Shown: one piece after another, positions 1 to 32,869 of the stretch | Layout: every line of letters starts with the position of its first letter | Numbering within the stretch: the stretch's first letter is position 1 | Assembly: GCA_018900995.1 (NCBI GenBank) | Contig: JAHIFH010000049.1 | Location: 1 to 32,869, forward strand | Reading direction: 5' to 3' | Source: Patescibacteria group bacterium | Lineage (GTDB): Bacteria; Patescibacteriota; Microgenomatia; PFEM01; JAHIFH01 | DNA length: 32,869 bases | Notes under the pieces: generated by a model | Seen by the model: only the letters and a program-made list of their open reading frames with translations | Told to the model about the DNA's origin: nothing | Database searches by the model: none | Program-made: the position numbers and the translations under genes

Positions 1-85
1 AATAGGTCTGTTTGAGAATGCTCTCAATCGATTTTTTCAGCAATCGAGCCCGGTTGCGGGTGGGAAGAATGATACTAACATTCAT
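1..85 (-). CDS. Glycosyltransferase family 2, N-terminal fragment (gene continues beyond left window edge)
   Basis: Absent from the ORF track because the window edge truncates it. The minus-strand ATG at 85..83 overlaps the TGA (84..82) of the upstream methyltransferase as ATGA. My translation MNVSIILPTRNRARLLKKSIESILKQTY is a typical GT2 N-terminus. GAGGA lies 7 nt upstream of the ATG. Confidence 0.7.
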   Translation of the reverse strand, partial: MNVSIILPTRNRARLLKKSIESILKQTY

Positions 86-726
86 TGTTTTTTCCTCAAG
101 ACCAGCAGATACCTATTTTTCTTAAGCCAAGGAAATCCCCACCGATTAAGAATATTAAAAGGAGCATCCAGATATTTCACTTGATAAGCAAAAGGTTGGT
201 AGTTCCATTTGAGGCAGATGGCTTGAAACTGGTCGGTAATCTGTCTCAAGGTATGTTGCTGATGCCCAGGAGTAAGATAACGAACAATCGCCGCAGGTTG
301 GTAGGGTTTGATATGAGTTAAATCAGCGTAAAACTTATCCCACATAAGAGGCGACCTGATAACCAACATCCCGCCTGGCTTGAGAACCCGATTAATCTCA
401 GAAAGAATTTTATGAACATCAACAGGCAAAAAATGTTCTATCAGGTGGGAACAATGAATTGCCGGGACTGACTCGTCTTTGAAAGGTAAAGCCCTGGCAT
501 CAGCCCTTTTAACCTGATAGCCTTTTTCCTTACACTTTTTTATTGACTGACGATTCCAATCAATGCCTCTTATCTTTTTGGGTTTTTGAGCAAAAAACCT
601 TCCTTCGCCACAGCCAACATCCAAAATCCAATCATAATTTTTAAGATAAGAGTAGGCAATCTTATCCTCTTCTTTTTCTGGTTCGAATCTATATTTTTGC
701 CAAATTTTTTTTAATAATTTTTTCAT
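82..726 (-). CDS. Class I SAM-dependent methyltransferase
   Basis: 214-aa ORF with SAM motif I LDVGCGEGRF, downstream acidic residue (IRGIDWN), AIHCSHLIEHF and VLKPGGMLVI, as in Methyltransf_11/23-type enzymes. Confidence 0.85.
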   Translation of the reverse strand: MKKLLKKIWQKYRFEPEKEEDKIAYSYLKNYDWILDVGCGEGRFFAQKPKKIRGIDWNRQSIKKCKEKGYQVKRADARALPFKDESVPAIHCSHLIEHFLPVDVHKILSEINRVLKPGGMLVIRSPLMWDKFYADLTHIKPYQPAAIVRYLTPGHQQHTLRQITDQFQAICLKWNYQPFAYQVKYLDAPFNILNRWGFPWLKKNRYLLVLRKKQ

Positions 727-730
727 TTGC

Positions 731-1960
731 TTAAGACTTCGTTATTCGGACAGCTTCAAAAATAAAGGCTATCGTTATCACCAGATTGCTTATAAGAACA
801 GCCGTCGCCACCCCGACTACTCCCCACCTCATCGCCAGCCAATAGATAAAAATGACTAGGACTAACAAGCGAATTACCTGCCATCTCGTTTCTATTTCTG
901 GCTTTCCCAGAGCATAAAAAACCGAACCGGTGGTGCTGGCGATTGATTCTAATAAACCAGCCAAAGCCAAAATCCGCAGGATAGAAACTAGCGGCAGCCA
1001 CTTTTCCCCTAAGAATATTTTAGTAAAAGGATAGGCAAAAATAAAAATTAATCCTGAAACGAGAATAGATAAAAAGAATACTCCTTGAAAAACTCTCAAA
1101 AAGGCTTTTCTTAATTGAGCTAAGTTATCTTGTAATTTGGAATAGGTGGGAAAAGTAACTTGAGAAATAACATGGCTAATTTCGGTTGCCGGGAGGTTAG
1201 AAATTTTGTAAGCCATTTGATAAAAACCTAGGGCGGTGACACCAAAAAACCGACCGACAAAAATATCATCCCCATGAGTAACCAGGAAAATTAAAATGCT
1301 TGAGCCAAAAACCCACCTGCCAAAATTAAAGAGCTCTGCTGTTTTTTTGATGTCTAAAACAAACCTCGGGCGCCAAGGATGAAGAAAATAACTGGTAATC
1401 AATCTTGCCAGACTGCCAGCTAAAAAGCCAAAAACTAGCGCCCAGGTATTTCGTAATATTAAAGCAGCGGTTACAGCAACAAGAAAATCAGCCAAAACTC
1501 CGCTCAGCTCATAAAAGAATTGTCTATTAAACTCCAAATCTTTTCTAAAATAAACAATGCCAATATTAGTGAAGGCCTGAACCAACAAAGAAAGACTAAT
1601 AACGCGGATAATGGGTATAGCTAATGGCGTCCCGAAGAAAGTAGCCGCATAAGGAGCAATTAAATAAAGAAAAGTGAAAAGAAAAACTCCCCTTAAAACT
1701 AGGGCTGCCCAAGCAGAATTGAGATAGTCTTCAATCTTTTCTTTCTTTTGAATTAAGGCTTGCTGGAAGCCAGTTTCGGAGAAAGTCTCTAGGGTTGCCA
1801 TTGAAAGAAGCGCAATTCCCATTAACCCAAAGTCATCAGGAGCTAAAAGACGAGCAAGAATGATTAGTCGCAAAAAAGAAAAAGCCCGAGAAACAATCCG
1901 AGTAGTAAAAACCCAAAAACCGCCTTTGAATGCCTTTTGTTTAAGACTTGCTTCAGCCAC
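731..1960 (-). CDS. MOP-superfamily polysaccharide flippase (Wzx-like, Polysacc_synt_3-type)
   Basis: 409-aa ORF that is polytopic throughout (about 12 hydrophobic segments). The N-terminus KQKAFKGGFWVFTTRIVSRAFSFLRLIILARLLAPDDFGLMG is typical of lipopolysaccharide/polysaccharide biosynthesis flippases. It starts with GTG at 1960 and I see no obvious SD. Confidence 0.75.
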   Translation of the reverse strand: MAEASLKQKAFKGGFWVFTTRIVSRAFSFLRLIILARLLAPDDFGLMGIALLSMATLETFSETGFQQALIQKKEKIEDYLNSAWAALVLRGVFLFTFLYLIAPYAATFFGTPLAIPIIRVISLSLLVQAFTNIGIVYFRKDLEFNRQFFYELSGVLADFLVAVTAALILRNTWALVFGFLAGSLARLITSYFLHPWRPRFVLDIKKTAELFNFGRWVFGSSILIFLVTHGDDIFVGRFFGVTALGFYQMAYKISNLPATEISHVISQVTFPTYSKLQDNLAQLRKAFLRVFQGVFFLSILVSGLIFIFAYPFTKIFLGEKWLPLVSILRILALAGLLESIASTTGSVFYALGKPEIETRWQVIRLLVLVIFIYWLAMRWGVVGVATAVLISNLVITIAFIFEAVRITKS

Positions 1961-1985
1961 TAGGTCAATTCTATCATAAAGCCAA

Positions 1986-2016
1986 CAAAAAAGAGTGCCT
2001 ACGGCACTCCTTTTTG
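1986..2016 (-). terminator. Rho-independent terminator-like hairpin (near-palindromic, potentially bidirectional)
   Basis: The stem GAGTGCC (1993..1999) pairs with GGCACTC (2003..2009) around a 3-nt loop. On the minus strand the hairpin is followed by TTTTTT then GTT and preceded by AAAAAG. It sits in the only sizeable noncoding gap, downstream of the GT2 stop at 2102. Confidence 0.6.
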
Positions 2017-2050
2017 AGATCCTCAGGTGTGAAAATCAATTCACTCTTCC

Positions 2051-2079
2051 AAAATAGCCAATTAATTTTGACATGTCAA
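2051..2079 (-). promoter_or_regulatory. Candidate sigma70-like promoter TTGACA-N17-TATTTT within a perfect 12-nt palindrome TTGACATGTCAA
   Basis: The palindrome TTGACATGTCAA lies at 2068..2079. On the minus strand, TTGACA (2079..2074) is followed by 17 nt and then TATTTT (2056..2051). The call rests on sequence pattern only. It lies upstream of the terminator-like hairpin, so its role is uncertain; it could instead be an operator. Confidence 0.3.
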
Positions 2080-2101
2080 GTACCAATTCTAATTTTTTCG
2101 A

Positions 2102-3100
2102 CTACAACCACAGCTTTCTTTTTCCTGGCTTGGCGAGAGTAAAAGAGATTGCTAATTTTAAATTAATTAAAATTTTATTCCAAAATCTCGGCTTAAGCAT
2201 CGCCATTGGCAAATAAAATAAGGAAATAATTAACCAATTAAAAATAAGCGCCCATTTTATAGAAGCTGTTTTAAACCAAGAATAATGCTTCTCACAAAAA
2301 AACAAGAGACTAGCAAAGTTGCGTTGATAGTAATCAAACTGATTCTTTTTTTGGGAAATAACTTGGGCAACGCTAGCACCTCGCAGATGGATAATTTGCG
2401 CCGCTGGCTCAACTAAAGTTTTCCAGCCAGCTTTTTGGATTCTTTTGCTCAAATCAGAGTCTTCAAAATAAAAGGGAATCTTTTCATCAAAAAGACCAAC
2501 TTGGTCAAGAACTTTTTTCCTAACCATCAGAGCTGCCCCTGATAATTGTTCAATGATATGGGGATTTTTAGGATCAATCGGACAGAAAAGAAGACTTCTT
2601 AAAAAAGGTATTTTCAAAAAGATTTTTCTGAAGAAGGGATTGTAATAAAACAAGGCGCTCGCCACTGATGGATAACGGAGATAAACAGGATCAATTTGGA
2701 TACTGCTATCTTTGTTTAAGATTAAGGGGCAAACAGCACCGGCTTTTTTATTCTGGCTAAGGTGCCGGGCTAACTTAGCAATAGCGTCTTTCTGAACAAT
2801 CGTATCGGAATTCAAAAACATAATTAAATCACCTTTGGCAACTCTAATTCCCTGATTATTGCCCTTGGCAAAGCCTAGATTTTTCTTATTTTCAATAAGT
2901 CTAATTTTGATTTTTTGATTTTTTGATTTTTTGATTTTTTTCACTATTTCCGGACTACCATCAGTTGAGCCATTGTCCACGACGATGATCTCGGTGGTTG
3001 GTGGTCGGTGACTGGTGGTTAGTGAACTTAAGATTGAATCCAGACAGTTCCTCAATAATTTTTTGGTATTCCACGAGAGAACTATAATTGATATCTTCAT
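2102..3100 (-). CDS. Glycosyltransferase family 2
   Basis: 332-aa ORF with ISIIVLSWNTKKLLRNCLDSI...EIIVVDNGSTDGS, FLNSDT, FYFEDSDLSKRIQKAGW and one C-terminal hydrophobic segment. Its ATG at 3100 overlaps the TGA of the upstream gene (ATGA). Confidence 0.9.
   Translation of the reverse strand: MKISIIVLSWNTKKLLRNCLDSILSSLTTSHRPPTTEIIVVDNGSTDGSPEIVKKIKKSKNQKIKIRLIENKKNLGFAKGNNQGIRVAKGDLIMFLNSDTIVQKDAIAKLARHLSQNKKAGAVCPLILNKDSSIQIDPVYLRYPSVASALFYYNPFFRKIFLKIPFLRSLLFCPIDPKNPHIIEQLSGAALMVRKKVLDQVGLFDEKIPFYFEDSDLSKRIQKAGWKTLVEPAAQIIHLRGASVAQVISQKKNQFDYYQRNFASLLFFCEKHYSWFKTASIKWALIFNWLIISLFYLPMAMLKPRFWNKILINLKLAISFTLAKPGKRKLWL
2905..2941. repeat. 8-nt tandem repeat (plus strand TTTTTTGA; coding strand TCAAAAAA), 3 full copies plus partial copies at both ends
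   Basis: Read directly: ttttga, then ttttttga at 2911..2918, 2919..2926 and 2927..2934, then ttttttt. It lies inside the GT2 CDS and encodes KKIKKSKNQKIKI. The unit length is not a multiple of 3. Confidence 0.85.
2994..3022. repeat. Left arm of a GGT-rich / ACC-rich imperfect inverted repeat bracketing the four-helix-bundle gene
   Basis: gtggttggtggtcggtgactggtggttag matches the reverse complement of 3474..3502 at 22 of 29 positions. In minus-strand RNA, 25 of 29 positions can pair when G-U is allowed. The arm lies inside GT2 codons encoding TTSHRPPTT. Confidence 0.6.
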
Positions 3101-3471
3101 CTTTTTAACTTTTTTCTTAGTGATTTTATAAGAGAGCTTATTGAAACTATCAATTGTTCATATCTTTCTATAAGCTGACTGCTTTTCTTCTTACCAATAT
3201 AATCGAGCTCTGTAGAAATTATGAGGTGAGAAATAACTTCTCCCGCTGAACCTCTCGCATTTATTAAAAAACTAATAAGTTCTTTGGTTGTTTGCCGATA
3301 GAATCCTTCCGCAATATTTGCCATCACCGAAATTGCTGCTCTTCGCAATTGAGATGTTAGTCCAAATTTTTCACTAGTGGGAAAGGTGGCAGTTAATTTA
3401 TAAATTTCGACCACTAAGTCTTTAGATTTCATCCAAATTCTTAGTTCTTTTAAGTTTTTAATCTTTTTCAT
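3097..3471 (-). CDS. Four-helix-bundle protein (23S rRNA intervening-sequence protein / Avd-like family)
   Basis: The sequence LRIWMKSKDLVVEIYKLTATFPTSEKFGLTSQLRRAAISVMANIAEGFYRQTTKELISFLINARGSAGEV matches the family signature (E.fGLtsQlrRAa.Si..NIAEG...s..E...fl..A.gS..E). I place the start at the internal ATG 3471 (MKKIKNL...). The ORF-track extension to 3528 overlaps the flippase and reads through the ACC-rich repeat. Confidence 0.85.
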   Translation of the reverse strand: MKKIKNLKELRIWMKSKDLVVEIYKLTATFPTSEKFGLTSQLRRAAISVMANIAEGFYRQTTKELISFLINARGSAGEVISHLIISTELDYIGKKKSSQLIERYEQLIVSISSLIKSLRKKLKR

Positions 3472-3473
3472 CA

Positions 3474-3502
3474 CAAACCACCAACCACTAACAACTAACC
3501 AC
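3474..3502. repeat. Right arm of the GGT/ACC-rich imperfect inverted repeat
   Basis: caaaccaccaaccactaacaactaaccac lies immediately upstream (in the minus sense) of the four-helix-bundle start codon and spans the flippase stop codon (3495..3497). Confidence 0.6.
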
Positions 3503-4724
3503 TTCTCAATACCTTCCAAACAAACCAATTATTGATAAGCAATCCCGCTGCCTCTCCTCCCAGCACTGCCCAAGCAGCGCCCAAAACTGAATAACGAGGA
3601 ATCAAAAATAAACATAAAAAAATGGCGATTAAAAAGTTTAACACTGCCAATGGTAAAAATCGTCTCACTTTTGGTGAATTGAGAATGATATTGGCAGGCA
3701 AAGCATTAACAAAAAATAAAACTAAAGCGACCCCTAAAACAGAAAGCACAGGCGCCGCCGGTAAATAATCTTGACCATAGGAAAAACTGACAATCCATTT
3801 GGCAAAAAATACCAAAACCAAAGAGAAAGGCAGAGAAAACAGAAATAAAACTCCTAAGCCTCTTTTATAAACGGCTGCTAGATTTTTTTTATCATTAACA
3901 AACAGTCTTGAAGAAAGAGGAAAGAGGGCTAAAGCCAAAGACTGAGGAATTAAAATCATTGCTTCAATAAATTTAAAAGCACTCCCATAAAGACCAGTAA
4001 AATAAGCCCCTTTTAAAATACCAACCAAAACAAGAGAAAGGCGCAAATAAAAAACAGCTAAAATTGTTAAGGCAGCAAAAACCCAGGATTGGCTAAGAGC
4101 TTTTCGCCAAAATCCTCTGTCGACAACCCAGTTAAGAGGAAGATGCCAAGATGATGATTTGACCAAAAAAATAAGAGCAATAATTAACTGCCCCAAAACA
4201 TAGGCAAGTAAAATCCAAATCAAAGAAAGTTGGGCGAAAACAAAAGTTATTCCCAAAAAGGCAGTCAAGCTAATCGTACCGACATTGGCCATCGCCATAT
4301 ATTCCATTTTCTCCTGAGCATTTTGGAAACTGGCAATTAGATAAGTCAGGCTGTAAGGAATTAAGGAGAGACCAAAAATAGCTAAATAAAAAATTTGTTT
4401 TAACGGCTGGCCGAGAATAATCCCTAAAAATAAAGCGGCAAAATAGGCAAAAATCGCCAAAAGAAATCGCAAAGGTAAAAGCCGAGAAAAATAGAATTGA
4501 GTTTTTTCTGGTTTCCTAGAGATATCTCGAAGAACTAATCTCTCAATACCAAAGTCAGCTACGGGAACAAAGTTGTAAATAAAAGCCAGAGTAAAATTAT
4601 AAATCCCAAAAGTCTCAACTCCTAAAACCCGCGCCAGAAAAATAAAATAAAAAAAACCAATCCCCCGAGCAATTATTTGGGAAAGGGAGAGAAAAAGAGT
4701 GTTTTTGGCAATTTTGCGAACCAT
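3495..4724 (-). CDS. MOP-superfamily oligosaccharide/polysaccharide flippase (Wzx-like, Polysacc_synt-type)
   Basis: 409-aa ORF, polytopic throughout. The N-terminus KNTLFLSLSQIIARGIGFFYFIFLARVLGVETFG is typical of the family. GAGGGG precedes the ATG at 4724. Confidence 0.75.
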   Translation of the reverse strand: MVRKIAKNTLFLSLSQIIARGIGFFYFIFLARVLGVETFGIYNFTLAFIYNFVPVADFGIERLVLRDISRKPEKTQFYFSRLLPLRFLLAIFAYFAALFLGIILGQPLKQIFYLAIFGLSLIPYSLTYLIASFQNAQEKMEYMAMANVGTISLTAFLGITFVFAQLSLIWILLAYVLGQLIIALIFLVKSSSWHLPLNWVVDRGFWRKALSQSWVFAALTILAVFYLRLSLVLVGILKGAYFTGLYGSAFKFIEAMILIPQSLALALFPLSSRLFVNDKKNLAAVYKRGLGVLFLFSLPFSLVLVFFAKWIVSFSYGQDYLPAAPVLSVLGVALVLFFVNALPANIILNSPKVRRFLPLAVLNFLIAIFLCLFLIPRYSVLGAAWAVLGGEAAGLLINNWFVWKVLRSG

Positions 4725-4761
4725 CCCCTCAATTTTACCACTTTAGCGATTTCGTCACTAA

Positions 4762-6333
4762 TCAATTCCCCCAAGAATAAAGCCAGGCTGGCCAAGTATC
4801 GTATGGGTCGGGATCAAGAGAAAAACGACTGAATTCGATCTCCAGTTGAAGATTATTCTCGATATGCTCCAAAGCATCTTTAGGCAAAAAAGGAATCTCA
4901 TGCCCATCGATAAAAACAAAACCCTTGGGATTAGTTCTGATAACCTGGAGGAGGTCATTTTTGTCTGTAATTGCCCCAAAGCTCAAAGTGTTCTCTCTTT
5001 TTTCCCCTCTTTCTACTCTATAACTAAGCCGCTCGGCTTGGCGAATCCAAAAAGCATTAGGGTAATCTCTGCCTAAATACCAAACAATTTTATCTCCCCA
5101 GGTATCAATCACCACGACTGGCTGGTCAGACTGTGCATTTTGTTTTTTTATTAAATCATAGGCAAGATGGTAATCAACCAGAGGAATTTGTTTCATATCG
5201 GCATTCGGCGAATAAAATAAGCGTGGTTTAAAAGTAAACTTGTGACCATTAATAACCAACAAACAAACAAAAAAGAAAAGGAGAACTACTTGAAGTCTTG
5301 ACGATTTCCGCAACCACCAACGACTGACATTATCAAGAAAATAAACTAAATAAGCAAAGAAAAATATTGGAAAAATAGGATAAAGATAGCGAACATCAAG
5401 CCAAGAGAAAAAGAAAATAACCGCTACCAGGTGAGTTGCCAAAACGGTCACTAAAAAGAAGTGCTTTTTTTCTTTAGTGGAAAGAGCAAGTAAAATCCCA
5501 AGAAATGCCAAAAAAGAGACTAGCGAATATTGCCGCCACAAAAAGGAATGATAATACCAAAAATTATTATATATTTTCAGGGGTAACTCACGCTGTATAA
5601 CTATTGCCTCAAAGATGGTGCCCAGTCCAGACTGCCAAAGGAGCCAGAACAAAACAAGAAAAATCAAGCCAGTAATAATTTTCTGTTTACCAGTTAGGTG
5701 TCTTAAAAACCTGATTACATCTTTTCTGGCGAAAAAGATAATATAGGCAACTCCAGCCAGGACAAGTGTCGCTGCCCAGAGATGAGCCAGCAGAGAAATG
5801 ATTAGAAAAAGGGCAGGGATGATTAAATCTCGATAAGCCACTTTCTCTTTTCTCATCTTCTCAAATAGTTGGCAAAGGAAATAGGCGGTTATCAAATAAG
5901 CCAACTGAAGTAAAGCATAACTCCTTGCTTGACGCGACCAAGTAATTTCAATGACGGAAAAAGTGGTTAAGATAGCCACCCCTAAGCCAATTCTTTTATT
6001 AAAGAGTCTTGAAAAAACGAGAAAGACAACCAGGATCGTTAAAGTTCCCCAAATTACCGAAGGAAAACGAGCAGCAAATTCATTCACCCCCAAGAACTTC
6101 ATTGAAAAGGCAGTGAGATAATGATTAAGCAAGTTTCTTGTTTCAAAATAGCCAGTGACTGTTTGAGGATAACCGCTCTCGACAATGGCGGCGGCAAACT
6201 GACCCGTAGAAAACTCATCAATCCAAAAGGGGTAATTGGCTGAAAGACCATAAATTCGATAAAAAAAGCCAACAACTAATAAAACTGCCAAAATTAATAT
6301 TATTAGTAAGCTATCTTTCTTCTTTTTTCGCAC
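4762..6333 (-). CDS. GT-C fold membrane glycosyltransferase, family 39/83-like (ArnT/PMT-type)
   Basis: 523-aa ORF with about 11 N-terminal TM helices and a C-terminal soluble domain of about 140 aa. The first-loop acidic motif YPFWIDEFSTGQFA resembles that of ArnT/PMT-type enzymes that use polyprenyl-phosphate sugars. GTG start at 6333. Confidence 0.7.
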   Translation of the reverse strand: MRKKKKDSLLIILILAVLLVVGFFYRIYGLSANYPFWIDEFSTGQFAAAIVESGYPQTVTGYFETRNLLNHYLTAFSMKFLGVNEFAARFPSVIWGTLTILVVFLVFSRLFNKRIGLGVAILTTFSVIEITWSRQARSYALLQLAYLITAYFLCQLFEKMRKEKVAYRDLIIPALFLIISLLAHLWAATLVLAGVAYIIFFARKDVIRFLRHLTGKQKIITGLIFLVLFWLLWQSGLGTIFEAIVIQRELPLKIYNNFWYYHSFLWRQYSLVSFLAFLGILLALSTKEKKHFFLVTVLATHLVAVIFFFSWLDVRYLYPIFPIFFFAYLVYFLDNVSRWWLRKSSRLQVVLLFFFVCLLVINGHKFTFKPRLFYSPNADMKQIPLVDYHLAYDLIKKQNAQSDQPVVVIDTWGDKIVWYLGRDYPNAFWIRQAERLSYRVERGEKRENTLSFGAITDKNDLLQVIRTNPKGFVFIDGHEIPFLPKDALEHIENNLQLEIEFSRFSLDPDPYDTWPAWLYSWGN

Positions 6334-6664
6334 TTTTTCTTTCCTCCTTTAAATACTCGATAAACATCTGTGCTATGCCGACTACTAAAAACATATAAGC
6401 CCAGATAGCGGCTTTTTCAGCAATCAGCTCTTTCTTTAGAATCAACAAAAATGGACACATCGCCAAAAATATTAAACCACCAGCAACAGAAACTCTTCCT
6501 TCAAAATTGTAAAGCCAGATACTTATAATCCATAAACCAATCAAAAAGAAAATGATTAAACCGCTAATGGAAGTAAAAACAAATATATTGAATAAAATGC
6601 CAATTCCGGCTAAAAGCAGTAGCCAAAATTTATATTTCTCCAAAAAAATTCTAATTTTTCTCAT
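6311..6664 (-). CDS. Small integral membrane protein, unknown family
   Basis: 117-aa ORF with 3-4 hydrophobic segments and a Lys/Glu-rich tail. It overlaps both neighbours (14 nt and 23 nt), which is consistent with co-translation. I recognise no motif. Confidence 0.55.
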   Translation of the reverse strand: MRKIRIFLEKYKFWLLLLAGIGILFNIFVFTSISGLIIFFLIGLWIISIWLYNFEGRVSVAGGLIFLAMCPFLLILKKELIAEKAAIWAYMFLVVGIAQMFIEYLKEERKSAKKEER

Positions 6665-9600
6665 TTCTTTTTTCTACTTTCCTCTTAGTAAAATCATATC
6701 CTAAATACCCCAAACAACCCAAAAGTGCCACTAAAGAAATTCCCAGGCCAACATAAAAAATGCGTTGGGGCCAAAATTCAATGACGAGTTCGTAATTTTC
6801 TTTACCATCACTATCTTCCGGTGTAACATACCAAGAATTGGCATAGCCATTGACCAAAAGGTGGCGCTCTTCAGGAATTGGTTTTTTATTCCAAGTCTCA
6901 AATGTATTTCTATCTAAAAAGATGTTTTTATGTATTCTTTCTTTTATCTCTCCATCAAAGTAACTCGCCACAATGTTTCCATATTGCTGATCACCGGTCA
7001 CTGACCACTGATCATTAACATACGCTTTCCAACCTTCATGAAAACTTTCAGAAAAAACCAAAGTGTAAGGCTCTCTTGCTCCCTCAATTTTAACTTTATA
7101 TTTTGTTGGGTTGATTTTTATGAAAGTAATTTTGGGCATCTGAGGTGATGGCTGATATTGGGTAGTGTGAAAGATAATCGTAGGCTCAAATACCCTCTCG
7201 ATCTTGACGTTAGTAAAATTAATTTTTGACTCTCCCCCCTCTTCTGTTTCTTCCCAATATCTAACCTCTTCTGGTTTGGCCCAAAAATAAAATTCAGCTT
7301 TCTCTGCTCCAAAAGTGGATTTAATGACTCTTTCAAAATGACCAGGTAGGTCGATACCAGTTGCCGACAATTTTTCCCAAAACCGCAATTCTCTTTTTCT
7401 GACACCAACGTCTTCAATAATAATTATTCCCGCCTCACCCCAAGCAGTAAAATAATCAAAAGAAATTTTGTAAGAGATATCTCCTTGATAATTTTCGATT
7501 GGCTTAAAGTAAACAATTGAGTCCTCAGGAAATGCTTGCTGTAGATTGGCGGAAGAAATTAATTTATCTCTCACAAAAAGACTCTCCGCCAAGTTGTCTT
7601 GCCAACTACTGTCGCCAAGTAAGTTGAAAATCTGTGGTTTAGTTAGTTTCAACTCTTGCTCTCCTTTTTCTAGCCTGAAACTTCCGCCAGAAATCCAATT
7701 ATCCTTTTCAGCAGGAAGGGGGATGGTTATCTTCTCACCAAGAAGGTCTAATTCTAATTGAGTCTCGCGGAAATACCGACTAAATTCCTCATTTTTAATT
7801 AACAACTGATAACTCCCTTCTTTAGGAATCTCAAAATTATAAGCACGTTCTGTAAAATCATATTTTGTTTTTAAGTGTTTGACCTTGTCTTGCAATTCCT
7901 TAAAAATAGCCTTGGCTTTCTCTATTCTCTCTTCGTCAAACTCCATCATTGATATCTTTTCCCAATGAGCTCCAAGGGAAGTTTCTGTGTTTAGGATATT
8001 TTGCTTAAGAGCCTTTTTATCCTGCCAATTATCTTCTCTTAACAAACCTAACGCCTCCTCCATTTTTTCCTTATATCTTATTAGAGTTTTATCCAAATCT
8101 ATATCTTTTTCCCATTTTTCTATCTCACTTATTCTTTTGCTAGCATAAAACAATTTTTTGTCCAAAAGCTCCTCTTTGTTATCTCTGGCTCTCCATTCAT
8201 AAAATTGCTCTTTTTTTAAAACCAAAGAATAAATCAAACCTCCTGGTTTCCAGCGGACATAAGGAAAAGCAATGTTTTCCGGGTGCAGCTCATTTTTTGC
8301 TAATTTCTTCTCGCTAATTACATTTTCTAGCTTAGCCTCTATAAAAAACTCATTCGCCTTCTTCATCAGTATTCTCTGTATCTCATCAGTGTTATCCGCA
8401 AGGAAAATCGCAGATCTGATACTCCAATTATCAAAACTCACAACATCAGATAAGCCCTCTATATTCCCATCCGAATAAATGATATTTTGAGAAGGGTAAA
8501 AATGGGAAAGAAACTTCTTATTTTCAAAAACTACGACCGAACCATCAACCAGAACTTCTTGAAATTTATCATCATTTTCCAATTTGTGATAAATCGTTTC
8601 CATAGGCGGCTTATTAGGATCGTCATAGGCATTAAGGCGAACAACAAGATATTTTATATTGGCTAAACTAAGGATATCGGCCAAATATGGGTTCTTATCC
8701 GCATAAATATTTCTTTGAATAGCTTCGGCAAAGTCACGTCCATATCCGGTTTCTCTATCAGTAACAGCAATCTGACCTGGCTTTCGAGCAAGTCCAGCGA
8801 ATAGATCCCAAATGGCTCCATAAGGGCCGGCAGTTTTGGGTTTATCCCGAAAAGCAACAACTCCTCCTCCTGTTGGTAACCAAAGAACCTTAAAATCGCC
8901 TTCCTCTTCGGCAAGCCACTCCTCTACCCTTTGGTACTCAGGCGAAAATTGGATCGTTTTTAGCCTGACATCTCTTTCTAATTTTGCTTCTTTTGCCAGA
9001 CCACCCGACCAAAATGGATATGAAGTCAGAATATTGGTACTAATAAATAAACTAATAAAGATAAAACTGACAATCTTGTTTTTTTTAAACCAATCATAAA
9101 GCGCGTCTAGGGTGAAAGCCAACAAGGCCGAATAGGCAAGGGCAGAGAGAATAAAATTGCGAGAATAATCACGGAATATCTGGCTGTAAGGAATAAAAAG
9201 CAGAAGTTGCCTTGCCCAAAAAATACCTAGGGGAACAAACGAGAGGATGGCAAAAAAAAGAATACGACGATTTTTATTTCTTAAGATAAGGGCTGAGTAA
9301 GCAAAAATGGGTAATAAAAAAGTAAAAACAACTAAACTGTGGGGGAGGGCTGTTTCAAACTGAAAGTTAAATACACTACCCCAAAGACGCAACATATCTA
9401 AGGAGTTAAGTCGAATGCCAAAACGAGCAAAATCGTATAAAGAGATGGAAGATTGGAGTGACGGCTCGAAAAGGAGGGGCATAATCCAATAAGAATTAAA
9501 CAAAAATGTGAGTAAAAAAACAAAACCTAAAAATTTGAGATAGTCCTTTAATGTTTCGCGAGAAGTGACGACAAAAATCGAGCTTAAGACAAAAACGATA

Positions 9601-10175
9601 GCAAACCAACTTAATGCTTGCAATTGAAACAATACCAAGGAGTAAATAAGAGCGGTTACTACTCCGTAGCCAACACTTCTTTGTTTGACTGTTTTTTCAA
9701 AAGTAATCAATCCAAGAGGCAAAAGCACAAATGAAAGCAAGAGATAAATCCAGCCCATAGATAAATAATTAAAAACAGGAGGGGTAGTCATATAAAAAAG
9801 CCCAGCTAGAAATGATGCTTGGGGCGTGCGTCTTAAGTAGCGGCAAAGACAATACAAGGAAAAACCAGGAGCGCTCAGAAGAAATATAGCCAAGCCTTTT
9901 GTTAACCACTCCCCACTGACTTGAAAAACAGAAAGAAGACCCAAAAAGAGACGAAACAAAGCATCATTCAGAGTAATAATATGACGACCCAAAAGGTCTC
10001 CTTCATTCGTCCAAGTCCAAAAGGCTCCCCGAAAGCCTTGATACATTTGAGCCGGGTTGATGGGAAGACCCCAATCACTACCGATAAGGACTCCAGGTGA
10101 GGGAAGAATTCCTCGAAGGAAGAAAATAGCAACAAAGAAGTAAAGTAAAAAAGCTATAATGTGTTCTTTTTTCAT
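6651..10175 (-). CDS. Giant GT-C-like membrane protein (AftD/DUF3367- or YfhO-like architecture)
   Basis: 1174-aa ORF. About 390 N-terminal residues are polytopic, with an early GSDWGLP loop. An extracytoplasmic region of about 740 aa follows, including a Lys/Glu-rich, probably helical segment (about residues 640-770). The C-terminal motif FHEGWKAYVN...LVNGYANSWYV, then one TM helix and a basic tail, resembles the C-terminal pattern of large GT-C families. Confidence 0.55.
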   Translation of the reverse strand: MKKEHIIAFLLYFFVAIFFLRGILPSPGVLIGSDWGLPINPAQMYQGFRGAFWTWTNEGDLLGRHIITLNDALFRLFLGLLSVFQVSGEWLTKGLAIFLLSAPGFSLYCLCRYLRRTPQASFLAGLFYMTTPPVFNYLSMGWIYLLLSFVLLPLGLITFEKTVKQRSVGYGVVTALIYSLVLFQLQALSWFAIVFVLSSIFVVTSRETLKDYLKFLGFVFLLTFLFNSYWIMPLLFEPSLQSSISLYDFARFGIRLNSLDMLRLWGSVFNFQFETALPHSLVVFTFLLPIFAYSALILRNKNRRILFFAILSFVPLGIFWARQLLLFIPYSQIFRDYSRNFILSALAYSALLAFTLDALYDWFKKNKIVSFIFISLFISTNILTSYPFWSGGLAKEAKLERDVRLKTIQFSPEYQRVEEWLAEEEGDFKVLWLPTGGGVVAFRDKPKTAGPYGAIWDLFAGLARKPGQIAVTDRETGYGRDFAEAIQRNIYADKNPYLADILSLANIKYLVVRLNAYDDPNKPPMETIYHKLENDDKFQEVLVDGSVVVFENKKFLSHFYPSQNIIYSDGNIEGLSDVVSFDNWSIRSAIFLADNTDEIQRILMKKANEFFIEAKLENVISEKKLAKNELHPENIAFPYVRWKPGGLIYSLVLKKEQFYEWRARDNKEELLDKKLFYASKRISEIEKWEKDIDLDKTLIRYKEKMEEALGLLREDNWQDKKALKQNILNTETSLGAHWEKISMMEFDEERIEKAKAIFKELQDKVKHLKTKYDFTERAYNFEIPKEGSYQLLIKNEEFSRYFRETQLELDLLGEKITIPLPAEKDNWISGGSFRLEKGEQELKLTKPQIFNLLGDSSWQDNLAESLFVRDKLISSANLQQAFPEDSIVYFKPIENYQGDISYKISFDYFTAWGEAGIIIIEDVGVRKRELRFWEKLSATGIDLPGHFERVIKSTFGAEKAEFYFWAKPEEVRYWEETEEGGESKINFTNVKIERVFEPTIIFHTTQYQPSPQMPKITFIKINPTKYKVKIEGAREPYTLVFSESFHEGWKAYVNDQWSVTGDQQYGNIVASYFDGEIKERIHKNIFLDRNTFETWNKKPIPEERHLLVNGYANSWYVTPEDSDGKENYELVIEFWPQRIFYVGLGISLVALLGCLGYLGYDFTKRKVEKRNEKN

Positions 10176-11209
10176 TCTAAAAATAATTTATAAGTTGCTA
10201 ACTTGAGGCTTTTTTTAAGCATCATTTTAAGAATTTCTTTGTCCCCAACTACTCTCATTTTTTGAATCCTCACCCGCTCTCTTAGTGTATCAGGAAGGTT
10301 AACTAAATTCCAAAGAAAGGCTTTAATAAGACCGAAAACCACTCTTGGTTGTCTTTTCAAGAAAAGAAAAAAACCCATTTCCATCGTTTCAATCACAAAA
10401 TATCTTGGTAAAATTAAAAAAAGATTTTTTGCTTCATAATTTTTAAGAAGAGTTCTTAAGCAATTCCTCTCGCTCCAAAACCTTCTCTGTGGGGTTTGAT
10501 AAATAACCCCTAACGTTGCTGAAACTTTATGATAAACGAAAGAGGCGGGATTAACCACTACCCGATACCCCAGAAGCTGTATTCGCCAAGAGAAATCAAT
10601 GTCATCACCAAGGGTAAAATATCTCCGGTCATATCCGCCAATTTTTTCAAATAGCTGGCGACGGATAATAAATGAACCCCCATAAGAAAAGGCAACATCT
10701 TTTTTCTTATCCCACTTTTTCCCTGTCTTCTGAACTCCTCTCGGCCAACCAAAACCATAAATATCCAAGTCTCCACCAACATTGTCAATTAGATATTTGC
10801 CTGTTTTTTTATCTTTTTCAAACCTTAAAAGTTTACTACTACAAATAGCAACCTTTTCATCCTCATCCAAAGTTTCGACTAAATACTTAAGGCAATTTTT
10901 GTCAGCTTTGATATCGTTACTCATAAAGACTATATACTTACTATCTGTATTTCTCGCAGCTACATTGCTACCTTCGGCAGTACCGTCGTTTCTTTCATTC
11001 TCTATCACCTTCACCCAGGGATATCTTTTTTTAATATAGTCAACGCTGCCGTCTGAAGAAGCATTATCAAGCACCCAAACCTGATAATCTCTGAATGTTT
11101 GTTTTTTTAAAGATGACAAGCAATCATCAAGAAATTGTTTGCCATTGTAGTTTAAGACAATCACAGCTGTCTTAGGTTTCCTTTCAGTTAGTGTCTTTTT
11201 TGTTCTCAT
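10172..11209 (-). CDS. Glycosyltransferase family 2
   Basis: 345-aa ORF with AVIVLNYNGKQFLDDCLSSLKKQTFRDYQVWVLDNASSDGS, FMSNDI and GDDIDFSWRIQLLGYRV. ATGA overlap with the downstream giant ORF. Confidence 0.9.
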   Translation of the reverse strand: MRTKKTLTERKPKTAVIVLNYNGKQFLDDCLSSLKKQTFRDYQVWVLDNASSDGSVDYIKKRYPWVKVIENERNDGTAEGSNVAARNTDSKYIVFMSNDIKADKNCLKYLVETLDEDEKVAICSSKLLRFEKDKKTGKYLIDNVGGDLDIYGFGWPRGVQKTGKKWDKKKDVAFSYGGSFIIRRQLFEKIGGYDRRYFTLGDDIDFSWRIQLLGYRVVVNPASFVYHKVSATLGVIYQTPQRRFWSERNCLRTLLKNYEAKNLFLILPRYFVIETMEMGFFLFLKRQPRVVFGLIKAFLWNLVNLPDTLRERVRIQKMRVVGDKEILKMMLKKSLKLATYKLFLE

Positions 11210-11235
11210 TTATGTAGCCAACAAATCCAGCCCAT

Positions 11236-12711
11236 CTATTCCATTCTAGAATAATGTCTTTTGTAAAAAAAATATAGCAACTTCCATTCGAATGCCAAAA
11301 AGTAAAAATCACGAGTCAATCTGAAATAGGCATCTTTATGGATGAGCTTTAGAAGCATATTGATAATTAAATTTCTATGAGTCGGGGCTGTGCTAAGGGA
11401 CGCAAAACTGGTTATCCAAACTAAAATTTTCACCATTTCTCTATGTTTTTTAGAAATCCAGGGGGCGATGAAGCTATGATATTCAAATTTTGCCCATTCC
11501 TCAAGACTCTTTGGATAGGTTATGCCGAGCTTAAGACAATCAGCTAGAATTGGTATTCCTGGCGAGATATTGAAACTAAACAATCTCACCCCCGAATTTT
11601 TATTTATCTTAATTATTTTTTTTATTATCTTTAATGTTTTAGCAAGATCATCCAATGTTTCTGTCGGAAAACCACTAATAAAAGTATAATCGGGAACTAT
11701 GCCATATTTAGAAACATTTTTGCAAGAATTTATAATATCTTCTATTTCTATGTGTTTTTTTATGTATTTTAAAATTCTTTTTGATCCTGATTCCGCCCCA
11801 AACAAAAGCCTAACACAATTACATTTTTTCAATAGCCTTAGAAAATCCTTGTCTTCTTTAGAAAAGAGATCGCATCGAGCAAATGCGTACCACTTAAAAT
11901 GATATCCATTTTTTAAATAGTTCTTTAAGAATTCTTTGCTTCTTTGGGGGCTAGTGAAGAAGTTATCATCCCAGAAAAATATTGATTTAGGGTTATACCT
12001 TTTTACAATTTTATCGGTATCCTGAAAAAAGCGCTCTTTAGAATAAAAGAGATACCTGCGGTGATAAAAAGTTGAAACAGAACAAAAGGTACACTCAAAA
12101 GGACAACCCCTACTTGAACAATAGATTATCTCATCTACAGGCTCTATTTTATAGCAATCGTAGTAGAGTTCATAATCAAAAAAGGGGAAATTATCTATTG
12201 GTTCTATTTCTCGAAGACAATTAACCTTAATTTTATCCTTTTTTTTATAAACCAGCCCTTTAATTTCACTTAATTTACTTTTATTATTCTCAATAGACTT
12301 TACTAATTCTAAAATTACATTTTCTCCCTGTCCCCTTATAACATAATCAACAAATTCGTTCTTGATGGTATTTTCGTAATCAAGCGTAGGATGAAAACCC
12401 CCCCAGCAAATCGGTATTTTTGGGTCTATCAGTTTAACTGCTCGGGAAAATTTTATACCATTATTGATTGGGTCTCCTGTCATGCAAGAAACCCCAACTA
12501 GCAAAGTTCCTTTCAATTCTTTTTTCAAATATTCTAATGTTTTTTTAGAATCAATATTGGGAATAAGCTTAACTTGGTAACCGTTTTTTTTAAGAACGGA
12601 AGAAAGGGCCAAGAGACCAAGATTAATAGGATCTGGATGTGAATGGGAAGCAAAAACTGGTCTATTTATACTGTTATAAAGAAGTATCTTATTTTTCTTT
12701 ATCTTTGCCAT
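11236..12711 (-). CDS. B12-binding domain radical SAM protein (class B-like)
   Basis: 491-aa ORF. The N-terminal Rossmann-like cobalamin-binding-type segment reads LLVGVSCMTGDP...PICWGGFHPT. The radical SAM cluster motif is SSRGCPFECTFCSV (CxxxCxxC). This gene is noticeably more AT-rich than its neighbours. Confidence 0.85.
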   Translation of the reverse strand: MAKIKKNKILLYNSINRPVFASHSHPDPINLGLLALSSVLKKNGYQVKLIPNIDSKKTLEYLKKELKGTLLVGVSCMTGDPINNGIKFSRAVKLIDPKIPICWGGFHPTLDYENTIKNEFVDYVIRGQGENVILELVKSIENNKSKLSEIKGLVYKKKDKIKVNCLREIEPIDNFPFFDYELYYDCYKIEPVDEIIYCSSRGCPFECTFCSVSTFYHRRYLFYSKERFFQDTDKIVKRYNPKSIFFWDDNFFTSPQRSKEFLKNYLKNGYHFKWYAFARCDLFSKEDKDFLRLLKKCNCVRLLFGAESGSKRILKYIKKHIEIEDIINSCKNVSKYGIVPDYTFISGFPTETLDDLAKTLKIIKKIIKINKNSGVRLFSFNISPGIPILADCLKLGITYPKSLEEWAKFEYHSFIAPWISKKHREMVKILVWITSFASLSTAPTHRNLIINMLLKLIHKDAYFRLTRDFYFLAFEWKLLYFFYKRHYSRME

Positions 12712-12721
12712 ATTATAATTA

Positions 12722-13345
12722 TCAAATTTGAGCTACAATGATAAATTGAAAGGCAAATAGGGTTGGAAAAATTCTGACCCGGGAACCTAAACCGGTAGGT
12801 TCAATTTTTGTGATTTTAAATCCGGCTTCCTGAAACATTTTTTTGGCTGAGGAGAGAGTGAAAAAACGCAGGTGATCTCTCTTCAAGATTCCACTTTCCT
12901 GATAATCAAATCTGCCCAAAGCCAACTTTAGCCTGATTTCAATTCTGGCAACATTGGGAATCGAAGCGATAATCACGCCATCATCGGCAAGATATTTTTT
13001 CAATTTAATCAAGACCAAATCAGGTCTTTTAAGATGCTCTAAAATATCACTTAAGACGACAATATCAAAAAAATTTTGGGGGAAAGGCAATTTATCAATC
13101 AGCTCAACATCGTCATTGATTACCTTCTGACAATGCTTACTTGCCTTCTGGGCGGCTTTTTTGTCGATCTCAATGCCAAAGACCTGACATTTCTTTTTCA
13201 CTAATCTGGCGGCCAAGTACCCCGAGGCGCAACCAACATCTAATACTTTTTTTCCCGATTTGATTAAATTTAAAATCTTAACATTAGGGGAATGGGACGA
13301 AGGATCAAATTGATATTCTTCAAGATTTTCTTTTATTTCAAACAT
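12722..13345 (-). CDS. Class I SAM-dependent methyltransferase
   Basis: 207-aa ORF with VLDVGCASGYLA, FGIEID, FDIVVLSDILEHL and ADDGVIIASIPN. It is a paralog of 15741..16370, sharing PNVA..IRL.L..GRFDY......HLRFFT. Confidence 0.85.
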   Translation of the reverse strand: MFEIKENLEEYQFDPSSHSPNVKILNLIKSGKKVLDVGCASGYLAARLVKKKCQVFGIEIDKKAAQKASKHCQKVINDDVELIDKLPFPQNFFDIVVLSDILEHLKRPDLVLIKLKKYLADDGVIIASIPNVARIEIRLKLALGRFDYQESGILKRDHLRFFTLSSAKKMFQEAGFKITKIEPTGLGSRVRIFPTLFAFQFIIVAQI

Positions 13346-13360
13346 TTTTTTAGCACACAG

Positions 13361-14041
13361 TTAATGTTTTTCGGCAGTGGCGATGAAATAATTGCAAAAA
13401 AAATCTAAAGGCGAGGGAATAAGCCCCAAAAATGAAGGGAGCTTTCTCACTCCTAAACCATAGCCCAAAATCTTAATATTTCCCCAACTATTCTTTTCAA
13501 AAAGAGTGAGAAGAGTTTTTTTGTCATACTCTCTTAAATGCTGATCTGTTCCAAAAATTGGATCAAAATTGCCTTCGCTGGGAAACTTCGGTTTTTTTAA
13601 AACCAGAGTTTTCATCCAAAAAGAAAGGCGATAAATATTAGGTGTGGCGATAATTATTTCCCCTTCTTTTTTTAGAACCCGCCAACACTCTTCTACCAAG
13701 CTAGATTCATCCAGAACATGCTCTATAACATCGGTAGAGATAACACAATCGAAAGTGTTATTTTCAAAGGGAAATTTTCCTTTAGAGATTTTTTTAAAGA
13801 CAACTCCTTTAGATAATGGTTTTTTGGCAATACCCTTTACTATATCGGCAGCAAAAACCTCTCTCCCCTTAGAAAGCATAAGGAAAGAGAGAAACCCATA
13901 CCCACAACCGACTTCAAGTATTTTTCCGGTTTTGGGAATTAAACTTAATAGTGTTTTTAACTTCTCCCTTTCGTAACGATCGTTCTCAAACAACCATTCT
14001 CTGTAATTAAATTCTTTTTGTATTATTTTATATTTTTTCAT
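13361..14041 (-). CDS. Class I SAM-dependent methyltransferase
   Basis: Motifs ILEVGCGYGFLS, FAADIV, FDCVISTDVIEHV and LKKEGEIIIATPN. The ORF-track start at 14071 is TTG. I prefer the ATG at 14041, which forms an ATGA overlap with the upstream stop (14038..14040). Confidence 0.8.
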   Translation of the reverse strand: MKKYKIIQKEFNYREWLFENDRYEREKLKTLLSLIPKTGKILEVGCGYGFLSFLMLSKGREVFAADIVKGIAKKPLSKGVVFKKISKGKFPFENNTFDCVISTDVIEHVLDESSLVEECWRVLKKEGEIIIATPNIYRLSFWMKTLVLKKPKFPSEGNFDPIFGTDQHLREYDKKTLLTLFEKNSWGNIKILGYGLGVRKLPSFLGLIPSPLDFFCNYFIATAEKH

Positions 14042-14775
14042 TTCTGATAGAAAGCGCCAATATTTAGACAAATAAAGGGGGCTAATTTACTTTCTTCTAT
14101 TTTAGCAAAGACCTTCCTCCACCAGAAATCAAACACATTAGGCAGACGACCAAGAAAAGCTGAGCCTCGACCATAAAAACGAATTGGCTTGACTTTTAGT
14201 AAACCGGCAATTTTTTTCAGGTCGGCTAAAGCATACTCTGTCTCCCAACCAAAAGGATGGCTATCATGTCTTATTTTCAGATGTTTAACAATAGTGTAGA
14301 GATTATATTTCTGAGGAACATCAACAATTAAAAATCTACCTTTTTTCAACACTCTTAGTTGTTCTTTAAGGACAGGAATGGGATCTTTAAAATGCTCAAC
14401 CAAACCGACCGAGAAAACAAGATCGAAGAAATCGTCTCTGATTGGAATTTGGCGGCAGTCGGCAATGATTCCTTTAACCTCAACATTTTCTTTTTTTGCT
14501 AATTGCTGACAAACTCTTAATGCTTCTTTGGAGAAGTCTAAGGCAAAACACTCTCCCCCCGATTTTGCCAAAGTGATGCAATCACTACCTGAACCGGCTC
14601 CAACTTCCAGAATTTTTTTGCCGGCAACTTTCCCACCAAATAGGTTAATTATCTCATCAGTAACTTTTATATTTGGTTTATAAAAAATATTTTCACCAAA
14701 TTGTTGCCAAAGGCGATTCCAGCGATCGATTTCTCTTTCCACAACACACTCCGTGTTAAATTGTTTGTTTGCCAT
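14038..14775 (-). CDS. Class I SAM-dependent methyltransferase
   Basis: Motifs ILEVGAGSGSDC, FALDFS, FDLVFSVGLVEHF and LKKGRFLIVDVP. The ORF-track start at 14811 is TTG. The ATG at 14775 has GAGG 8 nt upstream and gives MANKQFN... Confidence 0.8.
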   Translation of the reverse strand: MANKQFNTECVVEREIDRWNRLWQQFGENIFYKPNIKVTDEIINLFGGKVAGKKILEVGAGSGSDCITLAKSGGECFALDFSKEALRVCQQLAKKENVEVKGIIADCRQIPIRDDFFDLVFSVGLVEHFKDPIPVLKEQLRVLKKGRFLIVDVPQKYNLYTIVKHLKIRHDSHPFGWETEYALADLKKIAGLLKVKPIRFYGRGSAFLGRLPNVFDFWWRKVFAKIEESKLAPFICLNIGAFYQK

Positions 14776-15730
14776 ACATAAAACCTCGTATTGAGTAGAC
14801 AAAACTAACAAATAATAAATAAATATTCAGAAAAGGGAGTATTAAAATTCTGGGGTTTTTGTAATCACTCAGGTAAACGCTCTTCGTATACAAAAAGGAG
14901 TAGATGATAATTAAAAATATCGAAATAGTCCTTATATGGGGAAACAGAAGAGAAATAACTAATAATTCTCTAAAAAAGAGACTTACAAACTCCCGAACAC
15001 CAGCAAAACCATATCTTCTGAATAATGCTCCTTGGGACGCTGAATATTGGGCTTGCTTGTAAACTATGCTCTTAAAGCTAAAGTTAGGGTCCAGGGTATG
15101 TATATGTATTATGCCAGCTTTTGTCTTAACTATTTTTCCTTTTTTTCGCAATTTGTGGACAATATCACCATCCTCGCCAGCTCTAAAAAACGTCTTCCCG
15201 TCGAACATTCCCACCTTTTCTAAAGCTGATTTTCTGAAACAATCGAACTTACCATCAAGTCCGCAGAATCTCTTCTCGACTAACCTAGAGAAGAAACATT
15301 TCTGCCAAAAATTATACTTCTTCCAAACATTGCGCGGGTGGTCTACACAATGGTAAGAAGCCACAACATTATCATTATTCCAAAAAGGCCCAACTAAACG
15401 CTCTAAGGCATGCTTTCGTAAAACTACATCCCCATGTAGTGTGACAACTAGATCACCGCTACATATTTTTATCCCGTCATTGTAAGAAGCAGATAAACCG
15501 CGACTTTTGCTATGGTTTATAATCTTGTGGCTAACCGGTCTTTCGGAAAGAAAAGCCTCAACCAAAGCAAGAGATCTATCTGTTGAAGCATCATTAACAA
15601 CTATTAACTCGTCAAACTGAGTGTTTTGATTAAATAAACTTTTCAGTGTCTTTAATATAGTAGTTTCCCCGTTGTAGAGAGGAATCACCACTGAAATTCT
15701 CAATCGTCTATGATCTAACATTCCTGTCAC
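14756..15730 (-). CDS. Glycosyltransferase family 2 with C-terminal TM helices (polyprenyl-phosphate sugar synthase-like architecture)
   Basis: 324-aa ORF with ISVVIPLYNGETTILKTLKSLFNQ...LIVVNDASTDRS, LHGDV and AGEDGDI, plus two C-terminal hydrophobic helices (LLVISLLFP.., ILILPFLNIYLLFVSFVY). GTG at 15730; alternative ATG at 15721. Confidence 0.8.
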   Translation of the reverse strand: MTGMLDHRRLRISVVIPLYNGETTILKTLKSLFNQNTQFDELIVVNDASTDRSLALVEAFLSERPVSHKIINHSKSRGLSASYNDGIKICSGDLVVTLHGDVVLRKHALERLVGPFWNNDNVVASYHCVDHPRNVWKKYNFWQKCFFSRLVEKRFCGLDGKFDCFRKSALEKVGMFDGKTFFRAGEDGDIVHKLRKKGKIVKTKAGIIHIHTLDPNFSFKSIVYKQAQYSASQGALFRRYGFAGVREFVSLFFRELLVISLLFPHIRTISIFLIIIYSFLYTKSVYLSDYKNPRILILPFLNIYLLFVSFVYSIRGFMYGKQTI

Positions 15731-15740
15731 TTTTCTTGTC

Positions 15741-16370
15741 TCATTTTTTCCTCGCTTTGGCCAGAAATTGAATTGAAAAAAGATTAGGGAAAAGAGCCCC
15801 CAAAACCTTTAAGAAGAAAAATCTGGGGCGGACAAGATTATACCCCCGAACAAAAACAATTTTCAAGCCAGCCTTCCTCAAAAGGTTAACAAGGCTTTTG
15901 TAGGTAAAAAATCTAAGATGTGTTTCATCCAAGAGTCCCCCATCAGGATTATAATCAAACCGACCAAAAAGAAGAGAAAGTCTAATCGACGCAAAGGCAA
16001 CATTGGGCACTGAGATAAGGAAAAAACCTTCTTCTGAAAGATATCGAGTAAGGTTTTTTAAAACCGATAAGGGATTTTTGAGATGTTCTAAAATATCACC
16101 ACAAACAATCACATCAAATACTTCCTTTTTAAACGACAAAGTCTTTTTACTTTCAATATCGGCTACCACTACTTGATCATAAAATTTCTTTGCTTCTCGA
16201 GCTATTCCAGGACTGCTTTCAATTCCAGCCAAAAATTCCGGGTCTTTTTCCTTCCGTAGCTTCTTTCCAAGCAGGCCAGTGGCACAACCAACATCCAAAA
16301 CTTTTGCGCCTTTTGGGATTAAAGCAAAAATATAGGGATTAAAAGTCTCGTATTTAAAGATTTTTGACAT
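15741..16370 (-). CDS. Class I SAM-dependent methyltransferase
   Basis: Motifs VLDVGCATGLLG, AGIESS, FDVIVCGDILEHL and SEEGFFLISVPN. It is a paralog of 12722..13345. The ORF-track start at 16382 is TTG; the first ATG is at 16370. Confidence 0.85.
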   Translation of the reverse strand: MSKIFKYETFNPYIFALIPKGAKVLDVGCATGLLGKKLRKEKDPEFLAGIESSPGIAREAKKFYDQVVVADIESKKTLSFKKEVFDVIVCGDILEHLKNPLSVLKNLTRYLSEEGFFLISVPNVAFASIRLSLLFGRFDYNPDGGLLDETHLRFFTYKSLVNLLRKAGLKIVFVRGYNLVRPRFFFLKVLGALFPNLFSIQFLAKARKK

Positions 16371-17028
16371 AGAATGCTTCAAAAGCCAATTTCGGAAAAT
16401 AATAAATAATGGCTTGAGTCAGCTCGGAAATAATCAGCCAGAAAATTTTGGGACTGAATCTGATGGTGGCAAAAATATCTCCCTCTTGATATCCCTCCTC
16501 CAAAGTGCTTCCCCTTCTTAAAAACTTCCATCCCGCCATACCGTGGGCTTTATAGCCTAATTTTTCCATTTCTTCAACTGCCCATCCCGAACGATGAGAC
16601 TGAAAAGGATTATCATCAATGCTTGCTTGCGGCAGAAAGCCCACTGGGGCAGAAACAATCACTTTTTTCTTAGCCCATTTCTCTGCTTTTTCTAATAGTT
16701 TTTCTCCTTGTTTTTTCTCAAGATGTTCTAAGACATCAATCATTATCACCGCATCAAAACTTTTGGGCTTAAAATCAGTTTTAGTAATATCTTTTAAAAG
16801 ATATTTATTATGAATTTTCTTTTTTTTACTCTCCTGGATATAGAGTTTGAAGGCATCTACGCCTACACTATACTCCAGATTACAATACTTAACCGGAGAA
16901 TCAGGACCACAGCCAAGATCCAAAACCGACTGGCACTCTTTGAGTTCTTGTTTTAAGCAATAAAGCAAAGTGTGAAAAAGATGACTAATCAGCTCGTTGT
17001 AATACAGTTTTTTAATTAATCCTTCCAT
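16354..17028 (-). CDS. Class I SAM-dependent methyltransferase
   Basis: Motifs VLDLGCGPDSPV, VGVDAF and FDAVIMIDVLEHLEK. The ORF-track start at 17046 is TTG. The ATG at 17028 is preceded by AAGGGGA and lies 7 nt after the upstream TAA. Confidence 0.8.
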   Translation of the reverse strand: MEGLIKKLYYNELISHLFHTLLYCLKQELKECQSVLDLGCGPDSPVKYCNLEYSVGVDAFKLYIQESKKKKIHNKYLLKDITKTDFKPKSFDAVIMIDVLEHLEKKQGEKLLEKAEKWAKKKVIVSAPVGFLPQASIDDNPFQSHRSGWAVEEMEKLGYKAHGMAGWKFLRRGSTLEEGYQEGDIFATIRFSPKIFWLIISELTQAIIYYFPKLAFEAFYVKNL

Positions 17029-17035
17029 TTTCCCC

Positions 17036-18037
17036 TTAAATCTCAATTTTGATATTTTTCAACTTCCTGGAAAGAATTTTATTTTTATAATTGTCCACCA
17101 GCCAAATTAAGATACGCCGGGGAACTAAAAGAGTTCCCAGGCTGCAAAACCAAAATTTAATATCAAGAAGACTAAGGGGGCGAAGTTTAATGAAAACAAA
17201 AATCTCTCTGATTAAATTCCGAAACGGACTATAATTTTTAATCTGGATTAAGCTAAGATAATGAGTGGTCATCTGTTCGATTCCCACTTTTCGAACATCT
17301 CGATATTTCTTTCCCCGAAAAACCGTCTTAAACATTTTTACCCAACTCTCTGTTGGCGAAATCTCATAAATGCTTGGTTTAAACCGCGTCTGGCTACTGG
17401 CAATCCGAACAGCAACAGTATAATCCTTAAGAAAAACCACTTTGTATTTTTTGGCAATTGAAGCAAAGGGATAAATATGAGCCGGAAAAGTTTCTTCATG
17501 GAAATCAGTCTTCATATATTTAGTTCTATACGCCAATCCAGAAAGCTGGCCTACCGATTCAAAAATTTTCTGAACCTCTCTCTTGCCATCGAAAATAGAA
17601 ATGACAGCGTCTCTTTTTTCATCGTAAGGAGTCACCACTCTCACTGGCTTTTTAACATCATTTTCATCGAACCAATAATAGGGACGGGTAACAGCACCAA
17701 TGTCATCGCTTAATAAAAAGGCGTTATGAGTTTTTAATAAGGCATCTTTTGCCAGAACATCGTCTTGAGCCATTAAAAAACGAATGTCTTTTTTTGCCAG
17801 TTTTTTTAAAACCTGGAGATTTTTACCATAGCCCAAGTTCTTTTTATTCTGATGAATTTTGATTCTTTTGTCTTTGAGTTTTTTAATGACCTCAATCGTA
17901 TTATCGGTGGAGCAATCGTCACTAATAATAATCTCAAAATCCTGAAAACTCTGAGAAAGAACACTTTTGAGACTCTCGGTAATCCACTGAGACCCATTAT
18001 AAGTGGGCATACAGATACTAAATTTCAGTTTTTTCAT
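17036..18037 (-). CDS. Glycosyltransferase family 2
   Basis: 333-aa ORF with FSICMPTYNGSQWITESLKSVLSQSFQDFEIIISDDCSTDNT and MAQDDV. ATGA overlap with the upstream GT4. Confidence 0.9.
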   Translation of the reverse strand: MKKLKFSICMPTYNGSQWITESLKSVLSQSFQDFEIIISDDCSTDNTIEVIKKLKDKRIKIHQNKKNLGYGKNLQVLKKLAKKDIRFLMAQDDVLAKDALLKTHNAFLLSDDIGAVTRPYYWFDENDVKKPVRVVTPYDEKRDAVISIFDGKREVQKIFESVGQLSGLAYRTKYMKTDFHEETFPAHIYPFASIAKKYKVVFLKDYTVAVRIASSQTRFKPSIYEISPTESWVKMFKTVFRGKKYRDVRKVGIEQMTTHYLSLIQIKNYSPFRNLIREIFVFIKLRPLSLLDIKFWFCSLGTLLVPRRILIWLVDNYKNKILSRKLKNIKIEI

Positions 18038-19146
18038 TTTTTTATTATTTCAAGTTCTCTTTTAGCGACTCTGTTCCAATCATATTGATTGGCATTATCG
18101 ACTGCCTCTTTCGCTAACTTTCGGTAAAACCGGTTATCTGTGAGTAATTCTACCACTGCTTCAGCAAATTTTTTAAGCTGACCGGTCTTCACTTTCACTA
18201 TGCCTCCTTTAAAGACCTCCCTATAAACTGGTAAATTCCATGCTACCACGGGCAAACCACAAGCTTGGGCTTCAAGTGGAGCAATGCCGAAGCCCTCCTC
18301 GCGACTGGGAAAAATAAAAACCCTACTTGCTTTGATAGTAGTAAAAGCTTCTTTATCCTCCAGGTAACCTAATAAATTAATATTTTTCTCTAACCCTTCG
18401 GCTTTGATTAAAGACTTAATTCTCTTAACCATCCTCGGCATCCCTCTTCCCATTATTCCTAATTTCAGAGTTGGTTTCGCTTGACAAACCCGCTGCCAAA
18501 TTTTCACCAAATCAAAAATCCCTTTTGACGAGCGAAGTTGAGCCATGAAGATACCGTCATAGCCAACCCCTTCTTTCTTGACTAATTTTAAGCGTTGAAG
18601 GTCTATCCCCGGAGAGTTCACAAAAACCCTATCAGAAGAAAAGCCTAGTTTAATTAGGTCGTTTTTAAGCTGGCGGTTGTCAACAATGATCAAATCAGCC
18701 AAGGGCTTAATGAAGAGAAAGCTAATTTTTTGGGCAAAAAAAGGTCCTTTTCTTGAAGGAGGTACTAAATGAAAAATATGTTGAACCCATTTCGTTTTTT
18801 TGCTTTTTAACTTGCGCCAAAAAGCTGGTAAAACATCAGGCAAAAAATCAGAAGTACTCAGAAGAATATCTTTTTCCCCAGCTGACAATTTCAAAAAAAA
18901 GGCTTTAAGAATTCGTTGAAAATAGGTGAGAAACAAATGGCGAAATTCTGGTTCCCGCGTAGTAATTAAATATTTCCCCTTTAATCCACTTTTTTGACAT
19001 AAATCCTTGCCCAGCCGAGAGGTGACAATCATCTTATCATATTCCTTAATCCTTTTAGCCACCTCAATAAAAACCATATCGCCACCACTCTTCCCTTGAG
19101 AATAAGAATTCATGAAGGCAATTAGTTGAGGCTTATAAATCTTCAT
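18034..19146 (-). CDS. GT-B fold glycosyltransferase (family 4/1-like)
   Basis: C-terminal signature FIFPSREEGFGIAPLEAQACGLPVVAWN (E-x7-E). The ORF-track start at 19161 is GTG. The ATG at 19146 forms an ATGA overlap with the epimerase stop. Confidence 0.85.
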   Translation of the reverse strand: MKIYKPQLIAFMNSYSQGKSGGDMVFIEVAKRIKEYDKMIVTSRLGKDLCQKSGLKGKYLITTREPEFRHLFLTYFQRILKAFFLKLSAGEKDILLSTSDFLPDVLPAFWRKLKSKKTKWVQHIFHLVPPSRKGPFFAQKISFLFIKPLADLIIVDNRQLKNDLIKLGFSSDRVFVNSPGIDLQRLKLVKKEGVGYDGIFMAQLRSSKGIFDLVKIWQRVCQAKPTLKLGIMGRGMPRMVKRIKSLIKAEGLEKNINLLGYLEDKEAFTTIKASRVFIFPSREEGFGIAPLEAQACGLPVVAWNLPVYREVFKGGIVKVKTGQLKKFAEAVVELLTDNRFYRKLAKEAVDNANQYDWNRVAKRELEIIKK

Positions 19147-20150
19147 TCCATTGAATCCCACATCTTATCAATTCCTTGCCAAACCGTAGTGGTGGGTTTC
19201 CAGTTTGAACGAGAAGTCACTTTAGTGATATCGCTAATATAAATTCTATGATCTGCTGGGCGCCAATCAAAAAACTTTAATTTCAACTTCCTACCTCCCT
19301 TTTTATTCAGATAATCAATCACCTCAATCAGAGAAACAGTATTTTTCGGTCCCCCACCGACATTGTAAACTTGACCCTGATGTTTTGATATATTTTCTAA
19401 CTGCTCAAGGTAAAGTTCAGCCAGATCAGTCCCAAAAAGAGCATCCCTGACCTGTTTGCCATTACCATAAATATTGAGAGGTAAATTCTTTTTTTTCGCC
19501 TCAACAAACCACCAAAGCCAACCCTGATCTTCAACTCCTTTTTGATAAAGCCCATAAATACAACTCATTCGGTTGACTACTGTCGGCACTCCATAGATAT
19601 GGAAATACTCTTGATGATACAAGTCAGCCGCGGCTTTGGAACAACCATAAGGAGAATGGGGATATTCCCCCGCGCTATCCAGAGGAAATTCCTCATTAAT
19701 CCCTTTGAATCTTCTATTTTTCCAAACGTACCTTGTTTTTCTCTCTACCATTGGAATCTCGTTGATTTCCTCAGAGTAAACTTTGTTGGTTGAGGCAAAA
19801 AGGACAGGGATTTTCCGTTTCCGAGCTAGTTCTAGAAGGTTTAGAGCCCCATAAGCGTTGACACTAAAGTCATAGACAGGCCATTTCATTGACCAGGGAA
19901 TTCCAGGGTTGGCAGCTAAATTAATAATCGCATCGACTTTGGGAAGCCGATCTAAATCATCGGAGAATCTAATATCTCCTCGAATAATCCTTGCTCCAAA
20001 TTTTTCTAGATGAGTAACATTCTCTTCCACTCCTGGTCGGACAAAATTATCAAAGACAACTACTCCGTGTTTTCTTTTTAAAGCCACCTCGGCAATATTA
20101 GTACCAATAAAGCCCGCCCCACCAGCGATGAGAATCTTTTTATATTTCAT
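19143..20150 (-). CDS. NAD-dependent sugar-nucleotide epimerase, CDP-paratose 2-epimerase (tyvelose epimerase)-like
   Basis: 335-aa ORF with ILIAGGAGFIGTN, VVFDNFVRPG, ASTNKVY, HSPYGCSKAAADLY, DQGWLWWF and GNGKQVRD. These match blocks I recall from Salmonella CDP-paratose 2-epimerase. The family call is firmer than the substrate call. Confidence 0.7.
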   Translation of the reverse strand: MKYKKILIAGGAGFIGTNIAEVALKRKHGVVVFDNFVRPGVEENVTHLEKFGARIIRGDIRFSDDLDRLPKVDAIINLAANPGIPWSMKWPVYDFSVNAYGALNLLELARKRKIPVLFASTNKVYSEEINEIPMVERKTRYVWKNRRFKGINEEFPLDSAGEYPHSPYGCSKAAADLYHQEYFHIYGVPTVVNRMSCIYGLYQKGVEDQGWLWWFVEAKKKNLPLNIYGNGKQVRDALFGTDLAELYLEQLENISKHQGQVYNVGGGPKNTVSLIEVIDYLNKKGGRKLKLKFFDWRPADHRIYISDITKVTSRSNWKPTTTVWQGIDKMWDSME

Positions 20151-21166
20151 TTGAAAAATTTAGTCACAAAATCCTTAATAGTGACATAGCCATAAATCAA
20201 GGTTGTCGCTAAACACATTGGGGGATTAACAAACCAGGCAATATCACGAATCTTCGAGTATCCTCTAAAAGCATCCCAAGTGGGCTTAACGAGAGTAAGG
20301 CTATAGAAGACATATTTTATTACCTTCCCTTCGTCTCCTTTCATAAAAGCACTCCATCGCCGCTTAGAGTGATCGCGAAAATGATATTCTTCGACAAACC
20401 GTTTTCTCCTTTTGATATAGGGCAGAAAGCCACTAAGGTTAGTGAGATGAATCACAGAATTTTTTACAAAGCCGAATTGATTGTAGCCGTTTTTAATCAC
20501 ATCCACCATAACGTCAATGGGATAATGATATTCGGGTCTGACATCAGCGTTTTCAACCACCAGTTTTCTTCGCATAAGACAGGCGTTTGTACCAATACTA
20601 GGAACCCTCCGCGGGTCACTCTCAAATTCGACCAAATAGTAATCACCTTTATCAGTCGCTTCGCCCAAATTAACCCAGGTATCGGCATTTTGAGGCAAAC
20701 GGTCCGCTTTACCGAGATAAAAGCCAATCGGTTCACTGATGCCAAAAAGAGCACAAAAGCGATCCATTAACTTATAATGTCTCTTATAATCGTAATAGCA
20801 AGTTTCCGTCGCCACCATTTTTGGGTTTTCCAAAAGTGGTTTAACCATATCTTTTAACCAAGTTTTGTAAGGTAGAAAATTATCATGATCCAAAATCATT
20901 GCCAATTCTCCTCGAGCCTGATTAAAAGCCACGCCTCGGTTATATTCGGCGTGCTGCTTCTTTGGAGGGATATTAATCACTTTAGCTTTATACCTTTTCG
21001 CAATTTCCAGAGTATTATCTGTTGAACCACCGTCACCCAAAATAATTTCGATTTTATTTTGAGGATAATCTTGTTCCCGCACTGCTCTTAAACACCTACC
21101 TAGCATTTTCCCAGAATTAAAAGTAGCGGTTACTATGGAAATTGTCGGCAATTTTTTCTTTTTCAT
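20147..21166 (-). CDS. Glycosyltransferase family 2
   Basis: Motifs ISIVTATFNSGKMLGRCLRAVREQDYPQNKIEIILGDGGSTDNT and ILDHDN. I prefer the ATG at 21166 (MKKKKLP...), which forms an ATGA overlap with the SDR stop. The ORF track extends to 21199. Confidence 0.85.
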   Translation of the reverse strand: MKKKKLPTISIVTATFNSGKMLGRCLRAVREQDYPQNKIEIILGDGGSTDNTLEIAKRYKAKVINIPPKKQHAEYNRGVAFNQARGELAMILDHDNFLPYKTWLKDMVKPLLENPKMVATETCYYDYKRHYKLMDRFCALFGISEPIGFYLGKADRLPQNADTWVNLGEATDKGDYYLVEFESDPRRVPSIGTNACLMRRKLVVENADVRPEYHYPIDVMVDVIKNGYNQFGFVKNSVIHLTNLSGFLPYIKRRKRFVEEYHFRDHSKRRWSAFMKGDEGKVIKYVFYSLTLVKPTWDAFRGYSKIRDIAWFVNPPMCLATTLIYGYVTIKDFVTKFFK

Positions 21167-21972
21167 CTTTGCCAGATAAACGATATTAAAAAATCCCAAA
21201 GTCTTTGCGGCAGAAACCTTTGCAAAAAAGTGATAATTTGAGTGTCTCGACCAAGAATAACTCGAACCGGTGGTTTTGGATCCTTTATTACTCTTTCTAC
21301 CGCTCTCGCCACTTTTTCTTGGGTAACCATCGGCATAAGTTTGTTAATAAGCCAAAATCTTTTTCTCGCCGAGAGATGAGAATTTCTTTTAACTGATTTT
21401 CGCTCACTAGTAATTGCTCCAGGAGCAATATTAGTCACCCATACACCGTCCTTTTTCAACTCGTAACGCATGGCAAAACCAAGCGCTTCTAAAGCAAATT
21501 TAGAAGAACAGTAAAGTCCTGAATTAGGCAGAGCGATGATGCCATTAAGAGATGTAATGTTAATGATTCGACCATTTTCCTGAGAACGCATTTGGGGAAC
21601 TACCTCTCGTATGAGACGAAATGCCCCCACGGTATTGGTATCCAAAATGTCAAGATACTCTTTGGGAGTAAAATCAGCTGTTGGCCCAGTTAATGAATAG
21701 GCGGCATTGTTAATAAGAACATCAATCTGCTCTTTGTTAGCGACTATCTTTTTTACTACCCTCTGGCAATCTTTTTCCTCAGTAATGTCTAGCTTAATGG
21801 GGTAAATTGAAGGATGGGACTCTTTCCAGACAAATTTTAATTGTTTGATATCTTCAGGTCTTCTGATACCGGCGTAGACAACCCAATCCTTATCAGCAAA
21901 AAATTCAGCCAGGAACTTGCCTAATCCCCGAGAACAGCCAGTTATCAAAATTGTTTGTGAGTGTGATTTCAT
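21163..21972 (-). CDS. Classical short-chain dehydrogenase/reductase (SDR)
   Basis: 269-aa ORF with ILITGCSRGLGKFLA (TGxxxGxG), NNAAY and the catalytic motif YCSSKFALE (YxxxK). ATGA overlap with the upstream radical SAM gene. Confidence 0.85.
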   Translation of the reverse strand: MKSHSQTILITGCSRGLGKFLAEFFADKDWVVYAGIRRPEDIKQLKFVWKESHPSIYPIKLDITEEKDCQRVVKKIVANKEQIDVLINNAAYSLTGPTADFTPKEYLDILDTNTVGAFRLIREVVPQMRSQENGRIINITSLNGIIALPNSGLYCSSKFALEALGFAMRYELKKDGVWVTNIAPGAITSERKSVKRNSHLSARKRFWLINKLMPMVTQEKVARAVERVIKDPKPPVRVILGRDTQIITFLQRFLPQRLWDFLISFIWQR

Positions 21973-23375
21973 GATTTACCAAAAATTCTTCCTAAAGCAC
22001 TAAAAATTCTTCCCGGTGTCAATCTCTTAATAAATAAAGGTAGGCGTCTAGGAGTAGAATAAAACTGAAAATAGGCTTTGTTTTGCAACTTAATCAATTT
22101 TTCTCGCGGCAGTTGATCCGATTCTAAAGCAGCCCCTATTTGTTTTCCATAAACCCTCCAATCATAAGTCAAGAGTTTTAAACCACCAATTCCTTTTTTT
22201 GCCATCTCGTAAACCTCTGTGCCTGGAAAAGGCACCATGATGGCAAAATTAGCATGGTCAGCATTTAAATTTCTGGCAAATTTAATGGTTTTTAAAACTT
22301 TTTCTTCAGTTTCAAAGGGGTGACCAATAATAAAGTTTGCCTCTGTGGCGATGCCAATTTTCTTACAATCGTTAAAACTCCTGACAATTTGTTCTAGTTT
22401 TGTCTGTTTACCCATCTTGTCTAACATCTCTTGATCCCCTGATTCCACCCCATAGCCAATAAAAACACAGCCAGATTTTTTCATCTTTTTTAACAGTCTT
22501 TCTCCAAGAACATCAACCCGCCCCCCGGTGGACCAAGTTATTTGTTGATTCAAACCGGTCTCAATTAAAAGGTCACAAAGCTTTTCTGCTTGTTGCCTGT
22601 TAACGGCAAAAGTGCCTTCAACAAAAAAAATATCAGTCGCCCCAAATTTATTAATTGCTCTTCTAATTTCTTCAATAATTTTTTCTGGCGATTTAAAACG
22701 AATCACCCGTCCGCTGACCCGAAAACAAAAATTGCAATTAAAAGGACAGCCCCTAGCTCCTTCAACAGGAATCTCTAATCTTCTACCTGATTTTTTAAAT
22801 CCTGTTCCAATACTGCCACCGCGATATTTATCCAGATCAAATAGCTCCCAGGCGGGGAAAGGTAAATCGTCAAAATTTTTAATCAAGGGTCGAGGTTTGT
22901 TGACCTTAATTTTATCACCTTCTTTGTAGGCAAGACTTAAAATTCTATTTAAAGGTTTATCTTGAGCCAACTCTAAAGCCGTCTCCTCTCCCTCGCCAAA
23001 AGCAACGGCATCAAAGAAATAAAATTCCTCTAGGGTTCTTTTTGGTAGCGCCGAGGGGTGGGCACCACCAACAATGGTAAAAATTTTAGGATTAATCTTT
23101 TTAATAAAGCGGGCGGTTTCATTGGCGGCGTATATTTCGGAAGTATAGGCAGGAATGCCAACGATATCAGGATCAAAGCGCTTAACAATTGAAGTAATTT
23201 TTCTACTTGATTCTCCGATGGGATCAAAGACCTTAATCTTAATCCCACTTTCTCTTAGATGGGCAGCAATCGAGGAAATGCCAATTCTGGGGAAAGTATT
23301 CCCCATTTCTAATCTATCCATTTTTTCTTTAATTATTGGTGAATTGAAAAGAAGAACTTTTTTCTTTGTTTTCAT
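21969..23375 (-). CDS. B12-binding domain radical SAM protein (class B-like)
   Basis: 468-aa ORF. The N-terminal cobalamin-binding-type segment reads DIVGIPAYTSEIY...FTIVGGAHPS. The cluster motif is GARGCPFNCNFCF (CxxxCxxC). It is a paralog of 11236..12711. Confidence 0.85.
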   Translation of the reverse strand: MKTKKKVLLFNSPIIKEKMDRLEMGNTFPRIGISSIAAHLRESGIKIKVFDPIGESSRKITSIVKRFDPDIVGIPAYTSEIYAANETARFIKKINPKIFTIVGGAHPSALPKRTLEEFYFFDAVAFGEGEETALELAQDKPLNRILSLAYKEGDKIKVNKPRPLIKNFDDLPFPAWELFDLDKYRGGSIGTGFKKSGRRLEIPVEGARGCPFNCNFCFRVSGRVIRFKSPEKIIEEIRRAINKFGATDIFFVEGTFAVNRQQAEKLCDLLIETGLNQQITWSTGGRVDVLGERLLKKMKKSGCVFIGYGVESGDQEMLDKMGKQTKLEQIVRSFNDCKKIGIATEANFIIGHPFETEEKVLKTIKFARNLNADHANFAIMVPFPGTEVYEMAKKGIGGLKLLTYDWRVYGKQIGAALESDQLPREKLIKLQNKAYFQFYSTPRRLPLFIKRLTPGRIFSALGRIFGKS

Positions 23376-25615
23376 ATTTCTATTTTACAGACTAACTTCA
23401 ACAAGATAAGACTTAGAAGAATGTAAGTTAAAATAATGGCCACGAATAATACCCCAACAGAAAGAGAGGCATATCTTATTCCTATAAAAACACCCGAAAA
23501 ATAATACAAGGGCACCAGCATAAAAAGGGGGTATGAAACAAATATCAACAATCTTTTCCCCACACTTACCAAATTCAATTGTTCGACAATAAAACCCAAA
23601 AGAAATGGAAGCGAAAACTGATAGGAAAGGGCATATTCGCCAATTGAATAATCAGGTAAAACAATTAGAAGAATAATAATAGGCCCGATCCCCAGCCAAA
23701 GAGATTGCCAATATTTCTTAAGATGCTTCCTTTTGAGCCGGAGAACTCCTGCTAGAAAAATCCCAGGCGTCAGAACAGAAACTATAGAAAATCTTAGAAA
23801 CAAGATGATCCACTGCCTTAAAAATCCAATCTCTTTGTCAATCCCCTTTAAGAGAATATTCGGAATAAAAATATTGATCAGGTTAATTAATCTATTTAAG
23901 AAAGAACTCAAACTAAAGGTCGATAGTCTTTCAACATAAATGTTTCTGCTCTGTGATAAATCTAAGCCTGATTTCTGCTTCATATAATTTGAAAAAAACG
24001 CCCAGCCACAAAAAAGAACAAAGGCGGGAAAAAAGGTGGCCACGGACTTAGTCAAAAACACCTTGGAAATTCTATCCCGTTTAAGATATATAAAAAACAA
24101 AACAGCCATGAAAATCAAAGCCATAGGGTGAATAAAAAAGGATAAAGCAACAAGCAGACCAATAATTAAACTATTAGGCTTCATTTTGGGACTGTTTTTC
24201 TCGCTAATCAATGCAAAAGCAAGGAACATTGGATACATAGCAAAGTACTTCAAATAAATTTCTACATTAAGCATATGATAAGTTAAATGAACGCTCAATA
24301 ACATTAAAACACTAACTATTTTGGCAGTGTGTTTAGAAAAAAATGATTTTACAACTAAATAAGCCGCCCCATAATAAAGAGCCATCAAGACATTTAAAAA
24401 TCTTTGATAAATAAAATGACTTTCTCCAAAAAGCTTTAAGATCGACACCGTGACCACGGACAAAAAAGGCGTTCTATCAAACACCGAGAAACCACTCTCT
24501 CCCAGTCGATAACTTTTTGCTTCCTCAGAGAAAACCGGGGCATGGTGTAAAAAACTCCTCGCAATACCCCAAGACCTGGTATTATCAATATGATATCCGT
24601 AGTATCCCCCTCTAATAGGGATAAATTTGAGTTGATCCAAATACTTCTCAATGTAGTCTAAATTAAACAAGAAGTCTCTCTCTGCTTGAAGCAAGTTAGC
24701 AATTAACAAAATCGAGGTAATAATAAAAAGAAAAAAGATACCCTTCTTCAACTCCTTATACAGCCCTAGACGCAAAAATAAAAACAAAGAAATAACAAAA
24801 ATTAGAACGTATATTTCTATAAACTGACCAATTTCAGTAAAAATATAAGCTAGGCTAAGAATCGCCAGAATTAAGATTGAAATAATGGGTGAAAAAGCAA
24901 TTTTATCCTCGACATGGCAATTTATTTTCAGGCGATTGTCTATCAAATGAAGCAAGACGTAACCCGGAATTAGTAGGATAAAATAAAAAATAAATGTATA
25001 GCCTAAATAGGAGAGAAAACCCTTGCGATGGTCATTAATAAAGTTAGCCACACCTTGGGGAAATGATGTGGGACTTTTAACATAAAATTTCAGATCACCA
25101 ATCCCTATAGAATTATCAAACGCAGCCTTATTTATAACTAACTTAAACGACTTGACGTCCTTATTTTTATCCATTCTAAGCGTGTAATGAGAAGCTCTGT
25201 TTCCTTGTACGCTATCTATCAATACCCAGTCATTTTTGTCGCCCTTAAAGTAGATATCAAAGTCTTCTGCTAAATAAGAAGAAACAGCATGCAGATCTCC
25301 AGGAAAAAAGAGAGAAAATCCATTTAAACTCACAGGCTGACTGAAAGGCAGCTCAATATTCGCAGGATTATCTTCTGAAGCTGCAACTCGGAGATAATCT
25401 CCAGAAATAGGAGATTCAAGCAATTTTTGATCGCCCACAAATAATGAAAAGGCGTCGTTATCTTCAATATATTCTGATAAAAAGGTATTAACAAAACCAT
25501 TTTTTATATTTTTAAAGTTAAAAAGAAAGAATAAAAAAAATATCAAAAATGTTAACCATAAATAGATCAAGTTTTTAGGTATTTTTGGAATAACGGAAAT
25601 CTTTCTTTTTTTCAT
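23372..25615 (-). CDS. Large polytopic membrane protein with an N-terminal extracytoplasmic beta-sandwich-like domain (candidate GT-C glycosyltransferase or glycan polymerase)
   Basis: 747-aa ORF. One N-terminal TM helix is followed by a soluble segment of about 150 aa (DFDIYFKGDKNDWVLIDSVQGNRASHYTLRM...SFKLVINKAAFDNSIGIGDLKFYV) resembling galactose-binding/discoidin-like domains, then about 14 hydrophobic segments. I recognise no catalytic motif. Confidence 0.45.
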   Translation of the reverse strand: MKKRKISVIPKIPKNLIYLWLTFLIFFLFFLFNFKNIKNGFVNTFLSEYIEDNDAFSLFVGDQKLLESPISGDYLRVAASEDNPANIELPFSQPVSLNGFSLFFPGDLHAVSSYLAEDFDIYFKGDKNDWVLIDSVQGNRASHYTLRMDKNKDVKSFKLVINKAAFDNSIGIGDLKFYVKSPTSFPQGVANFINDHRKGFLSYLGYTFIFYFILLIPGYVLLHLIDNRLKINCHVEDKIAFSPIISILILAILSLAYIFTEIGQFIEIYVLIFVISLFLFLRLGLYKELKKGIFFLFIITSILLIANLLQAERDFLFNLDYIEKYLDQLKFIPIRGGYYGYHIDNTRSWGIARSFLHHAPVFSEEAKSYRLGESGFSVFDRTPFLSVVTVSILKLFGESHFIYQRFLNVLMALYYGAAYLVVKSFFSKHTAKIVSVLMLLSVHLTYHMLNVEIYLKYFAMYPMFLAFALISEKNSPKMKPNSLIIGLLVALSFFIHPMALIFMAVLFFIYLKRDRISKVFLTKSVATFFPAFVLFCGWAFFSNYMKQKSGLDLSQSRNIYVERLSTFSLSSFLNRLINLINIFIPNILLKGIDKEIGFLRQWIILFLRFSIVSVLTPGIFLAGVLRLKRKHLKKYWQSLWLGIGPIIILLIVLPDYSIGEYALSYQFSLPFLLGFIVEQLNLVSVGKRLLIFVSYPLFMLVPLYYFSGVFIGIRYASLSVGVLFVAIILTYILLSLILLKLVCKIEI

Positions 25616-26538
25616 TTTTTACCAATAATCTTAACCATTGGCCAAAACAATCTGCTCGAATTCGCCAACCTTATAAATAAAGGCCGGAGTAACTTAGGCA
25701 CAGACTTAAAAACTAAACTCACCTCAAATTTATCAACCACTATCGTTCTAAATCCCGCTTTTTTATGAATTCTTTTTAGTGTCGACCCCAAAAATGACAT
25801 CTCATAACCAAATCTCATGTGCCTCGCTTTCAATAATTTCATATGAACAAACTCCGCCAATTGCTTTAAAATGGGCACATTGGGGACATTCCCCCAAATC
25901 TGACGATAAGTAAGACTGCCTATATTCAGGTAGGGAACGCTGTTGAATGAAACCCCGCCAGGCTTTAGAACACGATATAGCTCGTCCACACAAGCTTGAG
26001 TATCTTTAAAGTGTTCTATCACACCCCCACCATATAACAAATCAATACAATCACTCCTTAAAGGCATTTCTCGAACATCAGCTTGAATAAGAAAATAATT
26101 CTTAATACCTTTGTTTTTAAATAACTTATGAGCAGTGTTTAAGGCAACTTTGGAGAAATCAACGCCAATCACTAAATCACAATCCTTAGCAATATTTTGA
26201 CCAAAAAACATTGATCCGCAACCTATCTCTAGATAAACAACCTCTTTAATAGGTTTATATTCACTTATCTGTTTATAAATCTCATTAAAATGTCTTTGTA
26301 AATATTCATTCTCTTCATCCTCAAGTTTCTTCAAACAATTCCCACGGTAATAATTATCCCACTTTTCTCGCGAGAATTCATAATCACTAGCAAATGTCTC
26401 AGAATCTCTTAGTAAGCAGTGGCCAATAAGATTATATTTTTGCCCGCAGCCTTTACATATCAAAAAATTACCCTTCACTTGAAAAACACGCCTACATCGA
26501 GAACAGCAGAGATAAGACAAAATCTTTTGGTTGAACAC
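25612..26538 (-). CDS. Class I SAM-dependent methyltransferase with N-terminal zinc-ribbon (Trm112-like) module
   Basis: 308-aa ORF with CxxC...CxxC at the N-terminus (CCSRCRRVF...CKGCGQKY), then YLEIGCGSMFFG, IGVDFS, GGGVIEHF and LKPGGVSFNSVP. GTG start at 26538. Confidence 0.8.
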   Translation of the reverse strand: MFNQKILSYLCCSRCRRVFQVKGNFLICKGCGQKYNLIGHCLLRDSETFASDYEFSREKWDNYYRGNCLKKLEDEENEYLQRHFNEIYKQISEYKPIKEVVYLEIGCGSMFFGQNIAKDCDLVIGVDFSKVALNTAHKLFKNKGIKNYFLIQADVREMPLRSDCIDLLYGGGVIEHFKDTQACVDELYRVLKPGGVSFNSVPYLNIGSLTYRQIWGNVPNVPILKQLAEFVHMKLLKARHMRFGYEMSFLGSTLKRIHKKAGFRTIVVDKFEVSLVFKSVPKLLRPLFIRLANSSRLFWPMVKIIGKK

Positions 26539-26556
26539 TTCCGCTAAACTGATCTT

Positions 26557-27741
26557 TTACCTTATATTTGACCAAGTTTTCATCAAGGCCTCTTGAAAAA
26601 CATTATCCCAAGTATAATTAGCCACCAGTTTAATTGCATTCACTCGTGTCTTCTGATAAAGCCGATCATCAGTCAACAAACGAATAATAGCTTCAGCGAT
26701 TGCCTTTTTATCATAATCAACCAACAAACCAGCCTTTTTCTTTTGAATTTCATAAGCAATCTGAGGTACAGGCGTAATGACCACTGGCAAGCCACAGGCC
26801 AAATAAACCTTAACTTTGCCGACATCAGAATAAAAGCTATAACTGTCTGAGTCGGGGACATAAGGAGCTACAGCCACAGCGCCTTTGGCCATGATCCTTT
26901 CTAATTCAGCATGGCTTTCAATATAGCCAGTAAAGAAGACTCTCCCGGATAACCCCAGCTCCTTAACTCTTTTCTCTAAACGTTTCCTTAAAACCCCGCC
27001 GCCAATGATCACCAGCCTTGCTTTTTTCACCTTTCGGCAAACCTCAACAAAAGCCTCAATTAATATCATTATTCCCTTATTCTCCAAGAGATGGCCCATA
27101 AAAATCACTCTAAAACGGTCGATTTTTTCAATCGGAGGTCTTTCAATTTGTTCAAAATGGCTCCCATCAGGAACAGTAATTTGTTTTGCTGCCTTTTCAG
27201 TCCTGACCCCCATTTTTTCTCTTTCGGCCACCATAAGCTCCGAGCTATTCCAAATAAGATCAGCCCGATAACAACAAATTTTATCAACTAAATGGTAAAT
27301 CGAGTTTAAAAGACTATTTTCAAACCGTCTGGGAGTATAATCCACCGTAGAGTAAATAACTTTTTTAACTATTCCCAATCTTCGTAAAACAAGAGCACTG
27401 AATGTATTGAGGTTGTCAGCAGCCATGCAAAAATCAAATCTTTTCCCCAATCTTAAAGTAAAAAAGACAGTAAAAAAGAAATCCTTGAAATAATAAAAGA
27501 TGTCTGGGCCGCCAATTCTTGGCGCCACAAGCCTTTTGACAATTTTGCCTTTTTGGTATAGCGTCGCTGAGGAATGCTTTTCCTCAGCATAAAAAAAGGG
27601 GTGATTAATAAAAGCTAGAAGAGAAACTTTGTCTTTAAGGAAAGCAACGAATTCTTGAGCCGGACCGGCGTCAAAGGGAGAATGGGTAATAATCAAAAAC
27701 CGGCTTTTTTCAAGCCAAGTTAGTCTATCTTTTATTATCAT
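26557..27741 (-). CDS. GT-B fold glycosyltransferase (family 4/1-like)
   Basis: 394-aa ORF with RVIFMGHLLENKGIMILIEAF, LVIIGGG, FTGYI and KVKVYLACGLPVVITP. This layout is typical of Glycos_transf_1 domains. Confidence 0.75.
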   Translation of the reverse strand: MIIKDRLTWLEKSRFLIITHSPFDAGPAQEFVAFLKDKVSLLAFINHPFFYAEEKHSSATLYQKGKIVKRLVAPRIGGPDIFYYFKDFFFTVFFTLRLGKRFDFCMAADNLNTFSALVLRRLGIVKKVIYSTVDYTPRRFENSLLNSIYHLVDKICCYRADLIWNSSELMVAEREKMGVRTEKAAKQITVPDGSHFEQIERPPIEKIDRFRVIFMGHLLENKGIMILIEAFVEVCRKVKKARLVIIGGGVLRKRLEKRVKELGLSGRVFFTGYIESHAELERIMAKGAVAVAPYVPDSDSYSFYSDVGKVKVYLACGLPVVITPVPQIAYEIQKKKAGLLVDYDKKAIAEAIIRLLTDDRLYQKTRVNAIKLVANYTWDNVFQEALMKTWSNIR

Positions 27742-28348
27742 CTTTTTCTTGGGCAGGAGAATTTTTTAAAGATTTAACCACTCTAGCAGGATTACCAGCC
27801 ACAATTGAGTGGGGCGGCACATCATGAGTCACTACCGCTCCCGCGGCTACAATCGCCCCATTACCAATCTTTACTCCTTTATAAATCATCACCCTTCTCC
27901 CAATCCAAACATCATTGCCAATTTTTATAGGCTTATAGACAATTTCTCTTCCAATCTCTCGTCGCCACTTCAACGTTTCTCGCCTTCTTTTGAGATAATC
28001 CGTCGAGTGACTATTATGATCTTCAATATAAACATCCGAGGCAATATTACAATATTTACCAATTTCAATATTGCCTGCCGCCTTAATCACTGTCCGAGGA
28101 TGAACTAAAGTATAATCGCCAATCTTAATTTTCCCTTTTTTGATCGCTATCAACCAGCCTTTCATAAGAACATTATTGCCTATTCTGATATTTCTCTTGA
28201 TGCCTGTTTCGTTAATAATTCCCCCACCCAAGAAAAAATGGACATTTTTGCCATAAAACGAATTTCTCTTGGCGTTTAGGTGCTTAACCAAAAAACCTCC
28301 CAAATCAAACATTAAAAAGTGATATAAACTATAAAGATTAAGTTTCAT
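27725..28348 (-). CDS. Hexapeptide-repeat (LbH) sugar acetyltransferase
   Basis: 207-aa ORF with left-handed beta-helix repeats IGNDVWIGRRVMIYKGVKIGNGAIVAAGAVVTHDVPPHSIVAGNPARVV. Confidence 0.85.
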   Translation of the reverse strand: MKLNLYSLYHFLMFDLGGFLVKHLNAKRNSFYGKNVHFFLGGGIINETGIKRNIRIGNNVLMKGWLIAIKKGKIKIGDYTLVHPRTVIKAAGNIEIGKYCNIASDVYIEDHNSHSTDYLKRRRETLKWRREIGREIVYKPIKIGNDVWIGRRVMIYKGVKIGNGAIVAAGAVVTHDVPPHSIVAGNPARVVKSLKNSPAQEKDDNKR

Positions 28349-29271
28349 TTAGTGAGAATAGTCGTCCTATACCAATTAATTGTTTTTCGCAAACCTCTTT
28401 CCAGAGAATACCTTGGTCTAAACCCCAGCTTCCTTGCTTTGGTAATATCCACAACTCTTCTAGACTGCCCTTTTGGCCTGGAAGTGCCATAGGTAAGTTC
28501 TCCCTTAAAGCCAGTCAATCTGACAATTTTCTCTACTAAATCCTTAATAGTTATTTCGATTCCAGAGGCAAGATTGACTGGTTGGGGAGTGTCAAGTCTT
28601 TCTGCTACCAAAACTATCCCTTCAACCAAGTCCCCGACATAAATAAAATCTCTTCTAGGCGAACCGTCGCCCCAAACAACTAATTTCTTCTTTTCAAAAC
28701 ACTTCCGAATAAGAGCAGGAATAACATGAGAGGTTCCTGGATCAAAATTATCCCTCGGACCATAGGTGTTGTTGGCAATTATTACATTAATATCCATCCC
28801 AAACTCCTGATGGTAGGCTTCTGCTAAAATGGCCATTGTTCTCTTCGCCCAACCAAAACCAAAGTGGGACTCTTCAGGAGGACCATTAAATAAATTTTCT
28901 TCTTTAAGAGGCATTGGCGAGTTTTTAGGATAGGCGGGTGAACAGCTCAATAAGACTATCTTTTCCACCCCGTTCCTTCTAGAGGCCTCTATTAGATTTA
29001 AATCCATCATCAAGCAATTGTAGGCCTGAGTAGCTGGATGAGATTGACTATAGGCAACGCCGCCAATATCCGCTGCTAAGTGGAAAACCAAATCAACGCC
29101 TTGACTTAATTTCAGACAATTCTTCAAAACCCTCAAGTCATCCTTTCGGCGATCAGGAATAATGATTTTTTCCTTCCTAACCCCCTTAGCTACCAAAGCA
29201 TCAACTAAATGAGAGCCAACAAAACCCTTTCCGCCGGTCACTAAAATTTTTTTATCTTGAAAAAAGTTCAT
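28345..29271 (-). CDS. fcl: GDP-L-fucose synthase-like (GDP-4-keto-6-deoxymannose 3,5-epimerase/4-reductase family)
   Basis: Motifs ILVTGGKGFVGSHL, NTYGPRDNFDPGTSHVIPALIRK and VWGDGSPRRDFIYVGDL closely parallel blocks I recall from E. coli Fcl ([40 protein letters not shown]). The start at ATG 29271 is preceded by AGGAGGAAA. The ORF track extends to 29307. Confidence 0.7.
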   Translation of the reverse strand: MNFFQDKKILVTGGKGFVGSHLVDALVAKGVRKEKIIIPDRRKDDLRVLKNCLKLSQGVDLVFHLAADIGGVAYSQSHPATQAYNCLMMDLNLIEASRRNGVEKIVLLSCSPAYPKNSPMPLKEENLFNGPPEESHFGFGWAKRTMAILAEAYHQEFGMDINVIIANNTYGPRDNFDPGTSHVIPALIRKCFEKKKLVVWGDGSPRRDFIYVGDLVEGIVLVAERLDTPQPVNLASGIEITIKDLVEKIVRLTGFKGELTYGTSRPKGQSRRVVDITKARKLGFRPRYSLERGLRKTINWYRTTILTK

Positions 29272-29279
29272 TTTCCTCC

Positions 29280-30362
29280 TCACCTCCAATCCACTTTCCC
29301 TATCCAATCATCCCGGTTTTCTGCATACCACTGGATCGTCTCTTTCAAACCCTCTTCCCAAGAATACCTTGGCTTCCAACTAGTCAACCTTCTTAATCTT
29401 GAATAATCAACCCGAAGCTCTTCAACTTCGCTCCTACCCAACCTTCCCCGCCATTTTTCATAAACAACTTTTTTCTCTCCCCAATAGCCCATCTCCCGCC
29501 CTAATTTTAGAATCAAATCAAGCCAGTCTTTCATCATTATGGTTTTACCCGAGCCAAAACAGTAAACCTCCCCTGGTCGGCCAAATAAATTAACATGAAT
29601 ATGGCCCATTACCCCATCTTTGACATAAGTAAAATCTCTTTTGGCCCCCAAGTAACCAAGCTTAATAAGCTTCCTTTCCAAAGCCTGAGTAATAATCACG
29701 CCAGTAATAAACCGGGGATTTTGCCGCGGGCCATAATTATTAAACTTCCGCGCCACTCCCGTTGGGATCCCATAAGCGCGGTGGTAATTCCGAAATAAAA
29801 AATCACCGGCCACCTTGGAGGTGGCGTAAATGCTTTGAGGATTGAGCGGAGTAAATTCATCCAAAATTAAACCCCCACTCTTATCAAAACGATAAAGTTT
29901 CTTCAAATGAGGATCAACATTACCATATTCTTCTGAACTACCAGCAAAACTAATTTTTCTCACCTTTAATTTAATATCACAGATCGTCTGGAGAACATTT
30001 AAAGTGCCTATCGCGTTTGAGCTAAGAGTTTCATAGGGTCGCCACCAAGATTCGCCTACATGAGCCTGGGCAGCTAGATGGAAAATTACTGGTTTTGAGG
30101 AACCTTCTTTCTTAATTTTCATCAACACCCTTCTCACCGCTTCTTTATCAGCGATATCGGCCCGGTGAATGGTAATTTTTTTTTGGATATGGGCTAAATT
30201 ATGATAGACCCCCGAAGAAGATGGTCTGAGCAATACATGAACATCAGCACCAAACTCAACCAGTTTGTCAGTTAAATGTGAGCCAACAAAGCCATTAGCC
30301 CCGGTCACCAGAACTGTTCTTCCTTTTAAAATTCTTTTAATATCCTTATCTGTTCTTTTCAT
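29280..30362 (-). CDS. NDP-sugar 4,6-dehydratase family extended SDR (GDP-mannose 4,6-dehydratase / Rmd-like)
   Basis: 360-aa ORF with VLVTGANGFVGSHL, HLAAQAHVGESW, GSSEEYG, YATSKVAGDFL and FNNYGPRQNPRFITG. Confidence 0.65.
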   Translation of the reverse strand: MKRTDKDIKRILKGRTVLVTGANGFVGSHLTDKLVEFGADVHVLLRPSSSGVYHNLAHIQKKITIHRADIADKEAVRRVLMKIKKEGSSKPVIFHLAAQAHVGESWWRPYETLSSNAIGTLNVLQTICDIKLKVRKISFAGSSEEYGNVDPHLKKLYRFDKSGGLILDEFTPLNPQSIYATSKVAGDFLFRNYHRAYGIPTGVARKFNNYGPRQNPRFITGVIITQALERKLIKLGYLGAKRDFTYVKDGVMGHIHVNLFGRPGEVYCFGSGKTIMMKDWLDLILKLGREMGYWGEKKVVYEKWRGRLGRSEVEELRVDYSRLRRLTSWKPRYSWEEGLKETIQWYAENRDDWIGKVDWR

Positions 30363-31444
30363 TTTTTCTTTTTGAAAAAATTTTTAATTTCTTTACACAC
30401 TCTTTTGATATCTCTCTTGGTTAAAAACAGGGAGGAGGGAAGCCAGAGTCCGTGCTTTGAAGCCCAAGTTGAAACCGGAAATCCCCCCCTACCTCTATAA
30501 GGCTTTAAAGAGTGAATTGCAGGGTAAAACTCACGCGTTCCAATCTGCTTGCTATTTAGATATTCTTTAAGCATTTTCGGGTTATCAACAAAAATATCTA
30601 CAAACCACGGTGTAGTCTGAGTTAAATCGGTTGGCAACATCTTAATTTCCTCAACATCCCTAAGCTCTTCTTGATAAATCCGGTACATCTTTCTCTTCCA
30701 TTTAATTCTCTTTTCAAGCTTTTTCATCTGAGCGATTCCTACAGCTGCTTGGATATCAGAAAACTTAAAGTTCCAGCCAATAGTATCGTGTTTTTGAGTC
30801 TTGCGATCAATTCGGCCGAAATCTTTGATCCGATACATCTTATCTCTTAATCTTTTACTATCTGTAACTACAACCCCTCCTTGTCCGGTAGTAATAATCT
30901 TAGGGGTAGAGAATGAAAAGCTTCCAATTTCTCCAAAGGTTCCCAGGTGTTTCCCTTTATAATACGATCCCAAAGCTTGAGCAGAATCTTCAACAATAAA
31001 AAGATTATATTCTCTAGAGATCCTTTCAATTCCATCCATATCTGGAGGCCGTGCATTCATCGCTACCGGCATAATTGCCTTTGTTTTTTTAGAAATTTTT
31101 TTCATAACTTCTTCTAAATCAAGACAAAGATTATCTCTTTTAATATCTACTAAAATTGGGGTGGCCCCCGCAAGAAGAACTGCATTTGGAGTAGCCACCA
31201 TAGTCATATCTGGGATAATCACTTCATCGTCTCTTCCTATCCCTAATGCCATTAAAGCAATCGTTAGACTTACCGTTCCATTATTTGCTGCCAACCCATA
31301 ACGGCTCCCCACAAAGTCGGCTACCATCTTTTCAAATTTATAAGTCCTTTCTGCTTCAGTAATCCAACCCGAGTCGATACAAGCGATCAGTTCTCGCTTT
31401 TCTTCTTCGCCCACCCAAGGCTCCATCTGATTAATTCTTTTCAT
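30359..31444 (-). CDS. DegT/DnrJ/EryC1/StrS-family PLP-dependent sugar aminotransferase
   Basis: 361-aa ORF with NNGTVSLTIALMALGI, VEDSAQALGS and FSFSTPKIITTGQGGVVV (PLP lysine context). AGGAG lies 7 nt upstream of the ATG. Confidence 0.9.
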   Translation of the reverse strand: MKRINQMEPWVGEEEKRELIACIDSGWITEAERTYKFEKMVADFVGSRYGLAANNGTVSLTIALMALGIGRDDEVIIPDMTMVATPNAVLLAGATPILVDIKRDNLCLDLEEVMKKISKKTKAIMPVAMNARPPDMDGIERISREYNLFIVEDSAQALGSYYKGKHLGTFGEIGSFSFSTPKIITTGQGGVVVTDSKRLRDKMYRIKDFGRIDRKTQKHDTIGWNFKFSDIQAAVGIAQMKKLEKRIKWKRKMYRIYQEELRDVEEIKMLPTDLTQTTPWFVDIFVDNPKMLKEYLNSKQIGTREFYPAIHSLKPYRGRGGFPVSTWASKHGLWLPSSLFLTKRDIKRVCKEIKNFFKKKK

Positions 31445-31446
31445 CT

Positions 31447-32451
31447 CTATCTCCTTTTAAAGACCTTCATCATGCTCGGATTATACCAAATTTCATATTT
31501 TGGATCATAGGGATCAGTAAATATCTTCTTCTCTAAAGCATCTTTTATTTCTAGAAATCCTTCTTCGACTGTCTTCTTGGGTTTAAAACCTAAAACTTTT
31601 TTAATCTTGGTAAAATCAACCCGATAGTCACGAAGGTCTTTTTTCTCCTCGATGGTCTCAACTTTGACATCGGGGATGTATTTTTTGACTAACTTAAGCA
31701 ATTGCCTTTTTTGGTAATTTTGGGTCCCGACGTTAAACACTTCTCCCGAAATTTTATCTAAAGGTGCTTTCAGGCAAGTAAGATAAACATCAGCCGCGTC
31801 TTGGACATGAGTAAATGCCCGCCAGCATTGAGGACCATAAACTAACACTCTATTTTTCAATACCGCTTCTCGAGCAAAATCATTAACAATCAAATTAAAT
31901 CTCATTTTGGGGGAAAGTCCAAATTTCATTGCCAAACGAAGAATACAAGGATGAAAATTTGCTGTTTTTGTTTTTTGGAGATATTTTTCACAGGCAACCT
32001 TCGTTTCAGCATATAAAGAGGTGATATCCAATGGGGTATCTTCTTGGGCTAATCCAGCTCGATGAATCCCATAATTACTACAAGTTGAGGCAAAAATAAA
32101 TCGCTCGATTCTCTTCTTTCGACAAGCATCAGCAAGCATCCTAGTAACTTCGTAATTTATCGCTTGGGTTACCTTTGGTTGAAAATTACAAGCTTCCTGG
32201 CCTACTAAAGCTGCCAAATGAACCACTGCGTGAATCCCCTCAAGAGATTTCTCAACTAGTCTTTTCTCTCTCAAATCACCCTTAATAAAGTCAAAGTTCT
32301 TTTTCCCCCAAACTCCAAGCAGACTCTCGCCACCAAACATTAAGAAGTCAACTACGCGAACCTTAAACCCCTCATTCAGAAGCCTAGGAACCAAAATAGA
32401 ACCTACGTAACCAGCTCCACCAGTTACAAGAATTTTTTCGTTCTTGGACAT
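31447..32451 (-). CDS. NAD-dependent epimerase/dehydratase family protein (extended SDR)
   Basis: 334-aa ORF with ILVTGGAGYVGSIL, VVHLAALVG and YAETKVACEKYL (YxxxK). AGGAG precedes the ATG. Confidence 0.8.
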   Translation of the reverse strand: MSKNEKILVTGGAGYVGSILVPRLLNEGFKVRVVDFLMFGGESLLGVWGKKNFDFIKGDLREKRLVEKSLEGIHAVVHLAALVGQEACNFQPKVTQAINYEVTRMLADACRKKRIERFIFASTCSNYGIHRAGLAQEDTPLDITSLYAETKVACEKYLQKTKTANFHPCILRLAMKFGLSPKMRFNLIVNDFAREAVLKNRVLVYGPQCWRAFTHVQDAADVYLTCLKAPLDKISGEVFNVGTQNYQKRQLLKLVKKYIPDVKVETIEEKKDLRDYRVDFTKIKKVLGFKPKKTVEEGFLEIKDALEKKIFTDPYDPKYEIWYNPSMMKVFKRR

Positions 32452-32464
32452 AGCCTTCTCCTGA

Positions 32465-32868
32465 CTACAAAAATTTTCTGATTTTGTTAAATAGCCAAAG
32501 TTTTTGATTTGGAGTAATTATTGGCATCACCACAGTTATAAAAAGCAGAAAGGTATAAACTCTATCCCATAATGACGCTTGATATAAATCGTAGAACTTT
32601 TTTCTTGCCTTAATTGTTTTAAATTCCATTGCTCTTAATCCACCCACTGTCATCGAATCAGAAACAACTCTATACTTAATTAATTTGTCTTTTAGATTGG
32701 CAAATTTTGCATGTAAACCTATTCTAAAATACAATTCATAATCTTCAGCAGGATTGTAATAATGGTTATATAGCCCAGAATCAGTCAACACCGCCTTTCT
32801 AATTATAACTGCCGGATGACAAAAAGGACTATATCTGAAAATCTTTTTTCTAATTTTTTCGTCTGTCG
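32465..32868 (-). pseudogene. Glycosyltransferase family 2, C-terminal part, apparently frameshifted (or assembly indel); truncated by right window edge
   Basis: The ORF-track frame (GTG at 32791) reads ...NPAEDYELYFRI...KYRV, a typical GT2 C-terminal region. In-frame upstream it reads SFCHPAVIIRKAV after a TAG at 32828..32830. A different frame is open from the window edge (TTDEKIRKKIFRYSPFVIRQL). One extra base in the A4 run 32821..32824 would fuse them into RYSPFCHPAVIIRK. Confidence 0.5.
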
Positions 32869-32869
32869 T

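Follow-up and report, generated by a model that had tools for sequence, protein, structure and literature searches.

The window, by which we mean the whole stretch of 32,869 nucleotides that was analysed and that stems from an uncultured, Microgenomates-like Patescibacteria bacterium, is rather likely to be part of a very large, modular surface-glycan region, which would rely on GT-C-dependent extracytoplasmic glycosylation and not on a Wzy, ABC or synthase system. We reasonably infer that its product would be a methylated envelope glycoconjugate.

All genes are encoded on the minus strand: the ORF listing comprises 30 complete ORFs within positions 82-32451 and two genes cut by the window, one at each edge (2-85 and 32465-32869). 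If random orientation is assumed, the chance that all 32 genes share a strand is about 2^-31. On the plus strand, three ORFs reach 100 aa or more; they are all located inside minus-strand genes, and none of them has a Pfam match. Coding sequence (with ATG-adjusted starts) makes up about 99% of the window, 4-nt overlaps occur at 13 gene junctions, the GC skew is negative across the whole window, and intergenic gaps do not exceed 37 nt with the single exception of a 141-nt gap (1961-2101), which harbors the following element:

1986-2016, minus strand: terminator-like hairpin with a 14-bp stem followed by a T-run.

Because of this hairpin, the block is expected to consist of at least two transcription units.

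Pfam reproduced the class counts of the earlier note, which had asked for such a profile check: seven class I methyltransferases (MTs), two B12-binding proteins with a Radical_SAM domain (rSAMs), five complete and two cut GT2, two GT4 and one PMT_2 glycosyltransferase, two MOP flippases, one DegT protein, one hexapeptide (LbH) acetyltransferase, and four extended plus one classical SDR. Both edge fragments are weakly GT2-like. Together with the ORF listing, these classes bear out the description of a one-strand, window-filling glycan-assembly block. Two genes were absent from the earlier tally, one encoding a 23S_rRNA_IVP four-helix-bundle protein (3097-3528) and one being a 117-aa three-TM ORF (6311-6664).

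Three GT-C enzymes, one of the PMT_2 type, one ArnT-like with a CBM32-like domain and one AftD-like, are encoded within about 33 kb, along with a small membrane protein:

4762-6333, minus strand: PMT_2-type GT-C (GT39/GT83-like); PF13231 at 45 bits, above the cutoff of 26.1; loop-1 'DE' motif (WIDEF, residues 37-41).
6311-6664, minus strand: three-TM protein of 117 aa (s117), by alignment a conserved downstream partner of AftD-like genes.
6651-10175, minus strand: AftD-like GT-C of 1174 aa; the predicted topology is some 12 TM helices at the N-terminus, then a soluble domain of roughly 750 aa, then a TM anchor at the C-terminus.
23372-25615, minus strand: ArnT/PMT_2-like GT-C of 747 aa in which TM1 and TM2 are separated by a CBM32/discoidin-like beta-sandwich.

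The 1174-aa and the 747-aa protein, neither of which has a Pfam hit of its own, had previously been called GT-C-like, and this was confirmed by profile and fold searches. The family profile of the former matches AftD (6W98/6WBX, E 1e-6), its AF2 model (pLDDT 73) retrieves AftD as the top Foldseek match (E 2e-14) followed by PglB/STT3, and D34 in loop 1 is nearly invariant. For the latter, PF13231 is present in homologs, and the AF2 model (pLDDT 81.6) yields ArnT (5F15) as the top Foldseek match (E 2.7e-4) in addition to CBM32 matches. From these profiles and predicted folds we conclude that both are GT-C enzymes, and a glycan acceptor is suggested by the modelled CBM32-like insert of the 747-aa protein. 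The s117 gene adjoins the AftD-like gene in 23 of 69 loci; its protein matched no Pfam family and is not a GtrA protein.

The gene order MT-MT-rSAM-GT2-AftD-like...PMT_2-MOP-GT2 is kept in the related loci L003 and L006, a GT4-GT2-MT cassette is found in L009, L014, L016 and L084, and a PMT_2-MOP-GT2 cassette in L003, L008, L009, L011, L013, L014 and L025. In 39 species-representative loci, the sequence extends 5 kb or more beyond the AftD-like gene on its upstream side; on the same strand, this upstream part contains a GT gene in 33 of them, an MT gene in 20 and a B12-rSAM gene in 17. Downstream of the AftD-like gene, by contrast, a B12-rSAM gene was found in none of 51 loci. The cassette of MT, B12-rSAM, GT, AftD-like GT-C and small three-TM protein occurs in Patescibacteria, archaea and other phyla; among its carriers are Methanoperedens and the cultured Methanocaldococcus indicus. 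The surroundings of homologs of the 747-aa GT-C are likewise rich in MT, rSAM and GT genes. A characterised locus syntenic with the window was not found, and this type of locus is known from genes alone. Judged by gene order, the block is a mosaic of cassettes, each of which recurs separately in other genomes; together with the hairpin, this is at odds with the term superoperon used in the earlier note.

In the first step of the proposed pathway, a cytoplasmic block (32451-27725) would provide 6-deoxy and 4-amino-4,6-dideoxy, probably N-acetylated, NDP-hexoses. Its genes, and two further SDR genes of the window, are:

31447-32451, minus strand: extended SDR, GalE-like NDP-sugar epimerase/dehydratase (PF01370 139 bits; TIGR01179 126 bits, below cutoff).
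30359-31444, minus strand: DegT/LegC/perosamine-synthase-like NDP-4-keto-sugar aminotransferase (PF01041 332 bits; LegC family 274 bits, below cutoff); homologs with about 60% identity carry the JGI name 'perosamine synthetase'.
29280-30362, minus strand: extended SDR, NDP-hexose 4,6-dehydratase-like (PF16363 203 bits; LegB 177 and dTDP-glucose dehydratase 161 bits, both below cutoffs).
28345-29307, minus strand: extended SDR, GDP-L-fucose-synthase-like 3,5-epimerase/4-reductase (PF01370 180 bits; NF047922 Fcl 232 bits, below cutoff).
27725-28348, minus strand: left-handed beta-helix (hexapeptide) acetyltransferase, WbbJ-like (PF00132; PRK09677 93 bits, below cutoff).
21163-21972, minus strand: classical SDR oxidoreductase (PF00106 154 bits), 4-nt overlap with the upstream rSAM gene.
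19143-20150, minus strand: extended SDR, NDP-sugar dehydratase/epimerase-like (PF01370 142 bits).

In a second step, Leloir transferases of the GT2 and GT4 families would assemble mono- or oligosaccharides with polyprenyl phosphate as the carrier, and these lipid-linked donors would later cross the membrane via the two MOP flippases (fourth step):

32465-32869, minus strand: GT2-like C-terminal fragment, cut by the window, with one predicted C-terminal TM helix (PF10111 weak, E 0.006).
26557-27741, minus strand: GT4 (GT-B) glycosyltransferase (PF13692 and PF00534).
20147-21199, minus strand: soluble GT2 (PF00535 79 bits).
18034-19161, minus strand: GT4, first gene of the GT4-GT2-MT cassette (PF00534 105 bits; cassette in L014, L016 and L084).
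17036-18037, minus strand: GT2 of the same cassette (PF00535 88 bits); orthologs at 309-360 bits in L009, L014, L016 and L084.
14756-15730, minus strand: GT2 with two to three predicted C-terminal TM helices (PF00535 102 bits).
10172-11209, minus strand: GT2 just upstream of the AftD-like gene, 4-nt overlap (PF00535 94 bits); orthologs at 550-673 bits, position kept, in L003 and L006.
3495-4724, minus strand: MOP (Wzx-like) flippase of the PMT_2-MOP-GT2 cassette (PF01943 89 bits).
3097-3528, minus strand: 23S_rRNA_IVP/four-helix-bundle protein (PF05635 122 bits; TIGR02436 122 bits, above cutoff), probably a passenger.
2102-3100, minus strand: GT2 of the PMT_2-MOP-GT2 cassette with one predicted C-terminal TM helix (PF00535 108 bits).
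731-1960, minus strand: MOP flippase (Polysacc_synt_3; PF13440 271 bits; PRK10459 225 bits, below the cutoff of 273).
2-85, minus strand: GT2-like gene, truncated at the window edge, of which the first 28 codons are included (PF00535 20.6 bits over 28 aa, E 4.7e-4, just below cutoff).

The best candidate for a polyprenyl-phosphate glycosyltransferase, which would start the second step on polyprenyl monophosphate, is the membrane-anchored GT2 at 14756-15730, as it matches DPMS (5MLZ, 2e-8), GtrB (5EKP, 1e-6) and ArnC. No GT2 of the window reaches the curated cutoff for this enzyme type, and the GT2s starting at 10172 and 2102, which adjoin two of the GT-Cs, match neither DPMS, GtrB nor ArnC.

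The two Wzx-like MOP flippases (that at 731-1960 also scores 168 bits with TuaB) and the numerous Leloir GTs would also suit a Wzx/Wzy-type heteropolysaccharide locus for a capsule, EPS or secondary wall polymer, with the initiating phosphoglycosyltransferase (PGT), polymerase and nucleotidyltransferases located outside the window and the GT-Cs acting as side-branch enzymes or ligases. The search for PGT and Wzy covers the window up to its edges, and a DegT protein identical to that of the window is assigned to a contig of 49,162 bp, which means that the locus probably continues further. However, we consider a Wzx/Wzy locus unlikely. Bac_transf, Glycos_transf_4, Wzz, ABC_tran, NTP_transferase and Wzy_C have no Pfam match among the window proteins, in line with the earlier statement that PGT, Wzz, ABC exporter and pyrophosphorylase genes are lacking within the window, and Pfam annotation of the flanks of seven related loci (L003, L006, L085, L086, L089, L090, L091) likewise revealed neither PGT, Wzy_C nor Wzz. 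Moreover, the presence of three GT-Cs per 33 kb and their coupling to GT, MT and rSAM genes, which is conserved across phyla, argue that the GT-Cs are central and not accessory.

In the GT-C-dependent pathway, a third step would comprise the modification of the sugars, still in the cytoplasm, by seven distinct SAM MTs and the two B12-rSAMs. The MTs are:

25612-26538, minus strand: class I MT with an N-terminal Cys4 zinc-ribbon motif (PF08241 67 bits); orthologs adjoin GT2/rSAM/AftD-like genes in L065 (210 bits) and L062 (280 bits).
16354-17046, minus strand: class I MT of the GT4-GT2-MT cassette (PF08241 43 bits); GT2-adjacent orthologs at 226-256 bits in L009, L014, L016 and L084.
15741-16382, minus strand: class I MT (PF13489 78 bits), 42% identical paralog of 12722-13345.
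14038-14811, minus strand: class I MT (PF08241 73 bits); orthologs at 307-354 bits, position kept, in L003 and L006.
13361-14071, minus strand: class I MT (PF08241 60 bits).
12722-13345, minus strand: class I MT (PF13489 79 bits); orthologs at 343-375 bits in L003 and L006; nearest solved relative 3CC8, an uncharacterised MT.
82-726, minus strand: class I MT (PF08241 70 bits).

None of the seven matches a known sugar methyltransferase family. Only generic class I models are hit, the top partial NCBIfam matches (UbiG, UbiE, BioC, MetW) lie far below cutoffs, and the nearest solved structures belong to uncharacterised MTs or to N-methyltransferases of small molecules, including those for phosphoethanolamine and alkaloids; the glycan role rests on conserved synteny. 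Accordingly, the MTs might act on lipids, proteins or small molecules and be merely co-located with the glycan genes, which we regard as very improbable, since for six of them the orthologs (110-375 bits) in other genomes and phyla have kept their place beside genes of the GT2, GT4 or GT-C type, and several MT genes share a few nucleotides with GT genes. Their pairwise identity of at most 42% also speaks against this explanation and indicates that they are no recent duplicates.

The two remaining putative modifying enzymes are:

21969-23375, minus strand: B12-binding rSAM of class B architecture (PF02310 and PF04055; CxxxCxxC at residue 210).
11236-12711, minus strand: B12-binding rSAM (PF02310 and PF04055; CxxxCxxC at residue 203); ortholog in L006 at 1068 bits; top NCBIfam matches ApyD (145 bits) and PhpK (127 bits), far below cutoffs.

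It is conceivable, though we tend to doubt it, that at least one rSAM is no methylase and instead catalyzes a radical rearrangement or deoxygenation of a sugar; the rSAM at 21969-23375 and the SDR at 21163-21972, for example, could act like the diol-dehydratase AprD4 and the NADPH reductase AprD3, which together accomplish sugar C3-deoxygenation (PMC5461906). This rSAM scores highest to the non-methylases HpnJ (194 bits) and BchE (180 bits), its nearest solved relative is AprD4 (6FD2, E 2e-21), and its gene overlaps the SDR gene by 4 nt. However, all its family matches are far below cutoffs, the AprD4 match is limited to the radical SAM core (residues 202-393), models of TokK, PhpK, HpnR and RiPP C-methylases match as well, and the rSAM-SDR pair was found in none of the 84 other loci censused. 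If at least one rSAM were a non-methylase, the methylation load would be seven or eight enzymes. Of the nine methylating enzymes counted previously, the seven MTs thus stand by Pfam, whereas the assignment of the rSAM at 21969 as a methylase is not borne out by its nearest families. The same applies to the claim of about one methylating enzyme per GT: seven MTs and two rSAMs are indeed encoded alongside 12 GTs, but the rSAMs are not established as methylases. The load is nevertheless unusually high, as had been stated, with 2.7 MT and rSAM genes per 10 kb, whereas the median is 0.89 for the 49 related loci that span 15 kb or more. It is not unique, since such genes are packed still more densely in the nearest relatives, L006 and L007.

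In the fifth and last step, the three GT-C enzymes would transfer the flipped sugars to extracytoplasmic acceptors, which may be a wall polymer or lipoglycan, or a surface or S-layer glycoprotein. This logic has a precedent in O-antigen side chains, for which a lipid-linked donor is passed on by a MOP/MATE flippase to a GT-C, and for which the combination of MOP/MATE flippase, GT-C and CBM with an enzymatic modification of the lipid-linked donor has been described (PMC11127046). Wzy, Wzz and ABC genes are not needed for it. While the earlier note held that the locus fits no textbook layout, it does fit this GT-C-dependent one.

The window (32,869 bp, GC ~0.37, GC skew negative along the whole length) harbors 30 complete ORFs between 82 and 32451, all on the minus strand, plus one cut gene at each edge. 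With ATG-adjusted starts the coding share reaches 99%; neighboring genes overlap by 4 nt at 13 junctions, and gaps do not exceed 37 nt, except for 141 nt at 1961-2101. Three ORFs of at least 100 aa were found on the plus strand, each of which is embedded in a minus-strand gene and lacks a Pfam match. Within the window, we detected no tRNAs, other RNA genes, riboswitches or Rfam families and no taxonomic marker genes. The Pfam annotation reproduced the tally that the earlier note had made by motif, confirming the observed gene content: 7 class I SAM methyltransferases (MTs), 2 proteins that pair a B12-binding with a Radical_SAM domain (rSAMs), 5 complete GT2, 2 GT4, 1 PMT_2, 2 MOP flippases, 4 extended SDRs, 1 classical SDR, 1 DegT aminotransferase and 1 hexapeptide acetyltransferase; the edge fragments show weak GT2 likeness. 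Absent from that tally were a gene encoding a 23S_rRNA_IVP four-helix-bundle protein (IVP, 3097-3528) and an ORF for a 117-aa protein with three TM helices (6311-6664, referred to as s117). Enzymes were named according to NCBIfam curated cut-offs, which no window enzyme attains; the sole protein above one is the IVP protein, with a subfamily model and not an equivalog. The IVP gene is located inside the glycan block, and its homologs occur at varying positions in the related loci L003, L006, L013 (twice) and L064, as if these genes were mobile passengers.

The totals of promoter-like and terminator-like matches were not above those of shuffled sequence. Only one hairpin (1986-2016) is set apart by its location and the length of its stem (14 bp); read along the coding strand (2016->1986), a T-run comes after the stem. 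It is readable on both strands and sits in the sole sizeable gap, between the GT2 gene 2102-3100 and the MOP gene 731-1960. Because of this T-tailed hairpin in the 141-nt gap, the block is probably transcribed as two or more units (32869->2102 and 1960->1).

Next to these genes, we looked for the components of the textbook layouts. Initiating phosphoglycosyltransferases (PGTs) of the WbaP (Bac_transf) or WecA (Glycos_transf_4) type were found by Pfam neither among the 30 complete and 2 cut proteins nor in the Pfam-annotated related loci. Two MOP proteins represent the Wzx component (PF13440, 271 bits; PF01943, 89 bits); regarding a Wzy polymerase and Wzz/Wzc, the window gave no match to Wzy_C, EpsG or Wzz, and its polytopic membrane proteins are GT-Cs instead. 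An ABC exporter of the Wzm/Wzt type is likewise missing from the window (no ABC_tran or ABC2_membrane match), as is a sugar nucleotidyltransferase among the window proteins. A processive GT2 synthase with a multi-TM channel is not present either, since matches to PgaC and CelA cover the N-terminal GT-A core alone and are far below the cut-offs. The GT-C fold of three-component GT-C systems, in turn, was found three times:

4762-6333, minus strand: third GT-C; passes PMT_2, with a loop-1 'DE' motif
6651-10175, minus strand: AftD-like GT-C of 1174 aa; ~12 N-terminal TM helices, a ~750-aa soluble region and a C-terminal TM anchor (TM prediction)
23372-25615, minus strand: ArnT-like GT-C of 747 aa; no Pfam match of its own, homologs carry PF13231

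The 1174-aa protein by itself gave no Pfam match at E <= 0.01. The profile of its 16-member family matches AftD (6W98/6WBX) with an E of 1e-6 over ~500 residues and a common C-terminal motif, and AftD is also the best PDB match of its AlphaFold (AF2) model (pLDDT 73; E 2e-14, TM 0.47), followed by PglB and STT3. Some relatives of the protein carry PF11847, and the Methanoperedens ortholog passes this model at 57 bits. By family profile and fold, the 1174-aa protein resembles GT-C_AftD (PF11847). The model of the 747-aa protein (pLDDT 81.6) matches ArnT best (5F15, E 2.7e-4). We conclude that both large Pfam-less proteins are GT-C enzymes. A CBM32/discoidin-like beta-sandwich (residues ~47-182) is inserted between TM1 and TM2 of the ArnT-like GT-C, and this modeled domain suggests a carbohydrate acceptor. 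STT3-type oligosaccharyltransferases, to which the second-tier fold matches PglB and STT3 belong, were ruled out for the GT-Cs: the STT3 domain (PF02516) gave no match, and none of the three proteins has a WWD or WxDYG motif. Lacking WWDYG, the 1174-aa protein is AftD-like and not STT3-type. Genes of the decaprenyl-phospho-arabinose pathway (UbiA/DprE-like) were not identified among the window proteins by Pfam. The AftD-like family is very large (20,627 cluster representatives at 50% identity, with E <= 1e-3) and is, to our knowledge, uncharacterised outside Corynebacteriales.

Of 69 loci that could be tested, from several phyla, 23 have a homolog of s117 directly 3' of the AftD-like gene (e.g. 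L009:13752-14084, L013:12327-12638, L017:13847-14188). Members of this family are ~105-125 aa long, with three TM helices, and share EKAAIW..FL..G..Q as their C-terminal motif. The s117 protein may be a dedicated GT-C subunit. We rejected a GtrA-type flippase as an alternative, because PF04138 was matched by 0 of 18 members, and the family has no consistent Pfam assignment. As candidate donor flippases the window offers the two MOP proteins, and no GtrA or GtrA-like protein.

Four genes in the upstream part of the block point to sugar tailoring:

27725-28348, minus strand: WbbJ-like acetyltransferase, below the curated cut-off
28345-29307, minus strand: GDP-fucose-synthase-like SDR, 232 bits, below the cut-off
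29280-30362, minus strand: dehydratase-like SDR, LegB 177 bits, below the cut-off
30359-31444, minus strand: LegC/perosamine-synthase-like DegT, below the curated cut-off

By its sequence matches, this block looks like a 6-deoxy / 4-amino-4,6-dideoxy-hexose pathway. The GT2s have 0-3 TM helices, all of which are C-terminal, and no window GT2 attains a curated polyprenyl-P GT model. The strongest candidate for an enzyme that uses polyprenyl monophosphate is GT2 14756-15730, which has 2-3 C-terminal TM helices and matches DPMS (2e-8), GtrB (1e-6) and ArnC (5e-5) without attaining a curated model. The two GT2s adjoining GT-Cs (GT2 2102 and GT2 10172) gave no match to DPMS, GtrB or ArnC.

The earlier note had regarded the methylation load as unusually high; its interpretation as a whole finds partial support. 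The window contains 2.7 MT and rSAM genes per 10 kb, compared to a median of 0.89 across the 49 related loci that are 15 kb or longer, and ordinary O-antigen and capsule loci typically have zero or one methyltransferase; by both comparisons, the load is truly high. However, it is not singular, since L006 (3.4) and L007 (3.2), both among the closest relatives, are denser than the window, and they are the only ones among the 49 loci. The high load is therefore a property of the locus type of this lineage and not a singular event.

The 7 MTs match generic class I models alone, with scores of 30-46 bits for MftM and a Pse-associated methylase against cut-offs of 112-200, and none of them matches a family of characterised sugar methyltransferases. 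Among solved structures, they are closest to uncharacterised MTs or to N-methyltransferases of small molecules. Mutual identities of at most 42% rule out recent tandem duplicates, so that the MTs are distinct enzymes. For 6 of the 7, positional orthologs adjoin GT2, GT4 or GT-C genes in other genomes. MT 25612-26538 (minus strand) carries an N-terminal Cys4 zinc-ribbon-like motif (CCSRC...CKGC, residues 11-33) ahead of the class I fold.

Both rSAMs combine PF02310 and PF04055, i.e. they have the architecture of class B cobalamin rSAMs, and their CxxxCxxC motifs read CPFECTFC (residue 203) and CPFNCNFC (residue 210). Neither could be assigned to a proven methyl-transfer family, as no NCBIfam cut-off is attained: rSAM 11236-12711 scores highest with ApyD (145 bits, cut-off 750) and PhpK (127 bits, cut-off 600), and rSAM 21969-23375 with HpnJ and BchE, which are both non-methylases and also score below their cut-offs. 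Solved relatives are AprD4, 9CCB and TokK, with AprD4, a sugar diol-dehydratase, being closest to rSAM 21969-23375. The gene of this rSAM overlaps by 4 nt with that of the classical SDR (joint span 21163-23375, minus strand), and by analogy with the dehydratase-reductase pair AprD4/AprD3 (PMC5461906) the two may form a sugar deoxygenation pair. Since this pairing was seen in 0 of the 84 other loci censused, we take the AprD4/AprD3-like reading as a lead only.

Relatives of the locus were collected by a scan of one genome per GTDB species with a 6-sequence AftD-like query, which yielded 231 relatives, of which 78 loci were kept, and their ORFs were classified by phmmer against the window proteins. 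The best matches among the GTDB species representatives are 37-39% identical and labeled Patescibacteria, Microgenomates, Shapiro-, Levy- or Gottesmanbacteria. Named relatives of the AftD-like and the 747-aa protein are designated 'Patescibacteria group bacterium', and those of the DegT (~61% identity) Levybacteria and Gottesmanbacteria. Taken together, these relatives suggest that the window comes from an uncultured member of the Patescibacteria, probably Microgenomates-like, to which no species representative is close. Exact-protein matches are confined to short contigs of the same organism (L001, L002), and a metagenome scan with the edge SDR retrieved relatives at 27% identity only. An identical DegT (30359-31444) is listed on a contig of 49,162 bp; as this is longer than the window, the locus probably continues beyond it. 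Many TPA assemblies titled 'uncultured Gammaproteobacteria bacterium' (L007, L010, L017, L024, L025 and others) bear loci typical of Patescibacteria, and their organism labels look unreliable.

AftD-like homologs with 52-54% identity are encoded on the metagenome contigs L003 and L006, which have the core order MT-MT-(rSAM)-GT2-AftD-like ... s117-like ... PMT_2-MOP-GT2 in common, with IVP genes interspersed. In L006, the closest relative, Fic and HicA/HicB toxin-antitoxin genes (17874-20468) are inserted into the otherwise syntenic glycan locus. In 39 loci, 5 kb or more of sequence precedes the AftD-like gene; same-strand GT2/GT4 genes are present in this upstream region in 33 of 39, MT genes in 20 of 39 and B12-rSAM genes in 17 of 39; downstream, a B12-rSAM gene was found in 0 of 51 loci. 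The AftD-like cassette crosses domains: the cultured Methanocaldococcus indicus SL43 encodes GT2-B12rSAM-(small membrane protein)-GT2-MT-GT2-AftD-like on one strand (L073:4130-12514), and Methanoperedens rSAM-GT2-AftD-like (L052:5623-10477). Other parts of the window recur separately, namely GT4-GT2(17036)-MT(16354) in L014 and L016 (Chloroflexota) and in L084, of which L009 has the GT2-MT pair adjacent only, and PMT_2-MOP-GT2 in at least seven Microgenomates-type loci. The surroundings of 747-aa GT-C homologs are likewise rich in MT, rSAM and GT genes. In the related glycan locus L090 (3304-7202), a radical SAM gene is flanked by genes for an FNR-like flavoprotein and a small ferredoxin, which may be a dedicated electron supply.

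A relative with an 81%-identical DegT has the same NDP-sugar-tailoring block, after which come rSAM-MT-GT4-MT and a phosphonate module, and since this block shares strand and contig with an rSAM-AftD-like cassette, the glycan region spans at least 45 kb there. The module (L091:17648-21083, L092:10649-13546) consists of a Fom1-like cytidylyltransferase + PEP mutase fusion, a TPP decarboxylase, an Fe-ADH and a Phosphodiest-family protein, which suggests that the glycans of this relative are phosphonate-decorated.

The most coherent reading of the locus is, in our view, a GT-C-dependent extracytoplasmic glycosylation. NDP-sugars would be tailored in the cytoplasm, GT2 and GT4 enzymes would assemble mono- or oligosaccharides on polyprenyl phosphate, the MTs and rSAMs would tailor the sugars, the two MOP flippases would export them, and the three GT-Cs would transfer them to extracytoplasmic acceptors. 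This reading would account for the missing Wzy, Wzz, ABC and possibly PGT genes; the substrates of the MTs, the chemistry of the rSAMs, the carrier and the acceptor are what we infer within it. We consider it possible, if on balance unlikely, that the core cassette (B12-rSAM, GT2/GT4, MT, AftD-like GT-C, small 3-TM partner) represents a widespread unrecognised envelope-glycosylation pathway of Patescibacteria, DPANN and methanogenic archaea, Chloroflexota, Omnitrophota and others, in which a lipid-linked sugar, still in the cytoplasm, receives methyl groups and undergoes radical chemistry (C-methylation, deoxygenation or rearrangement) and is then transferred outside by a dedicated two-subunit GT-C, with the window as an extreme multi-cassette form yielding a heavily methylated surface glycan.

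Patescibacteria and DPANN are mostly episymbionts, whose surfaces mediate host attachment, yet almost nothing is known of the glycans in their envelopes. As the window and its relatives show, a considerable and conserved part of these small genomes serves GT-C-based glycosylation, for which methylation and tailoring by B12-radical SAM enzymes are predicted to be unusually heavy. If the cassette works as proposed, radical and methyl chemistry on the carrier-bound sugar would constitute a new tailoring layer, and a function would be assigned to the very large AftD-like family outside mycobacteria. As the cassette is present in the cultured M. indicus, the question is open to experiment.

No characterised syntenic locus was found, and the full-text literature searched contained neither Patescibacteria glycan loci nor B12-rSAMs in envelope glycan clusters; the systems closest in logic are the following. 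The Agl N-glycosylation of Haloferax volcanii comprises the GT2s AglJ/G/I/E, the methyltransferase AglP, the flippase AglR and the GT-Cs AglS and AglB. Like the window, it has several GT2s, for which polyprenyl monophosphate is the carrier in Agl, a SAM methyltransferase, which in Agl modifies the lipid-linked glycan, a Wzx-like flippase and extracytoplasmic GT-Cs. Agl is not known to need an initiator of the WbaP/WecA type. Unlike Agl, the window lacks an STT3/AglB homolog and WWDYG, contains far more MTs as well as B12-rSAMs, and belongs to a bacterial host. The mycobacterial MGLP/MMP polymers, the analogy drawn in the earlier note, also involve several methyltransferases and glycosyltransferases on one glycan; however, they are cytoplasmic and need neither flippases nor GT-Cs, their synthesis has no known synteny with the window, and the matches to glucosyl-3-phosphoglycerate synthase are weak and restricted to the N-terminal GT2 part (25-37 bits, cut-off 262). 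The class B rSAMs of aminoglycoside pathways (the C-methylases GenK and GenD1, the dehydratase AprD4) share the combination of B12-binding and radical SAM domains beside sugar-tailoring and GT genes, but similarity is far below the family cut-offs, and the substrates in the window are presumably envelope glycan precursors and not antibiotics. Mycobacterial AftD resembles the 1174-aa protein in its N-terminal GT-C membrane domain, its large extracytoplasmic soluble domain and the common C-terminal motif, whereas identity is ~11% and the window protein itself stays below the Pfam model. In addition, the window has no decaprenyl-phospho-arabinose genes and no arabinogalactan context, its AftD-like gene is linked to genes for a small 3-TM partner, MTs and B12-rSAMs, and the host belongs to Patescibacteria instead of Corynebacteriales.

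The three-component systems (GtrA/GtrB/GtrC; CsbB/GtcA/YfhO; Citrobacter, PMC11127046) share with the window GT-Cs that are expected to draw, outside the membrane, on donors linked to polyprenyl phosphate, a flippase of the MOP/MATE type, for which the window has candidates, a GT2 anchored in the membrane as candidate donor synthase and a carbohydrate-binding module on a GT-C. In Citrobacter youngae, which has a PPPRS, a MATE flippase and a GT136 GT-C (+CBM), enzymes alter the lipid-linked donor before it is transferred (PMC11127046), which sets a precedent for this step; for methylation or radical tailoring of donors, no precedent has been described from these systems. They differ in that three genes stand against three GT-Cs, ~9 Leloir GTs, 7 MTs and 2 B12-rSAMs in the window, which has no GtrA-type flippase and no GT2 attaining a curated polyprenyl-P GT model, and whose donors may be oligosaccharides. 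From these comparisons we conclude that every component is from a known superfamily and that the overall logic is known, and that two features are not yet described within the literature searched: an AftD-like GT-C that, together with its small partner, is coupled in a conserved manner to class I MTs and B12-rSAMs, and the multi-cassette, methylation-rich elaboration that the window shows.

Follow-up and report, generated by a model that had tools for sequence, protein, structure and literature searches.

Position and conserved gene linkage place a class B radical SAM enzyme from an unnamed subfamily in an envelope-glycan cluster, with a possible role in radical tailoring of the glycan

Nearly all known class B radical SAM enzymes act in antibiotic, cofactor, pigment or lipid pathways or in protein modification. 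What does such an enzyme do inside a cluster of genes for sugar transfer and methylation? We addressed this question for rSAM1, a gene in a 32,869-nucleotide stretch of DNA (hereafter the window) whose host group is likely Patescibacteria. A preliminary description had read the gene as a class B enzyme from its cobalamin-binding-type N-terminal domain and its CPFECTFC motif, and had considered a glycan a more plausible substrate than a ribosomal peptide (RiPP). The features discussed below are collected in Table 1.

Table 1. Coordinates of rSAM1, its domains and selected neighbouring genes in the window
Feature	Position	Strand	Basis or remark
rSAM1, class B radical SAM enzyme, 491 aa	11236..12711	minus	ORF, Pfam, AF2, Foldseek
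Cobalamin-binding-type Rossmann domain, residues 7-141	12289..12693	minus	translation, AF2 model, profile alignments
CPFECTFC (CxxxCxxC; C203/C207/C210), residues 203-210	12082..12105	minus	translation
Radical SAM partial TIM-barrel core, residues 194-380	11572..12132	minus	Pfam PF04055; strand/helix alternation in model
C-terminal helical domain, aromatic-rich and basic, residues 385-491	11239..11559	minus	translation, AF2 model
GT2 glycosyltransferase, 345 aa	10172..11209	minus	Pfam PF00535, 94 bits; 26 nt downstream of rSAM1
MT23, class I SAM methyltransferase (Methyltransf_23/MetW-like), 207 aa	12722..13345	minus	Pfam; 10 nt upstream of rSAM1
Array upstream of rSAM1: MT, MT, GT2, MT23, MT, GT2, GT4	13361..19161	minus	Pfam
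GT2 interspersed among the methyltransferases	14756-15730	minus	Pfam
rSAM2, second B12-binding radical SAM enzyme, 468 aa	21969..23375	minus	Pfam

The rSAM1 reading frame begins with ATG. Pfam placed a B12-binding domain (PF02310) on residues 23-136 with 53.9 bits against a cut-off of 32.1, and a Radical_SAM domain (PF04055) on residues 199-361 with 69 bits against a cut-off of 29.5. The three cysteines of the CxxxCxxC motif were invariant in 58 of 58 homologues, and we read the motif as the predicted ligand set of the radical SAM [4Fe-4S] cluster. These results bear out the domain and motif assignments of the preliminary description. The core also carries the motifs DDNFF (residues 248-252) and GAESGS (305-310), in which G305, E307, S308, G309 and S310 were invariant in the same homologues. 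The C-terminal domain, which matches no Pfam family, is covered by most of the 150 representatives listed. It is modelled with helices at residues 389-394, 404-408, 421-437, 448-467 and 474-488, has conserved residues W406, W418, R464 and E475 across the 58 homologues, and is probably a substrate-binding cap. Membrane-anchored helices in this domain would have pointed to a lipid-linked substrate; we found no hydrophobic segment there, and hydrophobic moments were low. The whole protein lacks a transmembrane segment, with a maximum Kyte-Doolittle 19-residue mean of 1.18.

The AF2 model of rSAM1 (pLDDT 94.9, pTM 0.93) consists of a Rossmann N-domain of five strands and five helices (residues 8-141), a partial TIM barrel and a helical cap, so the fold called for by a cobalamin-binding domain is present in the predicted structure. 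The top Foldseek matches were MgmA (9ccb), TsrM (6wtf), OxsB (5ul3), CysS (9n1b) and TokK (7kdy), all cobalamin-dependent radical SAM enzymes, with E values from 1e-19 to 1e-16, query-normalised TM-scores of 0.59-0.69 and identities of 14-22%. MgmA was the best PDB match by both sequence and structure, and is the nearest solved relative at 18% identity. With these results, we conclude that architecture and fold confirm rSAM1 as a genuine class B radical SAM enzyme.

Within the Rossmann domain, rSAM1 has the fingerprints S75-x-M77 and G104-G105. The position of S75 was serine in 52 of the 58 homologues and threonine in the other 6, and both glycines were invariant. The DxHxxG histidine ligand motif is absent from the domain, which is consistent with base-off cobalamin binding, and we infer from these sequence features that rSAM1 uses cobalamin. 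In HMM alignments, M77 falls at the position of the lower-axial residues N186 of OxsB and R69 of TsrM; this assignment comes from alignment and not from structural superposition, and W76 of TokK lies two positions further along the loop. Position 77 was hydrophobic or aromatic in all 56 homologues listed of the 58 (Met 43, Tyr 8, Ile 3, Phe 1, Trp 1). The HMM alignment also pairs N250 of rSAM1 with E273 of TsrM, which serves as a fourth cluster ligand and blocks the unique iron (PMC12931638). Replacement of this glutamate by N250 would leave the unique iron site of rSAM1 open for SAM. Radical methylases have a hydrophobic lower cobalamin face, whereas that of TsrM and OxsB, which do not methylate by a radical route, is hydrophilic (PMC12931638); this criterion, together with the open iron, is an empirical trend from seven structures. 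The predicted hydrophobic lower-axial residue and the predicted lack of an extra cluster ligand are consistent with a radical methylase.

We then considered the surroundings of rSAM1. The window is a single co-directional, tightly packed glycan cluster of about 31 genes, all on the minus strand. By Pfam, it encodes five complete GT2 glycosyltransferases (and a sixth truncated by the edge of the window), two GT4 glycosyltransferases, a PMT_2 GT-C protein, seven class I SAM methyltransferases, two Wzx flippases and sugar-nucleotide enzymes. A dehydratase/aminotransferase/acetyltransferase module predicts the NDP-sugars that the cluster would use. The preliminary description had placed rSAM1 between a GT2 and five methyltransferases with gaps of 10-26 nt. 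Both flanking gaps and the number of methyltransferases hold, the latter counting MT23 and the genes starting at 13361, 14038, 15741 and 16354, but the methyltransferases are not an unbroken row, since a GT2 gene stands among them. A second B12-binding radical SAM enzyme, rSAM2, is a paralogue of rSAM1 (29% identity; BLASTP, 8e-39), and HpnJ was its top NCBIfam match (194 bits; cut-off 578). Sequence searches of the PDB gave no meaningful match for the 1174-aa and 747-aa membrane proteins. Promoter and terminator predictions around rSAM1 did not outnumber those in shuffled sequence, a result compatible with a single long operon.

We also examined base composition, because rSAM1 had looked more AT-rich than the sugar-nucleotide module in the preliminary description. 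The gene has a GC content of 0.320 (GC3 0.293) against 0.345-0.42 for most neighbours, and is the lowest among the large genes. The difference is marginal, however, and four other array ORFs were comparably low (0.303, 0.316, 0.331 and 0.336), one of them an ORF cut short at the window's right-hand edge. rSAM1 is therefore not a GC outlier, and its horizontal acquisition is not supported by composition.

We surveyed the contigs of 12 relatives with 37-62% identity. Clusters of GT2, GT4 and methyltransferase genes surrounded eight of them (L001, L004, L005, L089, L006, L090, L087 and L092). The remaining four stood alone: L003 (about 60% identity), L091 (60%, its contig ending at the gene), L088 (39%) and the relative on contig P0032. 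A separate subclade of stand-alone relatives was rejected, because in a neighbour-joining tree they fell among the cluster-embedded relatives. We conclude that linkage to glycosyltransferase and methyltransferase genes is frequent and not obligate.

The flanking genes recurred as well. MT23 was the most consistent neighbour, with orthologues of 45-51% identity near the rSAM1 orthologues in L004, L005, L087 and L092. The GT2 directly downstream of rSAM1 was the best window match of GT2s in L001, L004, L005 and L087 (27-35% identity), and in L001 and L005 this GT2 adjoins the rSAM1 orthologue. The surroundings of the 37.5%-identity relative in L092 were partly syntenic with the upstream array, with counterparts of GT2_17036 (49%), GT2_14756 (55%), MT_16354 (32%) and GT4_18034 (37.5%). 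Relatives of rSAM2, about 500 aa long, adjoined the rSAM1 orthologue or were one to two genes away from it in L004, L089, L087, L090 and L006, and SPASM radical SAM genes were frequent in the clusters. A scan of GTDB genomes with the orthologue alignment, in which all matches listed had at most 34% identity, allowed a rough count of more distant neighbourhoods. Taking these matches with six loci from outside the scan, a glycosyltransferase was detected in 39 of 86 loci and at least two B12-binding radical SAM genes in 53 of 86, by phmmer, a detection of low sensitivity. The distant relatives listed often formed arrays of five to seven paralogues, several with no glycosyltransferase detected. 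A related gene pair was also present in the cultured Mucilaginibacter corticis MAH-19 (L048; NZ_VLPK01000001, about 722-727 kb). One further protein, P0040 (772 aa, with methyltransferase, GT1 and B12-binding radical SAM matches), was considered as a Rosetta-stone fusion and rejected. Its methyltransferase and GT1 matches were partial (profile positions 48-94 of 95 and 2-92 of 172), suggesting a gene-call or assembly artefact.

Taken together, position and conserved linkage place rSAM1 as a putative tailoring component in an envelope-glycan cluster of the Wzx/GT-C type.

Could rSAM1 instead belong to a known family with a non-glycan substrate? It reached no curated NCBIfam cut-off, and all 25 matches fell far below. 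The highest score was for ApyD (145 bits against a cut-off of 750); the others included PhpK (127/600), BchE (120/481), HpnJ (104/578), HpnR (82/650), MgmA (TIGR04014, 74/360), BzaD (71/450), the ladderane radical SAM family (80/360), KedN5 (44/700), ArsL (84/450), AprD4 (31/500) and rSAM_ocin_1 (TIGR03975, 84/282). Scores were three- to five-fold or more under the cut-offs, equally poor for methylases and non-methylases, and no confident placement in a non-glycan family resulted. Because every model scores so low, we assign rSAM1 to an unnamed, rare and uncharacterised subfamily from Patescibacteria and Omnitrophota metagenomes. Its clade has 13,292 representatives at E values of 1e-30 or better.

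These observations led us to propose that rSAM1 tailors a glycan intermediate by radical chemistry, most likely C-methylation, a reading to which we give a probability of roughly 0.55. Taken on their own, a glycan substrate is somewhat better than an even bet, and C-methylation as the chemistry is plausible at somewhat under even odds. Members of the subfamily usually lie among sugar-transferring and methylating genes, so rSAM1 probably makes an unusual change to a cell-surface glycan. In the proposed mechanism, rSAM1 would be soluble and cytoplasmic and would tailor the envelope glycan that the products of the surrounding operon (about 31 genes) assemble. Its [4Fe-4S] cluster would sit on C203, C207 and C210, and its N-terminal Rossmann domain would hold base-off cobalamin. 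The reduced cluster would cleave SAM to a 5'-deoxyadenosyl radical, which would abstract hydrogen from a sugar residue at an unactivated carbon. That sugar would most likely belong to a lipid-linked oligosaccharide that the nearby GT2 and GT4 enzymes build, or alternatively be a nucleotide sugar. The substrate radical would receive a methyl group from methylcobalamin to give a C-methylated sugar, and a second SAM would re-methylate the cobalamin. Heteroatom (O- or N-) methyls on the same glycan may come from the cluster's seven class I SAM methyltransferases.

This proposal has competitors on the side of chemistry. In the one we regard as least probable, the B12-like domain has degenerated into a Rossmann module unable to bind cobalamin, and rSAM1 is a plain radical SAM enzyme, as would suit a host that does not produce B12. 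Patescibacteria are generally thought unable to make cobalamin, CPR bacteria generally lacking its synthesis, and an Rfam search found no cobalamin riboswitch or other Rfam family in the window. This architecture reportedly exists without cobalamin in AprD4 (the 6fd2 work), a sugar diol dehydratase that is a strong structural match to rSAM1 (Foldseek, E 1.7e-16). The PF02310 score nevertheless clears its gathering cut-off, the S-x-M and G-G fingerprints are kept in the 58 homologues, and the family profile spans the cobalamin domains of OxsB (profile positions 25-342), TokK (66-356) and TsrM (7-389), whereas its alignment to AprD4 covers the radical SAM core only (178-392) and not the N-terminal domain. 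A different competitor keeps an envelope-glycan sugar or its precursor as substrate and changes the reaction to ring contraction (as in HpnJ and OxsB), epimerisation, dehydration or deoxygenation (as in AprD4), or C-C or C-O cyclisation, with cobalamin as an electron sink or dispensable. We consider it rather unlikely. OxsB, HpnJ, BchE and the carbapenem thioether former are class B non-methylases (PMC9204698 among other reviews), and the residue that HpnJ modifies is a glucosamine in an envelope glycolipid (PMC9204698). The structural match to AprD4 and the even-handed NCBIfam scores point the same way, and with seven ordinary methyltransferases the cluster does not lack methylation capacity. 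Against a non-methylating rSAM1 stand the predicted lower-axial residue, hydrophobic family-wide where OxsB has Asn/water and TsrM has Arg, the alignment of the N-domain with true cobalamin domains and not with that of AprD4, and the predominance of C-methylases among characterised class B enzymes (reviews including PMC9204698).

Another explanation changes the substrate. rSAM1 might act on a peptide or protein (RiPP-like, or by side-chain methylation as in MgmA), on a lipid or polyprenol carrier or on a cofactor, with its place in the cluster incidental or reflecting co-regulation only. Its top NCBIfam score is for a RiPP enzyme, ApyD, and its top PDB match is the protein methylase MgmA; four of 12 relatives stand alone, two of them at about 60% identity; SPASM radical SAM partners, typical of RiPP pathways, recur in related clusters; and the listed relatives of at most 34% identity form paralogue arrays, several without a detected glycosyltransferase. 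The RiPP form of this explanation finds no partners in the window, however, and we rejected it. The largest intergenic gap is 141 nt, and the sole coding-strand ORF in it has 21 codons and a TTG start, so no precursor-peptide gene lies nearby, as the preliminary description had noted; Pfam detected no protease, cyclodehydratase, RiPP-recognition or export gene in the window. Moreover, all family scores are three- to five-fold or more under their cut-offs, and glycosyltransferase and methyltransferase contexts surround eight of the 12 relatives, with MT23 and GT2 partners co-conserved over 37-62% divergence and two phyla. We therefore hold a non-glycan substrate to be improbable, and the preference of the preliminary description for a glycan over a RiPP is sustained by the recurring clusters, the recurring flanking orthologues and the lack of a precursor ORF.

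A broader idea can be offered tentatively, and we think it more likely wrong than right. rSAM1, MT23 and the GT2 may form a conserved module that gives the lipid-linked envelope glycans of Patescibacteria and Omnitrophota C-methyl branches, or others of radical origin, alongside one or two further B12-binding radical SAM and SPASM radical SAM paralogues. A search of the accessible literature (polysaccharide, O-antigen, CPR, C-methyl) found no description of a B12 radical SAM enzyme in an envelope-glycan pathway, and two reviews of class B enzymes (one of them PMC9204698) name no cell-surface polysaccharide or glycan substrate. This agrees with the earlier remark that radical modification of envelope glycans is poorly described: rSAM1 is a known kind of enzyme in a genomic context unmentioned in those reviews. 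If the clade does tailor envelope glycans, this would be a radical chemistry not described before for cell-surface polysaccharides, and reactions at unactivated carbons would join the means of bacterial glycan diversification. The envelopes of Patescibacteria and Omnitrophota are essentially uncharacterised, and C-branched or otherwise unusual sugars would be predicted at their cell surfaces. Surface-glycan synthesis of reduced-genome episymbionts would also be tied to an externally supplied vitamin, and these ultra-small, B12-auxotrophic bacteria would rely for their envelope on cobalamin scavenged from hosts or the community. Because the clade is large, one characterised member would annotate many genes.

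How does rSAM1 compare with known systems? TokK, CysS, MgmA (QCMT), TsrM and OxsB share with it the order of a cobalamin Rossmann domain, a CxxxCxxC barrel and a C-terminal helical cap, and they head the profile matches as well as the structural ones. The C-terminal domain of rSAM1 differs in being specific to a large uncharacterised clade, and none of the substrates of the solved enzymes (carbapenem, cystobactamid, protein Gln, Trp, nucleotide) suits its gene context. Among RiPP-maturing enzymes of the ApyD, rSAM_ocin_1 and PoyB/C types, ApyD gives rSAM1 its top NCBIfam score, yet one five-fold under the cut-off. RiPP clusters contain SPASM radical SAM genes, as the clusters of rSAM1 relatives often do, but the rSAM1 window has no RiPP-type precursor, protease or transporter.

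Further comparisons are with sugar-directed enzymes. HpnJ modifies a hexosamine that is attached by a GT2, HpnI. It provides the one precedent for a class B-type enzyme on an envelope glycoconjugate, here an envelope-lipid hexosamine (PMC9204698). HpnJ performs ring contraction and not methylation, the HpnJ model fits rSAM2 better than rSAM1, and no hopanoid genes occur in the rSAM1 window. Models of the KedN5, AprD4 and PhpK types likewise score far below their cut-offs on rSAM1. In the case of MoeK5, which acts in the pathway of the phosphoglycolipid moenomycin, the sugar substrate sits on a lipid-linked saccharide. Together with HpnJ, the enzymes GenK, GenD1, Fms7 and MoeK5 are the sugar-directed class B precedents; these four methylate unactivated sugar carbons (PMC9204698) and offer the closest functional analogy to the role proposed for rSAM1. 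They work in actinomycete secondary-metabolite clusters, whereas the setting of rSAM1 is an envelope-glycan cluster of the Wzx/GT-C type from Patescibacteria and Omnitrophota.

The gene under study, rSAM1, encodes a protein whose N-terminus aligned with those of 16 orthologues, and its start codon is therefore credible. Pfam searches identified a B12-binding domain (PF02310; residues 23-136, 53.9 bits against a cut-off of 32.1) and a Radical_SAM domain (PF04055; residues 199-361, 69 bits). These matches and the translated CPFECTFC motif agree with a preliminary description of the ORF, which had read both features from its sequence. An AlphaFold2 model based on 58 homologues (mean pLDDT 94.9, pTM 0.93) predicted a Rossmann domain of five strands and five helices, a strand/helix barrel, and a helical C-terminal domain. 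The expected cobalamin-binding fold is thus present in the model. The top ranks in a Foldseek search of the PDB were MgmA (9ccb), TsrM, OxsB, CysS and TokK, all five of which are cobalamin-dependent radical SAM enzymes (E-values of 1.5e-19 to 1e-16, query-normalised TM-scores of 0.59-0.69), followed by AprD4 and MiaB. As modelled, the architecture is exactly the "class I" of a 2026 review of the cobalamin-dependent (class B) enzymes (PMC12931638).

Placement against families with known non-glycan substrates was negative, as no NCBIfam model reached its cut-off for rSAM1. The best scores were for ApyD (145, cut-off 750), PhpK (127, cut-off 600), TIGR04013 (124, cut-off 251), BchE (120, cut-off 481) and HpnJ (104, cut-off 578). 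The closest proteins among 5.8 billion sequences were metagenomic, unnamed "radical SAM proteins" with 45-62% identity, and the few named close relatives came from Patescibacteria and Omnitrophota MAGs. With an exhaustive profile search we recovered 67,646 representatives at an E-value cut-off of 1e-3, of which 13,292 reached 1e-30. Scores above 480 bits were confined to four of them, indicating that the tight orthologous family is rare, whereas coverage of the C-terminal domain in most of the 150 listed representatives indicates that this domain defines a large uncharacterised clade. Four giant polypeptides, P0149 (2331 aa), P0160 (2096 aa), P0239 (2279 aa) and P0214 (1280 aa), matched the profile in 2-5 separate stretches, indicating tandem B12-rSAM modules within a single protein.

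All genes in the window lie on the minus strand, and the 32.9 kb form a single co-directional, densely packed glycan cluster. In transcription order, it begins with a GT2-like gene, truncated because it continues beyond the window, so the cluster exceeds 32.9 kb. An amino-deoxy-sugar module follows (epimerase, DegT-type aminotransferase, 4,6-dehydratase, second epimerase, hexapeptide acyltransferase), then a GT4, a methyltransferase, a polytopic membrane protein, a second B12-binding radical SAM gene (rSAM2) and an SDR. Next come GT2, epimerase, GT4, GT2, MT, MT23, GT2, MT, MT, MT23 and rSAM1 itself. The remainder consists of a GT2, two membrane proteins (1174 and 117 aa), a PMT_2-type GT-C, a Wzx-like flippase, a 23S-rRNA-IVS/bAvd-like protein, a GT2, a second Wzx-like flippase and a methyltransferase. 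The coordinates of individual features are collected in the table.

Features of rSAM1 and of the surrounding cluster
Feature	Position	Strand	Description
rSAM1	11236-12711	-	ORF, 491 aa; start MAKIKKNKILLYNS
CPFECTFC motif of rSAM1	nt 12082-12105	-	from translation
Rossmann domain of rSAM1	residues 8-141		AlphaFold2 model
Strand/helix barrel of rSAM1	residues 194-380		AlphaFold2 model
Helical C-terminal domain of rSAM1	residues 385-491		AlphaFold2 model
Upstream MT	12722-13345		10 nt from rSAM1
Downstream GT2	10172-11209		26 nt from rSAM1
rSAM2	21969-23375	-	B12-binding radical SAM enzyme, 468 aa; 29% identical to rSAM1
Large membrane protein	6651-10175	-	1174 aa
Large membrane protein	23372-25615	-	747 aa
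bAvd-like protein	3097-3528	-	143 aa; PF05635 '23S rRNA intervening-sequence protein', weak bAvd-like match; between GT2 and flippase
GT2-like gene, C-terminal part	32465-32869	-	right-hand end of the window

The intergenic distances bear out the close flanking of rSAM1 by a GT2 and an MT. The five SAM methyltransferases that had been described, all of class I, lie within 4.3 kb upstream, but one interposed GT2 breaks the series. The reported AT-richness holds weakly: the GC content of rSAM1 (0.320) is below that of most neighbours (0.345-0.42), but four further ORFs of the array have 0.303-0.336. We confirmed that there is no space for a precursor peptide gene, as the maximum intergenic gap is 141 nt, with a single 21-codon ORF on its coding strand. 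The window genes included no precursor, protease or transporter of RiPP type. In every material point, then, the earlier observation on this ORF is confirmed.

Neither an initiating phosphoglycosyltransferase nor an Rfam family, including the cobalamin riboswitch, was detected inside the window, and promoter-like and terminator-like sites did not exceed their frequency in shuffled sequence. Neither Pfam nor NCBIfam matched either of the two large membrane proteins, and PDB sequence searches gave nothing meaningful. In the 747-aa protein, an N-terminal anchor precedes a soluble domain of ~150 aa, after which hydrophobic segments are numerous; both proteins may be GT-C-like transferases or polymerases. 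A homologous cluster (L092) carries bAvd and reverse-transcriptase genes at both sides (1-207 and 15227-16707), which are parts of a diversity-generating retroelement; the window has no RT gene.

We compared the contigs of 12 relatives of rSAM1 and found eight within clusters that combine GT2, GT4 and class I methyltransferase genes: L001 (62% identity), L004 (55%), L089 (53%), L005 (52%), L006 (45%; Omnitrophica GCA_028715415), L090 (44%), L087 (40%; Omnitrophota GCA_030692045) and L092 (37.5%). These clusters usually hold one or two further B12-binding radical SAM genes, and those of L001, L004, L005 and L087 include SPASM radical SAM genes (334-370 aa), a type absent from the window. BLASTP of all ORFs of the related loci against the window proteins gave counterparts of the upstream MT in L004, L005, L087 and L092 (45-51% identity). 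The downstream GT2 was the best window match for GT2 genes of L001, L004, L005 and L087, adjoining the rSAM1 orthologue in L001 and L005. L092 also has counterparts of GT2_17036 (49%), GT2_14756 (55%) and GT4_18034 (37.5%). The other four relatives stand alone: L003 (about 60%), L091 (60%; its contig stops at the relative), L088 (39%, Beckwithbacteria) and P0032, whose contig has a PMT_2 gene 3 kb away. In a neighbour-joining tree, these were interspersed among cluster-embedded genes. Co-occurrence with glycan genes is thus the majority state over two phyla, although it is not obligate.

Around the stand-alone relative in L003 (4764-7466) we observed genes for ferredoxin and FAD/NAD-reductase, 3-4 kb upstream and possible electron donors, as well as BacA (undecaprenyl-diphosphatase) and a PIG-L deacetylase. 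In Omnitrophota (L006 11474-15757; L087 13966-18183; L090 6314-8146), a conserved 605-615-aa protein without a Pfam family directly follows the rSAM1 orthologue, except in L087, where it is two genes on. In L006 and L087 it is followed by a carbamoyltransferase, an SxtJ-like protein and a small 52-aa protein.

The best NCBIfam scores of rSAM2 were for HpnJ (194 bits, cut-off 578) and BchE (180 bits). Relatives measuring about 500 aa adjoin rSAM1 orthologues or are 1-2 genes away in five loci (L004, L089, L087, L090, L006), suggesting that the paralogues may act as a pair. Among the matches listed, distant relatives (34% identity or less) from Acidobacteriota, Bathyarchaeota, Eubacteriales and others form arrays of 5-7 B12-rSAM paralogues packed into about 20 kb, with seven each in L047, L061 and L062 and five each in L007, L010, L012-L015, L020, L024 and L025; in several of these loci phmmer found no glycosyltransferase. 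Full-length relatives (27% identity) also occur in a cultured isolate, Mucilaginibacter corticis MAH-19 (L048; NZ_VLPK01000001 712554-734062), in the order B12rSAM-MT-SPASM-B12rSAM-MT. That module includes two methyltransferases, a SPASM radical SAM gene, a polysaccharide deacetylase and a GNAT, and the isolate might serve as the clade's genetic model.

The conserved GT2/GT4/MT context and the lack of a precursor ORF support a glycan rather than a RiPP substrate, as first proposed, and we put the probability that rSAM1 acts on a glycan or its precursors at about 0.6. A less likely reading, a non-glycan substrate, would accommodate the stand-alone relatives; the family scores, all below their cut-offs, speak against it. 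Because rSAM1 lacks a transmembrane segment and requires SAM and a reductant, it must act in the cytoplasm. Its target would be a nucleotide sugar, or a lipid-linked oligosaccharide prior to Wzx flipping. The reaction is most likely the canonical class B cycle, in which SAM would be reductively cleaved, the resulting 5'-deoxyadenosyl radical would take hydrogen from an unactivated sugar carbon, methylcobalamin would donate the methyl, and a second SAM would re-methylate cob(I)alamin. This would yield a C-methyl-branched sugar within a glycan whose heteroatoms the seven ordinary methyltransferases would also decorate.

C-methylation itself is a tentative assignment, and a rival is other radical chemistry on a sugar, as in HpnJ, OxsB or AprD4, the last of these also a strong structural match. 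Radical methylases have a hydrophobic residue beneath the corrin, Trp76 in TokK and Leu in Mmp10 and DUF512 proteins, whereas the lower face is hydrophilic in TsrM (Arg69) and OxsB (Asn186 plus water), which perform no radical methylation (PMC12931638). In profile alignments, OxsB N186 and TsrM R69 both lie two residues past the conserved Ser/Thr closing strand 3, where rSAM1 has M77 (Met in 43, Tyr in 8, Ile in 3, Phe in 1 and Trp in 1 of 58 homologues). In TsrM, E273 sits on the unique iron, where it is believed to rule out radical chemistry (PMC12931638); it aligned with N250 inside the invariant DDNFF motif, and TokK W215 and TsrM E236, between corrin and cluster, aligned with V212. These features would fit a SAM-cleaving radical methylase, but they come from HMM alignments rather than superposition and the hydrophobic/hydrophilic rule is based on seven structures, so we take them as no more than supportive. 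A cobalamin-independent rSAM1 is a further, unlikely rival. The B12-like domain of AprD4 is not known to bind cobalamin. The family profile aligns to AprD4 in the radical SAM core only; in OxsB, TokK and TsrM the alignment extends across the cobalamin domain, and the S-x-L and G-G cobalamin fingerprints, S75-x-M77 and G104-G105 in rSAM1, are both conserved across the 58 homologues. rSAM1 has no DxHxxG motif, an absence expected given the base-off cobalamin binding of class B.

The preliminary description had called such glycan chemistry poorly described, and two class reviews agree: the words polysaccharide and glycan appear in neither (PMC9204698, PMC12931638), and targeted literature searches gave no envelope-glycan example of a class B enzyme. 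Sugar-directed members are known, including GenK, GenD1 and Fms7 of aminoglycoside pathways, MoeK5 of moenomycin, and HpnJ, which contracts a glucosamine ring on a hopanoid glycolipid (PMC9204698). We therefore regard rSAM1 as an uncharacterised addition to a known kind of enzyme, one that offers a sound basis for hypotheses about a large unannotated clade rather than a surprise per se. Its context is the notable point: envelope-glycan clusters of Patescibacteria and Omnitrophota in which several radical SAM paralogues would act in tailoring.
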